From an uncultured Gemmatimonadaceae bacterium (GTDB lineage: Bacteria > Gemmatimonadota > Gemmatimonadetes > Gemmatimonadales > Gemmatimonadaceae): 64,000 nucleotides of DNA. Shown here piece by piece: positions 1 through 64,000 of the stretch. The notes below the pieces were generated by a model. It saw only the letters and a program-made list of their open reading frames with translations, was not told the DNA's origin and did no database searches. Made by a program: the position numbers and the translations under genes. The stretch covers positions 1,248,001 to 1,312,000 of the forward strand of contig CAVXGK010000002.1 in the NCBI GenBank assembly GCA_963761305.1. Direction: 5' to 3'. Positions within the stretch are counted from its first letter, which is position 1. Every line of letters begins with the position of its first letter.

Positions 1-50
1 AAAGTGCTGACGCGAAGTTACGTGACGATGACCACACCATTACGGCGCGG

Positions 51-1025
51 TTAAGATGGGGGCGCCGACGACGCTTCGCTCCCAGAATCCGGCGGCTCGT
101 CCCCACGGAGCAGGGCCTCCAGTGCGCTCCGTTGGGCCGCGATTTCGGCCGCGCGGTCGGCGGCGATCAGCGCGGCCATGCGACGACGGTCGCGCTGCAC
201 GCGCGCCAGGTACAACGGGAGAATGATCAACAGCAGCAACAGTCCGCCCAGCGTGACGTCGCCGATCAATGCTAGGCCGCCGTAGCGCCGGCGCGTCTGT
301 CGCTGCCACCGCTGCTCGAACTCCGCCATCGTGATGCCGTACGTCGAGCGCACGGCGCGCTCCATCGTGCCCTGCGTCCGCCACGCCTCGAAGAACCTCG
401 ACAATCCGTGCGCCGTGTCGAGCGATGCCAATTGATCCACCGCGCCGTACGCGAGCGCGTAGGCGGTCTGCGCGGTCGTCGCTCCCTCGGTGAACTCGCT
501 GTCGAGCTGATCGAAGGTCGGTGCTCCCTTGATCGCCAGCGCTACGTTCGCCGCGAGCGCGTCGTCACGACCCGTCTCGCGCGCCGCGAAGGTCGCATAG
601 CCCTCGTCGAACCAGCGCGGCGGGAGGTCGTCGAGGTATTCGTGCAGCGCGAGGTGGGCCAGCTCGTGGCGAAGGACGGCGCGCGGATCGCCGGCGTCCG
701 CTCCCGCCGAGCGTCCCTGCATCACGATCCGGCGCGAATCGGGAAAGGCCACGGCTGCGCCCCACTCCGGAGCGCGCGGGCCCACCCACTCGCGAAACCG
801 GCGCTTGTCGGGCGCGATCGCCAACAACACGCGCTGCGTCGGCCGCGGCAATCCTGGAAACGTGTCGTTCGCGATGGAGAGCGACACGAGCGACTGCGCG
901 AGCGTCTGCTCGCTCGGATAGAACACCGCGGTGAATCGGCCCCGGTCCAGACGGAGCGGCGCGTCCTGCGACGTCGCGCGCGACGGCCAGCCGATTCCAC
1001 AGAGCGCGATCGCCGCCACGGCCAT
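51..1025 (-). CDS. Peptidase MA-family (gluzincin-like) exported protein with C-terminal membrane anchor
   Basis: HELAH zinc motif followed by WFDEG; signal-like N-terminus MAVAAIALCGIG; hydrophobic GGLLLLLIILPLYLA near the C-terminus. Start placed at ATG 1025 (CTG 1043 possible); the ORF-track start at 1169 overlaps the upstream gene. Confidence 0.75.
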   Translation of the reverse strand: MAVAAIALCGIGWPSRATSQDAPLRLDRGRFTAVFYPSEQTLAQSLVSLSIANDTFPGLPRPTQRVLLAIAPDKRRFREWVGPRAPEWGAAVAFPDSRRIVMQGRSAGADAGDPRAVLRHELAHLALHEYLDDLPPRWFDEGYATFAARETGRDDALAANVALAIKGAPTFDQLDSEFTEGATTAQTAYALAYGAVDQLASLDTAHGLSRFFEAWRTQGTMERAVRSTYGITMAEFEQRWQRQTRRRYGGLALIGDVTLGGLLLLLIILPLYLARVQRDRRRMAALIAADRAAEIAAQRSALEALLRGDEPPDSGSEASSAPPS

Positions 1026-1039
1026 CGCGCGGCGAAGGT

Positions 1040-1915
1040 TCAGGGCACGCCGCCCGCGGCCACCGTTTCGATGGCCTCCGCGCACCGCTTGCCCCACGGA
1101 TTGAACTTGTTCGCGGAGAATCCGGCCTGCCACGTCGACGTCGCCTCGTGACGCTGCGAGTTGAACCAATACGCGCGGCCGAGCTCGAAGTACGCTTCGA
1201 TCAGGTTCGGCCCCAACGCGACGCTCTTCTGGAAAAACGTCTGCGCGTCCTCGAACATCTCCCGCTCGAGGTAGACCAGTCCGAGATAGAAGTGCGCGTA
1301 CAGCGTCGCCTTCTTGTCGTTGTCGAGCCTGATCGCCCGCGACAGATGCTCGATCGCCTCTCCAAAGATACGCTTCTTCAAGCAGATGTAGCCGAGGTTC
1401 ACGCGGGCCAGCGCGTTCATCGGCTCGCGCACGAGCACGCGCTGAAAGCTGACCAACGCGTCGTCGTAGCGGTCCTGCAGCATGAGCGACCAGCCGAGCA
1501 GCGACTCCGCCTGCGCATCACCCGGCGACAGTTCGAGCGCCTTCTTCAGGAACGTGTCGGCTTCGGCGTATTCGCCCGCCGAGATCCTGTGCCACCCCTT
1601 CTCGATGTACGTCGACGCGCCGAGATGGTCGCTGTGCACGGCGCTGTGCACGGCGTCGTGCACGGCGGGCTTGGCGCCGTCGAGATGCGGCGCAACGCCG
1701 CCGCTGTTGGCGCGAACGCCCTTCCACTTCTCGACGAGCGCGAGGACCTCCTCGCGCAGCACACCGAGCTGCTTGTACTCGGCGTCCACTGTCTTGAACA
1801 GCACGCCGATGTCGGCCTTGAGCGCGTCGAGCTTGGCGCCCGCGTCCGGTTCGTCGAGTCGCGCGTCGAGCAGCGCGCGCCGCGCGCGCAACCCGTCCAA
1901 CGATGCCTCCGCCAC
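1040..1915 (-). CDS. Tetratricopeptide repeat protein with N-terminal coiled coil
   Basis: Several TPR units (AESLLGWSLM, ARVNLGYICL, AHFYLGLVYL, AYFELGRAYW); GTG start with GGGAG upstream. Confidence 0.85.
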   Translation of the reverse strand: MAEASLDGLRARRALLDARLDEPDAGAKLDALKADIGVLFKTVDAEYKQLGVLREEVLALVEKWKGVRANSGGVAPHLDGAKPAVHDAVHSAVHSDHLGASTYIEKGWHRISAGEYAEADTFLKKALELSPGDAQAESLLGWSLMLQDRYDDALVSFQRVLVREPMNALARVNLGYICLKKRIFGEAIEHLSRAIRLDNDKKATLYAHFYLGLVYLEREMFEDAQTFFQKSVALGPNLIEAYFELGRAYWFNSQRHEATSTWQAGFSANKFNPWGKRCAEAIETVAAGGVP

Positions 1916-1918
1916 CGA

Positions 1919-2418
1919 CTACGCTCCCCCCCCCCGTCCTGGTCCCAGCTCTGCGCGCCGTGCTCGACGACGATGCGGTCCGCGTTCCACATGACGCGGT
2001 CCACGTCGAGCACGACGACGAGCTGGTCGCGCACTTTCGTCACGGCGCGGAGCACGTCCGTCGCCACGCCCTTGAACAGCGCGGGCGGCGGCGACATCGA
2101 CTCCGCGGGGACGACGGCGACTTCGAGCACCGCGTCGACGATCGCGCCGACGCGCCCGCTGCTCGTGTTGAGGACCAGCGTGCGCGTCTCTGGCGTGATC
2201 GTCGTTTCGGCCAGCTCGATGCGGCGGCGCAGGTCGATCACCGGAATCACTTCGCCGCGATGCTCGGTCACGCCCTCGACCCACTTTGGCACGTCGGGAA
2301 CGCTGTTGGGCGGCGAGTAGCGCAGCACGCGGTCGACCGACAGCACGTCGGCGGCGAACAAATCCACGCCGAGCTGAAAGACGACCAGTTTGACGCCGGC
2401 GACTTTGTCGTTCTTCAT
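1919..2418 (-). CDS. cheW: CheW chemotaxis coupling protein; apparent frameshift in a 3' G10 tract (as sequenced the frame runs to 1546)
   Basis: CheW pattern LVVFQLG...VPDVPKWVEGVTEHRGEVIPVIDL...VGAIVDAV...VVLDVDRV. A TAG at 1919-1921, just before the next gene, is reached only with G8 or G11. Confidence 0.85.
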
Positions 2419-2885
2419 GGTTTCTCTCCTGTCGGCGTGGCCAGCACGCCGTCGAGCAACGCGTCCACGTCGACCACCCCGATCAGCTCCGAGCCGCGCC
2501 GCACGAGTCCGACCAGCGCGCCGTCCGCGCCGTCGCTCCCGGGCACGCCGCGCAGCTCCGATTCAGCGATCGAGAGCGCGTCGTAGACGTCGTCGACGGC
2601 AAGACCGATGCGGTGTGCGCCGCCGCGCCGGGTGAACACCAGCGTCGCGCCCGGATTCACGCGCGCGTCCGCGGTTCCGCTCCGCGCTCCGAGCAGCGCG
2701 AGCGGGTCGTAGACCGAAAGCAGGTCGCCGCGCAGCGTCGTGACGCCGCGCACGTGTTCCGGAGCATCGGGCATTCGCTGGAGCTCGGGCGATTCGATCA
2801 CCTCATCGACCGCGGCAAGCGAGACCGCGAACCGCTCGCCGCCAACCCGGAAGACGAGAACCCGCGCTACGCCGTCACGGAACAC
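2415..2885 (-). CDS. cheW: CheW chemotaxis coupling protein
   Basis: VLVFRVGGERFA...MPDAPEHVRGVTTLRGDLLSVYD...IGLAVDDV; ATGA overlap with the next cheW. Confidence 0.88.
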   Translation of the reverse strand: MFRDGVARVLVFRVGGERFAVSLAAVDEVIESPELQRMPDAPEHVRGVTTLRGDLLSVYDPLALLGARSGTADARVNPGATLVFTRRGGAHRIGLAVDDVYDALSIAESELRGVPGSDGADGALVGLVRRGSELIGVVDVDALLDGVLATPTGEKP

Positions 2886-3945
2886 GGTGCACCTCCGTCG
2901 CCATCATTTGCCCGATGAGTCGGCCGATGTCGGGCAGCGGCGCGACGCAGTCGGCGCCGGCCGCCTGGAGCGCGGCGCTCGGCATGCCGAAGATCGTCGC
3001 CGTCTCGCGATCCTGAATCACCGCGCGTCCGCCGACGGCGCGAATCGCGCGCGTTCCGTCGGCGCCGTCGCGACCCATGCCGGTGAGCACCACCGCGAGC
3101 GTCGACGATCCGAACACGCGCGCCGCCGACTGAAAGAGCATGTCCGCGGCCGGCCGCACGCCCCAGACGGGCGGAAGCTCGTCGAGCGTAATCACCGGTC
3201 CGTCGCCATCGTCGCGCACCGTCATGTGGCGGCCGCCCGGCGCGACGTACACGCGTCCATGCACGACCGGTTCGTCCTGTTCGGCTTCCGCGATGCGAAC
3301 GGCGCTCATCGAGTCGAGCCGCTGCGCGAAACTCTTGGTGAATCCGCGCGGCATGTGCTGCACGACGAGCACCGCGGCGGGGAGCGAACGATGCAGGTGC
3401 GGCACGATCGCGGCCAGCGCGCGCGGTCCGCCGGTGGACGCCGCGATGACGACCGCGCTCGACGCCGCCGCGCCGACGAGCGTCGGCCGCTCGACGACGA
3501 TCGGCGTGCGCCGCTGCAGCTGGCGGAGTCCGGCCGGATTCGCCGCGATGGCGGCGCGCAACGCCTCGAGCAATCGCGGCGAGATCGTCGCGAGGTCGAG
3601 ACTGATCTTTCCCGACGGCTTGAGGACGAAGTCGACGGCGCCCAGCTCCAACGCGCGCAGTGTGGCCGCCTGGCCGCCGCTCGTCGTGCCGGCGCTCAAC
3701 ATCACGACCGGGCGCGGCGACTCGCTCATGATGTAGCCGAGCGCGGTCAGCCCGTCGAGCTCCGGCATGTCCACGTCGAGCGTGACGACGTCGGGATTGA
3801 GGGCGTGCACGAGGCCCAGCGCTTCGTACCCGTTGCGCGCGACGCCGGCAACCTCGAACTCGCCCGAGGCCTCGAGGATTTGCGAGATCAGCCGCCGCAT
3901 GAAGGCGCTGTCGTCGACGACGAGGACGCGGCGTTTAGAGGACAC
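2875..3945 (-). CDS. cheB: CheB response regulator protein-glutamate methylesterase
   Basis: Receiver domain (VVDDSAFMR, VTLDVDMP, FVLKP) plus methylesterase triad motifs ASTGG, VQHMP, GMGRDG. Confidence 0.96.
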   Translation of the reverse strand: MSSKRRVLVVDDSAFMRRLISQILEASGEFEVAGVARNGYEALGLVHALNPDVVTLDVDMPELDGLTALGYIMSESPRPVVMLSAGTTSGGQAATLRALELGAVDFVLKPSGKISLDLATISPRLLEALRAAIAANPAGLRQLQRRTPIVVERPTLVGAAASSAVVIAASTGGPRALAAIVPHLHRSLPAAVLVVQHMPRGFTKSFAQRLDSMSAVRIAEAEQDEPVVHGRVYVAPGGRHMTVRDDGDGPVITLDELPPVWGVRPAADMLFQSAARVFGSSTLAVVLTGMGRDGADGTRAIRAVGGRAVIQDRETATIFGMPSAALQAAGADCVAPLPDIGRLIGQMMATEVHRVP

Positions 3946-4432
3946 GCGACCCCTTTCGCACGGAGCGAACCTCGACGCGACCGTCCGTCAGGTAGAAATA
4001 GACGCTGCGGCCGTAGTCGCTCCCCGTATCTTCGCCGACGAGCTCGATGCGGGATTTCGCGAGCGCCGAGCGCACCGCGGCGACGTTGCGCTCGCCGATG
4101 TTGATGCCGCCCACCGTGGCGAAGTTGCTGCCGAACATGCTCGCGCCGCCGGCGATCTTGGCGCGGATACGATTCGGAACGGCGCCGAGCTTTTTCATCT
4201 GCTCCAGCACGAGCGGGACCGCCGTCGCCGGGAACTTGGCCGGATTCGAGCGGTCGCGCGACATCGACTCGCTCGGCAAGAGCACGTGCGCGAGTCCGCC
4301 GACGCGCGCCACCGAGTCGTACAGCACGATCGCCACGCAGGAGCCGAGGCCGACGGTCGTGATCAGACCGTCCGACGCCACCGCATAGTCGGCGACCTTG
4401 ACCCGGACTTCCGCGAAGGAATCGGCGATCAT
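3935..4432 (-). CDS. cheD: CheD chemoreceptor glutamine deamidase
   Basis: TVGLGSCVAIVLYD...GGLAHVLLP (catalytic Cys/His), AKIAGGASMF, IGERN, EDTG. ATG 4432 overlaps the cheR stop (ATGA). Confidence 0.94.
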   Translation of the reverse strand: MIADSFAEVRVKVADYAVASDGLITTVGLGSCVAIVLYDSVARVGGLAHVLLPSESMSRDRSNPAKFPATAVPLVLEQMKKLGAVPNRIRAKIAGGASMFGSNFATVGGINIGERNVAAVRSALAKSRIELVGEDTGSDYGRSVYFYLTDGRVEVRSVRKGSRVL

Positions 4433-5250
4433 CGGCGGCGGAACACCCGTTCGCGCGCGTCCACCGCGGCGAACTTCGCGCGCGACGGGCCCAGCACGGT
4501 TTCGACCTTGCCGAGCACCAGGAAGCCGCCCGGCGCCAGCGCGTCGTGGAACGCGTCGAAGAGACGAATCTGCGTGTCGCGATCGAAGTAGATGAGCACG
4601 TTGCGGCACGCGATCAGGTGCAGCGGTCCGCGCGGCGCCGGAGCGGCCAGCAGATCACGATTCTCGAATCGCACCATCGTTCGCACGGTCGGCGACACGG
4701 TCAACGGCGGCGTCGCCGAGAAGTAGCGCGCCCGCAGGTCGTCCGGCGTGTCGGCGAAGTCGGACTCGGAGAACTGGCCGTGCCGCGCGGCGATCAGCGA
4801 TCGGCGGTCGATGTCGGTCCCGAGCACGTCGACGCGGCTCAAGCGCGACAACTCGCGCCGCTGTTCGGCGTGGCGATGAAAGAGGATCGCGAGCGAGTAG
4901 GGCTCGTGGCCGGAGGAACAGCCGGCGCTCCAGACGCGAATCGTCGAGAGCGGCGCCGACCACAGCGTCGGCACGACGTGCGTCGCCATCGCCCGATAGA
5001 CGTCCCAGTTCCGGAAGAGCTTCGTGACGTTGATCGTGAGAACATCGAGCAGGCGCTCGTACTCCGACGCGTCGCTGTCGAGCACGCGCGAGTACTCGCC
5101 GTAGGTGTTCACGCCGCGCGCGCGCATGCGCACGGCGATGCGCCGCTGCAGGCACTTCTCCTTGTAGCTCGCGCAGCCGAAGCCGCGCTCGACGGAGATC
5201 TTGCGTGTCAGCGCGAGAAAATCGCCGGCCCCCGAGGCTCGGTCGACCAT
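4429..5250 (-). CDS. cheR: CheR chemoreceptor methyltransferase
   Basis: TINVTKLFRN, WSAGCSSGHEPYS, GTDID, CRNVLIYF. ATG 5250 in a TGATG overlap. Confidence 0.95.
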   Translation of the reverse strand: MVDRASGAGDFLALTRKISVERGFGCASYKEKCLQRRIAVRMRARGVNTYGEYSRVLDSDASEYERLLDVLTINVTKLFRNWDVYRAMATHVVPTLWSAPLSTIRVWSAGCSSGHEPYSLAILFHRHAEQRRELSRLSRVDVLGTDIDRRSLIAARHGQFSESDFADTPDDLRARYFSATPPLTVSPTVRTMVRFENRDLLAAPAPRGPLHLIACRNVLIYFDRDTQIRLFDAFHDALAPGGFLVLGKVETVLGPSRAKFAAVDARERVFRRR

Positions 5251-6869
5251 CAGTAGGCCTGCCGAACGGACTCGAGGTTCGATCGAACGATGGCGTTGTC
5301 GGGGTCGAGCTCGAGCGCCCGCTCCCAACATCGCAACGCTTCGTCCCGTTCCTGCCGCCGCAGGCGGATGTTCCCGAGCTTGAGATACGTGTCCGGACCG
5401 ATCTCCGGATTGGCGCGCGTGGCCCGCGCGTAGGCTTCGAGCGCTTCGTCGTACCGCGCGGCGCGGTACCGGAGGTCGCCGATGTTCTTGTGCAGATGCG
5501 CGACGCCGGCGTCCTCGTGGAGCCCGCGCTCGGCCGTCGCGAGCGCGGCGTCGTACTCGCCCAATCGCTCCTGGACCGCGGCGAGGTTGTTGTGCAGCGT
5601 GGCGGCGTGTGGATACGCCGTTACGCCGTCAGTGAGGATCGACGCGGCGCGCGGCGCATCACCGACGAGCGCCGCGGCGAGGGCCGCGAAGTGGAACCAG
5701 GCGGCCGTGGGCGGCTTCCGCCCGAAGAGCCCGCGCGCGCCGGCGAGCGCGGCGTCGGCGGCCGAGAGGTCGCCGGTGAGAAGACACACGACGCCGAGCG
5801 ACGTTTGAATGCGCGCGTCCTTGCCGCCGCCGCGCGCGATGGCGTCGTTCAGCGCGGCGCGCGCTTCGTCGTAGCGGTGCTGCTGCTCGAGCACGAACGC
5901 GAGGTTGTGGAACACCGCCGGCTTCGCGTCCAGGCGCGTGACGCATTCCTTGAACGCGGCCGTCGCTTCGTCCCACTTCGCCTGGCGGGCGAGCACGAGC
6001 CCGACGTAGTAGCGCGCCGCCGCGTCGCCGTCGCGCAGCTCGATCACGCGGCGGAACTCGCGCAGCGACTCGTCGAACATCCCCGTCTTGAAGAACGCGA
6101 TCCCGAGGTTGCGATGCTCCTCGGCGCGTCCGTGCGCCGCGACGGCCGGAGCGGGCGCCGTCTTGCCGATGCGATGGATGAAGCTCGCGTTCACCAGCCC
6201 GAGCAGCGCCTTGCCGACCTCGAATTCCACGAGCCCCGACGCGTCGATGATCCCCTGCACGTCGCGCATGCCGTCGACCAGCTCGAGGACGCTCGTCTGT
6301 TCCTCGGTCAACTCGGCGTCGCTCGTCAGGACGCGGTTGCGATTGATCTCGAATACGAGATCGAAGCTTGGGATTTTTTTTTCGACGAGGCTCCACTCGT
6401 CGACCCGGCGCGCCCCCTCGAGCAGCAGCGACTCGGGGGTGATCGACACGATGTAGTCCTGTCCTTCGGGCACGACGTCGGCCTCGAAGTTGAACGTCCC
6501 TTGGTGCCAGGTGAACAGGAAGTAGACGGCCTCGCGAATCTGCACGTCCACCGCCACGCGCAACTGGTCGGGCGAGACGATGCCCTGCTCCACGAGGATC
6601 CGCCCGAGCGGCGTGTCGAGGCGCTTGGCCTGCGCGTCGAGCGCGGCGTCGAGCTGCGCCTGCGTGACGCCCCCGCTCTTCACGAGACGGTCGCCGAGCC
6701 GGTCGCGGCGATTCACGACCGACGCGTAGCAGATCCGCCCCTTGTCGAAGTAGATATAGCCGAAGCTGGCCCGGTGCGTGATGCTCAGGCAGCCGGTCTT
6801 CTTGCCCATCGCGAGGAGTTGGAGAACGTCGGGGAGGCTCGCCTCCTTGAGGTTGCCGCGGATCGCCAT
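5250..6869 (-). CDS. DUF4388 (PatA N-terminal-like) domain protein with MshEN-like insert and C-terminal TPR repeats
   Basis: N-terminus MAIRGNLKEASLPDVLQLL...KTGCL, WHQGTFNF, LLLEGARRVDEW typical of DUF4388; RLGDRLVKSG...LGRILVEQG insert; many TPRs. Confidence 0.85.
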   Translation of the reverse strand: MAIRGNLKEASLPDVLQLLAMGKKTGCLSITHRASFGYIYFDKGRICYASVVNRRDRLGDRLVKSGGVTQAQLDAALDAQAKRLDTPLGRILVEQGIVSPDQLRVAVDVQIREAVYFLFTWHQGTFNFEADVVPEGQDYIVSITPESLLLEGARRVDEWSLVEKKIPSFDLVFEINRNRVLTSDAELTEEQTSVLELVDGMRDVQGIIDASGLVEFEVGKALLGLVNASFIHRIGKTAPAPAVAAHGRAEEHRNLGIAFFKTGMFDESLREFRRVIELRDGDAAARYYVGLVLARQAKWDEATAAFKECVTRLDAKPAVFHNLAFVLEQQHRYDEARAALNDAIARGGGKDARIQTSLGVVCLLTGDLSAADAALAGARGLFGRKPPTAAWFHFAALAAALVGDAPRAASILTDGVTAYPHAATLHNNLAAVQERLGEYDAALATAERGLHEDAGVAHLHKNIGDLRYRAARYDEALEAYARATRANPEIGPDTYLKLGNIRLRRQERDEALRCWERALELDPDNAIVRSNLESVRQAY

Positions 6870-6903
6870 CAGCCCCTCCGCGACGCGCGCGATCGGATGT
6901 GGC

Positions 6904-8826
6904 TCATGGCGCGTCCTCGATGAGACGCGCGGCGGCGTCGGGCCACTGCCAGATGACCTTCTCGCCGTCGAGGAAGAACGGATCGGTCGCCGCCTTGAGC
7001 GCCGCGGCGCGCGCCGGCTCGGTCTCGTCCGGCTCGAGCGCCGCGCGAACGAAGCCGATGGTCACCGGCACCGCCGCCACTTCGGCCGAGGCGACGATCC
7101 GGTTGGCGACGCCGATGATCTCGCGGACGCTCGCGACCGCGCGCTCGGCGAGGTAGCCGAGAATCTCGGCGTTCGGCTCGACGCCGAGGTCGCGCAGGTA
7201 GCGCGCGAAGAGACGCTCGCGTAGCGAGCGGTCGGGTGCCTGCATCGGCACGACCAAGCCGCCCTCGAACCGCGAGCGGAGGCGATCCTCGAGGCCGGAG
7301 AGCTCGCGCGGCGGGCGGTCGCTCGCCAGGACGAGCTGCTTGCCGTCGGCGTACAACGAATTGAAGACGTGAAAGAGCTCTTCCTGCGTGCGCTCCTTGC
7401 CGGCGACGAATTGCACGTCGTCGAGCAGCAGCGCCGACGCGTCGCGATAGCGGGCGCGCCAGCGGTCCACCGTGCCTTCCTGCAGCGCGGCGATCAACTC
7501 GTCGATGAAGAGCTGCGCCGGCACGCAGGCGACCGATCCGCGCCCGGCCGTCGCCGGCACGAGTCCGTGCCCGATCGCGTTCAACAAGTGCGTCTTGCCG
7601 ACGCCGCTCGGCCCGTGAATGAACAGCGGGTTGTAGCGCGTGCCCGGCGCCGACACGACGGCGTCGGCGGCGCGCACCGCCATCTGATTGCTGCCGCCGA
7701 CCTCGAATCCGGAGCGCGTGAACGCCGACGACGGTCCCGCCGGCGGCGACGCGACGCGCAGCGCGCGCTCGAGCACCTGCTCCGCTTCGTCGACGCGATC
7801 GGGATCGCGGAACGCGGGATGGATCGCCATCGACGCGTCGGCGCGCGACGTCTGCCGTTCCAGATCGCGCAGCCGGTTCACGCGCCCTTCGAACTCGCGC
7901 AGGAACGACTCGACGCCGTTCGCCGGCGCGTTCTCCCTCATGGCGCGCTCGAGGCTCGTCGTGCGATAGCCTTCGGCGCCCCAGTACGCGATCGCGTCGG
8001 AGATCCGTTGTCGCCACTGCTCGACGTGCTGCGCCACCGCCGACGCGATGTCGGTGAGGAAGCTCGCGAACTCGCCGCTGGGTCGCGGCGGCGTCACGCG
8101 GCGCCGCTTCTCGGCCAGGTCGCCGAGGACGCTCATCACGTTGTCGGGCGACACCTGCTCGCCGCCGAGCGCCTGGAACGCAATCAGGCGGGTGAGCGCC
8201 CCCTGCAGCTCGCGGACGTTGTCGAACTCGAGCGCGCCGACTTCGTCGATCACGCCGGCGCGGAACCGCATGCCGCGCTCCTCGCACTTGGCTTTGAGGA
8301 TCGCCATGCGCGTTTCATAATCGGGCGCGCCGATGTCGACGATCAGGCCGCCGGCGAGACGCGAGACGAGGCGCTCGTCGACGTCGGCGATGTCGGCGGC
8401 CGGGCGGTCGCTCGTCATCACGATCTGGCGGCCGTCGCCTTGCAGCGCGTTGAAGATCCGCAGCAGCTCGCTCTGCGTTTCCTTCCGCGCCGTGAGGAAT
8501 TGAATGTCATCGATCAGCAGCAGGCCGACGCCGAGGTAGCGCGCCTTGAACGCCTCGGCCGCGCCCTCGGCGATGGCCGCATGCATCTCGCCGACGAACT
8601 CGTCGAGCGTGACGGCGGCGACGGACAGCGGCTGCCGCCGCTGTGCGACGTGATTGCCGATCGCGCTCATCAGGTGCGTCTTGCCGAGCCCCGACCCGCT
8701 GTACATGAAGAGCGGGTTGTACGCCGTGCCCGGCGCCTCGGCCACCGCGTGCGCCGCGGCGACGGCGAGGCGGTTGGCCGAGCCGACGATGAAGTTGTCG
8801 AAGCGGAGCTTCGGATCGAGCTGCAT
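6904..8826 (-). CDS. Tandem DnaA-like AAA+ protein (two DnaA domain III modules, no domain I or IV)
   Basis: Two complete sets of YNPLF / Walker A (GSGLGKT, GPSGVGKT) / Walker B (LLIDD, LLLDD) / sensor I SDR / Arg finger (RLVSR, RLRSR) / sensor II (NVRELQG, SVREIIG). Confidence 0.9.
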   Translation of the reverse strand: MQLDPKLRFDNFIVGSANRLAVAAAHAVAEAPGTAYNPLFMYSGSGLGKTHLMSAIGNHVAQRRQPLSVAAVTLDEFVGEMHAAIAEGAAEAFKARYLGVGLLLIDDIQFLTARKETQSELLRIFNALQGDGRQIVMTSDRPAADIADVDERLVSRLAGGLIVDIGAPDYETRMAILKAKCEERGMRFRAGVIDEVGALEFDNVRELQGALTRLIAFQALGGEQVSPDNVMSVLGDLAEKRRRVTPPRPSGEFASFLTDIASAVAQHVEQWRQRISDAIAYWGAEGYRTTSLERAMRENAPANGVESFLREFEGRVNRLRDLERQTSRADASMAIHPAFRDPDRVDEAEQVLERALRVASPPAGPSSAFTRSGFEVGGSNQMAVRAADAVVSAPGTRYNPLFIHGPSGVGKTHLLNAIGHGLVPATAGRGSVACVPAQLFIDELIAALQEGTVDRWRARYRDASALLLDDVQFVAGKERTQEELFHVFNSLYADGKQLVLASDRPPRELSGLEDRLRSRFEGGLVVPMQAPDRSLRERLFARYLRDLGVEPNAEILGYLAERAVASVREIIGVANRIVASAEVAAVPVTIGFVRAALEPDETEPARAAALKAATDPFFLDGEKVIWQWPDAAARLIEDAP

Positions 8827-8839
8827 GATCGACCCGCCG

Positions 8840-9469
8840 CTATCCGGCGCGCGCCGTCACGCGCGGCACCGACGATGGCGTGCCGGCGCTCAGGCGTCTG
8901 AGCACGAGCTCGGAGATCGCGCGCAGCGTCTCGAAGACGCCCGGGCCGTGCAACGCATCGGCCGAAAACTCCGGCACGTCGCGGAAGTTGAGCGCCTCGG
9001 ACAGCGTGGCCGGATCGAGGATCAACTCGCTCGGCAGGTCCTGCTTGTTGTACTGGATGACCAGCGGCACGGCGCGCGCGTCGACGCCCTGGTCGCCGAG
9101 ATTCGCGTGGAGGTCCTGGAAGCTCTCGACGTTTTCATCGAGCTGGCGGCCCTGGCTGTCGGCGACGAAGACGACACCGTCGGCGCCCTGGAGCACGAGC
9201 CTGCGCGTCGTCTGGTAGTAGACCTGGCCGGGGACGGTGTAGAGCTGGAACCGGGTGGTGAAGCCGGAAATGGTGCCGAGATCAAGCGGGAGAAAATCGA
9301 AGAAGAGCGTGCGGTCGGTCTGCGTCGCCAACGACACCATCCGGCCGCGGCGGTCGGCGGGCACCTGGCTGTAGATGTAGTGCAAGTTCGTCGTCTTTCC
9401 GGACCGGCCCGGTCCGTAGTAGACGATCTTGCACGTGATCTCTCTGGTGGCGTAGTTGACGAGGGACAC
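8840..9469 (-). CDS. mglA: MglA-family small Ras-like GTPase
   Basis: [47 protein letters not shown] match the MglA signature. Confidence 0.95.
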
Positions 9470-9589
9470 AGGACTGAGTGTTGAGTTTGGCGTCGAAGCG
9501 TGCTTGACAGTGGACTAATTAGTTTTTATTGAGAATCGGATACTCTAGCGTCAGGCGTCAGCGTCAGGCGGTGGGTGAAGGTGCGGCGG

Positions 9590-10081
9590 TCATCGTCCCT
9601 CCCAGCGGTCGGACTGGCGAAAGAGCGCGGACAGATTCCGGTTGAGGTCGTCCTCGAAGTTGCCGGCCAGCGCGACCGCGGCCGGCGGCTCCGCGGTGCG
9701 GGCCGCCTCGGCCAGCTCGCGCTCGAGTTCCGTGAAGTAGATGCGGATCAAACCGAGCGACGTCTGGTCGTCGAACACCGTGAAACAGATGTACGCGCCG
9801 CGCGACGTCTGGAGCGGCGCCAGATACATCTGCTTCTCCGGGCCCGCGTAGTGCAGCCCGGCGAACGCGCGGCCGTCGACCTGGCGGCCAAGTTCTCCCG
9901 CCGTCGCGTGCACCGCGGACGCCAGCGCGCACGCCGTCATCACGTCCACTTCGCGCGTGAACCCGGCCTGCGCCAAGACCTGCCCCGTCGGATGGAGCAG
10001 CAGCGCGAGACGCGCGCGCGCGTCGTCGACGAACCGCCGCAGCGGCGCTTCGACCCACGGCTCGACCGCGGCGATCTTCAT
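9590..10081 (-). CDS. mglB: MglB-like roadblock/LC7 protein
   Basis: Roadblock pattern ALLLHPTGQVLA...ALASAVHATAGEL...VFDDQTSLGLIR; acidic C-terminal helix FEDDLNRNLSALF; directly upstream of mglA; ATG 10081 in ATGA overlap. Confidence 0.75.
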   Translation of the reverse strand: MKIAAVEPWVEAPLRRFVDDARARLALLLHPTGQVLAQAGFTREVDVMTACALASAVHATAGELGRQVDGRAFAGLHYAGPEKQMYLAPLQTSRGAYICFTVFDDQTSLGLIRIYFTELERELAEAARTAEPPAAVALAGNFEDDLNRNLSALFRQSDRWEGR

Positions 10082-10428
10082 GCGAGCATCTCCAGCGCCT
10101 TGAACAGCTCCACCCGAATCAGCCCGACGTTCGCCGCGGGGTCGGCAACGGTCACGATCACCAGGTCGTTCCCTCCGCCCGCCACGCAAATGCAACCGCG
10201 CTCCGCGTCGAGCTGCAGGAACGTCACCGCTCCGAGCCGCGCCGCCTGCGCCGACAACCGCGCCTTGCGATACACGGACGCGGCGAGCGCCGCGACACGC
10301 TCGCCGTCCTGGCCAAAACGGAGACTGGAATCGATGACGAGCCCGTCACTCTCGGAGACGATCAAGCTCGCCCGCACGCCACGCTGGCGAGTCAGCACAT
10401 CGAGCACGGGCCGCATGGACGTGCTCAC
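10078..10428 (-). CDS. Roadblock/LC7 domain protein
   Basis: GVRASLIVSESDGLVI...VAALAAS...ANVGLIRVEL; GTG 10428 in GTGA overlap. Confidence 0.85.
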   Translation of the reverse strand: MSTSMRPVLDVLTRQRGVRASLIVSESDGLVIDSSLRFGQDGERVAALAASVYRKARLSAQAARLGAVTFLQLDAERGCICVAGGGNDLVIVTVADPAANVGLIRVELFKALEMLA

Positions 10429-11288
10429 GGCGCGCCCGCGCCGTCGATTCGCCCGTCGCGAAGCCACGCCGAGGCCCGCGCGGCGCACCGGTCGAGCAGG
10501 CGCCGCAGGAGCCCGAGCGGCGTGACCTTCGACGCCGCGACGACGAGGAGACCGCCGTCGTCGCTCCGCGTCATCGCCACGACGCTCCCACGCGTCTCGA
10601 ACGTGATCGACTGCCACTCGCCGACGTCCAGATACTTCGTCGATCGCTGCACTTCGTCGGAGATTCCGCTCAACTGTGCGCCGACGTCCTGCGACAAATC
10701 GGCGCCGTTGGCGTCGACGTACACGCCGCCCAGCACCAAGCCGCTGGCGTCGAGCAGGAGCGCCGTCTGCCCCTCCTCGGTCAGCAGGCTCGCGAAGAGA
10801 CGCCGCGGATCGTTCGACGACGCGGGTGGCGCGAACGCGCTCGTTTGCGGAGAAGGCACCGCCTCATCGGGCACAGCCACGTGGGTGCCAGACGCCCGCC
10901 GCACCGTGCGCAGCGCGCCCGCGACCGAGGCCCCCCCGCCGCCGCTCGCCGCGGCGCCGGTCAAATACCGCTCGGCGTCGTCGACGCGACCTTCCTGAAA
11001 GCTGAGATATCCGAGTCCCTTCATCGCCCCCGCGTGATCGGGAACGATTCGAAGCACGGCGTTCCATTCGTCGCGGGCGCGCGCGAGGTCGCCGCGATCG
11101 ACCGCGACGCGCGCGAGTAAGTCGTGCGCGTCCGCGTTGTGCGGGTGCCGCTCGAGCCCGCGCAGCGCGACTTTGCTCGCGAGCTCGAACTGTCGCTGCC
11201 GGCGCAGCGCGTCGCCAAGCTGAAGGAACACCAGGCTCCCCGGCTCGCGCGCGAGCTCTTCGCTCCAGCGGCGGATGTCGTCAACCAT
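10425..11288 (-). CDS. TPR + roadblock/LC7 fusion protein
   Basis: N-terminal TPRs (FLQLGDALRR, AHDLLARV, AMKGLGYL); C-terminal roadblock (ALLLDASGLVL...VGAQLSGI...TPLGLLRR). Start at ATG 11288. Confidence 0.8.
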   Translation of the reverse strand: MVDDIRRWSEELAREPGSLVFLQLGDALRRQRQFELASKVALRGLERHPHNADAHDLLARVAVDRGDLARARDEWNAVLRIVPDHAGAMKGLGYLSFQEGRVDDAERYLTGAAASGGGGASVAGALRTVRRASGTHVAVPDEAVPSPQTSAFAPPASSNDPRRLFASLLTEEGQTALLLDASGLVLGGVYVDANGADLSQDVGAQLSGISDEVQRSTKYLDVGEWQSITFETRGSVVAMTRSDDGGLLVVAASKVTPLGLLRRLLDRCAARASAWLRDGRIDGAGAP

Positions 11289-12225
11289 TGGCGTGCACCT
11301 CGAGCACCCGCTCGAGTCGCGCGAGCGCGTCGAGCGCGTCGCGCGCTTCGAGGGCGACGGTGCCGGCCGGCTCACGGCGCAGCAGCTGCTCGACCGCGTG
11401 GCGGGCGGCGCTCACGTGTGCGGCGACGCCAGTCGGCGGCGAACCAGTGGGCGACCACGCTCGCGCCCGCGCGACGGCGGATGGTTCGACGTTCTTTCGA
11501 ATCGTGACGACGCCGGTCGTGGCCAGCCCATACGCGATCTTGGCCGTCTCGAACTCGTCGCGGGTCAGCAGCGCGGCGATCGCGCGCAGGTCGCGCTCGC
11601 CGTCGATCATCGTCAGGACCTGCCACTCGTGCGGGAGCAGGTCGAGCGTCGTGCCGCCGTCGTGCTCTTCGCCCATCGGTGCAAGCTCGGGCACGACGTT
11701 CAGGCTCGGCACCACGTCGGCGATGCGCGACCATTCGTCGATGCGCCGCGCGCCTTCCATGAGCAGGGATTCGGTCGAGACGGCGATGCGCGGGTCGCGC
11801 GGCATCTCCTCACGCGCGCGTTCTTCGAACGAGAAAAACCCCTCGCGCCACGACATCAGCTCGAATACCACGCTCTCGATCTGCAACCGCAAGTGCCGCT
11901 CGAGCTCGCGCTGGGTGATCGCCCCGAGGCGAACGAGCGAATCGACGATGGTCCGCGCACCCGCGACCCCATTGCCCTCGGTCGACGCGTGCGCGCGATC
12001 GAGATCGGCTTGCGTGATCCGCCCCGCCTCCAGCAATACGAGCTCCGTCGGCACGCTCTTGCTGCGGATCGACGCGTGCACGACGCGGCCGCCGTCGAAG
12101 TGGACGACGCCCTCGTCCTCGCGCAGCTTCGACGATACGCACAGGAGTCCCGTCTTCCGGCTCAGGTCGAGCAGCTGGAAGACGTCGTGGATGCCGAGCT
12201 CGCGAAGCGGACCTTCGATCGCCAT
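11281..12225 (-). CDS. DUF4388 domain protein
   Basis: MAIEGPLRELGIHDVFQLL...KTGLL, WREGFFSF, LLMEGARRIDEW; paralogue of 5250-6869. Confidence 0.85.
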   Translation of the reverse strand: MAIEGPLRELGIHDVFQLLDLSRKTGLLCVSSKLREDEGVVHFDGGRVVHASIRSKSVPTELVLLEAGRITQADLDRAHASTEGNGVAGARTIVDSLVRLGAITQRELERHLRLQIESVVFELMSWREGFFSFEERAREEMPRDPRIAVSTESLLMEGARRIDEWSRIADVVPSLNVVPELAPMGEEHDGGTTLDLLPHEWQVLTMIDGERDLRAIAALLTRDEFETAKIAYGLATTGVVTIRKNVEPSAVARARAWSPTGSPPTGVAAHVSAARHAVEQLLRREPAGTVALEARDALDALARLERVLEVHANG

Positions 12226-12227
12226 GG

Positions 12228-14987
12228 TCAGCCCGTTCGCAGCGTGAGAATGTGCTGCAGCTCGGAGGCGCTGCGCAGATCGCGACGCGCGCGCCGAGCG
12301 AACGACGATGCGGGATCGAGCGCGATCACGCGGCGCCAGCGTTCGGCCGCCTCGCGGAAGCGGTGCTGTTCCGCCAGCAACGCGCCCTCGAAGTACAGCG
12401 CGCCGACGTTCCCCGGATCGAACCGCAGCACCCGCGCGAACGCATGGCTCGCGTCGCGCCGGCGATCGAGCTCGATCAGCGTCTCACCGAGCGCGATGAG
12501 CGCGTCGAAGTTGTACGGATCGCGCTCCAGCATTTCGATCAGCAGCGGCATGGCGTCGCTCGGGCGACTCAGCCGGCGTCGAAGCGCCGCGAGCGCGAGC
12601 GTCGCTTCGGCGTAGGTCGGCACCGCGTCGAGCGCCGCGACCAACTCGTGCTCGGCTTCGCGATCGCGGCCTTGCGACTGCAACAGATCCGCGAGCCGGA
12701 AGCGCACGACGGCGAAATCCTCGTCCACCTCGAGCGCGAGCCGGTACATCTCGATCGCGCGGTCGATGTCGCCGATCGACTGCGCGATGTCGCCCGTACG
12801 CAGCAACACGTCGGCCCGCCGCGGCGAGATCCGCCGCGCACGGTTGAGCAGCTCGAGCGCCGCCACCGGATCGCCGGAATCCGCGCACGCCTCCGACGCG
12901 AGCATCAGCGCGTCGACGTCGTTCGCGTCCCGCGCCACCAACAGCTGCGCGATCGGACGCGCCTCGGCCCCGCGCCCCAGTCGCAGGAGCGCCATCGCCT
13001 CGCCGGCAAGCGCCTGCGGACGATCCGGAACGATCGCCAGCGCAGCGCGAAAGCGCTCCAGCGCTTCGCCGAACAAGCCCTGTTTCGCGAAGATCTCGCC
13101 GAGGATCGTCATCCCCATGGCGCGGTCCTCGCCGCGCGCCAGCGCGCGCGCGACCTCGGCCGACGCCCGGTCGAAGTAGCCCTTCGACAAGTAGTCCGCC
13201 GCCATCGCGAACGGCGACCGGTCGCTCGCGCGCCGCGCACGCGGCCGCTCGGACTCTTCTTCGCTCGATGGTTTCGCATCCGGCGCCGCTGTGGTGGCCG
13301 GCGCCGACTCGGCCGGCGCGGCGGGCGCCAGCTCCGTGAACAGCGTGTCGAGAGAGCCGGGATCGAAATCGAAGTCCTCGACGACCGCGTCCTCGTGCGC
13401 GCCGCCGAGGTCGGGCGGCACCGTGAGGTCGGGGTCTTCGTACTCGACGTCCATCGCCAACTCGAACTTCTGCGCCACGTAGTACGGTTCCAGCTCGAGC
13501 GCGCGCTTGGTTTCGCGCAGCGCGCCCTCGAAGTCGCCGAGATTCGAGAGCGTGAAGCTCATGTTGTAGTGCGCTTCGGCGAAGTCGGGTCGCGCCTGGA
13601 TCGCGCGCGCGAAGGCGCCGCGGGCGTCGTCGTACCTGTGGAGCTCGGCGAGCACGAGGCCGACGCCGTTCCATGCTACCGGATGCTCGGCCGCCGAGCG
13701 CAACACGCGGCGATACGACTCGAGCGCGTGCTGGAATCGCTTGGCGCGGCTCATGAGCAGCGCCAGGTTGAGACGCGCCTTGACGAATTCGGGCCGATGC
13801 TCGAGCGCCGCGTTGAACGCGGCGAGCGAGTCCTCCGATTTTCCGCTGTGGTAGAGCGCCACGCCGAGGTTGTTCCGTGCGATCGCGTACGACGGCTCGG
13901 CGTCCAGCGCGCGCCGATAGCTCGACTCGGCGTCGGCGAAGCGTCCTTCCTGGTGCATCGCCACGCCGCGCTCGTTCCACAGCTTGGGGCTGTGCGGCTG
14001 GCGGCGCAGCAGATCGTCGTACAGCCCGATCGCCTCGCCGGGTTGGCGCAACAGCAGATGCACTTCGGCCATCGCCTGTAACACGAGGTCGCGGTCTTCG
14101 CCCCGGTCGAGCGCGACGCCGTACTCGCGCATCGCTTCGGCGTAGTAGCCCTTGCTGCGGAACGCGAGGCCCAGGTTGTAGTGCGCGAGCTGTCCGTCGA
14201 CCGACACCTGCAGCTCTCGCTTCGGCTGGCCGTTCGCCGCGTCGCGGCCCCGCTGTTGCTCGAGCGACAGATTCGCGTGCGCGCGCGACAGCGACGGATT
14301 CAGCTTGATGGCGCGGCGCGTGGCCGCCTGCGCGTCCTCGTGGCGTCCGATGTCGCCGAGGACGAAGCCCATCAGGTACAGGGCGTCGTGGTTCTCCGGA
14401 TTCAACGCGATCGCGCGCTCGAGTGCGCGCAACGCGTCGTCGTTCAGGCCGCGGTGATAGAGGATCTCGCCGAGCGTGAAGTGCAGCAGCGAGCTGTCCG
14501 GATCGCGGGCCAGCGCGCGTTCGATGCATTCCTGCGCGCGCTCCATGTCGCCCGAGTGCTTCTCGGCGAGCGCGAGCTGCAGCAGGGCCGCGACGTCGTT
14601 CGGCGCGTACTCGAGGAGGGCGCGGAACTCGTTCGCTGCGTCGTCCTGCTTGCCGAGCAGCGAGAACGTGCGGCCCAACTCCCAGCGCGCTTCGCGGTCG
14701 TCGGGCCGGGCCCGGAGACGCTCGCGCAGCTCGGGCACCCGTGTGTCGTAGTAGCCGGTGTTGAAGTACGCGATCTCGAGGTTGCGCTGCGCGACCTGCA
14801 TCGTGTGGTCGAGCTCGAGCGCCTTCATGAAGGCGGCGACCGCCTCCTGATACAGCCCCTTGTTGTAGTAGAGAACGCCGAGGTTGTTGTGCGCGCCGGC
14901 GTCCGACGGATCGATCCGCCGGGCGAAGGAGCGAAGGACCTCGCGGTCCCGCTCCGACGTCAGTGGGGCCGGCGGGATCATGATCAC
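12228..14987 (-). CDS. Large TPR-repeat protein
   Basis: Many TPRs (AHNNLGVLYY, AHYNLGLAF, ARNNLGVAL, AWNGVGLVL) in two blocks separated by an acidic/Pro-Ala linker; GTGA overlap with the cheC stop. Confidence 0.9.
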   Translation of the reverse strand: MIMIPPAPLTSERDREVLRSFARRIDPSDAGAHNNLGVLYYNKGLYQEAVAAFMKALELDHTMQVAQRNLEIAYFNTGYYDTRVPELRERLRARPDDREARWELGRTFSLLGKQDDAANEFRALLEYAPNDVAALLQLALAEKHSGDMERAQECIERALARDPDSSLLHFTLGEILYHRGLNDDALRALERAIALNPENHDALYLMGFVLGDIGRHEDAQAATRRAIKLNPSLSRAHANLSLEQQRGRDAANGQPKRELQVSVDGQLAHYNLGLAFRSKGYYAEAMREYGVALDRGEDRDLVLQAMAEVHLLLRQPGEAIGLYDDLLRRQPHSPKLWNERGVAMHQEGRFADAESSYRRALDAEPSYAIARNNLGVALYHSGKSEDSLAAFNAALEHRPEFVKARLNLALLMSRAKRFQHALESYRRVLRSAAEHPVAWNGVGLVLAELHRYDDARGAFARAIQARPDFAEAHYNMSFTLSNLGDFEGALRETKRALELEPYYVAQKFELAMDVEYEDPDLTVPPDLGGAHEDAVVEDFDFDPGSLDTLFTELAPAAPAESAPATTAAPDAKPSSEEESERPRARRASDRSPFAMAADYLSKGYFDRASAEVARALARGEDRAMGMTILGEIFAKQGLFGEALERFRAALAIVPDRPQALAGEAMALLRLGRGAEARPIAQLLVARDANDVDALMLASEACADSGDPVAALELLNRARRISPRRADVLLRTGDIAQSIGDIDRAIEMYRLALEVDEDFAVVRFRLADLLQSQGRDREAEHELVAALDAVPTYAEATLALAALRRRLSRPSDAMPLLIEMLERDPYNFDALIALGETLIELDRRRDASHAFARVLRFDPGNVGALYFEGALLAEQHRFREAAERWRRVIALDPASSFARRARRDLRSASELQHILTLRTG

Positions 14988-15601
14988 GCGACGTGGATCG
15001 CCTTGAGGATGGCGCCGAGCGACGCCGTGTCGGGAAGCAGCAGGAAGAAGCCGCGCAGCTTCTCGTCGGACTGGTTCAGCACGAAGTCGCTCTCGACGCA
15101 GAAGACGAAGTCACGGTCCCCGCCGAACTGGAGGTACGCCGTCGTGAGCACGGCGTCGGACATGTCGATCGCCAGCGCCGGCGGCGACGGAATGAGCATC
15201 ATGCCCATGAAGTCGCTCAGCGCGTTCATGTAGGCGGAGCTGAGGATGTTGCCCGCTTCCTTGATCGCCGACTGCTGCATGTCGGAGAAGTCGTCGCTGG
15301 GCTCGCGGCGGTGCAGCAGCAGCTCGGCGAGCCGCATCGCGGTGCGCCGCGGGAACACGAGCAGCGTGCGGCCCGTGAGATCGCCGAGCATGTGCATCAG
15401 CACCGCGGCCACCGGCTCGTCCGGCGTCGTGATGTGCGGCGGCACCTCTTCCAGGCGCGCGACGCTGATTTTCGGCACGCTGATCATGATCGTCTCGCCG
15501 ATCATCTGCGACAGCGCCGTCGCCGCGTGGCCGGCGCCGATGTTGGCCACCTCGCGGAGCGCGTCGAGCTGCAGCGCTTTCAACGAAAGAAGATCTTCCA
15601 T
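14984..15601 (-). CDS. cheC: CheC CheY-P phosphatase
   Basis: Two E-x2-N active-site motifs (DALREVANIG, SAIKEAGNIL); AGGA SD upstream. Confidence 0.93.
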   Translation of the reverse strand: MEDLLSLKALQLDALREVANIGAGHAATALSQMIGETIMISVPKISVARLEEVPPHITTPDEPVAAVLMHMLGDLTGRTLLVFPRRTAMRLAELLLHRREPSDDFSDMQQSAIKEAGNILSSAYMNALSDFMGMMLIPSPPALAIDMSDAVLTTAYLQFGGDRDFVFCVESDFVLNQSDEKLRGFFLLLPDTASLGAILKAIHVA

Positions 15602-15610
15602 ATCAATCCT

Positions 15611-17623
15611 TTAAAGGAGGCTGCTGACGTCGACGATGAGCGAAGGCCGGCCGTCGCCGAGGAGCGTGGCGCCCCCGAAGAACGGCGGTCCGTCTCGCAC
15701 CGCGTCGTACTGCTTCACGACGATCTCTTCCTGTCCGGTGAGCTCGTCGATGACGAGCCCCGCCCGGCGATCGCCGAGGTCGATCACCACCACGTGCTCG
15801 AGGTCGATCTCCGTCGGCGGGTCGTACGCCGGCAGCCCGACCAACGACCGCAGCCGAAGCAGCGGCAGCACTTCGTCGCGCGCGAGCAGGACTTCCTTGC
15901 CCTTCACCGTGCGCAGCACGTCGGGCGTCAGCTCGACGGTCTCGCTCACGTGGGCCTGCGGGATCGCGTACGTCTCGCCGCCGACCCGCGCCAGCAGCGC
16001 GCGCATGATGGCCAGCGTCAACGGAAGCCGGATCACCACCGTCGTTCCCTGCCCCGGCACCGAGCGGATGTCCATCGCGCCGCCGAGCGAGCGCACCTTC
16101 GTGTAGACCGCGTCCACGCCGACGCCGCGCCCCGACAATCCCGTCACCTGCTCCGCCGTCGAGAACCCCGGCCGCGCGAGCAGCCGGAGCAGCTCGTCTT
16201 CGGTGAGCTCGGTCTTCGTCGGTTCGACCAGCCCGTCGCGCTTGGCGCGCTCGAGGACGCGCTCGCGGTCGATGCCCTTGCCGTCGTCACTGACCTTGAT
16301 CACGACCGCCGAACGGTCGCGCACCGCGCTCAAGACGAGACGGCCCACGGCCGGCTTGCCGAGAGCGGCGCGAACGTCGGGACGCTCGATGCCGTGGTCC
16401 ACCGCGTTGCGCAGCAGATGGACCAGCGAGTCTGCGATCTCGTCGAGCATCGACCGATCGAGCTCGATGTCCTTGCCTTCGACGACGAAGTCGACCGGCT
16501 TGCCCAGCCCGCGCGACGCGTCGCGCACGACGCGCGGAAACCGGTCGAACACCTGCGACACCGGAATCATGCGGCTCGCCGTGATCTCGTCGCGCAGATC
16601 GGTGATGAGGCGCGACGACTGCATCACCGCCTCTTCCAGCGCGAGATCGCCGAGCTGGCCGGCGAGCTGCGTCAGACGGCCGCGCGCGATCACCAGCTCG
16701 CCGATGAGATTCATCAGCGCGTCGAGGCGCCGCACGTCGATGCGCATCGAGCGCACGCGGCCGCTCTCCGACCGCGTCTCGCTGGCCGGCGTCACGGCCA
16801 CGCCGTGCGCCGGCGTGAGCGTCATCGCCGACAACGCCGCCATGTCGTGCGCCGGCGTCATGGTGATCGCCGGCATGCTCCACGACGGCGTCAGCGCCGG
16901 CCACGCGCCGGAGCGACGCGGTTCGCCGACCTGCACCTCGAGCACGTCGCCCATTCCCCGCACCACGCTCTCGATCTCGGTGGACGAGCACGACGCGGCA
17001 AGGCGGACGGTGAACTCGGTGTCGAAATTTTCGGCCTGGAGCTCGATGAGCGGCGGCGTCGTCGACACGACCTCACCGATCGAGCGCAGCGCCTGCACGA
17101 TGAGGAACGCGCGCACGCCGCGCAGCGGCGTCTCCGGCTTGAGCCAGATGCGCACCGCTTCGCCGGTGCCGGACGGCGACACCAGGGAGTCGTCGGTCGC
17201 GGCGGGAATCGCCACGGTCTCGCGCCGCGCGGCGGGAGTGGTCGTCAGCGCGCGCAGCGCGGTGATGAGGTCCGGTGCGACGACGTCGCCTTCATGCCCC
17301 GCGACCGCCGCCTCGACCGCGTGCTCGAGCACGTCGGCGGAGCGGAACAGCGTGTCCATGATCGTCGCTTCGATCGACAGCTCGCCGCGGCGCACGCAGT
17401 CGAGCACTGTCTCGAGCTCGTGCGCGAGATCGGCGACGACGGTATAGCCCATCGTCGCCGCCATTCCCTTGATCGTGTGGACCGAACGGAAAATCGCGCC
17501 GACCGCCGATGCGGCGTCGGGGCCGGTCGCATCGCGCTCCAGCTGGAGCAGCGATTGGTTGACGGCGGCGACGTGCTCTCGGCTCTCGGTGAGAAAGAGC
17601 TGGGCGTACTCGCGATTATCCAC
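15611..17623 (-). CDS. cheA: CheA chemotaxis histidine kinase
   Basis: Hpt FRSVHTIKG, P2 domain, LMNLIGELVI, HLLRNAVDHGIE, DDGKGID, GRGVGVD, C-terminal CheW domain. Confidence 0.97.
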   Translation of the reverse strand: MDNREYAQLFLTESREHVAAVNQSLLQLERDATGPDAASAVGAIFRSVHTIKGMAATMGYTVVADLAHELETVLDCVRRGELSIEATIMDTLFRSADVLEHAVEAAVAGHEGDVVAPDLITALRALTTTPAARRETVAIPAATDDSLVSPSGTGEAVRIWLKPETPLRGVRAFLIVQALRSIGEVVSTTPPLIELQAENFDTEFTVRLAASCSSTEIESVVRGMGDVLEVQVGEPRRSGAWPALTPSWSMPAITMTPAHDMAALSAMTLTPAHGVAVTPASETRSESGRVRSMRIDVRRLDALMNLIGELVIARGRLTQLAGQLGDLALEEAVMQSSRLITDLRDEITASRMIPVSQVFDRFPRVVRDASRGLGKPVDFVVEGKDIELDRSMLDEIADSLVHLLRNAVDHGIERPDVRAALGKPAVGRLVLSAVRDRSAVVIKVSDDGKGIDRERVLERAKRDGLVEPTKTELTEDELLRLLARPGFSTAEQVTGLSGRGVGVDAVYTKVRSLGGAMDIRSVPGQGTTVVIRLPLTLAIMRALLARVGGETYAIPQAHVSETVELTPDVLRTVKGKEVLLARDEVLPLLRLRSLVGLPAYDPPTEIDLEHVVVIDLGDRRAGLVIDELTGQEEIVVKQYDAVRDGPPFFGGATLLGDGRPSLIVDVSSLL

Positions 17624-17650
17624 GGCGCTTGGGTCGCACGCGGACCGTGC

Positions 17651-18013
17651 TCACCCGAGCACGCGCTGCACCGCCTCGAGGACGCGACTGGGTTGGAACG
17701 GCTTGACGACGAAGTCCTTCGCGCCGGCTTGAATCGCTTCGACGACGAGCGCCTGCTGCCCCATGGCGCTGCACATGAGGATTTTCGCGCCCGGGTCGAA
17801 CTTGCAGATCTCGCGCACGGCATCGATGCCGCCCATGTCGGGCATCACGATGTCCATGGTCACGAGATCCGGCCGCAGCTCCCGGTACTTCTCTACCGCT
17901 TGAACGCCCGTCTCGGCCTCGCCGACGATCTCGAACCCGGCTTGGGTGAGAATGTCGCCTACCATCGTGCGCATGAAGATGGCGTCGTCGCAGACCAGTA
18001 CTGTGTGACTCAC
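17651..18013 (-). CDS. cheY: CheY response regulator (Bacillus/Thermotoga-like)
   Basis: Single receiver domain: CDDAIFMR, TMDIVMP, CSAMGQQ, FVVKPF; GGAGG SD. Confidence 0.95.
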   Translation of the reverse strand: MSHTVLVCDDAIFMRTMVGDILTQAGFEIVGEAETGVQAVEKYRELRPDLVTMDIVMPDMGGIDAVREICKFDPGAKILMCSAMGQQALVVEAIQAGAKDFVVKPFQPSRVLEAVQRVLG

Positions 18014-18033
18014 GGGAACATGCCTCCAAAGAC

Positions 18034-18477
18034 CTAGGACAGCAGGACTTGCCGGATGAGAGCGGCGAGATCCAACACGACCACCGGTGCACCGTCGAGC
18101 ATCGCCACACCACGCACGAGATCCCCAGCCGCTTCCGTGGCGCCCGAGCCATCGATCTCGAGCTGCCGCACGTCGGCGACCTCGTCTACCACCACCCCGG
18201 CCAAGCGGTCGCGGTGGCGGACGAGAAGAATGGATCCCTCCGCGGCGGGCTCGGCTGACGGATCGAGCCGGACCCCCAGGTCTAGTATCGTCACGATCGT
18301 GCCGCGGACGTTGAGCAGACCGCGCACGAACGCGGGAGCTCCTGGGAGTCGGGTGATCGCTCCCATTGGGATGAGCTCTCTGACGTCTTCTCCGTCGGCC
18401 GCAAAGACCGTTTTCCCCGCGCGGAACATCAGCGCGGAGGTCAACGTGCCATCAGGGGTCGACGCGATAGAAGTCAA
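18034..18477 (-). CDS. cheW: CheW chemotaxis coupling protein
   Basis: ITRLPGAPAFVRGLLNVRGTIVTILDL...GVVVDEV; start uncertain (TTG 18477 overlaps the rluD end). Confidence 0.88.
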   Translation of the reverse strand: MTSIASTPDGTLTSALMFRAGKTVFAADGEDVRELIPMGAITRLPGAPAFVRGLLNVRGTIVTILDLGVRLDPSAEPAAEGSILLVRHRDRLAGVVVDEVADVRQLEIDGSGATEAAGDLVRGVAMLDGAPVVVLDLAALIRQVLLS

Positions 18478-19435
18478 AGCGCTCGAGCGGATCTGGGTCT
18501 GCGGTTAGCAGGCTGGAGCCGGCGGCGGCCCCAAGTGCCCTGCGAAGATCCTCCGGCAACGGCGCACGCAGATCGACCAGCTCGCCGGACACCGGATGCC
18601 GGAAGATCAGCCACGCCGCGTGCAGGAAATGCCGTCGCGGCGGGAGTCCCATCAGCTTGCGCCCCCCGCCGCCGCCATAAGTGTCGTCACCAACGACCGG
18701 ATGCCCGATCGAGGCGGCATGCACTCGGATCTGGTGCGTGCGCCCGGAGTGCAGGTGCGCCCGCAGAAGATCGACGGAGTCAAAGCGCGCGAGCCGAGTG
18801 AGATCTGTCCTCGCCGGCCGTCCTGTGTTGACGACCGCCATGCGCTTTCGGTCTCGCGGATCGCGGGCGATCGGCCGGTCGATCGAAACCCGATCTTCGG
18901 CGAGGTGTCCCCAGGTCAGGGCTGCATAACGCCGAGTGATCTGTCGAGCCTGCAGGGCGGAGCCCAAGACTTTGTGCGCCCGATCACTTTTCGCGACCAG
19001 GAGCAGCCCGGACGTCTCCTTGTCGAGCCGGTGGACGATCCCCTCGCGGGACGTGTCAGCCCCAGCGGAAAGCGATGTCCCCCTTCCCTTTAGCGCGTTG
19101 ACGAGCGTCCCGGACCAGTTCCCGGGGGCCGGATGGACGACCATGCCGGCTGGCTTGTCGACCACCAGCACGTCGTCGTCCTCGAACGCTACCGCCAGCG
19201 GGATGGACTCGCCGATGACGGGGTGAGCCTCGGGGGCCGGAGTCTCGACGTCGATTCGCTCGCCCGCGTCGGGGCGGTAGCTGGCGCGCTCGCGCCGGCC
19301 GGCGACGAGTACGCGGCCGTTGGCGATCAGCGTCGCAGCCTGATTCCGGGAAATCTCGAGTTGTTGGGCGACGAGGAGATCGAGGCGCGGAGCGTCGTCG
19401 GGGGCGTCGAAGGTGCGACGACCGGACTCGGTCAC
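18452..19435 (-). CDS. rluD: RluA/RluD-family 23S rRNA pseudouridine synthase
   Basis: S4 domain RLDLLVA, VDKPAGMVVHP, HRLDKETSG, GRTHQIRVH, GHPVVGD. Confidence 0.93.
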   Translation of the reverse strand: MTESGRRTFDAPDDAPRLDLLVAQQLEISRNQAATLIANGRVLVAGRRERASYRPDAGERIDVETPAPEAHPVIGESIPLAVAFEDDDVLVVDKPAGMVVHPAPGNWSGTLVNALKGRGTSLSAGADTSREGIVHRLDKETSGLLLVAKSDRAHKVLGSALQARQITRRYAALTWGHLAEDRVSIDRPIARDPRDRKRMAVVNTGRPARTDLTRLARFDSVDLLRAHLHSGRTHQIRVHAASIGHPVVGDDTYGGGGGRKLMGLPPRRHFLHAAWLIFRHPVSGELVDLRAPLPEDLRRALGAAAGSSLLTADPDPLERFDFYRVDP

Positions 19436-19980
19436 CGCGCTCCGGTCGATGCTTCGTCGCGCATGGCCGCTTCGCCGGCGGCGAGCGCCAGCTGCTTGCG
19501 GTCCTCACGCCACAACACGAACGCGAGCGTGATTGCGCCGATCGTCACGGCAGAGTCGGCGACGTTGAACGTCCAGAAGCGGACAGTGCCCACGCCGACG
19601 TCGATGAAGTCGACGACGCCGCTCGTTCCCCGGAAGCGATCGATGAGATTGCCCGCGGCGCCGCCCCAGGCGAGACCGAGCGCCACGACGCGCACCCAGT
19701 CACCGCTCTTGGTCGTGCGATAGAGCCACCACAGCACGATCAGCGCGACGACAGCGAACGCGCCGAACACGTAGCGCGACTTGTCGCCGACCGACATGCT
19801 GAACGCCGCACCGGGATTGTAGGCCAGTGTGAAGCGCACGACGTCGCCGACGATGCGGCGCGGAACGCCACGCGTCAGTTGGCGAACGGCCAGCGCTTTC
19901 GTGATGATGTCGAGCACGACGACCGAAACAGCCGCCGTCCAGAACACGCGGCCGTTTTTCGGTCCCGAGGCGTTCGTCAT
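19432..19980 (-). CDS. lspA: Lipoprotein signal peptidase II (copy 2)
   Basis: NPGAAFS, GGAAGNLIDR, VVDFID, FNVADSA; start at ATG 19980. Confidence 0.93.
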   Translation of the reverse strand: MTNASGPKNGRVFWTAAVSVVVLDIITKALAVRQLTRGVPRRIVGDVVRFTLAYNPGAAFSMSVGDKSRYVFGAFAVVALIVLWWLYRTTKSGDWVRVVALGLAWGGAAGNLIDRFRGTSGVVDFIDVGVGTVRFWTFNVADSAVTIGAITLAFVLWREDRKQLALAAGEAAMRDEASTGAR

Positions 19981-19996
19981 GTCGGGCGTTTCGCGC

Positions 19997-20548
19997 TTAT
20001 GAGAGCTCGCGCGTGTCGGCGGAAACAGCGACCGGTGCCGGCACCGTCGCGGCCTGCGCCTCCGCGTCCTCACCCCACAGCACCCAGGCCAGCAAGAAGG
20101 CACCGACGCTCACGGCCATGTCGGCCACGTTGAACGTCGGCCACCGCGAATCGCCAAAACCGATGTCGATGAAATCGACGACGCCGTATCGCGAGGTGAT
20201 GCGGTCGGCGAGATTGCCCAGCGCGCCGCCGCACACCATCGCCAGCGCGATCGACCGCAGCACGTCGCCGCGTCGCGTGGACGTGTACAGGAAGCCCAGG
20301 ATCACCAGCGCCACGATCGTGAGCGCCATGAAGATCCAGCGCGACTGCGAACCCAGATGAAGGCCGAACGCCGCGCCCGGGTTGCGCACCAGCGTGAACC
20401 GCATCCAGTCGCCGAAGACTTCGTGCGGCAACCCCTGCGGCAGCAGCCGGTGCGCCGCGAGGTACTTCGTGCCGAAGTCCACCGCGGCGATCAGACAGAG
20501 CACGGGCCAGAAGAGGCCCGCGTTGCCTCGTTCGCTACTTCTTTGCAT
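19997..20548 (-). CDS. lspA: Lipoprotein signal peptidase II (copy 1)
   Basis: NPGAAFG, GGALGNLADR, VVDFIDI, FNVADMA; start at ATG 20548. Confidence 0.93.
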   Translation of the reverse strand: MQRSSERGNAGLFWPVLCLIAAVDFGTKYLAAHRLLPQGLPHEVFGDWMRFTLVRNPGAAFGLHLGSQSRWIFMALTIVALVILGFLYTSTRRGDVLRSIALAMVCGGALGNLADRITSRYGVVDFIDIGFGDSRWPTFNVADMAVSVGAFLLAWVLWGEDAEAQAATVPAPVAVSADTRELS

Positions 20549-20951
20549 CTTCCTCGCGCTGCTTGCAGTTGATGCAGTAACGGGCATGCGGGAGTGCGTC
20601 GAGACGATCGTACGCAATCTCGTTGCCGCACTGGTGGCACTTCCCGAAGTTGTCCGGATCGCGATACAGCCGCCGCAGCGCCTCGTCGATGTGCCACAGG
20701 AACCGGCCTTCCTGGCTGGCGAACAGAAACGCCTTTTCGCGCTCCATGGCGTCGGTGCCCTGGTCGGCCATGTGGAACGAGTAGCTGCTCAGATCGCCGT
20801 CGGCGGACTGTGGCGTCGCGCCGAACGCCTCGTCGGCGCGGCCCAGTTCCTTCAGGACGCGCTTCCGCTCGTCGAGCAGACGCTTCTCAAAATGCTGAAG
20901 CATCTTCTTGCTCAGTCCCTTGACCTTTTTCGCGCTGTTCGCGGTTGGCAT
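20535..20951 (-). CDS. TraR/DksA-family C4 zinc-finger transcription factor
   Basis: Coiled coil with HMADQGTD tip; CHQC...RLDALP...CINC zinc finger; start at ATG 20951. Confidence 0.92.
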   Translation of the reverse strand: MPTANSAKKVKGLSKKMLQHFEKRLLDERKRVLKELGRADEAFGATPQSADGDLSSYSFHMADQGTDAMEREKAFLFASQEGRFLWHIDEALRRLYRDPDNFGKCHQCGNEIAYDRLDALPHARYCINCKQREEDAKK

Positions 20952-20953
20952 TG

Positions 20954-23900
20954 CTACGGTATCCTGGTAATGGCCACGAAGGCCGTCATTCCGTCGAGGT
21001 CGACCGGCGTCATACCATCGCGCGCGCCATCGTGCAGCACGAGCTCGGTCGCCAAAGTCTCGTCCATGATCCATGCGCGATGCGCACCCACGACGGCGTG
21101 CACGTCGCCTTCCTGCCCCCGCCCGATGGTCAGCGTGATTCGGTCGCTGACCGCGAATGAAGCCTCCTTTCGCATGCGCTGTACCCGGCTAACCAGCTCT
21201 CGGGCGTATCCCTCGAGCTCCAGCGCCGGTGTCACCATCGGATCGATCGCGGCAAAGAAACCCGCGTCCTCCTGAACCACGAGGTCGCCGGACGCCCGCC
21301 GAATGATCGTCACATCGTCAAGCTCCAGTTCGTGCGATTGCCCCTCAACGCTAATGACCAGCGAACCGCCGTGCTCGAAGCGGCGCAACTCGTCGCCGGA
21401 AAGTGACGCGACCGCGCGCGCCGCGAGCGGCGTGTGCTGGCCGAATTTTTTCCCCAATGCCCTGAAGTTCGGTTTCGCCTCGAGCGTCACGAGCTCGTCC
21501 GACGAAGTCGCGAAATCTACTCGTTTGACGTTGAGCTCCGCCGCCAGCAGCGGGACCAGCGGGACGAGCCCGGACTCGGTCACACCCGGCGCGACGCAGA
21601 CGAGCCGCGCCAGCGGGCGCCGCACCTTGATCTCGGCTTCCTCTCGCGCCCCACGGCCGAGCCTGGCGAGCCGGCGGATCGCCGCCATCGGCGCGTCGAA
21701 ATCGGACGTGACCGGACCGCGCGGCGCGACGAACGGCGCGAGATGCACCGACTCGCCCGTCAGCTCGCGATGGATCCAGTCGCTCACGAACGGCGCGATC
21801 GGCGCCAACAGCCGGCAGACGGAGACGAGCACCTCGTGCAGGGTCGCGAACGCCGCCCGGTTGTCGTCGGCCTCGACGTCGTAGAACCGATTGCGGCTCA
21901 GCCGCACGTACCAGTTGGCGACGTCGTCGTCCACGAACTCGATGATCGCGCGCGACGCGGCGGTCGCGTCGTACGCGTTGAACGCGGCGTCGACCGTCTG
22001 CTCGAGCCGCGCGAGCCGGCTGATCATCCATTGATCGAGCGCCGGACGCGCCTCGATCGGTGGATCGGCCTCCGACGGGCTCCAGCCGAAGTTGGCGTAC
22101 TGCGCGAAGATTCCGCTGTACACGTTCTTGAGCGTGCGCATGAAGCGCCCCGCCTGCTCGGCGAGGATCTTCTCGTCGAACTTGCGCTCCACCCACACCG
22201 CGCTCGACGCGACGAAGAAGAGCCGCGTGGCGTCGGCGCCGTGTTTGCTCATCACCATCCACGGATCGACGACGTTGCCGACGCTCTTCGACATCTTCTT
22301 CCCGTCCGCGTCGAGCACCTGATCGTTCACCACGACCGCGCGATACGGCGACGCGATCGACGCGACGCTGTTCGCTCCGCCCGTCGGCCCCACGTTGTTC
22401 GGCAACGCGTCACCAAGTCCCGTGGCGATGGCGAGCAGCGAGTAGAACCAGCCGCGCGTCTGATCGACGCCCTCGGCGATGAAGTCGGCGGGAAACTGGC
22501 CGGCGATCTTGTCGCGATTCTCGAACGGATAGTGCCACTGCGCGAACGACATCGACCCCGAGTCGAACCAGGTGTCGATCACCTCGGAGGCGCGACGCAT
22601 CGTGCCGCCGCAGCCCGCCTGCGAGCACCGCCAGGTGTACCGATCGACGTTCGGCTTGTGGGGATCGAACTCGGACGTCAGGCGCTCGCCGGAACGCGCG
22701 CTCAAGTCGGCGTACGACCCGATGCACTCGACGTGCGCCGATTCGTTGTCGCAGATCCAGACCGGGAGCGGCGTGCCCCAGTAGCGGTCGCGCGAGATCG
22801 TCCAGTCGATGTTCCCGACCAGCCACTCGCCGAAGCGACCTTCGCCGATGGTCGGCGGATGCCAGTCGACGCGCGCGTTGCGCGCCAGCATATCGTCGCG
22901 GAACGCCGTCGTGCGGACGAACCACGACGTGCGCGCGTAGTAGATGAGCGGCGTGCCGCAGCGCCAGCAATGCGGGTACTGGTGCGTGATGCGCCCCGCC
23001 TTCCATAGAACGCCGCGCCGCTTGAGCTCTTCGGTGATGATCGGATCGGCGTCCTTCACGAACAGTCCGCCGACGAGCGGCACCGACGCAGGGAACTCGC
23101 CGCGCCCGTCGACCGGCTGGATGAACGCCAGCTTGTGCCGCTTGCCCGCCGCGTAGTCGTCGGCGCCGAACGCCGGCGACATGTGGACGACGCCGCTGCC
23201 GTCCGACGCGGAAACGAAGTCTTCGCCGACGATGAGCTCGTGCTCGCCCTCGGGCGGGAACTCGACCCAATCGAGCGGGCGCGTGTATCGGCGGCCGACG
23301 AGCTCGGCGCCCTTGATGTGGCGCACCAACTCCCAGCGGTTCTCGTAGTCCTCGCCCAGCACGGCCCGCACGCGCGACTCGGCAAGGATGAGCGTTCTTT
23401 GATCCTTGCCTTCCTCGCGGCGCACCAGCTCGACGTAGTCGAGATCCGGATGCACCGCGAGCGCGGTGTTGGAGACGAGCGTCCACGGCGTCGTCGTCCA
23501 CACGAGGATGCGCCGGCCGACCGGCGGGTGCAGCGACGCGTCGCGCCCACTCGGTTCCTCGACGAGATCGAGCGCCACGTAGATGCTCGGATCTTCGTCC
23601 TCTTGGTAGCCGAGCGACAGCTCGTGGCTCGACAGCGCGGTGCCGCATCGCGGACAATACGGGAGGATCTTGTGCCCGCGGTACAGCAGATTCTTGTCGA
23701 ACAGCGTCTTGAGCGCCCACCACACGCTCTCGACGTAGTCGTTGTGATACGTGACGTACGGATGGGCGTAGTCGAGCCAGTAGCCCATGCGCGCGCTCAG
23801 CTTTTCCCAGTCGGAGCGATACTTGAACACGCTCTCGCGGCAGAGCCGGTTGAACTCCGCGACGCCGAGCGATTCGATCTGCTGCTTGCCACTGATGCCG

Positions 23901-24220
23901 AGCTGCTTTTCGACCTCGATCTCGACCGGAAGTCCGTGCGTGTCCCACCCGGCTTTGCGCGCAACGCGGTAGCCCTTCATCGCGCGATAGCGGCAGAACA
24001 GATCCTTGATCGTGCGCGAGAACACGTGGTGGATGCCGGGCCGGCCGTTCGCCGTCGGCGGGCCTTCAAAGAACACGAATGACGGCGCGCCGGCCTTCGC
24101 CTCCAGCGTGCGCGCGAAGAGATCCTCGTCAGCCCAGCGCGCGAGCAACTCGCGCTCGACGTCGTCGGCCGCGCGATCCGGCGGCAGCGGCTCGAATCGC
24201 GTCATGCTCGGCGCCGTCAC
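20954..24220 (-). CDS. ileS: Isoleucine--tRNA ligase, type 2
   Basis: [47 protein letters not shown]; long type-2 C-terminus ([13 protein letters not shown]...VSDRI) without zinc finger. Confidence 0.97.
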
Positions 24221-25086
24221 ATGCGCTCCAGCACGCCGCGCACGACGGTCGTCAGCGCCGGCTCGGCGCCGTTCGCGACGGCGATGATCTTCTCGACCGT
24301 CGCCGCCTCGAGCGCGTCGGGGTCACACATGTCGGTGAGGATCGAGAGTCCCAGCACCCGCATGCCCGCGTGGACGGCGACGATCGTCTCCGGCACGGTC
24401 GACATGCCGACGACGTCGGCGCCGATCGCGCGCAGGAATCGATACTCGGCGCGCGTCTCGAGGTTCGGTCCCGAGACCGCGACGTAGACGCCTTCGCGCA
24501 GCGAGATGCCGGCGTCCGCCGCCACGTGGCGCGCCAGCGCGCCGAGCGCCGCGTCATACGGTGCCGACAAATCCGGAAAGCGCGGACCCAGCCGGTCGTC
24601 GTTCGGGCCGATGAGAGGACTGTCGCCGAGCAAGTTCACATGATCCGTGATCAACATCAGGTCGCCGGCGCTCCATTGCGGATTCAAGCCGCCACACGCG
24701 TTCGACACGAACAACGTCTTCACGCCAAGCGCTCGCAGCACGCGAACGGGAAAGGTGACCTGTTGTAGCGAATACCCTTCATATCGATGAAAGCGCCCTT
24801 GCATGGCCACGACGGTTCTGGCACCTAGCGTGCCGCAGAGCAGCCGGCCCGCGTGCGATTCCACGGTCGATGCCGGAAACCCCGGGATGTCCTCATAAGG
24901 TATGACCACCGGGTTCTCGATCTCCGACGCCAGCCGGCCGAGCCCCGTACCGAGGATGATCGCCGCGTCCGGGTGCCCGGGGAAGCGCGCGCGCACGACG
25001 TGCGCCGCGCGCTCCGCTGTTTCGAGCACGTGAGAACCCGGCGCCGAGCCGGGCGCCGGGGGTGCTACCGGAGCCACGAGCGTCAT
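24217..25086 (-). CDS. punA: Purine-nucleoside phosphorylase (trimeric type)
   Basis: [45 protein letters not shown]. Confidence 0.92.
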
Positions 25087-25619
25087 TCTTTGAGAATCGA
25101 GGCGGCGGCGCGGACGGGAGAAATCGGCACGCCGTCGCGGCGCTGACCGTCGAGGTTCACCTGCTCGGCGGCGGTAATCTCGGCGAGATGCCGTTCGACG
25201 AGCGTGCGAAGCTGCGCGAGGTACGCGCGCCGCGAGTGCTCGAGTCCCGCCACGCCGTCCTGCATCCGACGGATCTCTCCGCGCGCTTCTTCGACGATGC
25301 GAGCCGCCTCGGCCCGCGCTTCGCGCAGAATGAGCTCCGACTCCTTGTCGGCCTGTTCGCGGATGTCGCCGCGAAGTTGCTGGGCCGACACCAGCGCCTC
25401 GTTGATGGCCTTGTCTCGCTCGCGGAACGCGCGAAGCTGCTCGTGGAAGCCGCGAGCTTTCGCCTCGAGCTCCTGATTGAGGCGCGACAATCGCTCCAGC
25501 TCCTCGGCTACCTGGTCGCGGAACTGATTCACGCGCTCGGGATCGTAGCCGCGAATCGCTTTGCCGAATTCGTAACGACGAACGTCGAGCGGCGTGAGGT
25601 GGAAGGTCTCGTCCATCAT
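25083..25619 (-). CDS. divIVA: DivIVA domain protein
   Basis: [27 protein letters not shown]-terminal DivIVA motif followed by coiled coil. Confidence 0.92.
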
Positions 25620-26299
25620 GCGGGTCTCGCTCCGAAGAGAATCGTTCCCAAGCGGACGTGCGTCGCGCCCTCTTCGACAGCTACTTCGAAGTCGTTCGAC
25701 ATGCCCATCGACAAGACATTCGCGTCGTGGCCGGCCGCCCGAAGCTGATCGCGCGCACTTCTCGCCCCGGAGAAGACGCGGCGAAGGGTCGATTCGTCAG
25801 CATCGAGCGGCGCCATGGTCATGACGCCGCGCACCCGGATTCCTTTCAGTGTCGACAGGTGCTCGGCTTCGGTCGTAAGCCCGGCGAGTGCAAACCCGCC
25901 CTTGGTTTCTTCGCCCACCACGTTCACCTGCACCAACGCGTCGACCGGCCGGGGCTGCTCGCGGCCGAGCTCGTTCACCGCGTCGGCGAGACGCGCGCTA
26001 TCGAGGGCGTGCAAGAGTTCGAAGCGCGGCAGGTATTTCACCTTGTTGCGCTGAAGGTGTCCAATCAGGTGCCACCGAACCGGCACTGAAATGAGATCCA
26101 TCTTCGGAAGGGCTTCCTGCACTCGGTTCTCGCCGACGTCAGCGAGCCCCGCATCCCAAGCCGACTGTACGGCATCGGGTCCGTGCGTCTTGGTTACTGC
26201 GACGATCGTAACCTGCTGACCGTGACCACCGCGTCGCGTTGCCGCCTCGATTCGGTCTCGGACTTCGCGCAGCCGGTCCGGGAGATCTGGAAACGGCAT
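25616..26299 (-). CDS. yggS: YggS-family pyridoxal phosphate homeostasis protein
   Basis: [38 protein letters not shown]. Confidence 0.95.
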
Positions 26300-26310
26300 A
26301 ACGCACCAAG

Positions 26311-28278
26311 CTACCGTAGGTTACAGAGCGAATCAAGTGAAGCGCTCGGCGGCGCACCGGCCCCTTCGAGATAGCGCGAGGGACATGACAGCAGCCGCAG
26401 GAAGTAGTCGTGGATGGAGTCCGGCTCGTCTTTCGACGTCCGTCCGTGCTGCCACGCGTCGATCGAGCGCGCCACTTTCTCGAGCGCAGCCGTGTCGAGC
26501 GAGAGCTCCATGCGTGCGGCTGAGTCGGCCGGCGACGGCCCGCCGGGCTCGGCGATGGCCACCATCCCGACGACGAGCCAGCGACCGGCCAACGAGCGGC
26601 GCTCCGCGGGTTCGAGCGTGTTGGCCGCCGCGACCGGACGGTTCAGCCGGCGAGCGTCGTCGGCCACGCGCTCGGCGGCCGCAGCCGGTTCGGACGCGAT
26701 GGCCCCGTTGCCGAGCCCGTGGCGCCGACGAAGCTCGTCGAGATACCACGGGGCGCCGAGCAGCGGCAGCGTCACGACCGTCACGTCGCGGCGCTCGCCA
26801 TCGACCTGCTGGGCGAACCACAGCGGATAGGTGTCGTTGTCGCCTTCGACGAAAAGCACGGCATCGCGCGGAAGCGGGTCGAGAAGCTGGCGCGCCGTTT
26901 CCCGGGCGAGGCTCGCGTTGGGCTCCGATCGGCGGTTGACGACATTCCAGTTGAGCAGGATCGGCAGCGCCGCGATCGCGACGCCGAGCCATGCGCGACC
27001 GGTGCGTTGCGCGAGCGCCACCGCGCCCATGCCGGCCCAGATGCCCCACGCCCAGAAGCCGAGCGTGAAGAAGTAGTCGCGATCCCGCGCTTCGTGCGCG
27101 GCGTCGTCGGGAACGAACGACCAGCCGAACGAGCGGCCGGCGCGGAGATTCAGATACGCGATCACGCCGATCGAACCGCAGGTGAAAAGCAGCAGCACCG
27201 CGGTCCACGTGCGACGATCGCGCCGCCGGTGCCACACCGCGCCGGCAACTGCGAGGCCGCCGAACAGGCTCGTCGCCAACACGCGCCACGCATTGGGCAC
27301 GACGTCGGGGTCGAGCGTAAGCGCCCATTGCCAGTCGGCGTACTCGAACCAGTTCGCGAGCTGCAGCCAGATCGGCGCGCGGCGAGGCCACAGTCCGGCG
27401 ACGTCGTACTGCCGGCGCGCGACGACGTACGCGAGCTGGCTCAGCGTCCGTGGGTTCGCCTGGTTGATGGCCGGATCGAATCGCGCCCGGATGATCAGAA
27501 ACGCCGTCGCCGAGAGGGCGACGCCGACGATCGCCAAGGCGCCGACGACGAGCCGCGTTCTCGCGACGCCTGCCGCGTTTTCGCGCGGCGTAACGCGACC
27601 GACGGCCCCGAGCAGCACCAGCAAGAAACCCGCACCGATGACCCACGCCGACATTCGCCCCACGCCGGCCGTCACGACGCTCACACCCGACAGCACGAGC
27701 GCCGTTCGCCGGTCGAACTCGCCGCTGGGTCGCGCCGACGCGAGCCATACCGCCACCGGAGCCGCGACGAGCGCGCTGAGGTGCAGTGGCACCGCGAGAG
27801 CGATGAGGTAAGCGGTGAGGATCGTGTATCGTCGTTCCCCAGTACGCCCGGCGCGATCCGCCGCGACGATGAGTGCAACGGACAGCAGCAGCGACGCGGC
27901 GTAGACCTCGGTTTCGGTCGCGTTCTGCCACACGGTGGACGTCGCGCCGGCGGCGACCCCCGCGGCGAGGCCCATGATCGGTTCGCCCGTCGCGCGCGAA
28001 ATCCAGAGCGCGCTGAGTCCGACCGCCGCCGCGGTACACGCGCCCGAAAAGAGGTTCGTCGCCGTGGCGAACGGGAGGAACCCCAGCACGTGCGCCCACG
28101 CGCTGAGCAGCGCGATGAACAGCGGTGTGCCGGGCGGGTGTGGAATGCCGAGCGTCTTCGCGGCGGCGATGAATTCGCCCGCATCCCAGAACGTGACGCT
28201 CGGCGCGAGCGTCGCGACGTAGACGACGGCGAGCGAACCGGCGGCGAGGAGCGCCGCGCGAGGCGCCGTGAGCGTCAC
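26311..28278 (-). CDS. DUF2723 / TMEM260-like GT-C membrane glycosyltransferase
   Basis: WDAGEF...HPPGTP, ETEVY, many TM helices, GDNDTYPLWF. Confidence 0.82.
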   Translation of the reverse strand: MTLTAPRAALLAAGSLAVVYVATLAPSVTFWDAGEFIAAAKTLGIPHPPGTPLFIALLSAWAHVLGFLPFATATNLFSGACTAAAVGLSALWISRATGEPIMGLAAGVAAGATSTVWQNATETEVYAASLLLSVALIVAADRAGRTGERRYTILTAYLIALAVPLHLSALVAAPVAVWLASARPSGEFDRRTALVLSGVSVVTAGVGRMSAWVIGAGFLLVLLGAVGRVTPRENAAGVARTRLVVGALAIVGVALSATAFLIIRARFDPAINQANPRTLSQLAYVVARRQYDVAGLWPRRAPIWLQLANWFEYADWQWALTLDPDVVPNAWRVLATSLFGGLAVAGAVWHRRRDRRTWTAVLLLFTCGSIGVIAYLNLRAGRSFGWSFVPDDAAHEARDRDYFFTLGFWAWGIWAGMGAVALAQRTGRAWLGVAIAALPILLNWNVVNRRSEPNASLARETARQLLDPLPRDAVLFVEGDNDTYPLWFAQQVDGERRDVTVVTLPLLGAPWYLDELRRRHGLGNGAIASEPAAAAERVADDARRLNRPVAAANTLEPAERRSLAGRWLVVGMVAIAEPGGPSPADSAARMELSLDTAALEKVARSIDAWQHGRTSKDEPDSIHDYFLRLLSCPSRYLEGAGAPPSASLDSLCNLR

Positions 28279-28297
28279 GTCATGCCGTCACGCGCCG

Positions 28298-29104
28298 TCA
28301 TGATGGGACGGCGACTCCAGCTTCGAGTGCGACGTCGCGCAACGCGCGGCCCGCCACCAAATCGCGCACCTGCGCCGGTGTGAATTCGCGCCAGAGCCGT
28401 CCGCCGGACGCCACGGCGATCGCGGCCGTTTGCTCGGAGACGACGAACACCAACGCGTCGGTCTCCTCGGTGAGACCGAGTGCCGCGCGGTGGCGCGTGC
28501 CCAACGAGCGATCGATCATCGACGCCTGCGACAGCGGGAGGATGCACGCCGCCCCGACGATCGTGTCGCCGCGAATGATCACCGCACCGTCGTGCAACGG
28601 AGAGTGCGGCGTGAAGATCGTCGCCAGCAGGTCGGCCGACACCTTGGCCTGCATCTCAGATCCCGAATGCACGTATTCGTCGAGCGACACCTCGCGCTCG
28701 ATGGCGATGATCGCGCCGACGCCCTTTCGGCTCAGCCGTTCGACGGCCTCCGACACGCGGTCGCCGACCTCCGCTTCTTTCATCCGGCCGAAGACCCGCG
28801 AGAACAAGCGCGTCCGCCCGAGCTGGGCGAGCGCGGCGCGAATCTCCGGCGCGAACACCACGAGCAACGCGATGACGCCGTATCCCGAGACGACCGTCAA
28901 CAAATAGATGATCACCGTGAGCTGCAGCATGTAAGCGACGCCGTAGCTCACGACGAGCAGCAGCAGCCCGACGAGCACCTGCAACGCGCGCGTGCGGTGC
29001 ACGAGCAGCAGCACGCGATAAATCACGAACGCGACGATGACGATCTGCAGAAAGTCGCGCCAACCGGGGTGGAGCAAGCGAAACTGCTCGAACAGGCTCA
29101 CCAT
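28298..29104 (-). CDS. cdaA: Diadenylate cyclase CdaA (c-di-AMP synthase)
   Basis: Three N-terminal TM helices, VFAPEIR, SPLHDGA and GTRHRAA catalytic motifs; start at ATG 29104. Confidence 0.94.
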   Translation of the reverse strand: MVSLFEQFRLLHPGWRDFLQIVIVAFVIYRVLLLVHRTRALQVLVGLLLLVVSYGVAYMLQLTVIIYLLTVVSGYGVIALLVVFAPEIRAALAQLGRTRLFSRVFGRMKEAEVGDRVSEAVERLSRKGVGAIIAIEREVSLDEYVHSGSEMQAKVSADLLATIFTPHSPLHDGAVIIRGDTIVGAACILPLSQASMIDRSLGTRHRAALGLTEETDALVFVVSEQTAAIAVASGGRLWREFTPAQVRDLVAGRALRDVALEAGVAVPS

Positions 29105-30024
29105 GCGGCGTTCCCCGCTGCGCCGCGCATGATTGCCCACGCGACGTCCAACGCGTCGCGCGACGGCTTCACGTCGTGCACGCGAAAGAGACGCGCGCCG
29201 CGCTCCAGCGCCGCCACGTTGGCCCCGACAGTGCCGCCGACTCGCTCCGCCGGAACAGCGACACCGGTGATGTCGCCGATGAATCGCTTTCGCGACGCTC
29301 CCACGAGCACCGGATAGCCCAACTCCACCAGGCGCGGCAGCTCCGACAACGCCGCGATCGACACCGCGCTTCGTTTGGAGAATCCGATGCCGGGATCGAG
29401 CACGATCCGGTCGGCCGCGACGCCGACGTGCAGCGCGATGCCGGCGGCCGCGCGCAGTTCCGCGATGACTTCACCCACGGGGTCGTCGCCGTACGTGGCG
29501 TGGGCGTACGTCGCCATGCTGGCAACGTCGCCACGCGCGTGCGTCAGGACAACCCCCGCGCCCGACGACGCGCATACCCGCGCCATCGCGTCGTCGAGCC
29601 GGAACGCCGACACGTCGTTCACGATCGACGCCCCGGCCTCGAGCGACGCATAGGCAACCGCGGCCTTGGTCGTGTCCACCGAGATGGGAATGGCCGGGTG
29701 GTCGCGCCGCACCGCCGCTATGACCGGCACCACGCGGCGCTGCTCCTCGTCCGCGTCGACCGCCTGAGCCCCCTGCGGCCGCGTCGATTCGCCGCCGACA
29801 TCGATGACGTCGGCGCCCTCGGCCACCAAGCGATCGACGTGACGCCGCGCGTCGTCTACCGTGACGAGACGCCCGCCGTCGCTGAAACTGTCGGGCGTGA
29901 CGTTCACGATGCCGACAATACGCGGACGGTCGAGCGTGAGCGCGCCGGTCGCGTGTCGCCACGCCGCGGCGGCCGCCCCGCTGTCAGCGCTCTGGTTGCC
30001 CAAGGTTGCCCGCGGCTCGTTCAT
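29098..30024 (-). CDS. folP: Dihydropteroate synthase
   Basis: NVTPDSFSDGG, DVGGESTRP, SVDT, LDPGIGF, GASRKRF, RVHDV. Confidence 0.96.
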   Translation of the reverse strand: MNEPRATLGNQSADSGAAAAAWRHATGALTLDRPRIVGIVNVTPDSFSDGGRLVTVDDARRHVDRLVAEGADVIDVGGESTRPQGAQAVDADEEQRRVVPVIAAVRRDHPAIPISVDTTKAAVAYASLEAGASIVNDVSAFRLDDAMARVCASSGAGVVLTHARGDVASMATYAHATYGDDPVGEVIAELRAAAGIALHVGVAADRIVLDPGIGFSKRSAVSIAALSELPRLVELGYPVLVGASRKRFIGDITGVAVPAERVGGTVGANVAALERGARLFRVHDVKPSRDALDVAWAIMRGAAGNAAW

Positions 30025-30042
30025 CGTTCTTGGCCAAAGTGA

Positions 30043-30072
30043 AAACGGGAGTCTCTGGTGAGACTCCCGTTT
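30043..30072 (-). terminator. Intrinsic terminator downstream of ftsH
   Basis: AAACGGGAGTCTC-TGGT-GAGACTCCCGTTT perfect stem; on the minus strand it ends in TTTTCACTTT. Confidence 0.8.
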
Positions 30073-30093
30073 GTCGTGTCCGATCCGATCGCC

Positions 30094-32084
<1,991 letters not shown>

Positions 32085-32085
<1 letters not shown>

Positions 32086-32636
32086 TACCGCAAGCTCGCT
32101 ATGTACGGAAGGTGCCTGAAGTTCTCTGCGTGATCCAAACCATACCCCACGAGGAACTCGTTGGGTGCATCAAACCCGATGAATCGAGTGGGATGCCGAA
32201 GTTCCGTGGCGATGTGCTTATGAAGCAACGCGCATATCTCCAAGGTTCGCGGCTTCCGTGCCCACAGCAAATCCATGAGTCGGTTCAGCGTACGGCCCGT
32301 ATCTACGATGTCTTCGACGAGGAGAATGTCCTTGCCCTCGAGCTCGGTTTCCGGATCGTACACCAAGCGCACGTTGCCGCTGGAAACCGTCGCGTCTCCA
32401 TAACTCGAAGCCACCAGGAAATCGACTTGCAGAGGGCGCCGGATTTGGCGCACCAGGTCACTGAGAAATATAAAGCTGCCCTTCAAGAGACCGAGCACGA
32501 GGAGGTCGCCCTCGGGGTATACGTCGGTGATTTCCGCCCCCAATTGGCCGACTCGCGTCGCGATTTCCCCTTCAGAGTAGACGATTCGTCGAACGTCGCG
32601 ACCCAGAAGCCGCGGATCAGCCGATATGGCGTTCAC
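32085..32636 (-). CDS. hpt: Hypoxanthine phosphoribosyltransferase
   Basis: LLKGSFIF, ILLVEDIVDTGRT PRPP motif, FLVGYGLD. Confidence 0.96.
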
Positions 32637-33939
32637 AGGAAAAAGTTAAGGTCGGTCTGCCCCCCGCTGACCGCTCGGTTGCCGCGCCGCTGCGGCGAAC
32701 ACCTGGAACCCAGACGATCTGATCCCCACACAGTACTACGGGCCAACCGCCTCGTTCGTGACCCGTCACACCAGCATCGTTCAAAAGCCGCTTCACTTTG
32801 CGCCCTGGCCTTCCCGAGGCGCCCGCAATCCGGTCCCCAGGGCGCCAGCCCCGAACTCGCAGGGGTTCATCGACCGGAAGCTGTGCGTTCCATCCCGACG
32901 GTTCGTCCCGCCAACCTCGGTTCATGCCAGCCGACCAGAACGTCCAGCGCCCCCACGTCGTATACGCTGTCCGATCCAACTCCGCTTCACCCGCGTTCTC
33001 GCTCTGGGACGCGCGAAGCCGAAGTGCATGGCGCGACCGCACGACCTCCCAGCCGCCGGAGAGCTGAATCCGAGAGCCCACGCGCGACGTCTGCGAGAAC
33101 GACGCGAGTCGGCCGATCCCACGGCGATCGAGGGTCGCTCCGACTCTCGCCGCCACCGCGGGCCACAGAACGCCGAGCTGCGCGGCATCCAGCCCATCGA
33201 TCGTTCCCACGCCGACGTCCACCGCTCTCTCTTCTCGGTCCACCGTGGATACGAGTTGCGCGATGGTCTCGGTTTCACGCCGCCAAGTCGCGGCGCGCTC
33301 TCCAATCTCCAGCAACTCACGATCGATGCCCGGACTCACCGAGCGCAGCGCCGGCAGGATATCGTGACGAATACGGTTTCGTAAGAAACGACGCGCCACG
33401 TTCGTTGGATCCTCGACCCATTCGAGCCTGCGCTTCGTCGCATAGTCCAGCAATGCGGCGCGCCGCAGCGCGAGCAACGGGCGCAGCACGTCGCTCGGCG
33501 CCAGCAATCCGGCGAGACCGCGTGCCCCCGCCTCGCGAAGCGTGCGCATGAGCACCGTCTCGATTTGATCGTCGGCGGTGTGCGCCGTCGCGATCGACGC
33601 GCTTCGCGACCGACCCACGTCGCGCAGGAACGTCCATCGGGCTTCGCGCCACGCGGCTTCCGTGGCGGCGGTCGACGCATGCGGCGCGCGCCCGGCGACG
33701 CAGTCGATGCCGCGATCGCGAGCCGCTCGCTGCACGAGCGCGCACGCCTCCGTCGCCGCGGCGCCGGTGCCATGGTCGAACGTCGCGACGACGAGACGGC
33801 TCGCGCCGAGCGCCGAGGCGGCCGCGTCGAGCAGGACCATGGAGTCGAGCCCGCCGGAGACCGCGAGCACGACGCGCTCGTGGCGCGCGAGCGACACGCC
33901 GACGGCGCGGCGAATCGAGACAGCGGACGCGGAGGGCAC
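32617..33939 (-). CDS. tilS: tRNA(Ile)-lysidine synthetase
   Basis: PP-loop SGGLDS, AHTADDQIET, RPLL, EDPTN...RNRIR, C-terminal KVKRLL...WVPG. Start uncertain (GTG 33939 or 33999). Confidence 0.93.
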   Translation of the reverse strand: MPSASAVSIRRAVGVSLARHERVVLAVSGGLDSMVLLDAAASALGASRLVVATFDHGTGAAATEACALVQRAARDRGIDCVAGRAPHASTAATEAAWREARWTFLRDVGRSRSASIATAHTADDQIETVLMRTLREAGARGLAGLLAPSDVLRPLLALRRAALLDYATKRRLEWVEDPTNVARRFLRNRIRHDILPALRSVSPGIDRELLEIGERAATWRRETETIAQLVSTVDREERAVDVGVGTIDGLDAAQLGVLWPAVAARVGATLDRRGIGRLASFSQTSRVGSRIQLSGGWEVVRSRHALRLRASQSENAGEAELDRTAYTTWGRWTFWSAGMNRGWRDEPSGWNAQLPVDEPLRVRGWRPGDRIAGASGRPGRKVKRLLNDAGVTGHERGGWPVVLCGDQIVWVPGVRRSGAATERSAGGRPTLTFSCERHIG

Positions 33940-34001
33940 GTGCGCAAGATAGCCCGGATGGCTATACTTCTCGCGCTGGCTCACCCGTCTGGAGGGCACA
34001 C

Positions 34002-34172
34002 TTGGAGACGCACGGTCCTTTCGGAACTCTCTGGGTCGGTCTTGGACTCGGCTGCTTCTATATCGCGTTGATCTGGCTGAACACGCTGCTGGGCTTCTTC
34101 CTCACGCCGCTGTTCATCATTCCAGCCACGTGGCTGCAGGACCGTTTCGCGCCGGCGCGAAGCAAGGAATAG
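34002..34172 (+). CDS. Small (56 aa) hydrophobic membrane protein, absent from the ORF track
   Basis: GGAGGG at 33991-33996, TTG at 34002, METHGPFGTLWVGLGLGCFYIALIWLNTLLGFFLTPLFIIPATWLQDRFAPARSKE, TAG at 34170-34172; TATACT at 33963-33968. Confidence 0.7.
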   Translation: METHGPFGTLWVGLGLGCFYIALIWLNTLLGFFLTPLFIIPATWLQDRFAPARSKE

Positions 34173-37087
34173 GAGCGCGCACGAAAGCGCGCGCCGTCGC
34201 GCTTCTGCTCGCCGCGGCACTCCCGGCTCACGCGCAGTTCGTCGTCCGATCGTGGCTGCCGTGGCGCACCATCGAAACGCGCCACTTCGAGTTTCATTAC
34301 CCGCTCCCGCTCGAGGAGTGGACGCGCCACATCGCCGCGCGCGCCGACGCGATCGATTCCGCCGTTACGCGCATCGTCGGCTACACGCCGTCGGCCAAGA
34401 CGCAGGTAGTCGTCGACAATCCATACTCGTTCGCCAACGGGTCGGCATGGCCGTTCTTGAACCAGCCGGCCATCAACCTGTGGGCCGTCCCGCCCGATCC
34501 GCGCGACGACATCGGCGAGTTTCGCGATTGGGGCGAGATGCTCGTGTCGCACGAGTTCGGCCACATCGCGCACCTCACGCGGCCGTCTCGCAGCGCGTCG
34601 TACACGGAACTGTGGCGGGCGTTGCCGGTGCAGATCGGACCGATCGCCGAACGCGCGCCGCGCTGGGTGATCGAGGGCTACGCCACCTTCATCGAAGGAC
34701 GCGTCACCGGATCCGGGCGGCCGCACGGCGTCTGGCGACCGGCGCTGCTTCGCGAGCTCGCGCTCGAGGGACAGCTTCCGCGATATGAGAATCTGAATTC
34801 GTCCGGCGCGTTCGAGGGCGGGTCGTTCGCCTACCTCGCGGGCTCGGCGTTTCTCGAATGGCTCGCCGATCAGCACGGGGACTCGAGCCTCATCCTGGTG
34901 TGGCGACGTTTGAGCGCGCGGCAGAACCGTTCGTTCGACGAAGCCTTCCGAGGCGTGTTTGGCGAAAGTCCGGCGACGCTCTATGGACGATTCACCGTCG
35001 ACGTCACCGAACGGGCGCTCGCCGCACGCCGCACGATGGGCGTCCGCGCCGACACCGGCAGCATTGTGCAGCGTCTCTCGTGGTACACCGGCGATCCGGC
35101 CATCTCGCCCAACGGGAAGCGCGCGGCCATCGTGCTGCGCTCGCCGACGATGCCGGCGCGCGTCGTCGTGTGGAACACCGCCGCCGAGCCCGACACCGGA
35201 CGTGCGAAACGCGACTCGATTCTCCGCGCGCGCGACTCGGCCGACGTGCCGGCGAAGGCGATCTACCCGCCGCCGAAGCACGTCATCGCCACCCTGAAAG
35301 TGATTGCCGGCTCGGCGTACGAGTCGCCGCGTTTTCTGCGTGACGGCCGCATCCTCGTCTCGAGAAACACGGCGCGCGGCGATGGCTCGCTCGTCCCCGA
35401 CCTCTACATATGGAATGTCGAGCGCTCCTCGGTCCATCGCGTCACGCACGGCGCGGCGCTGACGAACGCCGACCCGCTCCCCAACGGACACGGCGCGATC
35501 GCGACCCGCTGTCGCTCGGGTTGGTGCGAGCTGGTCGCGGTGAGTCTCGACGACGGGTCGGTCCGCGTGATCGATCGCGGCGGGCCGGAAGAGTCGTACT
35601 ATCGGCCACGCGTGTCCCCCGACGGCGCGAAGGCCGTCGTGTCGGTGCACACGCGCGACGGCTGGCGACTTCGCGTGGTGGACCTGGCACGCGGAATGTC
35701 GAATCCCGTCGCGAACCTCGAGAACGTCGACGCGTACGACGCCGCGTGGCTCGACTCGACGTCCGTCGTCGCGACCACGAACGCGAGCGGCGTACCGCAG
35801 ATCGAGCGCGTGAATCTCTCGAGCAATCAACGAGAGCAAATCACCAACGTCCTCGGCGCCGCCGTGGCCGCGGAACCAAACCGCTCCGACGGCGGCGTGT
35901 GGTTCCTCTCGCTCTATTCCCGCGGCTACGACCTGCGTCGCGTGGAATCCAAGGCAGTCGTCGCGCTCGCCGGTCCGGCGGATGCCGCGCTGACCCCGGC
36001 TGCGACGGTCACTCCGACGATCGCCGCGCCGTTCGCCATCAACGCCGTGACGGCGCCGCGACCCTACGCGCTCGAGCCGCGTTTCTTCCGTTGGCTGCCG
36101 GTGCCGCGCGCCGACGCCGACGGCGTAGGAGCGGAGCTCGCGCTCTCGAGCCGCGATCTCATCGGTCGCAGCGCGTTGATGCTGCGCGGTGCGCTCGGTT
36201 CGCCGGCCGAGTGGAGCGGCGGCGCGGCAAGTGCCGAATGGTTCGGGACGAGGCCCGGCTTTCGACTCGACCTCTTTGGCGCGACGCAACGCACGTCGTC
36301 GCTCGCGAACGACGTCGCCACGCCACGATTCGATTCACGTCTCGCCGGCGGCTCGCTGATGCTCGACGGCTCCCTACTCTACGACGCGTGGACGCTGCGC
36401 TATCGCGCTGGAGGCAGCGTGGCCGACTTGAGTCTCGCAAATCCGGACGCCGAGCAGGTGCCGCGCGCCACGACGAGACGCGCCGTCGCCTTCGCCGCCG
36501 CGAGCCTCGGCGCCGTGCAACGCAGCGACGCGGCGACGCTCACCGAATCGCTGAGCGCGCGCGGCACCGCCGGCAGCGAGTTCAACGCGCCCGTCCGCCG
36601 CATCGTGGCGACTGCGGCGCTGTCGCTCTCGGGCAGCGGGACCATTCCGCTTTCAGTCGCCTCGACCTATGCCCGAGTGAACGCCGACGCGCCGGTGTTC
36701 GAGCAGCCCGCCATCGGCGGCGGTCCGGTGACCATCCTCCCGTCCGACGTGCTGTCGCAGCGGCTGGAGATGCCGGCGCTTCCGTCGGCGATCAGCGTGG
36801 GACCATCAGCGTTTGTGTATCGCGTTGCGCTGGACACTCGACCCCTCGCGCTCTACTGGTGGGGCGGCAGCACGGCTTCGCTGGTCTGCTCGCCGATCTG
36901 TCCTGCCTTGGAGTCGAAGTTCTCGCGGTGGAACCGCGTGGCCGGTGCGGAATGGACGGCGTCGGTTGCGTCGATTCCCATGGCCGGAACGCCGGCGGTT
37001 CGCACCAGAGTCGGCATCGGCGAGTCGATCGACGCCCCACTCCGCCATCGCCTCGTCGCATACGTCGGAGTCGTCCTCGACCCCTAG
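34130..37087 (+). CDS. Exported protein: gluzincin-like peptidase domain + TolB/PD40-like beta-propeller + probable beta-rich outer-membrane C-terminus
   Basis: Signal peptide ...AVALLLAAALPAHA/QF; HEFGH...WVIEG; PAISPNGK and PRVSPDGAK repeats; amphipathic beta pattern at the C-terminus. True start may be near 34181. Confidence 0.7.
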   Translation: MAAGPFRAGAKQGIGARTKARAVALLLAAALPAHAQFVVRSWLPWRTIETRHFEFHYPLPLEEWTRHIAARADAIDSAVTRIVGYTPSAKTQVVVDNPYSFANGSAWPFLNQPAINLWAVPPDPRDDIGEFRDWGEMLVSHEFGHIAHLTRPSRSASYTELWRALPVQIGPIAERAPRWVIEGYATFIEGRVTGSGRPHGVWRPALLRELALEGQLPRYENLNSSGAFEGGSFAYLAGSAFLEWLADQHGDSSLILVWRRLSARQNRSFDEAFRGVFGESPATLYGRFTVDVTERALAARRTMGVRADTGSIVQRLSWYTGDPAISPNGKRAAIVLRSPTMPARVVVWNTAAEPDTGRAKRDSILRARDSADVPAKAIYPPPKHVIATLKVIAGSAYESPRFLRDGRILVSRNTARGDGSLVPDLYIWNVERSSVHRVTHGAALTNADPLPNGHGAIATRCRSGWCELVAVSLDDGSVRVIDRGGPEESYYRPRVSPDGAKAVVSVHTRDGWRLRVVDLARGMSNPVANLENVDAYDAAWLDSTSVVATTNASGVPQIERVNLSSNQREQITNVLGAAVAAEPNRSDGGVWFLSLYSRGYDLRRVESKAVVALAGPADAALTPAATVTPTIAAPFAINAVTAPRPYALEPRFFRWLPVPRADADGVGAELALSSRDLIGRSALMLRGALGSPAEWSGGAASAEWFGTRPGFRLDLFGATQRTSSLANDVATPRFDSRLAGGSLMLDGSLLYDAWTLRYRAGGSVADLSLANPDAEQVPRATTRRAVAFAAASLGAVQRSDAATLTESLSARGTAGSEFNAPVRRIVATAALSLSGSGTIPLSVASTYARVNADAPVFEQPAIGGGPVTILPSDVLSQRLEMPALPSAISVGPSAFVYRVALDTRPLALYWWGGSTASLVCSPICPALESKFSRWNRVAGAEWTASVASIPMAGTPAVRTRVGIGESIDAPLRHRLVAYVGVVLDP

Positions 37088-37275
37088 TCGCGTGCGAACG
37101 CGCAAGGGGACTGCGACGCCTCGGGTGTTCGACTACGACATCTGACGTACTTGTTATTCCCCGGCTGTCTTTTATGATCGAGGGCGCTCTCCGGCGTGCC
37201 CTTCTCCGGAAGCGCCGGGCGGTTGTCCCACCCACCTGACCCGTTCCGGGTTCTTCCCCCCTCACGGAGGCCTGC

Positions 37276-40170
37276 ATGTCTTTGCAGACCGTACGACCCG
37301 TCGCGCGCCCGATCCTCGCCCCGCCGAGTCGTGCTGTTCGGCACGGTGCCTGGTTCGGCCTGCTCGCCCTCGTCGTTGCCGCTACACCCGCTCGCGCGCA
37401 GAATGGCACGATCTCGGGTCGCGTGACCGAAGCACTGTCGAATCAACCGGTCAGCGGCGCCACGATCACCGCCCTCCGCGCTGCCGGTGGCGGAAGCGCC
37501 ACCGCGCGCTCGACCCCCGACGGGAAGTACACGCTGACCGATCTTCCCGCCGGCACGTACACAGTGACGGTCACGGCGCGCATCGGTCTCGCGCAGAAGC
37601 ACGTCGACGGATTCCTCGTGCAGGCCGGGCAGACCGCTACGCTCGACTTTGCGATGGCGCCGATCGCCGCGCAGCTCGAGCAGGTCGTGACCACGGCCAC
37701 TGGCGGCGCCGAACCGGAGCGAATTCAGGATTCTCCAAATCCGATCTCGGTCGTCACGGCGTCGCAGATCGCCGAGCGGCCGTCGGCCACGATCACCGAT
37801 CACCTGAAGGCGCTGCCTGGCCTGTCGATTTCGGCCGGCGGCATCGCACAGGCGAACATCGTGTCGCGCGGATTCAACAACGCGTTCTCGACGCAGATGT
37901 TGATGCTTCAGGACTATCGCTACGCGGGCGTGCCGTCGCTCCGCGTCAACGTGCCGCTGCTGTTCACGGGCACGAACGAGGACATTGATAGGATCGAGGT
38001 GCTTCAAGGTCCTGCCGCCGCGCTCTACGGACCAAACTCGGGCAATGGCGTGCTGCACGTCATCACCAAATCGCCGTTCCAGTCGGCCGGTACGACGCTC
38101 ACCCTCGACGGCGGCGACCGGTCGATGGTGCGCGGGAGCCTGCGACACGCGGGCATCATCGCCGAGGACAAGCTCGCGTACAAGATCTCCGGCGAGTTCC
38201 TGAACGCGAACGACTTCCAGTACGTCGACCCCAACGAGCCGACGACCTACTCGGCCACCGATCCGCGGATTCCACCGTCGCGCCGCGGCCAGGGCGTCAC
38301 GCACGACTTCGACGTTCGCCGCTACGCGGGCGAAGCGCGCCTCGACTACAAGCTCGACGAGGACACGCAGTTGATCTCGAGCGCCGGGTATTCGCTCATC
38401 GGCAGCGACCGCGAAATCACGACGACGTTCGGCGCCGCGCAGGTGAAGGATTGGAGCTACCTCAATCTCCAGGAGCGCCTGCACCACAAGAACTTCTTTG
38501 CGCAGGTCTTCTATACGAAATCGAACTCCGGCAACTCCGACAGCCTCGACGCGAACGGAACGTACTATCTGCGGTCCGGCATTCCCGTCGTCGACAAGTC
38601 GAGCATCCTCGCGACGCAGGTCCAGCAAGGGTTGCAGTGGAGCCGCACCAAGTTCGTCGTCGGAGCCGAGTATCTCGCCACGCGCCCGCAGACCGAAGGC
38701 ACGATCGACGGCCGCAACGAGAACGACGACAACATCAATGAGTACGGCGGGTACGTTCAGACCACGACCGCGATCACGTCGAAGGTCGACTTCCTCGCCG
38801 CGGCACGGGTCGACGCCAACTCCCGCATCGACGGCTACCAGTTCTCGCCGCGCGCCGCGTTGATCTTCAAGCCGGATTCGAACAACAACTTCCGCGTCAC
38901 GTTCAACCGCGCGTACGCGTCGCCGACGTCGTTCTCGTTCTTCCTCGATCAGTATTCGGGACAGACGCCGGCGCCGGGCATGCCGGTGCAGATCCTCGGC
39001 AACCCGCCGAAAGAAGGCTGGCAGTTCGCGAACAACTGCACGGGCGCCCTCGGTGGACTGTGCATGCGGTCGCCGTATATCCCAGGCGTCGTCGGCGCGT
39101 CCGCGGCCTCGGCGTACGCGGGCTTCGTCACGCCGAACGCAGCGTTCGGTGGCGTCAGCCCACTCCAGGCGATCATTCAGTCGCAGCCGTCGAGCGTTTT
39201 CGGCGGCGATGCGAACAAGGCGCTGTTGCTCTCCGCGCTGCCGCTGGTCCAGGGCCTGCGCCCGACGGACGCCAACGTCGGAAGCGTACTGGTGGACCTC
39301 AACAGCAATACGCCGTTGACGTCGGCGCCCACGAACTACGCTCCACTCGGCGCGAACTTCGCCAACACGTGGGAGGTCGGTTATAAGGGCCTCGTCTCGC
39401 CGCGGGTGAGCGTCGAGCTCGACGCCTGGTTCCAGCGCCGGCCGTCCGACCCCACGACGCAGATTCTCAATCCGGGGATTCTGTTTAACCCCACACAACT
39501 CGGCGGATTCCTCGGAACCAGCATCGCCGGCGAGCTGATCGCGCAGGGCGTTCCGCAGGCACAGGCGCAGGCTCAAGCACAGGCGCTCGCCACGGCGCTG
39601 ACGCAAGTCATGGCGAAGGTGCCCGTCGGCGCGGCCGCGTTCAACAGCCCCCTCTACACGCAGCCCTACCTGGTCTTCTCGTACCAGAACTCGCCGGGTT
39701 ACATCAACGTGCACGGCTTCGATGCCTCGGCAGATTTCCTGCTGCCGCAGGGGTGGTCGCTGGCTACGACGTACTCGAACCTCAACAGGAACGTTTTCAC
39801 CGACGCGCCGGGCGCGACGGTCGCCAATCCACTTGCCGCCAACACGCCGAAGCACCGCGCCACCGCCACCCTGCGCTACGACAGCCAGGAGCACGGGTAT
39901 GGCGTGGAGATTCGTGGGCGCTACGCCGACGCGTTCCCGGTCAACTCGGGCGTCTTCAACTCGTACGGGTTGCCGGCCGGCTCGGTGCCGTATCCCGGCG
40001 TACCGGTCAACGCCTTCCTCGACGCTGGATTCTCGTGGCTTCTTCCGGTCAGTGGGGCGCCGAGATGGTCGTTGAACGCGACGAACCTGCTGAACAATCC
40101 GGTGGCCAGCTTCGTCGGCGTGCCGAAGATCGGCCGCATGATCATGACGCGCGTCTCGTACACGTACTGA
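37276..40170 (+). CDS. TonB-dependent receptor with N-terminal carboxypeptidase-regulatory-like domain
   Basis: Signal peptide, GTISGRV...GTYTVTV, TonB-box-like EQVVTTA, IDRIEVLQGPAAALYG, NATNLLN, terminal RVSYTY. Confidence 0.92.
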   Translation: MSLQTVRPVARPILAPPSRAVRHGAWFGLLALVVAATPARAQNGTISGRVTEALSNQPVSGATITALRAAGGGSATARSTPDGKYTLTDLPAGTYTVTVTARIGLAQKHVDGFLVQAGQTATLDFAMAPIAAQLEQVVTTATGGAEPERIQDSPNPISVVTASQIAERPSATITDHLKALPGLSISAGGIAQANIVSRGFNNAFSTQMLMLQDYRYAGVPSLRVNVPLLFTGTNEDIDRIEVLQGPAAALYGPNSGNGVLHVITKSPFQSAGTTLTLDGGDRSMVRGSLRHAGIIAEDKLAYKISGEFLNANDFQYVDPNEPTTYSATDPRIPPSRRGQGVTHDFDVRRYAGEARLDYKLDEDTQLISSAGYSLIGSDREITTTFGAAQVKDWSYLNLQERLHHKNFFAQVFYTKSNSGNSDSLDANGTYYLRSGIPVVDKSSILATQVQQGLQWSRTKFVVGAEYLATRPQTEGTIDGRNENDDNINEYGGYVQTTTAITSKVDFLAAARVDANSRIDGYQFSPRAALIFKPDSNNNFRVTFNRAYASPTSFSFFLDQYSGQTPAPGMPVQILGNPPKEGWQFANNCTGALGGLCMRSPYIPGVVGASAASAYAGFVTPNAAFGGVSPLQAIIQSQPSSVFGGDANKALLLSALPLVQGLRPTDANVGSVLVDLNSNTPLTSAPTNYAPLGANFANTWEVGYKGLVSPRVSVELDAWFQRRPSDPTTQILNPGILFNPTQLGGFLGTSIAGELIAQGVPQAQAQAQAQALATALTQVMAKVPVGAAAFNSPLYTQPYLVFSYQNSPGYINVHGFDASADFLLPQGWSLATTYSNLNRNVFTDAPGATVANPLAANTPKHRATATLRYDSQEHGYGVEIRGRYADAFPVNSGVFNSYGLPAGSVPYPGVPVNAFLDAGFSWLLPVSGAPRWSLNATNLLNNPVASFVGVPKIGRMIMTRVSYTY

Positions 40171-40218
40171 CGCCCCTCGCGGGCGCCGGCGAATGAGCGC
40201 CGGGGTCGGAGGCGGGGA

Positions 40219-41010
40219 ATGAACGTCCTCACCGCATTCGATCCCGACGCTCGTCTTGTCATCGGGCACCGCGGCGCGGCCGCCCGCTTTCCCGAGAACA
40301 CCTTTGCCGCGTTCGACTACGCGGTCGGGTTAGGGGTCGACGCGATCGAGTTCGACCTCCGCCTCACGCGGGACGGCGTTCTGGTCGTCATCCACGACCC
40401 GACGCTGGACCGCACGACGAGCGGATCGGGACCGGTCGCCGACCAGACGGCCGGCCAGTTGGCGGCGTTCGACGCGGGCGCGCGATTCAGCCCCGACGGG
40501 CGCAATTTCCCATTCGCCGGGACGGGAATCCGCATCCCGACCCTCGAGGAGCTTCTCGAGCGGTACCCGACCATCCCCCTTCTCATCGAGCTGAAGGTCC
40601 CGGAGACGGCCCCTGAGGCGCTTCGCGTCTTTCGGCGGCATGGCTGCGAGGACCGGGTAGTGGTCGACTCGTTCGATTCGCGCGCCCTGCGGCTCTTCAA
40701 AGGAAGCGGCATAGCCACCGGCGCCGCGAAATGGGACGTCGTCTCCCTCGTGTGGCGGAGTGCCGTGCACCTCCTGCCGAGGTCGCTGCCGTACGCGGCG
40801 CTGTGCATCCCGGAGAGGTACGGGGTCGACGTGCCCGTGCCGCGACTCGTGCGCGCGGCGGCGTCGCTCGCCATTCCCACGCACGTGTGGACGGTGAACG
40901 ACCCCGCCGACGCTCGCCGCCTCTGGTCGGAGGGGGTCGTCGGCATCATCAGCGACGATCCGGAAACGATGCTCGGCCTGCGCTCCCAGATCGCGCAGGC
41001 CGCCAAATAG
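40219..41010 (+). CDS. Glycerophosphodiester phosphodiesterase
   Basis: IGHRGAA..PENT, IEFDLRLTRDG..VIHD, IELK, WTVND, IISDDP. Confidence 0.93.
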   Translation: MNVLTAFDPDARLVIGHRGAAARFPENTFAAFDYAVGLGVDAIEFDLRLTRDGVLVVIHDPTLDRTTSGSGPVADQTAGQLAAFDAGARFSPDGRNFPFAGTGIRIPTLEELLERYPTIPLLIELKVPETAPEALRVFRRHGCEDRVVVDSFDSRALRLFKGSGIATGAAKWDVVSLVWRSAVHLLPRSLPYAALCIPERYGVDVPVPRLVRAAASLAIPTHVWTVNDPADARRLWSEGVVGIISDDPETMLGLRSQIAQAAK

Positions 41011-41416
41011 GCAGCAGAACAAAGCTCGCAGGATCCGCGACTCGGTCGCGCCATCGTGAGCGGACTGGATGCGGCGATCACCAGGCGCCAGCGCGGCGGC
41101 AAGTCCACAGCTACGCTGCGATCGCCTCTCCCGCCGGGTCGCGCCCGCGCGTCAGCACGCTCACGGCGAGACCGCGACGCCTGGCGGCCTCGAGGCAGCG
41201 GCGTTCGTTTTCGCGCCGCCCCGGCGCTGATCCCACGAAGGGAGTCCGCCCGAAAACTGGGCGAAAACGGCGACGTACACGCTCCGATCAGATTTGTGAT
41301 GCTCGCGTAACCGATTAATTTGACTACGCGCTCATGAGAGAATGTGAAGTACTTCAGCACATCTCTTTCAACACGCCGTTTTCTCCCGGAAACCAGCCGT
41401 TCTGACCGCCACGCTG

Positions 41417-42397
41417 ATGCCCGATCTCCTCCACACCCGCCTCACAACCGACGCCGGCATCAGCGTTCCCATCATCTGCGGCGCCATGTATCCGTGCAGC
41501 AATCCGGAGCTCGTCGCCGCCGCGTCAGCCGCCGGCGCGATTGGAATCGTCCAGCCGGTCTCGATGACGTTCGTCTTCGGCCACGACTTTCGCGAAGGGC
41601 TCCGCTTCATCAAGAAGACGACTGACCGCCCTTTTGGCATGAACGCGCTGATCGAAAAATCCTCGCGATCGTACCACGAACGACTCGCGCGATGGGTGGA
41701 CGTCGCGCTCGAAGAAGGCGTCCGATTCTTCATCACCTCGCTCGGCAACCCGCGCTGGGTCGTGGACCGCGCGGCCCAGGTCGGGGGCATCGTCTACCAC
41801 GACGTCACCAACCGCAAATGGGCCGACAAGGCGGCCGACAACGGCGTGAGGGGTCTGATCGCGGTGAACAGCCAGGCGGGCGGACACCCCGGGAACCTCG
41901 ACCCACGCGCGCTGCTGGACGACGTGGCGCCGATCGGCCTTCCGGTCGTCTGCGCTGGCGGCGTCGGCGATGCCCGGACCTTCCGGGCGATGATGGACCT
42001 GGGCTACGCCGGCGCCCAGCTCGGGACCCGTTTCATTGCCTCGGCGGAATGCCTGGCCCACCAGGACTACAAGGACGCGATCGTGGGCGCGGAACCCGAG
42101 GACATCGTGCTCACCGAGCGACTGACGGGCATTCCGGTCGCTGTCCTGGACAACGAGTACATCCGCCACCTGGGCCTTCGCGCCGGCCCGATCGCGCGCG
42201 CGATGCTCAAGCATCGCAAGCTCAAATACTGGATGCGGTCGATCTACGCTGCCACGTCGCTTCGCCGGCTGAAGAGGTCGTCGCTCACCTCGTCGGGGGC
42301 GCGGGAGTACTGGCAGGCCGGGAAGAGTGTGGCCGGGATTCGGGACATCCGGAGCGCCCGCGAGATCGTGGAGGAGTTTGCGGCGGCCCTGTCGTGA
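41417..42397 (+). CDS. Nitronate monooxygenase / FabK-like FMN oxidoreductase
   Basis: PIICGAM, PFGMN, AGGH, CAGGVGD, QLGTRFIASAE, WQAGKSV. Confidence 0.87.
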   Translation: MPDLLHTRLTTDAGISVPIICGAMYPCSNPELVAAASAAGAIGIVQPVSMTFVFGHDFREGLRFIKKTTDRPFGMNALIEKSSRSYHERLARWVDVALEEGVRFFITSLGNPRWVVDRAAQVGGIVYHDVTNRKWADKAADNGVRGLIAVNSQAGGHPGNLDPRALLDDVAPIGLPVVCAGGVGDARTFRAMMDLGYAGAQLGTRFIASAECLAHQDYKDAIVGAEPEDIVLTERLTGIPVAVLDNEYIRHLGLRAGPIARAMLKHRKLKYWMRSIYAATSLRRLKRSSLTSSGAREYWQAGKSVAGIRDIRSAREIVEEFAAALS

Positions 42398-42409
42398 AAC
42401 GCGCCAACC

Positions 42410-42436
42410 CAACCTTCTCCACCGCATCTGTGTCTA
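42410..42436 (+). promoter_or_regulatory. Candidate ECF-type (autoregulatory) promoter
   Basis: CAACCT-N16-GTCTA about 20 nt upstream of the ECF sigma start; resembles the generic AAC...GTC ECF promoter pattern. Confidence 0.45.
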
Positions 42437-42457
42437 TCGCCTGACTTTGAGACACTC

Positions 42458-43048
42458 GTGAGCTCCCCCCTGCCTCAGGTTGTCGCTTCTAATCCGCGTG
42501 CCGTGGATCGTCAGCTCGTCGCTCGTTGTCTCGGCGGTGATGGTGCCGCCGAGCGGGAGCTGTACGACGCCCACGTGGACCGGATCTACCGGCTGATGCA
42601 TCGGATAGCCGGCGACGGCGACCTTGCGGCTGATTTCACCCAGGAGGCGTTCATCCGTGCGTTCCAACGGCTCGAGCAGTTCCGCGGAGATGCATCCCTC
42701 GCCACCTGGCTGCACACGATCGCCGTTTCCGTGGCGCTCAACGGGATGCGCAAGGTGAAACGCCTCAGGGTTCGCACCGACACCATGGACACCATCGCCG
42801 AGCTTCCCGCCGCCGGGTCGCCGGCCGGTCTCACGTCCGACCTCCGCACCCGACTCCACGCGGCGATCGACGCGCTGTCGGAGAAGCTTCGCCCCGTGTT
42901 CGTGATGCACGACGTCGAGGGTTACACGCACGACGAAATCGCCGGCGCGCTCGGCATACCGGTCGGAACGTCGAAGGCGCGCTTGTTCGACGCTCGCGCC
43001 CGGTTACGCCTCGCGCTGGCGGCGTTTGCTGGAGACCACATCGCATGA
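42458..43048 (+). CDS. ECF RNA polymerase sigma factor
   Basis: Region 2 (DFTQEAFIRAF...ATWLHTIA) and region 4 (LSEKLRPVFVM...EIAGALGIPVGTSKARL) only. Confidence 0.94.
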   Translation: MSSPLPQVVASNPRAVDRQLVARCLGGDGAAERELYDAHVDRIYRLMHRIAGDGDLAADFTQEAFIRAFQRLEQFRGDASLATWLHTIAVSVALNGMRKVKRLRVRTDTMDTIAELPAAGSPAGLTSDLRTRLHAAIDALSEKLRPVFVMHDVEGYTHDEIAGALGIPVGTSKARLFDARARLRLALAAFAGDHIA

Positions 43049-43821
43049 ACAACGACCATTCGAACCGTGCCGACGAGCTGATCGCGCGAGCTGCACGCGA
43101 CTACAACGAGCCGGGCATCGTTCCGCGCGAGGAAATCTGGAATCGCATCGCCGACGCACGTCGTGTGGCGAGCGTAGCGCCGATCGCGTCCCGATCGCGC
43201 CGGATGCCCGGTTGGGCGTGGCCCGCGCTGGGCGTGGCGGCCGCCGGGTTGGTCGCAGTGGGCGTGGCGATCGGACGTAGCGTGGAGCGCTCGCAGTCTC
43301 GAAGCCCGCAGAAACCGTCGATCGAAACGGCGCGGCACGATTCGAACGCCACGACCCGCCAACCGAACGCCGCTATCGTGGAGCAGCCGCGCAACAGCGC
43401 CCCCAGCCTGCGCGCGCCGGTGCCCGACAGCCAGCGCGCCGCGCCCGTCGGCGAGGAGGCCAACCCCTCGCCGGTCGCGTACCAACTCGCCCTGATCCAG
43501 CATATCGCCGGCAGCGAGGCGATGATCACCGCCTTCCGTGCCTCGGCTCGGCGCGGCGACGTCGACGCGCAGCTCGCGACGTGGTCGCGCGATCTCCTGG
43601 GCGAAACGCGGATGCTCGAGAGCTCGGCGCCGCCCGGCGACGCCACGATGAAACGCCTGCTTCAGGATCTGGAGCTCGTGCTCGCCCAGATCGTTCAGTA
43701 CACGAACCACGACACGCACGCGCCGGACGACCTCGATCTGATCGAACGGTCGATCAAGCATCGCGCGGTGATGTCCAACCTTCGCACCATGTCCACCGGC
43801 CGTCTGCCGAGCGGGACGTGA
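43045..43821 (+). CDS. Putative single-TM anti-sigma factor
   Basis: ATGA-coupled to the ECF sigma; short N-terminal domain (VPREEIWNRI), one TM, C-terminal helical domain (LLQDLELVLAQI). Confidence 0.7.
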   Translation: MNNDHSNRADELIARAARDYNEPGIVPREEIWNRIADARRVASVAPIASRSRRMPGWAWPALGVAAAGLVAVGVAIGRSVERSQSRSPQKPSIETARHDSNATTRQPNAAIVEQPRNSAPSLRAPVPDSQRAAPVGEEANPSPVAYQLALIQHIAGSEAMITAFRASARRGDVDAQLATWSRDLLGETRMLESSAPPGDATMKRLLQDLELVLAQIVQYTNHDTHAPDDLDLIERSIKHRAVMSNLRTMSTGRLPSGT

Positions 43822-43842
43822 ACGATTCGATGAGGAATCAAT

Positions 43843-45192
43843 ATGCGTAAGACTCTCATGATGGCGTTCGGCGTAGCGGCGATTACCGCGTTCGCGGCGG
43901 CGGGAGGCGCGCAAGCCCGCCCGGCCGCCGGCGATACCGCCGCCAGCGATTCCCTGTTCCGGGCGGCTCGGGCGATGCTCGACGGCCGCGAGTACCGGCG
44001 TGCCGTTGGCGCATTTGCGTCGCTGGCCGAGCGGTATCCGTCCACGTCGCGAGCCGGCGACGCCCTCTACTGGCAAGCCTGGGCGCTCTACCAGCTCGGC
44101 AAAGACAACGGAAGCAAGACCGACCTCGCCAAGGCACAGGACGTTCTGACGCAGTTCAATCAGAACGTCGGTAAGAACACGCAGATGGCGAACGACGCGA
44201 CGGATCTCTACTCGCAGATCCGCGCCGCGCAGGCCAAGCTCGGCGATGCCAACGCGGCGAGCGATATCGCCGAGCGTGCGGGAACGTTGCGGCAGCAGGC
44301 TGCGTGCACCGGGTCGCGCGCCGACGACGAGATGCGCATGGCGGCGCTCGACGGTTTGCTCAGCATGAATTCCGAGGACGCCGTGCCGATTCTCGAGTCG
44401 GTTCTCAAGCAGCGCGACCCGTGCAAGGCCGAGCTGCGAAAGCGCGCGGTGTTCATGATCGCGCAGAAGCGCGGGGCGTCCGTCGTGCCCACGCTGCTCG
44501 ACGTTGCGCGCAGCGATCCGAGCACCGACGTCCGCATCCAGGCAATCTTCTGGCTCGGATCGTCGCGCAACGAACAGGCCGTGCCGGCGCTCGATTCGGT
44601 GATCTTTCAGTCCAAGGACGACGACGTTCGGAAACAGGCCATCTTCGCGATGTCCCAGCAGCGGCGCGATCTCGCGCGCCCGACTCTGGAACGCGTCGCG
44701 CAGGACGAGAAGATGCCCGAGGACATCCGCGGCGACGCGATCTTCTGGCTCGGCCAGAACGGGATCGCCGACCTCGACTTCTTCAAGACGCTGTTCAAGA
44801 CGACGCACAGCCAGGAGCTGCGCAGCAAGATCCTCAACGGCGTGGCCACGGGTCGCGATCCCGGCGCGTCGGCGTGGCTGCTCGACATCGCGCGCGACAA
44901 GAGCTTCGACATCGAGACGCGCAAGAACGCGATCTTCTGGGCCTCGCAGCGGCACGAGATGGATCTCACGGTGCTCAACACGCTGTACGATCAGTCGCGC
45001 GGTGAAGACGAGCTCCAGGAGCACATCCTCTTCATCTACTCGCAGCGGCGCGAGCCGGCGGCGGTCGACAAGCTGATGTCGATCGCGCGAAGCGATCCGA
45101 ACACGGAGATGAAGAAGAAGGCGCTGTTCTGGCTCGGTCAGAAGAACGATCCGCGCGTCAAAGCGTTCATCCTGGAACTCATCAACAAATGA
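43843..45192 (+). CDS. Exported TPR + HEAT-repeat protein
   Basis: Signal peptide; ERYPST...DALYWQAWAL TPR-like region; repeats of the A(I/L)FWLGQ type. Confidence 0.85.
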   Translation: MRKTLMMAFGVAAITAFAAAGGAQARPAAGDTAASDSLFRAARAMLDGREYRRAVGAFASLAERYPSTSRAGDALYWQAWALYQLGKDNGSKTDLAKAQDVLTQFNQNVGKNTQMANDATDLYSQIRAAQAKLGDANAASDIAERAGTLRQQAACTGSRADDEMRMAALDGLLSMNSEDAVPILESVLKQRDPCKAELRKRAVFMIAQKRGASVVPTLLDVARSDPSTDVRIQAIFWLGSSRNEQAVPALDSVIFQSKDDDVRKQAIFAMSQQRRDLARPTLERVAQDEKMPEDIRGDAIFWLGQNGIADLDFFKTLFKTTHSQELRSKILNGVATGRDPGASAWLLDIARDKSFDIETRKNAIFWASQRHEMDLTVLNTLYDQSRGEDELQEHILFIYSQRREPAAVDKLMSIARSDPNTEMKKKALFWLGQKNDPRVKAFILELINK

Positions 45193-45959
45193 CGCCGCGC
45201 GCCGTCGCACTTCTCTGCCTCGCCGCCGCACCACTGGCACCGCTGGCACCATTGGCGGCGCAGTCGGTCGCCCAGCGCGCCGACGCGGTGCGCGACGGCA
45301 CGGTCCGGCTCACCTATGCGGCGCGCCCGGGTGTCTGCGGCAACGGTGACGAAGGGGGGGGCGTCTCGATCATGAGTCACCGCGGCGACAACGCGTACTG
45401 GGGATCGCGAGCGTGCGAGACCGGCCCGGTGCGCGTGTCGATCGGGCGGGCGGACAAGCAGACGGTCAGCGTGCGCAAATACGTCGGCGGCCGGTGGCCC
45501 GCGTCCTCGGACGCGACGGACCTCGGTGTCGTCGACGCTGGCGAAGCGGCGCGCTACTTGTTGTCCATCGCCCCGTCGCTCGGCGGCCGAAACGCGAGCG
45601 ACGCGGTCGTCGCCGCGGCGATCGCCGACGTTCCGACGATCGCGCCCGAGCTCACGCGGCTGCTGCAGAACGGCGACGCGCCAATCGAAGTCCGCAAGGA
45701 CGCGCTGTTCTGGCTGGGCCAGAGCGACATCGCGCCCGCGGAGCTGGCGAAGCTCTACGATCGGGGGCAGCCGTTCGCCCTGCGAGAACACTGGACGTTC
45801 GTGCTCTCGCAGCGGCACGAGGACGCGGCGCTCGACAAGCTGATCGACATCGCGCGCTCGGATTCGGACACCGAGATTCGCAAGCGCGCGATGTTCTGGC
45901 TCGGCCAAAGCCGCGACCCGAAGGCGATTCAGTTCCTCCACGACATTCTTCTTCGCTGA
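45189..45959 (+). CDS. Exported HEAT-repeat protein
   Basis: Signal peptide; RPGVCGNG...CETGP; DALFWLGQ and RAMFWLGQ repeats. Confidence 0.85.
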   Translation: MTPRAVALLCLAAAPLAPLAPLAAQSVAQRADAVRDGTVRLTYAARPGVCGNGDEGGGVSIMSHRGDNAYWGSRACETGPVRVSIGRADKQTVSVRKYVGGRWPASSDATDLGVVDAGEAARYLLSIAPSLGGRNASDAVVAAAIADVPTIAPELTRLLQNGDAPIEVRKDALFWLGQSDIAPAELAKLYDRGQPFALREHWTFVLSQRHEDAALDKLIDIARSDSDTEIRKRAMFWLGQSRDPKAIQFLHDILLR

Positions 45960-45966
45960 GGCACGC

Positions 45967-46740
45967 ATGCGTCGAGCGCTCGCGATCCGGCTCTCACTCT
46001 CGCTCGCGTCCATCCCTGCGCCGGCGATTGGCGCGCAGTCGATCGCGCAGCGCCTCGCGGCCGCGGAACGTCCGGTGCAGGTCGTCTATCCCAGCCGTCC
46101 ATCGGCGTGCGGCGACGGACGCACGTACATCAACCACGTGCTCGATGATCGCAGCTCCTACACCAGCGACGGCAGCGAGGGACGGTCGCGCGGACCCTGT
46201 GTGCACGGACCGGCGCGCGTCGTCGCGACGGTCATGGGCGGTGAAGTCACGCGGCTACGCGCCTACGTCGGGCCCGTGCCGCCGTCGACCGACATGGAAA
46301 CGATAACCGCCAGCGCGGCCGATGCGGCGGCGTGGCTCGGCTCGTTGATCACGCGTGAGAACTCGCGCGTCGCGTCGAGCGCGATCTTTCCCCTCATCCT
46401 CGCCGACGCGCCCGATCCGTGGCCGCTCTTGCTGCGCACCGCGCGCGACAACGAGCGCAGCCAGAACGTTCGGCGCGAGTCGCTCTTCTGGCTTGGGAAC
46501 GGCGCCATCGCGCACCTCGGCCTCGAGGGCTCGCGCGACGACTCGCCGGACGACGAGATGCGGACGCAGGCGGTCTTCGTGTTGTCGCAGCGTCCGCGGA
46601 CTGAGAGCGTTCCGGCGCTGATCGACGTCGCGCGAACCGCCACGCACGCAGCGGCCAAGCGGTCGGCGATCTTCTGGCTCGGTCAGACGGGTGACCCGCG
46701 GGCCGCGGACGTCTTTGCCGAGCTGCTCGGACTACGCTAG
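45967..46740 (+). CDS. Exported HEAT-repeat protein
   Basis: Signal peptide; RPSACGDG...CVHGP; ESLFWLGN and SAIFWLGQ repeats; paralogue of the upstream gene. Confidence 0.85.
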   Translation: MRRALAIRLSLSLASIPAPAIGAQSIAQRLAAAERPVQVVYPSRPSACGDGRTYINHVLDDRSSYTSDGSEGRSRGPCVHGPARVVATVMGGEVTRLRAYVGPVPPSTDMETITASAADAAAWLGSLITRENSRVASSAIFPLILADAPDPWPLLLRTARDNERSQNVRRESLFWLGNGAIAHLGLEGSRDDSPDDEMRTQAVFVLSQRPRTESVPALIDVARTATHAAAKRSAIFWLGQTGDPRAADVFAELLGLR

Positions 46741-47520
46741 CTACGCTAGCAGCAGGAACGCGTCGTAGAGCGCGTGCGTCCACGCGGTAATGCCGAACCC
46801 GCGCAGCAGATAGAGGCCGCTGAAGGCGAGGCCGCTCAACGCGCGGAACACGAACGACTGCAGCTCGAGCTTGTCGCCGTACGGGCCGATGTAGTGGAAC
46901 GCCGAGAAGATCAGCGCGCCCGAGACGGCCGCGATGACGCCCGACGCACGCGCGCCGAGGCCGAGGAGAATGCGCGCGCCGGCGGCGATGCCGGTCACGA
47001 GCAGCACACGGAAGAAGAGCTCCTCGTAGAGACCCGCGCCGAGCGAGAGCATCAGGCGCGTCGGCCAGGTCGTTTGATCGATCGGGCCGAGGCTGAGCGC
47101 GTGGAGCGAACCAAGCAGCTTCGCCGTGGTGACGCCGACGACAATGCCGAACACGCTGGCGAGGAGGATCGATTCGCCGAGCATGCCGGCGAACACGCTC
47201 GGCCGGAGCGGGTCGCGATTGCGTCGCATGTCGCGCAGCACGAGGGCGATGCCGATCAGGACGATCACGGCGATGAACACCAGCGACCCGCGGCGTCCGG
47301 CGATGGCGGTGAACGCCGCGCGCAATAGCGCGTCAGCCCCGTTGCGCAGCTCGGGCTTGCCCGGCCGCGACAGGGCGGCGGCGAGCACCTCGTACCCGAG
47401 GAGCAGCGGGAGCGCGAAGAGGATGCTGTACCGATGCGCCCGGCTGACCTTGAAGTACGACCATCGGCGCGTGGAGGCGCGCCCGGCAGGCTTCGAGCGC
47501 GCGAGAGTCGCGGTGTTCAT
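46741..47520 (-). CDS. CPBP (CAAX protease/Abi) family intramembrane glutamic endopeptidase
   Basis: EELFFR, FSAFH, HALYD motifs; multiple TM helices. Confidence 0.9.
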   Translation of the reverse strand: MNTATLARSKPAGRASTRRWSYFKVSRAHRYSILFALPLLLGYEVLAAALSRPGKPELRNGADALLRAAFTAIAGRRGSLVFIAVIVLIGIALVLRDMRRNRDPLRPSVFAGMLGESILLASVFGIVVGVTTAKLLGSLHALSLGPIDQTTWPTRLMLSLGAGLYEELFFRVLLVTGIAAGARILLGLGARASGVIAAVSGALIFSAFHYIGPYGDKLELQSFVFRALSGLAFSGLYLLRGFGITAWTHALYDAFLLLA

Positions 47521-47552
47521 GCGGTCATTCTACGCGCGAAGGGGTGGCGAAG

Positions 47553-47581
47553 TTGCGGAACGGCGATCCATTCACTAGGGT
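47553..47581 (+). promoter_or_regulatory. Candidate sigma70 promoter of a stand-alone small transcript
   Basis: TTGCGG-N17-TAGGGT. Confidence 0.5.
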
Positions 47582-47587
47582 ACGATA

Positions 47588-47785
47588 ATCGTCGCGCTTC
47601 GGCGACGCACGCGACACGTTCACCCGAAATCCGAGGAGGTGATCCATTGTCTAGCGGAACTCGTAACGGCAGGATCGCCGGAAATCGCTGAGCGATTGAG
47701 TCAGCTCGGCCGCCGGAAGCCTGCTAGTTCCGGTGAATTGAGAAATAGCGGGGCCACCGTGGAGACACGGTGGCCCTTGCTTTTC
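47588..47785 (+). ncRNA. Candidate structured small RNA, possibly encoding a 14-aa peptide (47647-47691)
   Basis: Own promoter and terminator, no long ORF, several nested stems, AGGAGGTGATCCA at 47634-47646. Confidence 0.5.
47751..47785 (+). terminator. Intrinsic terminator
   Basis: GGGCCACCGTG-GAGA-CACGGTGGCCC followed by TTGCTTTTC. Confidence 0.85.
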
Positions 47786-48058
47786 TGGTGACGCGACAAG
47801 TGGGTTGGCCGGCCACTCCGGGTTCGATGTCGCGAGCCACGTACGGCCCGCGCTCGACGACGGTGGCTGCCATCCGACGCCAGACGTCAGACCTGGCATT
47901 TTCGCGGCGAGGACCTGTCTTGGCGTGGTGAATCACACCGCGTCACGCCGAAACGGATGTCTGAGGTCAGCTGTCGGCTCCCGATTTCGAGCACGCAGCC
48001 GTACCACGCCCGCCAAGACAGACCTCAGAGTGGCCGCGATCCAAACGCCGTCAGCTGT

Positions 48059-48568
48059 TCAAGCGCCCGTACTTCCAAATCCTCCGACGCGATCGGTCGT
48101 CACGCTCACGCTCCCGGCTTCGATTGCCAGCACCTCGAACCTCGCCAGCACCATCTGTGCAATCCGCTCTCCGTGATCGATCCGAACCGGCGCCGTCGTC
48201 GGATTCTTCACCAGCACCATCCACTCGTCGGGGAAATCGGAGTCGATCGTGCCCGGCGCATTGGGAATCGCCAGCCCTTTCTTGAACGTCGTCCCGCTGC
48301 GCGGGCGGATCTGCGCCTCGACACCCATCGGCAGGCGCGCCTTGAAGCCGAGTGGCACGAGCGCGGTCACACCGGGGGCAAGCGTGAACGATTCGACGGC
48401 GTGCACCGCGTCTTCCGTCCACGTGCGCTGCCCGTCGGAGCACTTGATCGACCGTGTGCGCACGTAGGCGCAGAGGTCGTAGCCGGCGGAGCCCTCCGTC
48501 GCGCGGCGCGGCGCGCGGGCGTCGTCGTGCAACAGTTCGACGGTGAGCGATTCCACGATGATCGTCAT
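48059..48568 (-). CDS. dut: dUTP diphosphatase
   Basis: SAGYDL, QIRPRSG, PGTIDSDF, ERIAQ, DRVGGFGSTG; start at ATG 48568. Confidence 0.94.
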   Translation of the reverse strand: MTIIVESLTVELLHDDARAPRRATEGSAGYDLCAYVRTRSIKCSDGQRTWTEDAVHAVESFTLAPGVTALVPLGFKARLPMGVEAQIRPRSGTTFKKGLAIPNAPGTIDSDFPDEWMVLVKNPTTAPVRIDHGERIAQMVLARFEVLAIEAGSVSVTTDRVGGFGSTGA

Positions 48569-48628
48569 GCGCGGAATGTAGCTCGCGCGCCCTTGCCGCG
48601 CGGCTGTCTGTCGCGATAGCGTCCCCGC

Positions 48629-51226
48629 ATGCCGACACGCCGACATCTGTACGCCGCGGCGCTCGCGGGCCTCGCCGCCGCGGCGCTCGACCGGGCGAAC
48701 CCGCCCGACTCTCTCATGGGCCCCGGCGTGTCGCGCGAGCTGGCGACCGAGCGCGCGGCGAATCTCGGCGGCGTGCGATATCACATGGAGCTTTCGCTCC
48801 TCTCGCGCGACACGGCGCACGGCTCGATCGCGATCGCGTTCACCGCCAAGCGCGCGAGCGACGTGATCGTCGACTTTCGAGGACCGCGGCTCGCGGGCGT
48901 GCGCGTCAACGGCGGCGCGGCGCAGACGACGTTCAACGGCGCGCATCTTCGGATTCCCGCACGCGCGATTCACGCGGGCCACAACGAAATCACGGCGTCG
49001 TTCGCGGCGCTCATCGCACCCGCCGGGGCCAGCATCATTCGCTTCCACGACGATCGCGCCGACGCCGACTACCTCTACACGTTGTTCGTGCCGTCGGATG
49101 CCAACGCGCTCTTCCCGTGCTTTGATCAGCCTGATCTCAAGGCGAGACTCTCGCTCTCGCTGACCGTGCCGGCCGGTTGGAACGCGTTGGCCAACGGCAT
49201 CACGGAGCACGTGGACTCGACCGGTGGATCGCGGACGTACCGTTTCCGCGAGACCGATCCCCTGCCGACGTACCTGTTCGCCTTCGCGGCCGGGCCCTGG
49301 CACGAGTTCACGGGCGGCCCGCACGACACGCATCTCTGGGTCCGCGCGTCGCGCGCCAAAGAAGTCGAAGTCGACTCGCTTCAGGCGCAGGTCGCGTCCG
49401 CGATCACGTCGCTGCAGACGTATTTCGGCGTGCCGTATCCGTTCCAGCAGTTCCAGTACATGCTCTCACCCGCGTTTCCGTTCGGCGGCATGGAGCACCC
49501 CGGCGTCACGATGTTCAACGAGGAGTCGTTCATCTACCGCGAGCCGCCGACGCTCAACCAGCGCCTCGGCCGCCGCGCGACGATCTACCACGAGGTGGCG
49601 CACCATTGGTTCGGCGACGACGTCACGATGCGCTGGTTCGACGACCTGTGGCTCAAGGAAGGCTTCGCGACGTACATGGCGGCCAAGATGCAGGACATCG
49701 AAGGGCTGCCCAATCCGTGGATGTCGTTCTACCTGCGCAACAAGCCGGCGGCGTACGACGTCGACCAGACGAGCGGCACCACACCGGTGTGGCAGCAACT
49801 CGCCAACCTCGACCAGGCCAAGAGCAACTACGGCGCGATCGTCTACAACAAGGCGCCGGGAATCCTCAAGCAGCTCAACTACCTCGTCGGCGACTCGGCG
49901 TTTCGGATCGGCCTTCACGCTTTTCTCATCACGCACGCGTACGGCAACGCGACGTGGCAGGATCTGCTGGCGTCGATCGGCAAAGCGGCCCACCGGCCAC
50001 TTACGGAGTGGGGACGCCAGTACATCCTCCGCCCGGGGATGCCGGTCACCGAACAAGTGCTCGACACGGAGAATGGAACGATCAAGCGTCTCGCGCTGGT
50101 TCAGCACGCGGCGCAGTCGCTGTCGGGACGCGGCGTGTGGCCCATGCGCACTGAAGTCGTGCTCTGGTCGGCCGGCGCCGAGCCGACGTCGATCCCTGTC
50201 GAGGTCACGGCCGAGACGACCGTCGTCGCGGCGGCGAAGGGCAAGCGCGCTGATTTCGTCTTCGCGAACGCGAACGACCAGGCCTACGGGCTGGTGATGC
50301 TCGACGCGCACAGCTCGCGGTGGCTCCTCGGCCACCTGGGCGAGGTGCGCGATCCGTTTCTGCGCGCGATGCTCTGGGGCGCGCTGTGGGACCTCGTGCG
50401 CGACGCCCGCATCGCGCCGGCGGAGTTCGTCGCGTCGGCGACGCGCGAGCTGCCGAACGAATCCGATGAACAGATCGCCGCCGGCGTGCTCGGACGGCTG
50501 AGCCGCGCGACGTCGGCGTACCTGTCGGACGCGCAAGGCGCATCGAGCACGGCGGCCGTCGAGACCATGCTGCTCGGCGTGGCGTCCGATGGGAAGCGCA
50601 GCTACGGCATCCGCAAGAGTTTCCTCGACACGTACATCTCGGTGGCGACGTCCGCGCCGGCGCTCGCGCGACTGCGCGCGTGGCTCGACAGCGCGTCGAT
50701 CGCCGGCACACCGCTCCGCCAGCCGACGCGCTGGTCGATCGTCACTCATCTCGTCGAGCGTGGAGCATCCGACGGCGACGCGTTGATCAGCGCGGAATCA
50801 CACCGCGACACGACGGTGAACGGCCGCCGCAGCGCGTTCGTCGCCGGCGCCGCGCGACCTAGTGCTGCGATAAAGGCCGACTACTTCCGCCGGTTCTTCC
50901 ACGACTCGACGCTCAACGAGGACTGGGTGACGGCAAGCCTGCGCGCGTTCAACGCGCCCGACCAGGCAGCGAAGACCCTTCCCTACCTCGTGCCCGCGCT
51001 CGACTCGCTCGCCTGGATCCAGAAGAACCGGCGCATCTTTTTCCTCGGCTCGTGGCTCGGCGGCTTCATCGGCGGCCAGCAGTCACCCGAGGCGCTGCAC
51101 AACATCGACGACTTCCTGGCCGGGCACCCGGCGCTGCCCGCAGATCTGCGCCAGAAAATCCTCCAGACGCGCGACGACCTCGAGAGGACCGTGAGGATCC
51201 GAGGGCGGTTCGCCGGTGTGGTGTGA
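48629..51226 (+). CDS. pepN: M1-family aminopeptidase with ERAP1-like C-terminal domain
   Basis: FPCFDQPDLKA, GGMEH, HEVAHHWFG...WLKEGFA, IVYNKA; export-like N-terminus. Confidence 0.92.
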   Translation: MPTRRHLYAAALAGLAAAALDRANPPDSLMGPGVSRELATERAANLGGVRYHMELSLLSRDTAHGSIAIAFTAKRASDVIVDFRGPRLAGVRVNGGAAQTTFNGAHLRIPARAIHAGHNEITASFAALIAPAGASIIRFHDDRADADYLYTLFVPSDANALFPCFDQPDLKARLSLSLTVPAGWNALANGITEHVDSTGGSRTYRFRETDPLPTYLFAFAAGPWHEFTGGPHDTHLWVRASRAKEVEVDSLQAQVASAITSLQTYFGVPYPFQQFQYMLSPAFPFGGMEHPGVTMFNEESFIYREPPTLNQRLGRRATIYHEVAHHWFGDDVTMRWFDDLWLKEGFATYMAAKMQDIEGLPNPWMSFYLRNKPAAYDVDQTSGTTPVWQQLANLDQAKSNYGAIVYNKAPGILKQLNYLVGDSAFRIGLHAFLITHAYGNATWQDLLASIGKAAHRPLTEWGRQYILRPGMPVTEQVLDTENGTIKRLALVQHAAQSLSGRGVWPMRTEVVLWSAGAEPTSIPVEVTAETTVVAAAKGKRADFVFANANDQAYGLVMLDAHSSRWLLGHLGEVRDPFLRAMLWGALWDLVRDARIAPAEFVASATRELPNESDEQIAAGVLGRLSRATSAYLSDAQGASSTAAVETMLLGVASDGKRSYGIRKSFLDTYISVATSAPALARLRAWLDSASIAGTPLRQPTRWSIVTHLVERGASDGDALISAESHRDTTVNGRRSAFVAGAARPSAAIKADYFRRFFHDSTLNEDWVTASLRAFNAPDQAAKTLPYLVPALDSLAWIQKNRRIFFLGSWLGGFIGGQQSPEALHNIDDFLAGHPALPADLRQKILQTRDDLERTVRIRGRFAGVV

Positions 51227-51267
51227 GAATGGCCAGCGGGCCTGATTTGGATCGCTGCGGAGGAAGG

Positions 51268-51410
51268 ACTCTAGCATCAGCGACAGCATCAGCATCAGAG
51301 TCAGCACTTACTGATGCTGCCGGCTGTCGCTGATGCTAGAGTGGTCGATCGCGCAGGGATCGCGATCAGACCACGTATCTGACGTCAGATATCTGATTTC
51401 TGATATCCGA
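51268..51410. repeat. REP-like inverted repeats and heptamer-repeat palindromes between convergent genes
   Basis: Perfect 20-bp IR ACTCTAGCATCAGCGACAGC (51268-51287 / 51323-51342); second hairpin 51341-51374; palindrome TATCTGACGTCAGATA (51376-51391). Confidence 0.8.
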
Positions 51411-52976
51411 CTACTGTAACCCGCCCGGCCTCACCAGCCTCTCGACGCCCGCCAGCAGCGCGTCAACGACGAGCGCCAGGAGTGCCGCGGGGATCGCGCC
51501 GGAGAGGATCATTCGTGTGTCCGACAGCGCGAGGCCGGCGACGATCGGCTCGCCCAGTCCGCCGGCGCCGATGAACGCGGCGAGCGTCGCTGTGCCGACG
51601 TCGATCACGGCGGCCGTGCGAATTCCCGCCATGATGGTCGGTGCGGCGAGCGGGAGTCGGACGTCGCGCAGGATCTGCGTGTCCGTCATCCCGAGCGCGT
51701 GCGCCGACGCAACGGCGGCGGGATCCGCATCTCGCACGCCGGTGAACGTGTTGCGCATGATCGGGTAGAGCGAGTAGAGCACGAGCGCGGCCAGCGCCGG
51801 CACGACGCCGATGCCGAGCAGCGGAATCATGAACGCGATCAGCGCGATGCCCGGCAGCGTTTGCAGTACGCCGACTCCGCGGATCACCGCCTCGGCGTGC
51901 GACGGAAGTCGCTCCAACGCGAGGCCCAGCGGCATGGCGATGAGAATGGCGACGAGCAACGAGAGGGCGACGAGCTCGACATGACGCAGCGCGAGGCGCG
52001 CGATCGTGCCGCGCTGCTCGGCCATGTACGCGAAGAACGACGAACGTCCGCCATCCAATGACTTGGTCGTCGTACTCGTCGGCGCGCCGACGAGTCCCAT
52101 CTGCCCGAGCGCATCCCGCGCGACCGACGCCACCGGCTCCTGAGCGACCTCCACGCGTTCGTTGAGTGCTCGCATCCGCGCGGCGTCGAGCTGACCGCCA
52201 AGCTCCTCGAGCGCCGCGATGGCGCGCGGGTTGGTCGTCGCGAGCCGAGCGCTGACGAGCGGCGCGGCGTCGTACGGCGGGAAGAAATGCCGATCGTCGC
52301 CGAGCACGGTGAGGTTGTATTTCGCGATCAGACCGTCAGTAGAGTAGCCGTCGATCACGTCGACTTGGCCCGCGGCGAGCGCTTGATACTTGATGGCCGG
52401 CCCGAGCGGACGAACGTCGGCAAAATGGAAATCGTACGCATGCTGAAGGCCGACGAGTCCATCGGCGCGGCCGATGAAGTCCGCGGTGAGTCCCGCTCGC
52501 AGCGTTCCCGCGTGGCGAGCGAGATCGCTGAGCGATGTGAGGTGCAGCGAGTCCGCCGTCGCCCGACGGACGGAGATCGCGTAGCCGTTCTCGAATCCGA
52601 GCGGCGCCAGCCACCGAATTCCGAAGCGCCGGCGAAACTCCAACGAGACGCGCCGATACGCGTCACCGGCGTCGCCACTCGGCGCTTCGTGCAGAATCGC
52701 GAGCAGGCCGGTGCCCGTGTACTCCGGATAGACGTCGATCGCGCCCGACTGCAAGGCACCAAACGCGACGTCGGTCGCGCCGAGCCCAGGCCGCCGGTCG
52801 ACGCGCAGTCCGCGTGCCTCGAGAAGCTGTGCGAACATCTCGGCAAGCAGGTACGACTCGCCGAACGGCTTCGACGCCACGACCACCGGCCGATCGGGAG
52901 AACCAGGGCTCGCCGGGCCGCCCTGCGAACCGTGCACGCCGAGCGAGAATATCGCCACGACGAACGCCGCTATCAT
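51411..52976 (-). CDS. Osmoprotectant (glycine betaine/choline) ABC transporter, fused substrate-binding + permease
   Basis: VASKPFGESYLLAEM, DVYPEYTGT, DDRHFFPPY, then permease QTLPGIAL...GMT...AAFIGAGGLG; start at ATG 52976. Confidence 0.92.
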   Translation of the reverse strand: MIAAFVVAIFSLGVHGSQGGPASPGSPDRPVVVASKPFGESYLLAEMFAQLLEARGLRVDRRPGLGATDVAFGALQSGAIDVYPEYTGTGLLAILHEAPSGDAGDAYRRVSLEFRRRFGIRWLAPLGFENGYAISVRRATADSLHLTSLSDLARHAGTLRAGLTADFIGRADGLVGLQHAYDFHFADVRPLGPAIKYQALAAGQVDVIDGYSTDGLIAKYNLTVLGDDRHFFPPYDAAPLVSARLATTNPRAIAALEELGGQLDAARMRALNERVEVAQEPVASVARDALGQMGLVGAPTSTTTKSLDGGRSSFFAYMAEQRGTIARLALRHVELVALSLLVAILIAMPLGLALERLPSHAEAVIRGVGVLQTLPGIALIAFMIPLLGIGVVPALAALVLYSLYPIMRNTFTGVRDADPAAVASAHALGMTDTQILRDVRLPLAAPTIMAGIRTAAVIDVGTATLAAFIGAGGLGEPIVAGLALSDTRMILSGAIPAALLALVVDALLAGVERLVRPGGLQ

Positions 52977-53731
52977 TTCCCGCGCGCCACCGATGCTTCT
53001 TCGGTCACGCGCGACCGCTGCAACAACAGGCGGACGTAGTCGCTCGCGGGATGTGCGATCAGCTCGGCCGGCGGCGCGACCTGCTCGATGCGGCCAGCGC
53101 GTACGACGACGACGATCGTGCCGAGGCGGATCGCCTCGTGGAGATCGTGCGTCACGAAAACCGTGGTCACACCGAGGCGTTCGCGCAGCGCGCCGAACGC
53201 ATCCTGCAGCTCGGCGCGCGTGATCGCGTCGAGCGCGCCGAAGGGCTCGTCGAGGAGCAGTACCGTCGGTTCCGCGGCCAGTGCGCGCGCGATCGCGACA
53301 CGCTGGCGTTGTCCGCCCGAGAGCTCGCGCGGCCACCGCTCGGCGAATCGCGCCGGATCGAGTCCCACCAGCGCGAGGGCGTCGCGGGCGCGCGACGCCA
53401 CGTTCGTCTCACCGCGCAGACGCAGCACGAGCTCGACGTTCCGCTGCACGCGCCAGTGCGGAAGCAATCCGCCGTCCTGCGGGACGTAGCCGATGCGCCG
53501 CCGAAGCACGATGGGGTCGATGCTCGAAGCATCGACCCCATTTATCTGAACGAGCCCTGAGTCGGGCTCCGTCAATCGATTGAAGCAGCGAAGGAGCGTC
53601 GTCTTTCCCGAACCACTCTCGCCGACCAGCGCCACCGCCGCGCCTTGTGGTACGTCGAGCGATACGTCGACGAGCGCGGTGACGTTACCGAATGCCTTGC
53701 TCAGGTGCTCCGCGGCGAGCGCGGAACTCAC
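52973..53731 (-). CDS. Osmoprotectant ABC transporter ATP-binding subunit (no CBS domains)
   Basis: GESGSGKTT, LSGGQRQR, LLLDEPFGALD, FVTHD; GTG 53731 in GTGA overlap. Confidence 0.92.
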   Translation of the reverse strand: MSSALAAEHLSKAFGNVTALVDVSLDVPQGAAVALVGESGSGKTTLLRCFNRLTEPDSGLVQINGVDASSIDPIVLRRRIGYVPQDGGLLPHWRVQRNVELVLRLRGETNVASRARDALALVGLDPARFAERWPRELSGGQRQRVAIARALAAEPTVLLLDEPFGALDAITRAELQDAFGALRERLGVTTVFVTHDLHEAIRLGTIVVVVRAGRIEQVAPPAELIAHPASDYVRLLLQRSRVTEEASVARGK

Positions 53732-54597
53732 TTCGTCTGTGCCGCCGCGTCGTCGCCGTCCTTGCGAGACGCCCACATCGGTTGGGCGACGCACTGGTTG
53801 AAACTCTGTCCGCCGCACGTCGACTTCGCCGATTCCACCACGTGCTGACGCACGATGTCCGGATACCGGTGACACGTCGGCGTGTTGCTCCCGGTGACGC
53901 AGCCGTTGTAACGCAGCAGCGCGTGCCGCCAGGCGTCGTCGGCATCGACGACGATCCTGCTCGTCTTCTCGGTGAGCCAGCCGAGGATCCAGATCCCGTA
54001 TTTCAGGTTCGTCGAATCGGCGCGCAGGTTCGTGCCGAACTTGGACCCGAGGACGGACGTCCAGATCCGCGGCATGATCTGCATGAGACCGACGGCCCCG
54101 ACGTTGGACCGCGCGGTCGACTTGAACTCGTCGTTCTCGGTCATCATCACGCCCAGCACGAGCGCGGGCGGAATCTTCCGCGTGTACGCTTCGCGCACCG
54201 CGACGTCGGCCAGCGACCGCGCGCGATCCGGGTCGACACGACCGGTGCGCACGAGATCCATGGCGAACGAATCGCGATCGTGGAAGAACGCGGGGGAGCT
54301 GAGCGCGGTATTCGTGGGCGAGTCCGCCCACGGAGTACGGGACGCCGGCGTGGCCGCTTTCGTGGAGTCGGCCTGCTTGGTCGAATCCGCGCTGGTGGAA
54401 TCAGAGGATTCCGCAGCGGCCAACAGCGCGCGCGCGACAATTGACCCAGCACTCGTATCGATGTAACGGTGCTCGGCGACCTGCGTGACCAACGGCTCCT
54501 GCGTCGCGGACAGCGGACGGCTGAGCTTGATGCCGATTGCGATCGAAGCGACCAGCCCGCCGGCAATCGCGAGCTGCGGCAAGATGTATTTCTTCAT
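53728..54597 (-). CDS. Lytic transglycosylase (SLT domain) protein
   Basis: N-terminal anchor; LVLGVMMTEN (catalytic Glu), GAVGLMQIMP, NLKYG, ALLRYNG. Confidence 0.88.
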   Translation of the reverse strand: MKKYILPQLAIAGGLVASIAIGIKLSRPLSATQEPLVTQVAEHRYIDTSAGSIVARALLAAAESSDSTSADSTKQADSTKAATPASRTPWADSPTNTALSSPAFFHDRDSFAMDLVRTGRVDPDRARSLADVAVREAYTRKIPPALVLGVMMTENDEFKSTARSNVGAVGLMQIMPRIWTSVLGSKFGTNLRADSTNLKYGIWILGWLTEKTSRIVVDADDAWRHALLRYNGCVTGSNTPTCHRYPDIVRQHVVESAKSTCGGQSFNQCVAQPMWASRKDGDDAAAQTK

Positions 54598-54829
54598 CGG
54601 GCGGATACTGGGCCTCCGAGATCGAGAGGTCGAGGTGGGATACGTGCCGTGGGGGCGAACGCCCGCACCACGCCACGCGCACTTAGTAGTACCACCTAGA
54701 CCGTTCAGGGGTCCCGATTTGCACTACTGCCGCGACCGCTTCAACAACAGCGTGTTCAGCTTTGCTAGCTTAGCGCGAGAACACGGGAAAGGCAACTAAC
54801 TTGCGACTCCGGAAAAGTCCGGTTTCCGC

Positions 54830-55606
54830 ATGCAACATCATCCCATCGATCGGCGGCCACGCACGACGGGTTCGCACCGTCGTCCGTCGCGTCGTGCCCG
54901 CTACACGACGCGCGCGCTGATCCTCGCGACCTTTCTCGCGATCATCGGGCTGATGGTGCGCGCGGCACGCTCCAATCCTCGCGACGCGAGCGTGATCGCC
55001 GAGCGCGAGCTGCGCGTCAACACGCTGCAGCCGGGAGAGCAGGTGCACCGCGTGGTGGCGGTATTCAAGCGGCCCGCGCTCTCCTACTTTCGCGCGACGC
55101 GCGGCCTCCTGGCGCTCACCGACCGTCGCTTGATCTACCTCGGCGTGGAACCACGCGACGTTCTCGCCGCGCCCGATCTGCCGCCCACGTTCGAGCAGCG
55201 CGAGTACCCGCTCGACGCGACGACGCGCGTGTCGTCGGGTCGCACGATGCTCGGCCTCGTGAAGGCGGTCGTGATCACGACGCCGAGCGAGACGATCCAC
55301 CTCGGTGTGCCGTCGGGTGCGGAACGCTCGGCCGACCTGCTGGTGACGGCGATGTCGTCGCGGCATGACCGCGCCGTCGCGCAGGCCGCGGCCCGCGGGA
55401 GCGAGATGCAGGACATCCAGAAGGCGCGGCAGGCCCTCGAGGCACAGCGGCGAAAGGCGAAGTACTACGTCGTTCGCCGAGGCGACGCGCTCGGCGGCAT
55501 CGCGACGATGTGGAACACGACGACGGCGAAGCTGATCGCCTGGAATCGTCTGCCGGGCCCGCGGATCCGCGTCGGCCAGTCGCTGGTGGTCCGTCCGGCG
55601 TTCTGA
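54830..55606 (+). CDS. Membrane-anchored LysM-domain protein
   Basis: N-terminal TM; central GLLALTDRRLIY (PH-like); C-terminal YVVRRGDALGGIA...WNRL...IRVGQSLVV LysM. Confidence 0.87.
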   Translation: MQHHPIDRRPRTTGSHRRPSRRARYTTRALILATFLAIIGLMVRAARSNPRDASVIAERELRVNTLQPGEQVHRVVAVFKRPALSYFRATRGLLALTDRRLIYLGVEPRDVLAAPDLPPTFEQREYPLDATTRVSSGRTMLGLVKAVVITTPSETIHLGVPSGAERSADLLVTAMSSRHDRAVAQAAARGSEMQDIQKARQALEAQRRKAKYYVVRRGDALGGIATMWNTTTAKLIAWNRLPGPRIRVGQSLVVRPAF

Positions 55607-55644
55607 CCGTGCCCGCACCGCGGACGTCGGCTCGCGGACGATGC

Positions 55645-55691
55645 CTTGACAGTCTAAGTATCGGTCCGTATCAATGCTCAGACAGTCTAGG
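55645..55691 (+). promoter_or_regulatory. padR promoter with two repeated operator-like sites
   Basis: TTGACA at 55646 with TATCAA 17 nt downstream; GACAGTCTA repeated at 55648 and 55681, each centred on palindromic GAC-A-GTC. Confidence 0.65.
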
Positions 55692-55700
55692 TAGAGGCTC

Positions 55701-56045
55701 ATGCCGACAGAATCAACCAAGGACCGCCTGCACGGCACGCTCGACGCGCTCGTGCTCAAGACGCTGAGCTGGGGCCCGCGCCACGGCTACGCCATCGCGC
55801 GCTGGCTCGAGGACACGAGCCGCAACGCGCTCCAGATCGAAGAAGGCTCGCTCTATCCGGCGCTGTACCGCATGGAGCGCAAAGGATGGATCGAAGCCGA
55901 GTGGGGCACGTCGGAGCTGGGACGCAAGGCGCGGTTCTACAAGCTCACGGCGCGCGGACGCCGCCAACTCCGCTCCGAAGCGAGCGAGTGGACGGCGTTC
56001 GCGCGCGTCGTGGCCACCGTGCTCGCCGCGCCGTCGGACGGCTGA
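55701..56045 (+). CDS. PadR-family transcriptional regulator (acidobacterial type)
   Basis: GTLDALVLK, HGYAIA, EEGSLYPALYRME, RKARFYKLT. Confidence 0.94.
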   Translation: MPTESTKDRLHGTLDALVLKTLSWGPRHGYAIARWLEDTSRNALQIEEGSLYPALYRMERKGWIEAEWGTSELGRKARFYKLTARGRRQLRSEASEWTAFARVVATVLAAPSDG

Positions 56046-56048
56046 GCG

Positions 56049-58730
56049 ATGGCGAGCTTGGGCCGTGGACCGCGCGAGTTGGGCTCGCCGTTCTGGCGTG
56101 CGAGTGTGGGCGACGAGGTCGACGCCGAGCTCGCGTTTCACGTCGAGATGCGAACGCGCGAGCTCGTGGCCGGGGGCATGGACCCCGCCGCCGCGCGCGC
56201 GGCGGCGATCGCGCGATTCGGCAACCTGCCGCACGTGAACGCCGAATGCCGGCACATCGGCAATTCCAGGGAGCGAGGCATGCGACGCACTGAATATCTC
56301 GCCGAGCTCGCGCACGACGCGCGCTTCGCCATCCGACAACTGGTCAGAACGCCGCTCTTCACCGCCGTCGCGATCGCGACGCTGGCACTCGGCGTGGGCG
56401 CGACGACCGCCATCTTCAGCGCGGTGAATGCCGTCGTGCTGCGGCCGTTTCCGTTCCTGCGCCCCAACGAGCTGACGTTTCTGTTCACGTCGTGGCACGG
56501 CACGGACGGCAGCGTGTCGGTCGGTGATTTCGCCGACTGGCGCAAACGCTCGACGAGCTTCGCCAACATGGCGGCGGTCCAATTCGTCGGCATGACGCTG
56601 TCGACCGGCGATTCGCCGGAGCGCGTGACCGGTGCCCAGGTCACGGCGAGTCTGTTTCCCACGTACGGCGTCGCGCCCGAGCTCGGACGCGTGTTCGCGG
56701 AAGCAGAAGACGGGCCCGGACAGCCGGCGGTCGTCGTGCTCAGCGATGGACTGTGGCGCCGCGCGTACGGCGCCGATCCGGCCATCGTCGGACGCACGAT
56801 CACGGTCAACGGCGCGCCGGCGACGGTGGTCGGCGTCATGCCGCGGACCTTCGACCCCACCGACTCGCGCGAGGAGCTGTGGATGCCGGCGGCCTACACG
56901 CCGGAGCGCCTCGCCTTTCACGATGAGCATTTTCTGACGGTCGTCGGCCGCCTCAAGCCGGGCGTCACGGCCGCGGCGGCGCAGAAGGAGATGGCCGCCA
57001 TCTCCCGCCACATGTCCGACGAATACCCGACGACCAACGCCGACAACTCCTCGCACGTCGTTCCGCTGGGCGGCGCGGTGATCGGCGCGTACCGGTCGCG
57101 GCTCTTCGTGCTCCTCGGCGCCGTGGGTTGCGTGTTGCTCATCGCCTGCGCCAACGTCGCCAACCTGCTGTTGGCGCGCGGCGCGACGCGGGCCACCGAG
57201 CTGGCAATTCGGTCGGCGATCGGTGCCGGGCGATCGCGCATCGTGCGACAACTGCTGACCGAGAGCTTCGTGCTGGCGCTGGTGTCCGCCGTCGCGGGCG
57301 TGGGCCTGGCCTGGGGCGGCGTGCGCGTTCTCGTCGCCGCGGCGCCGCCGAACATTCCGCGCCTCGCCGACACGCGCATCGACCTGTGGGTGCTGCTGTT
57401 CGCGCTCGCCATCGCCGTCGTGAGCAGCGTGCTGTTCGGTCTGGTGCCGGCACTCAAGGCGTCGCGCGGGAATCTCGAGGCGACGCTGCGCGAAGGTGGA
57501 CGGCAGGCCACCGCCGGGCCGCGCGACCGTGTGCGCTCGATGCTGGTTGCTGGAGAGGTCGCGATCGCACTGACGCTGCTCGTCGCCGCGGGGCTGCTGA
57601 TTCGCAGCGCGATCTACCTCAATCACGTGACCCCCGGGTTCGATCCCGCCGGCGTTCTCTCGGCGCGCGTCGCGCTGCGCCCGACGGGGTACAAGCAAGG
57701 CGCGGAGGAGGCCGAGCAAACCTTCACGCGCATTCTCGACGCGGTTCGTGCCGCGCCGGGCGTGCAAACGGCGTCGCTCACGTCGCAGGCGCCGATGGGA
57801 CCGGGCGGCGGGTCGAACGGCGTCGTGCCGGAAGGAAAGACGCCCAACATCAAGAACGCGGTGGACGCGCGTCTTCGCATGATCACCGCGGGCTATCTCT
57901 CGACGATGCGCATTCCGCTCGTCGCCGGGCGCGAAATCGACCAGAGCGACGTGCGCGGCGGCCTGCGCGTCGCGGTGGTGAGCGCGGCGCTCGCCAAGGC
58001 GCTGTGGCGCGGCGAGAACGCCGTCGGAAAACGATTCGCATGCTGCGAGGGAGATCCGGGCGACCCGCGATGGAAAACGGTCGTCGGCGTAGCGGCCGAC
58101 GTGCGCTCCGGCGGACCGACGCGCGACGTGCGCCCAGAGTTCTACCTCCCGATGATGCAGGCGCCGGCAGAAGCGTGGAGCTGGGTCGGCCGCACGATGA
58201 CGATCGTCGCGCGGTCCGCCAGCGGCAACGGCGCGTCGATCACGCCGGCGATTCGCACCGCCGTCAAATCGGTGGACGCATCCCTGCCGGTCTATTCGGT
58301 CTACACGATGGACCAGAGCATCGCGCAATCGCTCGCCGAACAGCGTTTCCACTTGATGCTACTGGTCACGCTCGGCGCGGTGGCGTTGCTGCTCGCGGCG
58401 GCGGGGATCTACAGCGTGATCTCGTTCATCGTCGCGCTGCGGACGCACGAGATCGGCGTACGTCTCGCGCTGGGCGCGACGGGAAGCGACGTCGTCCGGC
58501 TGCTCACGCGACAGGGGCTGCGTCCGGTCGTCGGCGGCACCGCGCTCGGCACGCTGCTCGCGCTGTGGGCGACGCGCCTGCTGCGCGGCTCGGTGTACGG
58601 CGTGCAGACCTCGGACCCAGCAACGATCGGCGTTGGCGTCGCAGTGCTGCTCGGCGTGGCGACGCTCGCCATCGTGCTTCCCGCGCGCCGCGCGACACGC
58701 GTCGATCCGACGACGGCGCTACACGGCTGA
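56049..58730 (+). CDS. ADOP-type duplicated MacB/FtsX ABC permease
   Basis: Permease-prefix domain (EVDAELAFHVEM...ARFG), TLALGVGATTAIFS, LLIACANVANLLLAR, RTHEIGVRLALGA, PARRATRVDP. Confidence 0.93.
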   Translation: MASLGRGPRELGSPFWRASVGDEVDAELAFHVEMRTRELVAGGMDPAAARAAAIARFGNLPHVNAECRHIGNSRERGMRRTEYLAELAHDARFAIRQLVRTPLFTAVAIATLALGVGATTAIFSAVNAVVLRPFPFLRPNELTFLFTSWHGTDGSVSVGDFADWRKRSTSFANMAAVQFVGMTLSTGDSPERVTGAQVTASLFPTYGVAPELGRVFAEAEDGPGQPAVVVLSDGLWRRAYGADPAIVGRTITVNGAPATVVGVMPRTFDPTDSREELWMPAAYTPERLAFHDEHFLTVVGRLKPGVTAAAAQKEMAAISRHMSDEYPTTNADNSSHVVPLGGAVIGAYRSRLFVLLGAVGCVLLIACANVANLLLARGATRATELAIRSAIGAGRSRIVRQLLTESFVLALVSAVAGVGLAWGGVRVLVAAAPPNIPRLADTRIDLWVLLFALAIAVVSSVLFGLVPALKASRGNLEATLREGGRQATAGPRDRVRSMLVAGEVAIALTLLVAAGLLIRSAIYLNHVTPGFDPAGVLSARVALRPTGYKQGAEEAEQTFTRILDAVRAAPGVQTASLTSQAPMGPGGGSNGVVPEGKTPNIKNAVDARLRMITAGYLSTMRIPLVAGREIDQSDVRGGLRVAVVSAALAKALWRGENAVGKRFACCEGDPGDPRWKTVVGVAADVRSGGPTRDVRPEFYLPMMQAPAEAWSWVGRTMTIVARSASGNGASITPAIRTAVKSVDASLPVYSVYTMDQSIAQSLAEQRFHLMLLVTLGAVALLLAAAGIYSVISFIVALRTHEIGVRLALGATGSDVVRLLTRQGLRPVVGGTALGTLLALWATRLLRGSVYGVQTSDPATIGVGVAVLLGVATLAIVLPARRATRVDPTTALHG

Positions 58731-60056
58731 GGCGACCGCCGGCAGCACGCGTCCGCGGCACTCGCCGAATCCGATTCGGCGCGCGCCCGGACGCTCGCAA
58801 TGGCCGCGCAGAATTACTTCGTCGCCGTCCTGCAGGAAGGTGCGCGTCTCGCCATTCGGCAGCGCGATCGGTTCCGTGCCGCGCCACGCGCGCTCCAGCA
58901 AGCAGCCGCGCGACTCTTTCGTCGCGCCGGACACCGTTCCGCTGCCGAGGAGATCGCCGGGGCGCAGGTTGCAGCCGTTGCTCGCGTGATGGGTGATGAG
59001 CTGGGCGACGGTCCAGTACATGTCGGCGAACGATCCGCGGCTGAGCAGCGCGGGGCTCGTCTTGGCGTCGCGCATCATCTGCGTCGTGAGATAGACCTCG
59101 AGCGTGATCGCGAATCCACCCGCCTCCGCGTCGGCCGAATTCTGGAGATAGGCGAGCGGCTCGGGATCGCCTTCAGCGCGCGGACGCGCCGGCGCGCGAA
59201 AGGGCGCGAGCGCGTCGAGCGTGACGACCCACGGCGAGATCGACGTCGCGAAGCTCTTGGCCAGGAAGGGACCGAGCGGTTGGTATTCCCACGTCTGGAT
59301 GTCGCGCGCCGACCAGTCGTTCAGCAGACAGAGACCGAAGAGGTGCTCCTCCGCCGCGCGGATTGGAATTCTCTCACCGAGCGGATTCCCGCCGCCGATG
59401 AAGGCGCCCACCTCGAGCTCGTAGTCGAGTCGCCGGCTCGGACCGAACGTTGGCGAAATGGCGTCGCCGTCGCGCGTTTGCCCCACCGGACGCACGACCT
59501 TGGTGCCGCTGACCACCACCGACGATGCCCGTCCGTGATAGCCGATCGGTATCCACTTGTAGTTCGGGAGCAGCGGATTGTCGGGGCGCAGCATTGTGCC
59601 GACGTTCGTCGCGTGCTCGATCGACGCGTAGAAGTCCGAATAGTCGCCGACCGCCACGGGCACCAGCAGCTCCGCCTCGCTCATCGGAACGAGGTACGGC
59701 TCGACCTGCGGCGCGGTCGACGCGTTGGCCTCGCCATCGCTCAGTAGTTCGCTCACGGCGGCGCGCAGTACTCGTGCACCGTCGCGCCCGCGCGCCATCA
59801 CGGCGTTCAGCGTCACCTCGCCGAGGCGACCGACGAGATCGTCGTCGAGCGACGGCAGGTTGCCGTGTCTCGCGCACCCGATGAGATCGAGAATCTGGTC
59901 GCCGATCGCGACGCCGATGCGCCCTGCGTCCACCGTTCCGCGCCGGCGAAAGACGCCGAGCGGAAGATTTTGAATGGGAAAATCGCTCTCGCGCGCGTTC
60001 GCGACGGCCACCCACGACGTGAGCGTGGGGTCGTGGGTGCGGTCGAGCTCGATCAC
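58719..60056 (-). CDS. fahA: Fumarylacetoacetase
   Basis: DFPIQNLPLG, DYSDFYASIEHA, YHGRASS, LDYELE, NDWSARDIQ.WEY.PLGPF, GSGTVSG; GTG 60056 in GTGA overlap. Confidence 0.95.
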   Translation of the reverse strand: MIELDRTHDPTLTSWVAVANARESDFPIQNLPLGVFRRRGTVDAGRIGVAIGDQILDLIGCARHGNLPSLDDDLVGRLGEVTLNAVMARGRDGARVLRAAVSELLSDGEANASTAPQVEPYLVPMSEAELLVPVAVGDYSDFYASIEHATNVGTMLRPDNPLLPNYKWIPIGYHGRASSVVVSGTKVVRPVGQTRDGDAISPTFGPSRRLDYELEVGAFIGGGNPLGERIPIRAAEEHLFGLCLLNDWSARDIQTWEYQPLGPFLAKSFATSISPWVVTLDALAPFRAPARPRAEGDPEPLAYLQNSADAEAGGFAITLEVYLTTQMMRDAKTSPALLSRGSFADMYWTVAQLITHHASNGCNLRPGDLLGSGTVSGATKESRGCLLERAWRGTEPIALPNGETRTFLQDGDEVILRGHCERPGARRIGFGECRGRVLPAVASAV

Positions 60057-60988
60057 GGGAGGAGCGCCATGGAGCGGAGCTCGTCCACCGGCTCTCGAAA
60101 CGAGCACGAACCGAACGAGCCGAACATGCGGCCGTGGGTCGCGGCGAGTTGCGCCGATTCCAAATGGTGTCCTCGCCAGTCGACGCCGCGATCGCTGAAC
60201 GAGAACGACGACGCGTCGCGCTCCTCGAGCAGCCGCACGGCGTCGTCGTCAGGCATTCCCGCGGCGAGAAACGCGGCGGCGAGGAACACGTTGAGAAATC
60301 CGAACATCGACCCGCGCGGTGCGTTCGGCGCGTAGGTGAGCGCGTAGGATCCGGTGAGCGGATGATGCAGCCCCGCCGTCGCCTTGAACGGCACGCCGGC
60401 GTCGAGACAGACGCGCATGAAGCGCGCGACCGCACGCGCCGGCGGAAACGCGTCGGCGGTGACGCCGCCCGTTCGAATCTTCGCGCGAACACCCGCCGCG
60501 CGCGCGGCGTCGACGAGCAGATCCAGCGTCACACCTCCGTCGAGCGGCAGCTCGGCGAACACCTCGAATCCGGACGCGGCTCGCGAGGCGAGCTGGTAGA
60601 TCACGTCGGGGCGATCGGCTTTCGCCTCGATCGCGTCGACGACGCCGGCGCTTCGAGCAATCCGCGCGTTGAAATCGGCGACCGCGTCGAGATCCGCGGT
60701 GATGTTCACGCCGAGCACGGCACTGACCCGCACATCAGACGCGTCGGCGGCGCGGAGCGAATCGGCAAGCTCGTTCAACCGCGCCGCCGGTACGACGAAT
60801 CTGCCGAGCATCGGCGCGTCGTCGCTCGCGCGATACGACGCGTAGTTGCGAACCGCGGTGTCCATGTCGAGCGCAGCGGGCGGAAACAATCCGGCGTAGT
60901 CGATCGCGCCCGTCAGTAGCTGGCGCAGCAAAGCGGACGCGGCGTGCGCTCTCGTCGAGGCCGTTGGAGTGCCGGGGCCGCCGCTCAT
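60053..60988 (-). CDS. Conserved hypothetical protein coupled to fahA
   Basis: IDYAGLFPPA, KIRTGG, FKATAGLHHP, GFLNVF, FGSCSF motifs; start at ATG 60988. Confidence 0.75.
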   Translation of the reverse strand: MSGGPGTPTASTRAHAASALLRQLLTGAIDYAGLFPPAALDMDTAVRNYASYRASDDAPMLGRFVVPAARLNELADSLRAADASDVRVSAVLGVNITADLDAVADFNARIARSAGVVDAIEAKADRPDVIYQLASRAASGFEVFAELPLDGGVTLDLLVDAARAAGVRAKIRTGGVTADAFPPARAVARFMRVCLDAGVPFKATAGLHHPLTGSYALTYAPNAPRGSMFGFLNVFLAAAFLAAGMPDDDAVRLLEERDASSFSFSDRGVDWRGHHLESAQLAATHGRMFGSFGSCSFREPVDELRSMALLP

Positions 60989-61031
60989 CCGACGAAAATA
61001 GCGGCCCCTACCCGCTCGGAAAAAGAGGTTT

Positions 61032-61126
61032 AACGCAGATGCCGCAGATTCGAAAAGCAATGCCGCAGATGACCCGTCTTTTGGTCATCTGCGGCATTGC
61101 TGTTGAGGATCTGCGGTATCTGTGTT
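61032..61126. repeat. Nested inverted repeat (REP/MITE-like) built from CGCAGAT units
   Basis: Perfect 19-bp inner stem 61056-61074 / 61083-61101 and near-perfect 18-bp outer stem 61032-61049 / 61109-61126. Confidence 0.85.
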
Positions 61127-61166
61127 TCCTGTCCGGACGCCGTGGTGCCGATTGCCCTCGAACGGG

Positions 61167-61793
61167 CTAGAAGTCGAACTTCAATCCCGCCGTCAGCGCG
61201 AAGTTGTTCGCCGTCTGCCCGGTGAGTCCGAGTCCGGTCACGTCCTGAAAGTTGAACTGCCCGATGTAGTCCTTCGCCATCACGCGCAGCGCGATGCCGC
61301 GGCCGACCGCGAAGTCGGCGCCCGCTCCGACGTTACCGGCCAGATTCGTCGCCGTGGTCGTGAGGAAGTCCGCGTCGATGTTGTAGTGCATTGCGCCGAC
61401 GCCGGCCTGGATGAACGGCGAGAACGCGAGCGAGCTGGTCTTCGTCGCGCCGAAGTTGTACTGGAGATCCGCGTCGTAGATGTACATCTGGCTGTGCCCC
61501 ACATCGATGCCGCTGAGGAACGGCACACCGATCTGGAAGTCCGACGACGTGTAGCCAAGGTTGCCGACCAACGACACGTTCTTCGACATCGGCAGATCCA
61601 GCTGCGTGCCGTACATGAGTCCGGGTGAATTCGTGAGACTCGTCCCGAATGGACCCTTCAGATAGTCGCCGAACATCATGTAGCCGACGTACGGTGTGAT
61701 GTGCACCTGCGGCGCAGACTCCGGGGTCTGTGCGCCGACTGACGCGGCAACGAGGGTTGAGACCCCGATGGCGATGTTGCGAAGGCTGCGCAT
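61167..61793 (-). CDS. Outer-membrane beta-barrel protein (OmpA-like 8-strand type)
   Basis: Signal peptide, alternating beta strands (SPFIQAGVG, GNVGAGADF), terminal Phe; start at ATG 61793. Confidence 0.85.
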   Translation of the reverse strand: MRSLRNIAIGVSTLVAASVGAQTPESAPQVHITPYVGYMMFGDYLKGPFGTSLTNSPGLMYGTQLDLPMSKNVSLVGNLGYTSSDFQIGVPFLSGIDVGHSQMYIYDADLQYNFGATKTSSLAFSPFIQAGVGAMHYNIDADFLTTTATNLAGNVGAGADFAVGRGIALRVMAKDYIGQFNFQDVTGLGLTGQTANNFALTAGLKFDF

Positions 61794-62003
61794 ATGAATT
61801 CGAGGTTGATGTGAGGTTTCGCGAGGTTCGCTGCGACTCCTTGGGAAGGCATGCCAAGGACCAACTGTTTCGCAGATGGCCAAGCACGTCGAACTCGTTC
61901 GCGGTGCGCGAGTTACGTCAGATTGCGGAATCTTTGTGGCGGTCGTCGGCGTCCGCGAACGGGGACGAAACAGCGTCCCCGCGAAGCGTCGCCCGGCGAC
62001 AAA

Positions 62004-62339
62004 TCACTTGGCTCGCGACAATCGCCAGCCGAAGCGCGCGAGCGACACGCGGCCGCCCGCGTTGACGGTGACCCCTTCGCGCGCGAGGCGAATGCGCTGC
62101 GTCGTCCCGGAGCTCGAACTCACACGCTCCAGGCTCAGCCGTCCCTGCGCGTTGATGACGCGGTGCCACGGGACGCTGGTGCCGTCTGGCAGCGCGGCCA
62201 ACGCGTAGCCGACCTGCCGAGCGTGACCCGGCAGACCCGCGATGCGCGCGACGTTTCCATAGGTCGTGACTTTGCCGCTCGGAATGCGGCGAACGACCGC
62301 GTAGATGCGCGCGTAGGTACCGCGCGCCCCCCCCGTCAC
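62004..62339 (-). CDS. atl: Alkyltransferase-like protein (MGMT family, Atl/YbaZ)
   Basis: IPSGKVTTYG, ARQVGYAL, PWHRV (Trp replaces catalytic Cys); GTG 62339 in GTGA overlap. Confidence 0.9.
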   Translation of the reverse strand: MTGGARGTYARIYAVVRRIPSGKVTTYGNVARIAGLPGHARQVGYALAALPDGTSVPWHRVINAQGRLSLERVSSSSGTTQRIRLAREGVTVNAGGRVSLARFGWRLSRAK

Positions 62340-63287
62340 ACCGCGCCGCTGAAGGCGAGCGTGTTGCTCGTCGTCGAGCTCGTCGCGTCGAGCTTGGGCC
62401 GGCACGCCAGCCGTTCCCGGATGAGAGACGTCACGTCGGCGAGTTCTTTGCCGACGAGCTCGAGCCGGGGCGGACGCACGGCGGCGTTGCCCTGCCCGAC
62501 TTCCGTCTGCACGAGCTTGATGAGCTGGACGAACTTCGGAACCGTGTCGAGGCGAAGCAGCGGCAGGAACCACTCGTACAGCGCCCGCGCTTCGTCCAGC
62601 CGGCCGTCGCGCGCCAACTCGAACACGCGCACCGACTCGAGCGGCAGCGCATTCACCAAGCCCGCGACCCAACCCGTCGCGCCCATCGGGATGGACTCGA
62701 GAATGGCGTCGTCCATGCCCGCGAAAATGGCGAGGCGGTCGCCCAGCGTTTCGTGAATCGCCGTGATTCGACGCACGTCGCCGCTCGATTCCTTCACGGC
62801 GTGGAGATTCGCGTGCGCCGTGAGCTCGACAAGCTGCGGCGGTGACACGTCGGTGCCGTACGCGATCGGATTGTTGTACAGCATGCACGACAGACTCGTC
62901 GCGCCGATGACCGCGTCGTAGTGGGCCTTGGTCTCGCGCCAGTCGCCGCGATAGACGTACGGCGGCAGCACCATGAGTCCGTCGCATCCCGCGGCCTGGG
63001 CGCGGTGCGCCAGCGCGACGCATTCCGCGGTCGCCAATCCGGCGATGCCGGCGACGGCCGGCACGTCACTGCCGAGCGCGCGGCGGCACGTCTCGAGAAT
63101 ACTCACCTTCTCGTCGAACTGGAGCGTGGCCGCCTCGCCCAAGCGACCCGAGCGCCACCACGCCGCGACAGCCGGAATCGGTCAGCCACCGAACGTGTTT
63201 CTCGAGTCGCGGATGGTCGACCGCGAGCCCCGCGCCGAACGGGGTGGTGATGGCGGGAAATACGCCTTGCCAGTCGCGCTGCTGCAT
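62336..63287 (-). pseudogene. DapA-family enzyme (probable pyrroline-4-hydroxy-2-carboxylate deaminase), frameshifted near 63140
   Basis: N-terminus WQGVFPAITTPF...ALGSLG in one frame; GEAATL...YNNP...KESSGD in another; one extra base splits GSLGE. May be a sequencing error. Confidence 0.8.
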
Positions 63288-63325
63288 CGTTGGCGAGCTC
63301 CTTCAGGGTTCGATGTTCGTCCGAC

Positions 63326-64000
63326 TCACACATTTCTCTCGAGCAGTGCGCCGACGGCCGTCGGTTGAACCGGCACGTGCGGTGCCTCGCGCGGCCAGCC
63401 CCACATGTATTCCAGCGCGACGCCGCACACGCGCCCTTGGCAGGGACCCATTCCCACGCGCGTGTACAGCTTGGCCTGTCGAGGCGTCCAGGTTTGGTCC
63501 AGCTCCCCGAGCCGGACGTCCTCGCAGCGACAGACAATCGTGTCGCCAGTCGCGAGCCCGCGCAACTCGGCCCGCAGGGCGAATCCTTCGGCGAGCCAAT
63601 CGGCCTCTCGGCGCAAGCGCGCCCGCGAGCGGCGGAGTCCGGTCGAGGGCTCGCGGCCTGCCGCCACCAGCCCGGCGATCTCGCCCTCCACGAGCGACAG
63701 GTCGACGCCACCAATTCCTGTCGGTTCGCCGGCGCAAAACACGCCGGGCACGTTGGTCGCCTGCCGGTCGTCCACTTCTACGCCATTCTCTCCCACGGCG
63801 CATCCGACAAAGCTCGGAAGCTCGACGTTGGGTACGAGCCCGAACGCCGTGGCCACGATGTCGCACTCGATCGTGCGCGAGGACGCGCCATCGGTGAGTG
63901 TCACCGACTCGACACGCCCGTTCCCATTGGCGCTCGCGATCCACCTTCCCGTCGAGTAGGTCGTACCGGCGATCCGCGCTCGGAGCACCGCAGCCTGGAG
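63326..64000 (-). CDS. FAD-dependent oxidoreductase with C-terminal BFD-like [2Fe-2S] domain (D-hydroxyproline dehydrogenase alpha / HcnB-like); 5' part outside window
   Basis: FGLVPNVEL, VFCAGEPTGIGG, VCRCEDV...RVGMGPCQGRVC. Confidence 0.82.
   Translation of the reverse strand, partial: LQAAVLRARIAGTTYSTGRWIASANGNGRVESVTLTDGASSRTIECDIVATAFGLVPNVELPSFVGCAVGENGVEVDDRQATNVPGVFCAGEPTGIGGVDLSLVEGEIAGLVAAGREPSTGLRRSRARLRREADWLAEGFALRAELRGLATGDTIVCRCEDVRLGELDQTWTPRQAKLYTRVGMGPCQGRVCGVALEYMWGWPREAPHVPVQPTAVGALLERNV

Follow-up and report, generated by a model that had tools for sequence, protein, structure and literature searches.

What might a chemosensory pathway control when its genes are wrapped around those of an MglA/MglB polarity module? 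The question is raised by a soil bacterium of the Gemmatimonadota (assembly completeness 93%, 2 contigs), in which a window of 64,000 nucleotides, by which we mean the whole stretch of DNA that was analysed, carries 19 co-directional and mostly overlapping genes at 51-18477 on its minus strand. The string begins with cheW-cheY-cheA-cheC and continues with genes for a TPR protein, a PATAN protein, a TPR-roadblock protein, a roadblock protein, MglB, MglA, a tandem DnaA-type ATPase, and a PATAN-TPR protein. It then returns to chemotaxis with cheR-cheD-cheB-cheW-cheW and closes with a TPR gene and a metallopeptidase gene. An earlier note on this DNA had described both the run of overlapping or near-abutting genes and the split of the che genes by the Mgl/ATPase block, and domain calls from Pfam and NCBIfam bear out this anatomy. 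Judging from sequence, the locus is a conserved, operon-like string of 19 genes in which the only Che pathway of the genome wraps a putative MglA/MglB polarity module. The note's author knew of no functional description of such a locus. Our full-text literature search found no paper on this gene combination either, and as far as that search goes, the arrangement of Che, Mgl, PATAN, and tandem ATPase is undescribed.

Anatomy of the string

With refined starts, 11 of the 18 gene junctions overlap (a count that takes in two probable artefacts), and seven positive gaps measure 2-34 nt, with a further one, from mglB to mglA, of 120 nt. Going by the table of starts and gaps, none of the 19 genes is broken and their translation is coupled. 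All 19 are on the minus strand. Where we give the number of loci that contain a gene, these come from a synteny set of 96 loci.

The first gene is a cheW (18034..18477, 147 aa; Pfam CheW 3e-28) whose TTG start overlaps the 3' end of an upstream rluD-like gene by 26 nt. It is followed by cheY (17651..18013), a single-domain response regulator of 120 aa (Response_reg 2.5e-30); by the histidine kinase gene cheA (15611..17623, 670 aa, with Hpt, P2, H-kinase_dim, HATPase_c, and CheW domains; found at 52/59 loci); and by cheC (14984..15601, 205 aa; Pfam CheC 4.6e-22), for a CheY-P phosphatase. An ORF of 178 aa overlaps cheY; the cheY of the earlier note is the 120-aa ORF instead.

The downstream half comprises the methyltransferase gene cheR (4429..5250, 273 aa from the ATG at 5250; CheR 8.7e-47; 54/63 loci), the deamidase gene cheD (3935..4432, 165 aa from the ATG at 4432; CheD 7e-31; 59/63 loci), the methylesterase gene cheB, with a receiver domain (2875..3945, 356 aa; CheB_methylest 3.5e-60; NF001965 376.8 bits, cut-off 293), and two cheW genes. 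The first of these (2415..2885, 156 aa; CheW 3.5e-24) is unremarkable. The second, with its CheW domain at aa 11-143 (CheW 2.4e-29), spans 1546..2418 as assembled, but this ORF of 290 aa is a read-through past a homopolymer, G10. In relatives, this protein ends at about 160-170 aa and its stop overlaps the next start by 8 nt, so the gene probably ends a little upstream of 1915, with the G10 run near 1920-1935 carrying the ORF on to 1546.

CheA is present once in the genome (tblastn finds a single copy and H-kinase_dim has one match), and CheR, CheD, and CheC form a single set. Two MCPs with HAMP domains are encoded elsewhere. The che set had been said to be of Firmicutes or Thermotoga type, and this flavour is apparent in the best NCBIfam models (CheC_Thtogales 1.3e-48, CheD_Thtga 9e-41, and CheY_Halo 1.2e-38), all of which fall below their equivalog cut-offs.

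Between the two halves lies first a large TPR protein of 919 aa (12228..14987; TPR families, e.g., TPR_2 1.4e-80), found in 58 of the 59 loci that extend 9 kb or more upstream. After the first PATAN gene come a TPR + Robl_LC7 protein (10425..11288, 287 aa from the ATG at 11288; TPR_16 4.7e-13, Robl_LC7 2.8e-5) and a roadblock/LC7 protein of 112 aa (10078..10416; Robl_LC7 3.3e-9; PDB roadblock 9jue_D 3.1e-6), which is possibly an MglC-like partner. MglB, the roadblock-type partner of MglA (9590..10081, 163 aa; 80/84 loci), is weakly matched by Pfam and matches M. xanthus MglB (6hjm, E 1.8e-12). The adjacent mglA paralogue (8840..9469, 209 aa; 86/87 loci) encodes a Ras-like GTPase whose residues 1-197 match M. 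xanthus MglA (5ymx, E 3.2e-74). There is also a second mglBA pair on contig C1 of this genome, and it is closer to Myxococcus MglA (4e-83).

Of the two closing genes, one encodes a coiled-coil + TPR protein (1040..1915, 291 aa; TPR_2 8.3e-24). It is present in 62/63 loci, including those that lack che genes, and belongs to a che-independent core. The other, the last before tRNA-Val, encodes a Peptidase_MA_2 metalloprotease (51..1169; Peptidase_MA_2 3.7e-13; 62/63 loci), although its start is probably near 1028 rather than 1169. Its sequence contains an HExxH motif and, at the C-terminus, a membrane helix; it likely has a signal peptide as well.

Conserved order, neighbours, and flagella

Conservation of gene order had been named beforehand as a check that might refute the earlier note's reading. 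Gene order is colinear in 45 of the 46 related loci that span the full cluster, all of them from Gemmatimonadota, and it extends across an order-level clade. In the one exception, the receiver domain of CheB was mislabelled as CheY. The whole core is held by 44/46 of these loci, and in 39/46 the two che halves stand in the same order on either side of the module. Because relatives keep this order, a chance arrangement is excluded. A version of the cluster without che genes occurs at six related loci, so the Mgl/ATPase block can stand alone; CheA was not found anywhere in four of the five che-less genomes that were searched.

The position is conserved too. Upstream are ileS-lspA-lspA-rluD, and wherever a locus extends far enough, the cluster is followed immediately by tRNA-Val, a TPR gene, and the dcw cell-division cluster (mraW-ftsL-ftsI-murE-murF-mraY-murD). 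The tRNA-Val gene is just outside the window, at L117 11682-11755; the TPR gene (TPR623) was seen downstream in 60 of the 96 loci and MraW in 21. This position brings up the idea that the module governs cell division, budding, or polar growth, or links them with the cell cycle, with Che and MglA placing or timing the site and the ATPase acting as a cell-cycle-like ATP switch. The descent of the ATPase from a replication initiator and the envelope-facing metalloprotease at the end of the string would fit as well. Nevertheless, we consider this rather unlikely. The conserved position may merely reflect low genome rearrangement in the clade, and tRNA-Val stands between the cluster and the dcw genes. 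Also, the ATPase has neither a DNA-binding domain nor domain I, a normal DnaA is encoded elsewhere, and the MglA and PATAN systems that have been characterised work on motility machines.

Is the output flagellar? In the host genome, FlhA had no match over the cut-off, and neither FliG_C nor Flagellin_N was matched, while there are three PilT-family genes over the cut-off, a PilB-like gene, and PilM. Given the single CheA, the absence of the flagellar markers, and the presence of PilT-family ATPases and PilM, the output is not flagellar in this organism, as the earlier note had proposed. Relatives give a more mixed picture. Across a sample of 151 Gemmatimonadota genomes, the tandem ATPase was matched in 97, FlhA in 39, and the PilT family in 146. 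Every genome with the ATPase also has a PilT-family match, and FlhA is unmatched in 75 of the 97. Of the 22 genomes with both the ATPase and FlhA, 12 carry two or more CheA. In eight of these 12 (G065, G134, G101, G010, G043, G120, G094, and G097), one CheA is 18-61 kb from flhA. But in at least six flagellated relatives (G029, G048, G021, G105, G124, and G027), the only CheA found is the cluster CheA, beside the cluster, and there it may have a flagellar role. Two more flagellated genomes (G138 and G146) have a single CheA on another contig.

These counts bear on whether this is an ordinary flagellar chemotaxis operon with inserted and functionally separate genes, which would be a relic in lineages without flagella. 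The set of CheC, CheD, and CheY does resemble flagellar pathways of the Thermotoga/Bacillus type, FlhA is present in 22 of the 97 genomes with the ATPase, and only one CheA was found in 9 of those 22. But FlhA is also absent from a relative in the same genus (G129), and in the host, which lacks matches to FliG and flagellin besides, none of the 19 genes has decayed. FlhA is missing from about 75 of the ATPase-positive genomes, and CheY keeps an identity of 81-95% among relatives with cheA. The flagellated carriers mostly hold a further CheA near flhA, and random insertion would not give the che halves the same order at most full-span loci. So we view a flagellar relic as very improbable, the least probable of the readings that we considered.

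A tandem ATPase and two PATAN proteins

The tandem DnaA-type AAA+ ATPase (6904..8826, 640 aa; Bac_DnaA in two stretches, 6e-106) consists of two domain-III modules connected by a three-helix linker (aa 256-359), with the motif EKxxWxWP conserved at the C-terminus. It lacks DnaA domains I, II, and IV, and its match to TIGR00362 is confined to model positions 103-347. An AF2 model (pLDDT 89.4) compares with domain III of B. subtilis DnaA (8bv3) at a target-normalised TM of 0.95 and 44% identity. Both halves keep the Walker A, Walker B, arginine-finger, and sensor II residues. Across 61 diverse members of the family, with the two halves scored separately, the Walker A Lys is kept in 61/61 and 52/61, the first Asp of Walker B in 60/61 and 53/61, the Arg finger in 42/61 and 49/61, and the sensor II Arg in 55/61 and 48/61.

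Could this protein still have DNA or DnaA as its target, by binding ssDNA or in the manner of Hda, so that the operon couples replication control to signalling? Both modules are near DnaA domain III, with ATP-site and arginine-finger residues intact, and Hda models match below threshold (TIGR03420 scores 176.9 bits, and its cut-off is 194.8). However, in alignment the protein begins where DnaA domain III begins, with no separate clamp-binding peptide, and both domain I and domain IV are missing. A tree splits the modules M1 and M2 and true DnaA into three groups, each module being a clean group of its own. The host also has a normal DnaA of 473 aa with a C-terminal DNA-binding region. The gene is always beside that for PATAN-TPR, almost always beside mglA, and never in a replication context. 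We regard a role in replication as improbable.

The PATAN-TPR protein (5250..6869, 539 aa; DUF4388 3e-39) is downstream of the tandem ATPase in 85/85 loci. Within its PATAN domain is an insertion (aa 55-114) that is an MshEN-type module and is predicted to bind c-di-GMP: it matches NF053729 (c-di-GMP_motif, 1.7e-14, 53.4 bits, cut-off 38), and in fold it matches c-di-GMP-bound MshE (5htl; Z 7.3, rmsd 1.9 A over 59 residues, 41% identity) and 8pdk (Z 6.5). Orthologues keep the MshEN-type motifs in alignment. In the other PATAN/DUF4388 protein (11281..12225, 314 aa; DUF4388 3.3e-29), the helical insertion is degenerate in the alignment, and there was no match to the NCBIfam c-di-GMP motif.

The MshEN-type module, together with the nine GGDEF matches in the genome, would also suit another polar or surface machine (gliding, an adhesin, or polysaccharide secretion), or a c-di-GMP switch between attached and free states, with MglA and the ATPase sorting the machine to a pole. 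Myxococcus MglA controls gliding too, according to the parts of PMC4316618 that we drew on, and the cluster closes with a membrane-anchored peptidase. On the other hand, no gliding, secretion, or polysaccharide genes were seen in or beside the cluster. We think this explanation is unlikely, about on a par with a role in division or growth.

A proposed role in pilus polarity and the comparison with known systems

Our preferred reading, to which we give roughly an even chance, is that the locus steers the polarity of type IV pili rather than flagella, as a single Che-MglA string, and with it the movement over surfaces that pili drive. The two membrane receptors would form arrays with CheA and the three CheW; CheR, CheB, and CheD would adapt these arrays, and CheC would reset CheY-P. 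CheY-P would act on the embedded Mgl/ATPase module, and CheY with the two stand-alone PATAN proteins may amount to a split version of a PatA-type PATAN-REC regulator. MglA-GTP and MglB would, together with the two additional roadblock proteins, mark which pole leads and which lags, and the 919-aa TPR protein would play the part of SgmX by bringing the extension ATPase to one pole. The tandem ATPase, with PATAN-TPR always at its side, could be an ATP-driven switch or scaffold that couples the level of c-di-GMP to the state of the polarity module.

Several points count against pilus control. There are no pilus genes in or beside the cluster, and PilT does not discriminate because it is nearly universal in the phylum. 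The position beside the dcw cluster would suit division or growth equally well, the second mglBA pair could be the pilus controller instead, and the combination of CheC and CheD is typical of flagellar pathways.

Known systems provide partial precedents. A link between PATAN and the genes for MglA and MglB is already in print, in the sections of PMC4316618 that we consulted, and MglA and MglB genes lie near PATAN genes in other bacteria, as reported in the available portion of bioRxiv 10.1101/2021.06.11.447907. The same portion describes PATAN-REC (PatA-type) regulators of Synechocystis whose binding partners are PilB1 and PilC, proteins of the pilus motor. In Myxococcus, MglA recruits SgmX, a protein with 14 TPRs that takes PilB to the leading pole (PMC11580455, in part). 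We infer that the 919-aa TPR protein may be an SgmX-like scaffold or MglA effector, by a likeness to SgmX that is one of repeat type and not of homology.

The closest parallel is Frz with MglA/MglB/MglC/RomR-RomX in M. xanthus, where Frz acts on the MglA module (PMC4316618, in the excerpts seen). Both systems pair a Che-type pathway with MglA, MglB, further roadblock proteins, and a large TPR protein. However, Myxococcus mglA is encoded away from its Frz and RomR partners, according to the same excerpts, whereas here there is one gene string, in which no counterparts of RomR, RomX, or FrzZ were identified. The che set also differs, with CheC, CheD, and a single-domain CheY, and there are two PATAN proteins, a tandem DnaA-type ATPase, and a peptidase, which are unreported for Frz in those portions of the literature that we consulted. 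The cyanobacterial Tax/Pix systems with PatA-type regulators similarly couple PATAN to Che-type signalling. But their PATAN is fused to a receiver, while here it is fused to TPRs or, in the second copy, to a helical tail, and CheY is separate; and as presented in the consulted part of bioRxiv 10.1101/2021.06.11.447907, they are without MglA, roadblock proteins, or a DnaA-type ATPase.

Two of the proteins can be compared individually. PATAN-TPR resembles the MshEN / GSPII-B receptor domains of the ATPases MshE, PilB, and PilF in its two tandem 24-residue motifs and its helical hairpin fold, but its module is an insert within a PATAN domain, while theirs is at the N-terminus of a secretion ATPase. 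(In the MshEN paper, PMC5013675, a term search of the main text did not find PATAN.) Finally, each half of the tandem ATPase is a complete AAA+ module of the type found in DnaA domain III and Hda. It differs from both of these in having two modules per chain, the three-helix linker, which is conserved, the EKxxWxWP motif, and a location in a signalling operon.

The gene string and its conservation

An earlier note had listed the genes of this cluster from the DNA alone, and scans of minus-strand ORFs with Pfam and NCBIfam recovered that list. The G+C content of the region is 68–70%, and judging from G+C by codon position, the minus strand has the real genes. The 19 genes (window 51–18477) comprise an upstream che half (cheW, cheY, cheA, and cheC); an embedded block, which encodes a 919-aa TPR protein, a PATAN (DUF4388) protein, a TPR-roadblock protein, a roadblock protein, MglB, MglA, a 640-aa tandem Bac_DnaA protein (6904–8826), and the 539-aa PATAN-TPR protein (5250–6869); and a downstream che half (cheR, cheD, cheB, cheW, and cheW). 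A 291-aa TPR protein and a Peptidase_MA_2 protein close the string, and every gene in it is on the minus strand.

Once the starts had been refined against orthologues, 11 of the 18 junctions were overlapping, a count that includes two probable artefacts (at the last cheW and at the peptidase start). The other genes are 2–34 nt apart, save for 120 nt between mglB and mglA. The last cheW as assembled is a 290-aa ORF that reads through past a run of ten Gs (window ~1919–1935, minus strand) shortly before the start of the TPR gene at 1915; the usual stop is thereby lost, and the ORF shares 370 nt with the next gene. The same read-through is seen in three of five close relatives, which have long G runs, while the two with shorter runs end normally. 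In relatives with shorter runs, this CheW has 160–170 aa and its stop overlaps the next start by 8 nt. The tract is either miscalled in the assembly or prone to slippage. Similarly, a 130-nt overlap before the peptidase vanishes if the peptidase starts near 1028. Scans of positions 1–19600 for promoters and terminators, which are uninformative at 68–70% G+C, gave a single promoter-like site (0.9 expected), on the strand opposite to the genes, and four terminator-like sites (9.2 expected), of which just one is on the same strand as the genes. The 12 sequencing runs listed as sharing words with window 4300–14200 are all DNA from soil or metagenomes (word shares of at most 0.40), with no RNA run among them.

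Upstream of the cluster, and in the same direction, are ileS, two lspA paralogues, and an rluD-like gene. Beyond window position 1 are tRNA-Val, a gene for a 623-aa TPR protein, and then mraW-ftsL-ftsI-murE-murF-mraY-murD (stretch L117, contig C2:1236001–1248100 of the same genome). An apparent "orf139" downstream of the peptidase, which seemed to be highly conserved in relatives, is the tRNA-Val gene. These flanks recur in relatives where the contig extends far enough: the 623-aa TPR gene at 60 of 96 loci, RluD at 49, and MraW at 21. We also note that the position of the cluster, between ileS-lspA-rluD and the division and cell-wall genes from mraW to murD, is conserved across the clade. As a further aside, the two lspA genes (signal peptidase II; window 19432–20617, minus strand) are in tandem and overlap slightly between ileS and the rluD-like gene, and the pair is likewise present in relatives whose loci extend that far.

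To assemble the 96 loci, we took the best 80 of 179 relatives in a collection of species genomes (all Gemmatimonadota wherever they are named) and added 16 stretches from our phylum sample, which were picked to cover distant and complete genomes. For each feature, we counted only the loci with enough flanking DNA. The PATAN-TPR gene lies directly downstream of the ATPase gene at all 85 such loci. MglA is upstream at 86 of 87 (the exception is L099), and MglB is present at 80 of 84 (not at L092, L093, L099, or L106). The peptidase and the 291-aa TPR gene are each found at 62 of 63 loci, with L100 and L101 as the respective exceptions. CheA is present at 52 of 59 loci (missing from L049, L051, L052, L054, L057, L084, and L099), CheD at 59 of 63, CheB at 57 of 63, and CheR at 54 of 63, so that four, six, and nine loci lack these three genes. 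If we consider the 46 loci that span the full string, then 44 have the whole non-che core, and 39 also keep CheY, CheA, CheC, CheD, and CheB. The earlier note had made its case depend on gene order being conserved in relatives, and it is: 45 of these 46 loci are colinear, and at the other one a CheB receiver domain was labelled as CheY. The order is kept even where the ATPases are just 30–35% identical.

We saw four architectures. The first is the full cluster. The second has no che genes except for a CheY-like gene (68–75% identical). The third lacks the roadblock/mglB genes and cheR and is from a genus of the same family with three single-contig genomes (G065, G101, and G134), as seen at the loci of G065 and G101. 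The fourth, at L099, is minimal and consists of four genes in the usual place after ileS-rluD: those for the ATPase, PATAN-TPR, the peptidase, and a receiver. (The versions without che genes are at loci L048–L052, L054, L057, and L084, plus L099.) CheA was not found anywhere in four of the five che-less genomes that we searched, whose completeness is not established. From these architectures and counts, the constant core has three members, namely the ATPase, its partner PATAN-TPR, and the peptidase. MglA almost always accompanies them, and the che genes are an optional input.

At least 120 clusters are close to the tandem ATPase (71–93% identity, 636–647 aa), and these are from Gemmatimonadaceae or Gemmatimonadetes wherever the source gives an organism; most of the named rows give only a DnaA function name. 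We also looked up ten distant full-length clusters (31–52% identity), and the two with a stated organism are both from Gemmatimonadales. In the Atlas listing of the family, 8 of the 10 rows shown are commonest in Gemmatimonadota, including all six clusters of tandem length. The evidence from the Atlas clusters and from the few distant members with a stated organism thus indicates Gemmatimonadota. The gene string is real, strongly conserved, and clade-wide.

The tandem ATPase and the PATAN proteins

Each half of the tandem ATPase can be aligned with DnaA domain III, and for module 1 (residues 3–237) the alignment is with DnaA from B. subtilis. The match to TIGR00362 covers only positions 103–347 of the 437 in the model, and domains I, II, and IV are absent, as no N-terminal or C-terminal DnaA domain from Pfam matched. 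By its domains, this protein does not qualify as a DnaA replication initiator, as domains I and IV were not found, though domain III with its ATP-site motifs is present twice. The true dnaA of the genome is at C2:3173473–3174273. Nor does it qualify as Hda, which has a single domain III with an N-terminal peptide that binds the beta clamp: the protein here is a tandem, and it scores 176.9 bits against TIGR03420, below the cut-off of 194.8. A clamp-binding N-terminus was rejected as well, since the N-terminus lines up with the very start of DnaA domain III.

Across 61 members of the family (28–93% identity), the Walker A lysine is present in 61 first modules and 52 second modules, the first aspartate of Walker B in 60 and 53, the arginine finger in 42 and 49, and the arginine of sensor II in 55 and 48. 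Judging from these alignments, both halves keep their ATP-site residues. In the AlphaFold model, the domains are confident (mean pLDDT 89.4) and their mutual position is not (pTM 0.51); a well-predicted linker of three helices (residues 256–359) is part of the model. The top matches from Foldseek are structures of DnaA domain III, such as 8bv3 (TM score of 0.95 normalised to the target, 44% identity). Near the C-terminus, a disordered stretch is followed by a conserved EKxxWxWP motif, and W628 is found in 54 of the 61 members. This motif (window 6904–7000) has the look of a short docking peptide, for which the several TPR proteins of the cluster are possible receivers. In some relatives, the C-terminal part of the ATPase is missing or diverged, with matches that stop near residues 530–543.

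We also built a tree from 22 first modules, 21 second modules, and 9 domain III sequences of true DnaA. The three groups separate cleanly (support of 100/100, 100/100, and 99/96), so the tandem had a single origin, which predates the diversification of the family. Because this tree has no root, it does not indicate which DnaA was the source.

The other half of this gene pair, PATAN-TPR, and the 314-aa PATAN protein match PF14332 at 134.3 and 101.8 bits (cut-off of 25), and tblastn found no other PATAN genes in the genome. Pfam did not identify a Response_reg domain in either protein, so they are not PATAN-receiver fusions of the PatA type. Inside its PATAN domain, PATAN-TPR has two tandem 24-residue motifs of the MshEN type (53.4 bits against NF053729, cut-off of 38), which are conserved in 24 aligned orthologues. 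In the 314-aa protein, this insert is degenerate and gave no motif match.

We modelled residues 1–245 of PATAN-TPR (pLDDT of 83). The predicted structure of residues 55–114 resembles MshE with bound c-di-GMP (5htl; Z of 7.3, which is in the tool's middling range, rmsd of 1.9 Å over 59 residues, 41% identity), and the modelled insert also resembles the GSPII-B domain of Thermus PilF with c-di-GMP (8pdk; Z of 6.5). A winged helix is predicted for residues 161–240, and it best matches subunits of the GATOR1 and SEA complexes (Z of 8.8 and 8.6); these scores are barely over the tool's common level, and many other winged-helix proteins match at Z of 5–7. (The GATOR1 and SEA complexes are eukaryotic regulators of Rag GTPases.) The VIA structural rows for PATAN fall mainly on residues 161–242 and 55–114. 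Foldseek gave no match to the model at E ≤ 0.001, and the N-terminal sheet had no fold match. The passages that we checked on MshEN and on PATAN/DUF4388 do not place an MshEN motif inside PATAN. In particular, neither PATAN nor DUF4388 appears in the main text of the MshEN paper (PMC5013675), whose supplementary tables of MshEN proteins may bear on this.

The Che pathway, MglA, and the likely output

The core of a Che pathway is present in the cluster: CheA (with Hpt, dimerisation, HATPase, and CheW-like domains), CheW, and CheY. CheY is a 120-aa ORF (17651–18013) with DD at positions 9–10, D54, and K104, which we take to be residues of the phospho-acceptor type. The adaptation enzymes CheR, CheB, CheD, and CheC are all in the cluster, and the receptors, from two HAMP-MCP genes, are encoded outside it. 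Using tblastn with the cluster's proteins, we did not find a second CheA, CheW, CheR, CheD, CheC, or PATAN gene in the genome (5.21 Mb in 2 contigs, 93% complete).

Does this pathway control flagella? In this genome we found neither FlhA above the cut-off nor FliG_C nor Flagellin_N, and control searches found each family in four flagellated reference genomes. We then ran four queries against the 151 genomes of the phylum sample. The tandem ATPase is present in 97 genomes, although a few of the weakest rows (e.g., G122) are probably true DnaA; by family, it is in 21 of 31 genomes of f1, 68 of 72 of f2, and 0 of 11 of f10. FlhA is present in 39 genomes (13/31, 13/72, and 11/11 in the same families), and the dimerisation domain of CheA in 104. 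Both the ATPase and FlhA are found in 22 genomes, so about 75 carriers of the ATPase have no FlhA match. Among the 22, 12 encode at least two CheA proteins, and in G065, G134, G101, G010, G043, G120, G094, and G097, one CheA is 18–61 kb from flhA and another is in the cluster. On the other hand, nine of the 22 have a single CheA, which counts against a non-flagellar reading, and this CheA belongs to the cluster in G029, G048, G021, G105, G124, and G027. The remaining genome (G093) has no CheA. Given these counts, the pathway is clearly non-flagellar in our genome and in most carriers, and it may serve flagella too in some relatives. Thus the earlier note's proposal of an output other than the flagellar switch holds for this genome, which has no flagellar markers, and for most carriers, but may not hold for those flagellated relatives whose only CheA is in the cluster. 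In most of the sampled members without flagellar genes, the cluster is the only Che pathway, so it is probably their means of responding to gradients.

Type IV pili are the output that we favour. In this genome, PilM is present, and three genes of the PilT family score above the NCBIfam cut-off, one of which has a PilB-like gene next to it. In the phylum sample, the PilT family is found in 146 of 151 genomes (31/31 in f1 and 72/72 in f2). Because PilT is present in every carrier and also in most non-carriers, this is a necessary condition that does not discriminate between them. Across the 151 genomes, there are mostly 3–5 PilT paralogues per genome in the families that carry the cluster and 1–2 in most other families, and G114, the single f7 genome that has the minimal ATPase version, has four. 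Since these numbers go with kinship, we treat them as no more than a lead. Also, c-di-GMP signalling is present in the genome, with nine GGDEF matches.

The cluster's MglA aligns with MglA from M. xanthus (5ymx; E of 3.2e-74, residues 1–197), including the P-loop GPGxxGKTT, which places it in the MglA family as a putative GTPase. Its neighbour matches weakly in Pfam and at E of 1.8e-12 to Myxococcus MglB (6hjm); this roadblock protein of the MglB type, encoded 120 nt from mglA, is the putative GAP. With tblastn we found a second mglB-mglA pair at C1:234806–235927 (6804–8171 of stretch L118, minus strand), in the context dnaX, recR, mglB, mglA, and a CDP-alcohol phosphatidyltransferase. The second MglA matches Myxococcus MglA at E of 4e-83, closer than the cluster copy does, and is 50% identical to that copy. 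Because of this closer match and the housekeeping context, we consider the cluster copy to be a paralogue. A Pfam scan of the cluster's ORFs did not identify a RomR-like architecture.

Comparison with known systems

The earlier note knew of no functional description of this combination, and our searches of one full-text library did not find one either. Papers that join DnaA with MglA and MglB were all unrelated, and for DUF4388 with MglA, we found only a preprint on Synechocystis (bioRxiv 10.1101/2021.06.11.447907). Gemmatimonadetes are among the lineages reported to have group 1 MglA, and some MglA genes are near PATAN genes (PMC4316618); DnaA is not mentioned in that paper.

Our proposed mechanism is supported by analogy, with three parallels. 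In Synechocystis, PATAN-REC regulators are described as binding PilB1 and PilC (bioRxiv 10.1101/2021.06.11.447907). In Myxococcus, the 14-TPR protein SgmX is recruited by MglA and takes PilB to the leading pole (PMC11580455), and Frz signalling reaches the MglA module (PMC4316618; PMC10329633).

We read the cluster as a new form of chemosensory control over an MglA polarity switch, and the pairing of a tandem DnaA-type ATPase with PATAN-TPR may be new in kind. It is conceivable, although we are doubtful, that a double AAA+ ATPase derived from DnaA and a c-di-GMP-sensing PATAN-TPR form a new core component of a bacterial small-GTPase polarity switch, with the ATPase recruited from replication initiation and its ATP cycle setting or resetting MglA polarity under chemosensory control. 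If so, then Gemmatimonadota would steer their surface motility or polar growth in a way that is unmatched in Myxococcus, Pseudomonas, or cyanobacteria. If this ATPase, which has no DNA-reading domain, does act on polarity, then the initiator's AAA+ module would have a use outside replication. Similarly, the MshEN-type insert in PATAN suggests an entry point for c-di-GMP into such circuits, and this idea extends to PATAN proteins elsewhere.

Gemmatimonadota are abundant in soil and are rarely cultured. The string directly names candidate partners for the switch: stand-alone PATAN proteins, extra roadblock proteins, the large TPR protein, and the peptidase. Most of what is known about chemosensory control of an MglA switch comes from Myxococcus, in which genetics revealed how the scattered parts are linked. 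In contrast, in a phylum-level clade, a comparable circuit is laid out as one gene string.

Follow-up and report, generated by a model that had tools for sequence, protein, structure and literature searches.

Introduction

All the initiator-clade ATPases that we know of (DnaA, Hda, DnaC/DnaI and IstB) act on DNA transactions. DnaA (PF00308, TIGR00362; PDB 8bv3, 8btg, 2z4r, 3r8f) polymerises head to tail through its domain III, and roles of residues of the E. coli Val211, Arg227 and Arg245 type are described in the same source (PMC5742627); ssDNA-binding roles of I190, K222 and T225 of B. subtilis DnaA are reported in 10.1101/2022.03.18.484894. Hda and HdaA are DnaA-type AAA+ proteins without domain IV and with conserved Arg fingers, and E. 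coli Hda carries the clamp motif QLSLPL. MshE/PilB-type ATPases are controlled by c-di-GMP. In Myxococcus xanthus, MglA-GTP acts on PilB through the TPR protein SgmX (PMC7519303), and PATAN binds PilB/PilC in Synechocystis (10.1101/2021.06.11.447907); these descriptions, as far as their text is accessible, contain no DnaA-type ATPase.

Gemmatimonadota is among the commonest phyla in soil, and motility control in it is little studied. Gemmatimonadetes MglA genes have been noted near PATAN genes, and in a 2014 survey the gene order for Gemmatimonas reads PATAN>MglA>-PATAN>, the gene in between carrying no label (PMC4316618). Here we analyse such a neighbourhood in the window (the whole stretch of DNA under study, 64,000 nt), where a gene between mglA and a PATAN gene encodes two DnaA-type ATPase modules in tandem. 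This protein is a real, conserved and apparently undescribed variant of the initiator-clade ATPase; no description of it was found in the literature searched, most subscription papers lying outside the reach of that search. If the reading that we prefer is true, a DnaA core would work in signalling, switching together with PATAN, TPR, c-di-GMP and MglA components, a new job for the initiator fold.

A tandem of DnaA ATPase modules without a DNA-binding domain

The gene and its parts are the following:

6904..8826, (-) strand: tandem DnaA-domain-III ATPase gene, 640 aa (ORF call, Pfam, half-vs-half alignment, AlphaFold and Foldseek)
8110..8826, (-) strand: module 1 (aa 1-239), conserved catalytic AAA+ (residue alignment)
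8017..8073, (-) strand: EF helix (aa 252-270), predicted docking motif, kept in mini-proteins (low pLDDT alone)
7732..8073, (-) strand: helical linker domain (aa 252-365), family marker (profile search, hhalign, fold model)
7027..7731, (-) strand: module 2 (aa 366-600), DnaA-type AAA+ (residue alignment)
6907..6993, (-) strand: C-terminal W-P tail (aa 612-640), predicted TPR-docking peptide, the most conserved element

A Pfam scan of the 640-aa protein gave two PF00308 (Bac_DnaA) stretches and no match to DnaA_N or Bac_DnaA_C (PF08299) at E ≤ 0.01; the same library does detect PF08299 in P0189, a tandem that retains domain IV. The two halves align with 41% identity over 206 aa (E 1e-51). Domain III begins at residue 3, and no N-terminal domain can be hidden upstream because the open frame ahead of the ATG is only 10 codons long (650 aa in all). 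In an AlphaFold model built on a 95-row alignment (pLDDT 88, pTM 0.48) the individual domains are confident and the relative placement of the two modules is not; pLDDT is low at residues 247-267 and over most of 613-640. The top Foldseek match of this model is domain III of B. subtilis DnaA (rmsd 1.7 Å, 236 columns).

The canonical DnaA of the genome has 461 aa and is encoded beside an RNase P-like gene on the same contig, 1.9 Mb away; each half of the tandem is 38-42% identical to it. Apart from these two genes the genome gave no DnaA/Hda-type match, and no match to a DnaA box was found in the 4 kb around the tandem gene.

The protein descends from an old duplication of the DnaA ATPase domain and has no DNA-binding domain, and by its sequence it is neither DnaA nor Hda. 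With DnaA it shares the initiator-clade AAA+ fold and all catalytic motifs (38-44% identity of the modules; rmsd 1.7 Å to 8bv3). It differs in having two modules, its own repeat and its own tail, and in lacking domains I, II and IV and, in module 1, the ssDNA/AID-1 residues; moreover, its modules form separate clades, and the gene is dispensable (linker in 201/301 genomes) and is not at the origin. Compared with Hda it is longer (640 against 233 aa), with a complete Walker A and a fixed TPR partner, and it falls below the TIGR03420 cut-off (176.9 <194.8), each half scoring 83-93 bits, and far below the cut-offs of other Hda models. An N-terminal Hda-type clamp motif occurs in 0/95 homologues; loose matches are present in 6, none of them before position 99. 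On the other hand, the protein scores 519.7 in NCBIfam against a TIGR00362 cut-off of 343.9, and databases therefore name it DnaA, a label that may lead to wrong origin calls and wrong counts of marker genes.

The gene is not an assembly artefact: the best 120 of 7,998 database matches were all full length, at 71-93% identity. A preliminary description of this DNA had already read it as two domain III modules with intact catalytic motifs, no domain I or IV, no obvious Hda-type clamp motif, an aromatic C-terminal tail (DPFFLDGEKVIWQWPD, residues 615-630) and little chance of an artefact. All of this holds, and the canonical dnaA that it suggested looking for does lie elsewhere; an artefact is excluded also because the linker is found in 201/301 phylum genomes and a tandem exists in TA06, and the proposed origin as an initiator-derived, repurposed ATPase is supported.

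Divergence of the two modules

The E. coli residues K178/T179, D235/D236, D269, R281, R285 and R334 are matched in both halves, by K49/T50, D106/D107, D140, R152, R156 and R205 in module 1 and by K411/T412, D469/D470, D503, R515, R519 and R568 in module 2. Conservation was counted over 95 homologues, in an alignment biased toward the family of the window protein. Module 1 is nearly invariant at its catalytic positions (K49 95, D106 94, D107 95, D140 94, R152 91, R156 92, R205 94), and its ssDNA/AID-1 positions are replaced (H82, E116 and L98 in the window protein). Among the homologues 74 have His at the equivalent of Val211 and 87 have Glu at that of Arg245; no counterpart of Arg227 is left, and Arg, His or Gln stands in place of Lys243.

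Module 2 has kept these ssDNA/AID residues of the E. coli V211/R227/K243/R245 type that module 1 has lost: I445, R461, K477 and R479 are mostly retained among the 95 homologues, and I445, K477 and T480 match B. subtilis I190, K222 and T225. Its catalytic residues are less constant (K411 91, D470 85, D503 70, R504 54, R568 76), and sensor I/II and the lid are eroding or lost in relatives. Both of its Arg fingers, R515 and R519, are kept in 93/95. Loci L116-118 retain both Arg fingers although the site of module 2 is dead there, with its Walker motifs lost. From this residue pattern, module 1 looks like a working ATP site without a DNA-binding surface, and module 2 looks like an Arg-finger donor.

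The linker repeat and related architectures

Modelled alone, the linker gives a helical domain (pTM 0.74). It is one copy of a repeat of ~98 aa (hhalign against the repeats of long proteins: 98%, E 7e-14), which is present in 6-8 copies in proteins of 1,084-1,420 aa with one DnaA domain III near the C-terminus, followed in most of them by zinc ribbons, and in many copies in repeat-only proteins. A profile made from the long-protein repeats alone selected only tandem ORFs among 14,142. The fold search with the linker returned generic helical bundles and nothing informative (best Z 5.5, rmsd 4.4, 113 aligned), and ESM Atlas gave no usable match for it.

The long repeat proteins (P0219, P0223, P0235, P0239, P0249, P0271; L156, L157) consist of an unassigned N-terminal domain, 6-8 linker-type repeats and one DnaA domain III, mostly with double zinc ribbons and a lysine tail; their host is possibly archaeal, which is a guess. 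P0272/P0273 are repeat-only. For genomic context, a pattern scan of metagenomes yielded 2 short contigs; genes for a hydrolase and a DEXH helicase follow downstream, and neither Mgl nor PATAN genes are present. P0190 and P0192 (1,876-1,990 aa) join an MshEN c-di-GMP domain, a DnaA domain III, a long helical region and a second DnaA domain III. From the long repeat proteins and these fusions it follows that several architectures have taken up DnaA domain III without its domain IV. Variants of the tandem itself include one with a C-terminal receiver domain (P0185) and one with an unrelated N-terminus (P0238).

Distribution and phylogeny

The linker-alone profile found a match in 201/301 genomes of the phylum, distributed by class as f1 55/70, f2 121/125, f3 3/3, f4 4/6, f5 1/1, f7 12/48 and f8 4/4, with no match in f6 or f9-f12; the 100/301 genomes in which the linker was not found include single-contig ones. 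The tallies of linker and DUF4388 include four unpublished genomes (G155, G180, G055, G095), all positive, on which no conclusion rests. All 80 genome loci kept from the database matches are titled Gemmatimonadota or 'bacterium', and a profile search of 1.84 billion representatives added more distant tandems, among them a cluster with members that carry the name candidate division TA06. In the assemblies of L146, L147, L148, L152 and L144 the tandem is divided between two frames.

A quick tree was built from 119 domain-III sequences (SH-aLRT support only, root not fixed). In it the module 2 sequences of Gemmatimonadota group together (94%), as do those of module 1 (21 rows, 90%), with eroded and single modules in a wider, weaker group. 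Both groups stand apart from 28 canonical DnaA sequences (92%) and roughly track host families, so the module duplication is old. The phylogeny of the halves proposed in the preliminary description thus separates them from canonical DnaA, but Hda, on a long branch, has no placement.

A TPR gene is the fixed neighbour

The tandem gene lies in a long run of genes on one strand:

51..5250, (-) strand: downstream part of the run, with cheR, cheD, cheB, two cheW genes, a TPR gene and a peptidase-MA gene (Pfam, synteny)
5250..6869, (-) strand: partner, with PATAN (DUF4388), an MshEN-type c-di-GMP insert and a TPR array (aa 248-539) (Pfam/NCBIfam, synteny)
8840..9469, (-) strand: mglA-type small GTPase gene, the usual upstream neighbour (Pfam, synteny)
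9590..11285, (-) strand: two MglB/roadblock genes and a TPR-roadblock gene (Pfam, synteny)
11281..14987, (-) strand: second PATAN protein and a 919-aa TPR protein (Pfam, synteny)
14984..18477, (-) strand: cheC, cheA, cheY and cheW of the only chemosensory system of the genome (Pfam)

MglA, roadblock, TPR, PATAN and chemosensory genes in one operon recall the Myxococcus xanthus MglA/MglB-SgmX-PilB system and the PATAN regulators of Synechocystis, and the genome has pilus ATPases; the 919-aa TPR protein may have an SgmX-like role. The MshEN insert of the partner lies at aa ~55-107 (NF053729 53.4 bits, cut-off 38). As in MshE/PilB-type enzymes a c-di-GMP motif is thereby paired with an ATPase, but here the ATPase is a DnaA domain III and not a secretion ATPase, and the two parts are on separate proteins, being fused in P0190/P0192.

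The partner follows directly downstream in 129/129 tandem loci. Of the same loci, 121 have mglA and 3 do not, while in 5 the contig starts too late to include it, and three further loci without mglA were seen elsewhere; where it is missing (L116-118, L140, L143, L144, L164/165, L167) the TPR partner stays. The fixed neighbour of the family is the downstream TPR gene, not MglA. The adjacency to MglA pointed out in the preliminary description is therefore correct for this locus, where mglA ends 13 nt upstream of the tandem gene, but it is not obligate. In some lineages the chemotaxis genes are lost and the rest is kept (e.g. L039, L040, L042, L043, L045, L048, L075, L120). DUF4388 was found in 201/201 linker-positive genomes and, without the linker, in 15; 85 have neither. 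The partner was not found at 1e-22 in 19/25 other genomes tested, and one more match, in G002, proved to be a TPR gene unrelated to it.

CheA, CheR, CheC and CheD are encoded nowhere else in the genome than in this operon. Positions 1903-5250 and 14984-18477 of the window, (-) strand, encode a full CheA/W/Y/B/R/C/D set; the operon itself lacks a receptor gene, and two receptors are encoded elsewhere in the genome. FliG was not found in this genome (93% complete), and a flagellar output was set aside on this ground. There are three PilT genes and one PilM gene. Since PilT is present in 53/54 genomes with or without the tandem system, pili do not track the tandem gene and are uninformative as a co-occurrence marker. 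Nine f6/f7 genomes without the system (G056, G080, G098, G059, G062, G069, G077, G078, G121) have at most one PilT, and 8/9 have no GGDEF match.

The tail persists where the ATPase is lost

The W-P tail always stands immediately ahead of the partner gene. A tail of at least 12 bits precedes 139/140 partner starts, the sole miss scoring 10.6 bits, against 0/87 control starts; most of these loci were picked via the tandem, and the 14 picked via the partner have the tail in 14/14. In the monomer model the EF helix and the tail both have pLDDT near or under 50.

The ATPase part is less constant. Ten of 150 representatives consist of module 1, linker and tail; module 2 is deleted in L137, L138, L141 and L145, and in L139, L142 and L151 it is module 1 that has eroded. 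All 15 genomes with DUF4388 and without the linker were examined. Ten carry in the slot of the tandem an ORF of 60-72 aa with the EF helix and the W-P tail only, one has a single eroded ATPase with the tail, and three have a tail-ending gene that the profile missed or that is truncated where the contig ends; in the remaining one the partner was not found. At L164/165 the mglA-mglB-PATAN2-TPR block is absent, and mini-protein and partner are still present; the mini-protein of L164 has 60 aa and is encoded at L164:8903-9082. The pseudo-dimer, which the preliminary description proposed, is hence not the conserved unit: modules are deleted or eroded in several lineages, and ATPase-free mini-proteins replace it in 10 genomes.

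In mini-protein genomes the partner lacks the last TPR(s) in 10/10 and the MshEN insert in 9/10. Nine of these genomes cluster in a single clade (5 of the nine are in the tree, where they have 99% support), with G112 apart, and a single origin of the mini forms is not rejected (p-AU 0.2); we therefore count the mini forms and the co-loss of MshEN as one or two events, not ten. The RluA tree has too little support for a count of the reductions. That the MshEN insert disappeared because c-di-GMP synthesis was lost was rejected, all ten mini genomes having 3-8 GGDEF matches.

A further form was seen in six f11/f12 genomes examined, in which the second DnaA match is one module with a related tail followed by a TPR-only gene (6/6). 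This gene aligns in one piece to the TPR part of the partner (103-169 bits); the three f12 genes are reciprocal best matches with it, and the f11 genes are ambiguous by BLAST. Because the tail stands ahead of the partner through the tandem, mini and f11/f12 forms, the invariant unit is the tail plus the TPR array. This natural reduction series, from tandem to single module to 60-aa peptide, points to binding motifs. Part of the conservation of the tail may reflect translational coupling, since its final EE overlaps the GAGGAG ribosome-binding site of the next gene; such coupling does not explain the W-P or EF motifs. In L168 the stop codon of the mini-protein gene and the start of the partner are separated by several copies of a short tandem repeat of ~15 nt (L168:9485-9592).

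Possible functions of the tandem protein

The reading that we prefer, and to which we give about even credence, is a non-replicative nucleotide switch that docks by two short motifs on the PATAN-MshEN-TPR adaptor, with c-di-GMP as input and the pilus motor as output. Architecture, residue pattern, synteny, reduction series and phylogeny are its observed basis, from which we infer the following steps. The EF helix and the W-P tail, poorly ordered alone, would fold on the TPR partner, a predicted docking that is consistent with their co-retention. Module 1 would bind and hydrolyse ATP with the help of an Arg finger supplied in trans, for which module 2 or a second copy would be the simplest source, and module 2 would be mainly a finger donor or spacer. 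Binding of c-di-GMP to the MshEN insert of the partner, together with its last TPRs, would be coupled to the ATPase state; the MshEN-to-DnaA-domain-III fusions P0190/P0192 count in support of this pairing. The PATAN domain would signal onward to the type IV pilus motor, with MglA/MglB and the chemosensory pathway exerting control above it. This output step rests on analogy with the Myxococcus and Synechocystis systems, and it may not be ancestral, because f11/f12 have no PATAN and Mgl neighbours.

It is unlikely, in our view, that the protein instead regulates DnaA by lending an Arg finger to DnaA-ATP in the manner of Hda or, as the preliminary description proposed, by capping or co-polymerising with DnaA, with a polar position set through TPR, PATAN and MglA, so that the motility state gates initiation. 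The fingers R152/R156 and R515/R519 are kept in 91-93/95, and DnaA is a possible target because they persist even where the module 2 site is dead (L116-118). Module 2 also retains the DnaA interface and ssDNA positions (R461, I445, K477, R479), both modules are far closer to DnaA than to Hda, and no other DnaA/Hda-type protein was matched in the genome. Set against this are the missing clamp motif (0/95), the AID-1 and H/B positions lost from module 1, the ten tail-keeping genomes whose ATPase part is gone, the 100/301 genomes, some single-contig, in which no linker was found, and the position of the gene, 1.9 Mb from dnaA and with no DnaA box match in the surrounding 4 kb. A bolder version, in which DnaA-domain-III switches older than the Gemmatimonadota/TA06 split are read by c-di-GMP/TPR adaptors and put their Arg finger on DnaA, so that a pilus-polarity circuit (MglA, chemosensory input, c-di-GMP) directly times initiation without Hda or the clamp, is a distinctly long shot.

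Quite improbable, too, is a self-assembling scaffold, in which ATP-dependent head-to-tail polymers of domain III, spaced by the repeat, would mark the pole and bring the TPR partner there, with little switching. Conserved Arg fingers on both modules agree with it, as do the linker, which comes from a repeat family forming long rods in related proteins, and the head-to-tail polymers of DnaA domain III itself (PMC5742627). Single-module and ATPase-free forms nevertheless persist, and module 1 is without Arg227, a part of the DnaA filament interface.

We consider it very unlikely that the protein handles the ssDNA of pilus-imported DNA in competence through the retained surface of module 2. That surface does include the equivalents of B. 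subtilis I190, K222 and T225 (10.1101/2022.03.18.484894), and PilT genes are near universal in the sample, but module 2 is the part most often eroded or deleted, and no competence gene was seen in the operon. A decaying paralogue retained only for translational coupling to the next gene, as the several reductions, the frequent overlap of its stop codon with the partner's ATG and the overlap of the EE with the GAGGAG site might suggest, is hardly credible when catalytic residues are kept in 91-95/95, both motifs stay in frame in the mini-proteins and the modules are vertically inherited across classes.

Other features of the genome

Domain II of canonical DnaA contains QMD[LFM]F in 11/11 sequences of the order of the window (L002:1165-2550, (-) strand, and L169-L178), in 0/15 from f4-f9, f11 and f12, and as QMDLW in one f10 sequence. 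We take this motif to resemble the beta-clamp-binding consensus; if so, it would let canonical DnaA itself bind the clamp. As a clamp link for the tandem protein it was rejected, being present in mini genomes and absent from the ATPase-bearing f4-f8.

Ahead of the operon, at 18452-20617 of the window, (-) strand, lie two adjacent signal peptidase II genes and rluA, and rluA adjoins the operon even where Mgl and Che genes are lost. At its other end, the TPR gene and the peptidase-MA gene (51-1915, (-) strand) close the operon in most loci; a peptidase-MA gene also follows the TPR partner in the f11 loci L205/L206. A second mglA-mglB pair is located at G000:C1:234806-235927 of the same genome, its MglA being 49% identical.

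What the first reader, a model, noticed from the sequence alone, without database searches (positions are those of the whole stretch)
47553..47785. Stand-alone ~200-nt transcript with a 13-nt perfect complement to the 16S rRNA 3' end
Seen: promoter TTGCGG-N17-TAGGGT; 5' hairpin CGTCGC/GCGACG (47590-47607); AGGAGGTGATCCA (47634-47646) directly followed by TTG and a 14-codon ORF MSSGTRNGRIAGNR; nested stems CGGAACT/AGTTCCG, GCAGG/CCTGC and AATCGC/GCGATT; TCACC (47620-47624) can pair with either the SD or GGTGA at 47732; strong terminator. Known: the conserved 16S tail is UGGAUCACCUCCU, and ordinary SDs pair with far fewer bases. Inference: ribosome-binding or sequestering sRNA, or a switchable micropeptide mRNA.
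Basis: partly seen in the sequence, partly recalled or inferred. Interest (0 to 1): 0.7.

Follow-up and report, generated by a model that had tools for sequence, protein, structure and literature searches.

The report
Ribosome-docking mini-mRNA in Gemmatimonadota
A conserved, single-copy ~200-base unit in a Gemmatimonadota genome carries a 13-base perfect match to the tail of the ribosome's 16S RNA followed by a 14-codon reading frame; it resembles, in a new phylum, the little-understood 'rre' small mRNAs of Alphaproteobacteria and likely works by docking on ribosomes rather than through its peptide.

Summary
The 13-nt complement pairs with this genome's own 16S tail, and it is the only non-rRNA site of that length in the 5.2-Mb genome.

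The unit is not an orphan.
- It is single-copy here and present in 24/24 sampled genomes of the genus.
- The motif GGAGGTGATCCANTGTCT occurs exactly once in 84/401 sampled genomes of the phylum, against 0/401 for the reversed pattern.
- The motif is also widespread in Alphaproteobacteria.

The closest described things are the rreB/rreR small mRNAs (Hahn et al., PMC5711450) and Rfam CC2171. The window scores 30.5 bits against CC2171, below its cut-off of 75.

New findings here:
- The kind extends to Gemmatimonadota.
- A bistable fold is predicted. An ORF-internal mimic of the 16S tail (GGAUCGCC) masks the 3' half of the SD and the start codon.
- That same mimic can instead join long-range stems, which are supported by compensatory changes.
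- The peptide is not conserved between classes, but the frame always encloses the mimic.

Expression and ribosome binding are not shown for this lineage, and the physiological role is unknown. An earlier report of this scan noted a similar unit in Latescibacterota, and another filed an alphaproteobacterial unit under rre/CC2171. Verdict: a new variant of a known kind, of moderate interest.

The parts
47552..47581 (+). Promoter-like block: GTTGCGGAAC (contains the -35-like TTGCGG 47553-58), then the -10-like TAGGGT 47576-81. The predicted transcription start is near 47588.
   Evidence: Read. The block is conserved in 25/25 copies of the genus. The strict consensus scan did not call it. The start site is inferred, not mapped.
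47590..47607 (+). 5'-terminal hairpin, CGTCGC with GCGACG.
   Evidence: In alignment A3 all 6 pairs show changes on both sides (helix 1).
47620..47624 (+). Leader TCACC, able to pair with GGTGA of the SD or with GGTGA at 47732-36.
   Evidence: The MFE fold pairs it with 47638-42. It is present in 7 of the 22 class-A copies. A CACC leader motif is in 49/87 unique Gemmatimonadota copies.
47634..47646 (+). Extended Shine-Dalgarno AGGAGGTGATCCA: 13 nt complementary to the genome's own 16S 3' tail, plus a possible G47633:U wobble.
   Evidence: It is the only non-rRNA site with 13 nt or more of complementarity in the genome. All 13 bases are the same in 20/22 class-A copies; two have T for the last A, and GAGGAGGTGATCC is invariant in 22/22.
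47647..47691 (+). TTG-initiated 14-codon sORF (MSSGTRNGRIAGNR) with its TGA stop.
   Evidence: The frame is 14 codons in all 25 copies of the genus, and in all 14 other-genus copies of the RIAG-type class seen (7, 7). The peptide differs between classes.
47638..47679 (+). Conformation A, the SD/start-masking hairpin: GGUGAUCC 47638-45 pairs with GGAUCGCC 47672-79 (a 16S-tail mimic with one G:U), and UGUC 47648-51 pairs with GGCA 47668-71.
   Evidence: This is the RNAalifold consensus; all 12 pairs are invariant in 22/22 copies. The duplex energy is -18.2 against about -11.7 kcal/mol for shuffles, z about -3.
47655..47732 (+). Conformation B, nested long-range stems: CGGAAC 47655-60 with GUUCCG 47727-32; GCAGG 47669-73 with CCUGC 47720-24; CCGG 47678-81 with CCGG 47713-16. 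The stems enclose apical hairpins at 47683-47709, and the stop codon sits in the first loop.
   Evidence: Part of the MFE fold. Compensatory changes across genera support these stems together with the 5' and apical hairpins: 18 of 27 model pairs changed on both sides, 9 of them among the 15 pairs of the three stems, and 0/500 shuffles reach this (the alignment was fitted to the model).
47750..47785 (+). Intrinsic terminator: a 12-bp G+C-rich stem, a 4-nt loop and a T-rich tail.
   Evidence: Terminator-like sites follow 150 of 172 unique motif-bearing units by a crude script rule.
46741..47520 (-). Divergent neighbour: an Rce1-like/CPBP membrane protease gene. It may be leaderless (TAGAAT lies 6 nt before the ATG on the minus strand).
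   Evidence: Pfam PF02517, E 2.8e-09. It is adjacent in 22/24 loci of the genus. The leaderless reading is my own and is untested.

Best explanation
This is a single-copy small gene, conserved throughout the genus, whose predicted ~200-nt transcript (about 47588-47785) likely docks on the 30S subunit through a 13-bp helix with the 16S 3' tail; that docking has been shown experimentally only for rreB, the closest described small mRNA.

Shown by the sequence and comparisons:
- The extended SD is followed directly by TTG-TCT and a 14-codon frame.
- A 5' hairpin and a terminator bracket the unit.
- An ORF-internal segment, GGAUCGCC, mimics the 16S tail.
- That segment can pair in two mutually exclusive ways: with the 3' half of the SD and the start codon (conformation A, which masks them), or with a 3' segment in nested long-range stems (conformation B).

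Inferred mechanism:
- In the free RNA the SD 3' half and the start codon are mostly masked, and the few bases 5' of and at the start of the SD are exposed as a seed.
- The 16S tail would invade from that seed and displace the mimic.
- The mimic would then re-pair into the long-range stems, which begin 8 nt after the start codon and would impede accommodation and elongation.
- The result would be strong docking with weak translation.

The peptide itself is probably not the conserved product. What is conserved is the engagement of a ribosome with a short frame that runs through the mimic. The physiological role is unknown, as it is for rre. My best guess is a ribosome-coupled control of the RNA's own fate, or a readout of free 30S subunits.
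For: - **Complementarity:** it is to this genome's own 16S tail and is unique at this length.
- **Conservation:** 24/24 genomes of the genus. One copy in each of 84/401 genomes of the phylum, reversed-pattern control 0/401. Single copy in this genome.
- **Core invariance:** the core is invariant, including third codon positions, while the flanks vary; mean column identity is 77%.
- **Conformation A:** chosen by RNAalifold, 12 invariant pairs.
- **Energetics:** A lies within 0-5.5 kcal/mol of the MFE in 25/25 copies of the genus and is the MFE in 8. Keeping the SD fully open costs 1.4-10.5 kcal/mol more than A in 24/25.
- **Conformation B:** 18 of 27 model pairs (5' and apical hairpins included) have changes on both sides, 9 of them among the 15 pairs of the three long-range stems. 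Covariation score is 0.343 against 0.05-0.07 for slid controls, and 0/500 shuffles reach it.
- **Masking partner:** it recurs in every Gemmatimonadota ORF class, in rreB and in many CC2171-type units, at different positions. It lies inside the ORF in 107 of 108 strong cases.
- **Reading frame of the mimic:** G(A)UCGCC falls in two different frames in different classes (my reading of the sequences). Its conservation is therefore at the RNA level.
- **Accessibility:** the 6 leader nt before GGAGG are 0.41-0.75 unpaired, and the SD 3' half is 0.1-0.3 unpaired.
Against: - No RNA ends, ribosome binding or translation are shown for any Gemmatimonadota copy.
- Contigs from four metatranscriptome runs hold relatives' copies, but some contigs bridge the promoter. 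DNA carry-over therefore cannot be excluded.
- Complementarity is 13 nt, against 16-17 nt in rre. The 5' extension that Hahn et al. found crucial for ribosome localisation is missing in this order.
- Conformation A has no covariation, because all its pairs are invariant. Its support is invariance, energy and recurrence only.
- The window's own MFE uses the leader TCACC rather than the internal mimic to mask the SD.
- Some signals fit peptide selection: codons 4-6 vary only at the third position within the genus, and the frame stays at 14 codons.
- Alignment A3 was fitted to the model's structure, which favours that structure.
Confidence: 0.62

Rival explanations
1. It is a true micropeptide gene. 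The 14-residue peptide MSSGTRNGRIAGNR is the functional product, and the unusual SD only sets its expression level.
For: - The frame is 14 codons in all 25 copies of the genus and in all 14 other-genus RIAG-type copies seen.
- Within the genus, codons 4-6 change only at third positions: GGA/GGG, ACT/ACA/ACG, CGT/CGC.
- 'RIAG' is kept across genera through synonymous changes: CGG/AGG, ATC/ATT, GCC/GCT, GGA/GGG/GGT.
- Hahn et al. regard RreB and RreR as conserved small proteins.
Against: - Peptides are unrelated between classes that share the same SD-NTG-TCT head, even within one genus: MSSGTRNGRIAGNR against MSADQTAGEGRRSF.
- The conserved residues coincide with the RNA masking segment, which sits in two different frames in different classes.
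- The 'synonymous' C/U changes also preserve G:U pairing.
- Codons 3 and 5-7, outside the pairings, change non-synonymously between genera.
- Third positions elsewhere in the frame are invariant, which peptide selection alone does not explain.
- Synthetic RreB and RreR were unstructured.
Confidence: 0.17
2. It is a non-coding, trans-acting base-pairing sRNA, or a ribosome sponge. The SD-like stretch or the invariant 3' arm (47713-47736) would act on other RNAs or titrate 30S subunits, and the ORF would be incidental.
For: - It is a stand-alone unit with a 5' hairpin and a terminator.
- It has long invariant stretches.
- Rfam files the related CC2171 as an sRNA.
Against: - SD, correct spacing, start codon, TCT second codon and a closed short frame are co-conserved in 167 of 172 unique units. 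An incidental ORF would not show this.
- The gene is single-copy, and rreB overproduction had no growth effect, which argues against bulk titration.
- I looked for no target systematically.
Confidence: 0.12
3. It is a cis-acting leader or attenuator for the neighbouring Rce1-like/CPBP protease gene.
For: - The CPBP gene is adjacent in 22 of 24 loci of the genus.
- It is adjacent in 20 of 30 distinct places in the sister family, mostly from one genus (g6). In 19 of those it lies downstream on the same strand.
- In the four 11-codon loci I read, its putative ATG lies 5-28 nt after the unit's T-run (5 nt in three of them).
Against: - In the window and throughout its genus the CPBP gene is divergent, so the unit cannot be its leader.
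- No co-directional gene follows the terminator. ORF 47805-48176 is conserved only where it overlaps the antisense dUTPase-like gene.
- The linkage is missing in 18-19 of 20 further loci from other genera and families.
- Context is also not conserved among Alphaproteobacteria.
Confidence: 0.06
4. It is a chance SD-like string in an intergenic spacer, and not a real feature.
For: One other 12-nt complement (GGAGGTGATCCA) lies inside coding-looking sequence elsewhere in the genome, apparently by chance.
Against: - Conservation across 24/24 genomes of the genus and 84/401 of the phylum, with 0/401 for the control pattern.
- Compensatory changes.
- Fold z-score of -4.35.
Confidence: 0.01

Closest known systems
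rreB, small mRNA of Bradyrhizobiaceae (Hahn et al., RNA Biol 2017, PMC5711450; abstract and sections 13, 18, 19 read)
   Same: - Stand-alone small transcript (165 nt there, about 200 nt predicted here) with its own promoter and terminator.
- Extended SD complementary to the 16S 3' tail, followed at once by a non-AUG start.
- TCT as second codon and a 14-codon sORF.
- The 3' part of the complementary region is folded into a hairpin, with only a short 5' seed exposed (their Fig. 2D text; my).
   Different: - 17 nt of complementarity including the G of GTG there; 13 nt (plus one G:U) and a TTG start here.
- Different phylum.
- The sORF peptides are not alignable, and my covariance model of the Gemmatimonadota unit scores rreB loci at only 11-21 bits.
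- 30S binding, weak translation and start-codon-dependent stability were shown for rreB and are untested here.
rreR (Rhodobacterales, 18 codons) and other 'rre' analogues in Caulobacterales, Rhizobiales and Rhodospirillales (same paper)
   Same: The same SD-NTG-TCT head with a lineage-specific short frame. I recovered these classes with the motif scan.
   Different: They were reported only in Alphaproteobacteria. Predicted SD masking by a downstream partner is weak in rreR (z about 0 to -2) but strong here.
Rfam RF01867, CC2171 sRNA (Caulobacter; Northern-confirmed in Methylorubrum extorquens, bioRxiv 10.1101/2022.01.24.477521, passages read)
   Same: The window aligns end to end with the model (47625-47777). 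It shares AGGAGGUGAUCCA-UGUCU, an internal hairpin and the terminator.
   Different: - The score is 30.5 bits against a gathering cut-off of 75.
- Of 20 test loci, 12 matched the model below E = 0.01. Only the three tested MSHC-type alphaproteobacterial loci pass the cut-off; rreB (about 42), rreR (37-43) and Gemmatimonadota (30-36 bits) do not.
- Rfam treats it as a non-coding sRNA.
Super-Shine-Dalgarno mini-ORF small RNA family of Latescibacterota
   Same: As summarised there: a stand-alone structured RNA with a long 16S complement and a tiny frame that stays open while its peptide is not conserved.
   Different: It comes from another phylum and I did not examine its sequences. It is an unchecked AI note, used only as a lead.

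Membership tests
Rfam RF01867 (CC2171) | Covariance-model score at or above the curated gathering score (75 bits). | tested here: not met
   30.5 bits, E 8.7e-05, at window 47625-47777. There is no gathering-level hit anywhere in the window.
rre small mRNAs (Hahn et al. 2017) | [quoted passage not shown] | tested here: not met
   13 Watson-Crick pairs, plus one possible G:U, with the genome's own 16S tail CTGGATCACCTCCTTAACGG. Another family of the same class (f6) does have 17 nt.
rre small mRNAs (Hahn et al. 2017) | The last complementary base is the first base of a GTG start codon. | tested here: not met
   The start is TTG, and T47647 faces a C of the 16S tail. GTG occurs in family f6 and in some genomes of family f2.
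rre small mRNAs (Hahn et al. 2017) | A short sORF directly behind the extended SD, conserved within a lineage. | tested here: met
   14 codons in 25/25 copies of the genus. 167 of 172 unique motif-bearing units have frames of 10-27 codons.
rre small mRNAs (Hahn et al. 2017) | Stand-alone small transcript with its own promoter and terminator. | tested here: inconclusive
   There is a conserved promoter-like block and a terminator, and no co-directional gene downstream. No transcript ends are mapped, and the metatranscriptome contigs are ambiguous.
rre small mRNAs (Hahn et al. 2017) | The 3' part of the complementary region is in a hairpin, with a short single-stranded 5' seed. | tested here: met
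   By prediction only.
rre small mRNAs (Hahn et al. 2017) | Association with 30S or ribosome fractions, weak translation, and start-codon-dependent RNA stability. | not testable with these tools
   These need fractionation, toeprinting, reporter fusions and half-life measurements.
Leader-peptide transcription attenuator | A regulated gene downstream on the same strand, and a terminator/antiterminator alternative coupled to leader translation. | tested here: not met
   The next real genes on both sides are on the opposite strand. I saw no alternative pairing that involves the terminator arm (reading).

The most novel reading that the evidence does not exclude
The unit is one branch of an ancient, multi-phylum class of ribosome-actuated RNA switches, seen in Alphaproteobacteria and Gemmatimonadota, with a few hits in Gammaproteobacteria and Planctomycetes and a Latescibacterota family noted in an earlier report. 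An exposed seed lets the 16S tail strip an internal 16S-tail mimic off the SD and start codon. The freed mimic then snaps into a long-range clamp. The RNA would thereby report the availability of free 30S subunits and set its own fate or that of a partner. The tiny frame would exist only to bring a ribosome through the mimic.
Probability: 0.3. Interest if true: 0.75.

Novelty: new variant of a known kind. Interest (0 to 1): 0.5.

Why it matters
The rre/CC2171 small mRNAs carry the longest natural Shine-Dalgarno complementarity described. They bind 30S subunits yet are barely translated, and their function is still unknown.

Finding the same head (extended SD, non-AUG start, TCT codon, short frame) as a single-copy gene in about a fifth of sampled Gemmatimonadota genomes shows the design is not an alphaproteobacterial peculiarity. 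The body of the RNA is different but has the same masking logic.

The many independent classes also give comparative leverage. What is conserved is ribosome engagement and an RNA switch around a 16S-tail mimic, not a peptide. This yields direct, cheap experiments on a ribosome-RNA interaction of unknown purpose.

Tried and rejected
- **Rfam, whole window at gathering level:** nothing found.
- **Strict sigma-70 scan:** no promoter called.
- **Literature search with the motif letters:** swamped by 16S PCR primers.
- **Literature search for rreB/rreR:** swamped by the human gene RREB1. Requiring 'rreB' together with 'Shine-Dalgarno' returned only Hahn et al.. I therefore found no paper in the held library that extends rre beyond Alphaproteobacteria. 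Subscription papers are not covered.
- **Sequence look-up in this scan's earlier findings:** nothing.
- **Within-genus covariation:** uninformative because the core stems are invariant, and my hand-drawn apical helix was out of register.
- **Homology to rreB beyond the SD head:** not supported, with rreB loci scoring 11-21 bits under model R1. The shared 14-codon length and the GGATCGCC segment may be convergent.
- **Co-variation of the SD's 5' extension with lineage-specific 16S tails:** not seen. Genus g1 (tail ...CCTTAAC) and family f2 (tail ...CCTTTCT) both have 13-14 nt; only f6 has 17 nt. Two of the ten pattern hits I fetched (G117, G339) were not 16S ends.
- **Metatranscriptomes:** four RNA runs from four studies hold contigs of 90-850 nt that are 85-97% like 47491-47741. 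They are contigs, two bridge the untranscribed promoter gap or run into the flanks, and no ends or strand can be read. This is no proof of transcription.
- **CPBP-gene linkage as a general rule:** rejected.
- **Terminator/antiterminator alternative in the 11-codon class:** the candidate pairing does not overlap the terminator arm (my reading).
- **ORFs on the minus strand across the unit (47651-47899, 47525-47647) and ORF 47805-48176:** no Pfam match for the two I scanned (47525-47647 was not scanned), and conservation only where they overlap other features.
Full report
**1. Observation**

- A promoter-like pair: TTGCGG (47553-58), a 17-nt spacer, TAGGGT (47576-81).
- A 5' hairpin: CGTCGC (47590-95) with GCGACG (47602-07).
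- AGGAGGTGATCCA (47634-46), directly followed by TTG (47647-49) and the frame MSSGTRNGRIAGNR, with TGA at 47689-91.
- The nested stems, and a strong terminator (12-bp stem at 47750-77 plus a T-rich tail).

The genome's single assembled 16S gene ends ...CTGGATCACCTCCTTAACGG. The complement is therefore 13 Watson-Crick pairs with this organism's own rRNA, plus a possible G47633:U.

GGAGGTGATCC occurs three times in the 5.2-Mb genome: in the 16S gene, once inside coding-looking sequence, and here. A complement of 13 nt or more occurs only in the 16S gene and here. The 203-nt stretch folds with z = -4.35.

The flanking genes are an Rce1-like/CPBP protease (46741-47520, minus strand, divergent) and a dUTPase/DCD-like protein (48059-49333, minus strand). 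The unit therefore stands alone on its strand.

**2. Conservation**

A DNA search found the unit in 24 of 24 other genomes of the genus. In 3 of 8 genomes of a sister family only the SD-start head matched, and in a third family 0 of 8 matched. It is single-copy in the window's genome under a covariance model built here (162 bits).

The 18-nt head GGAGGTGATCCANTGTCT occurs exactly once in 84 of 401 genomes sampled across the phylum, while the reversed control pattern occurs in 0 of 401.
- By family: f1 13/93, f2 62/166, f6 7/30, f4 1/7, f7 0/70, f3 0/5, and the remaining families (f5, f8-f12) 0/29.
- One of the 84 (G089) is an unpublished genome. Without it the count is 83/400.
- These are lower bounds, because copies with a changed letter are missed. 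Two copies in the genus read CCT for CCA.

A scan of the species-level genome collection returned 120 stretches, and the tool estimated about 4000 in all.
- Of the 80 listed titles, most are Alphaproteobacteria.
- 11 are Gemmatimonadota, 2 are Gammaproteobacteria and 1 is Planctomycetaceae.
- The record titles place the window's lineage in Gemmatimonadota. I did not name the organism further.

**3. What is known**

At E-value level, Rfam aligns the window end to end with RF01867 (CC2171, a Caulobacter sRNA). The score is 30.5 bits against a cut-off of 75.

An earlier report of this scan (e1-6860521) pointed me to Hahn et al. (PMC5711450). I read its abstract and sections 13, 18 and 19.
- They describe rreB, a 165-nt small mRNA of Bradyrhizobiaceae.
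- It has a 17-nt complement to the 16S tail that includes the G of a GTG start, and a 14-codon sORF.
- It localises to the ribosome fraction and co-sediments with 30S.
- It is stabilised when the start codon is replaced by a stop.
- Its physiological function is unknown, and overproduction did not affect growth.
- They found analogues (rreR and others) only in four alphaproteobacterial orders.

My motif scan recovers the published rreB and rreR classes and further ones by their frames.
- Alphaproteobacteria: MSxxKRCHLAGIAR (14 codons), MSRVILERGVGT... (18 codons), MSHCLSPRS...-type (21-26 codons).
- Gemmatimonadota: the window's MS[SN]GTRNGRIAG[SN][RH], MSTDPxTARIAGSR-like (14 codons), MSADQTAGEGRRSF (14 codons, 3 genomes of the same genus), MSTESRVACGx (11 codons) and MS...[RW]ASDR... 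(about 20 codons).

Of 20 representative loci, only the three tested alphaproteobacterial loci with MSHC-type frames pass the Rfam cut-off. rreB, rreR and Gemmatimonadota loci score 30-43 bits.

A search of the held library for 'rreB' together with 'Shine-Dalgarno' returns only Hahn et al.. I therefore found no published extension to other phyla. Subscription journals are not covered.

**4. Anatomy and structure**

In the alignment of 22 class-A copies, two blocks are invariant: GAGGAGGTGATCC, then TTGTCTA-CGG-AC-CG-AACGGCAGGATCGCCGGAA, and later CCGGAAGCCTG..GTTCCGG. This includes nearly all third codon positions, while the 5' hairpin, the apical hairpin and the terminator vary.

It chooses a hairpin in which GGUGAUCC (47638-45) pairs with GGAUCGCC (47672-79), and UGUC (47648-51) pairs with GGCA (47668-71). 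These are 12 pairs, invariant in 22/22 copies.
- GGAUCGCC differs from the 16S tail segment GGAUCACC by one transition that keeps a G:U pair. It is an internal mimic of the 16S tail lying in codons 9-11.
- I call this conformation A.

- CGGAAC with GUUCCG, GCAGG with CCUGC, and CCGG with CCGG.
- B uses the same GGCAGGAUCGCCGG segment as A, so the two conformations exclude each other.

Constrained folding of all 25 copies of the genus gives the following.
- A lies within 0-5.5 kcal/mol of the MFE in 25/25 copies and is the MFE in 8.
- A fully open SD with B costs 1.4-10.5 kcal/mol more than A in 24/25.
- For the window's RNA the values are MFE -92.9, A -88.9 and open SD -86.7 kcal/mol.
- The window's own MFE masks GGUGA with the leader TCACC instead, a feature of 7 of the 22 class-A copies.

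Conformation B is supported by evolution.
- The test used a model-fitted alignment of 21 copies: 11 from class A, 3 from class B and 7 from other genera.
- 18 of 27 pairs show changes on both sides (63 cells), and 0 of 500 shuffles reach this.
- Slid controls give 6-12 pairs, and the covariation score is 0.343 against 0.05-0.07.
- The caveat is that the alignment was fitted to that structure.

Conformation A cannot show covariation, because the SD side is fixed by the rRNA. Its support is of three kinds.
- A downstream partner for GGUGAUCCANUGUCU recurs in every Gemmatimonadota class, in rreB and in many CC2171-type units. It sits at class-specific positions, with a median z of -2.2 over 172 unique units and z of -2 to -4 in most Gemmatimonadota units (down to about -1.8) (mononucleotide shuffles).
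- The partner lies inside the frame in 107 of 108 strong cases and ends 0-24 nt before the stop in 104.
- In the 11-codon class and in class B, the partner also has an alternative 3' complement (my reading).

Mean unpaired probabilities for the window's class are 0.41-0.75 for the six leader bases before GGAGG, and 0.1-0.3 for the 3' half of the SD. This is the same picture Hahn et al. describe for rreB.

**5. Peptide or RNA?**

For the peptide:
- The frame is 14 codons in all 25 copies of the genus and in the 14 other-genus RIAG-type copies seen.
- Within the genus, the variable sites in codons 4-6 are third positions.
- 'RIAG' persists through synonymous changes.

Against the peptide:
- Peptides of different classes are unrelated, even within one genus.
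- The conserved residues are the translation of the masking segment G(A)UCGCC. That segment lies in one frame in the RIAG, rreB and 11-codon classes and in another frame in class B and the ~20-codon class (my reading).
- The C/U 'synonymous' changes also preserve G:U pairs.
- Codons 3 and 5-7 change non-synonymously between genera.
- Invariant third positions elsewhere need an RNA-level constraint.

I conclude that a short frame running through the mimic is selected, and that the peptide sequence largely is not. I cannot explain why the second codon is TCT in all 28 matches found without requiring it (27 other genomes plus the window's own copy), as well as in CC2171 and rreB/rreR.

**6. Mechanism**

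Shown by the sequence: the complementarity, the frame, the two exclusive pairings and the terminator.

Inferred from rreB experiments and from folding:
- The free RNA keeps its SD 3' half and start codon masked.
- The 16S tail invades from the exposed 5' seed.
- The released mimic joins the long-range stems, which begin 8 nt after the start codon and would hinder accommodation and elongation.
- The outcome is strong docking with little translation, and ribosome-dependent turnover.

The physiological role is unknown. Bulk ribosome titration is unlikely, because the gene is single-copy and rreB overproduction had no growth effect.

**7. Differences from rre**

In the window's order the complement is 13-14 nt with a TTG start. 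A more distant family of the same class (f6) has the full 17 nt and GTG, as in Alphaproteobacteria. The 16S tails are ...CCTTTCT in f2 and f6 and ...CCTTAAC in the window's genus.

The 5' extension that Hahn et al. found crucial is therefore absent here. It also does not track the lineage's 16S tail.

My model of the Gemmatimonadota unit scores rreB loci at only 11-21 bits. Common descent of the RNA bodies is therefore not shown. The shared head could be inherited, transferred or convergent.

**8. Expression**

Four metatranscriptome runs from four studies contain contigs 85-97% like 47491-47741. Examples are a 152-nt contig that is almost entirely the unit, and contigs of 227 and 255 nt.

Others (311 and 850 nt) run across the promoter gap into the flanks. 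Contigs give no ends or strand, and DNA carry-over cannot be excluded. Transcription is therefore not shown for this lineage. It has been shown by Northern blot for rreB and for CC2171 in M. extorquens (passages only).

**9. Context**

The CPBP gene is adjacent and divergent in 22 of 24 loci of the genus. It is adjacent in 20 of 30 distinct places in the sister family, 19 of them downstream on the same strand. In the four 11-codon loci I read, its putative ATG lies 5-28 nt after the T-run (5 nt in three of them). These sister-family places are mostly one genus.

It is adjacent in only 1 (plus one marginal case) of 20 further loci from other genera and families. I treat this as lineage-limited synteny and not as a defining link.

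**10. Verdict**

It is a Gemmatimonadota variant of a described but functionally unexplained kind (rre small mRNAs / CC2171). It fails the formal Rfam cut-off and the 16-nt criterion but shares the architecture.

The extension to a new phylum, the bistable mimic model and the evidence that the peptide is not the conserved entity are the new points. Interest is moderate.

Noticed in passing
window 46741-47545 (minus strand): The Rce1-like/CPBP gene may be leaderless. On the minus strand a TAGAAT lies 6 nt before its ATG (47520), back to back with the small unit's promoter. In the 11-codon loci I read in the sister family, the same gene sits downstream on the unit's strand, with its putative ATG 5-28 nt after the unit's terminator T-run and no visible SD.
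   Followed up: partly
window 47805-48176 (+): This 123-codon ORF has no Pfam match. Its only conserved part (about residues 84-123) is where it overlaps, antisense, the 3' end of the dUTPase-like gene. It is probably not a gene.
   Followed up: partly
window 48059-49333 (-): The dUTPase/dCTP-deaminase-like domain occupies only residues ~300-423. The ~300-residue N-terminal part has no Pfam match and is much less conserved among genomes of the genus.
   Followed up: no
L002 1440-1560 (own 16S 3' end); L203-L212: The window's genus has a 16S gene ending ...CCTCCTTAACGG, whereas three genera of sister family f2 and three genera of family f6 in the same class have ...CCTCCTTTCT.
   Followed up: partly
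loci L012-L020, L023-L025, L028, about 30-45 nt upstream of the -35-like block: A GAAGTTCT motif recurs between the small unit's promoter and the divergent CPBP gene in many copies of the genus. It may be the CPBP gene's -10 region (TAGAAC on the other strand) or a regulator site.
   Followed up: no
L067, L086, L150 (Azospirillum), L047, L073: Five of 172 units with the same SD-NTG-TCT head have long frames (59-71 codons). The three Azospirillum frames have a hydrophobic N-terminal stretch that looks like a signal peptide. These may be ordinary small proteins using the extended SD.
   Followed up: no
L001 about 1501-1512 (own genome, contig 2, about 562.7 kb): A 12-nt complement to the 16S tail (GGAGGTGATCCA) lies inside what reads as a long coding region, apparently by chance.
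   Followed up: partly
all motif-bearing loci (window 47650-47652): The second codon is TCT in all 28 matches found without requiring it (27 other genomes plus the window's own copy), and in the Rfam CC2171 consensus. RreB and RreR also start Met-Ser. Pairing explains it in some classes only, so the reason is unexplained.
   Followed up: partly
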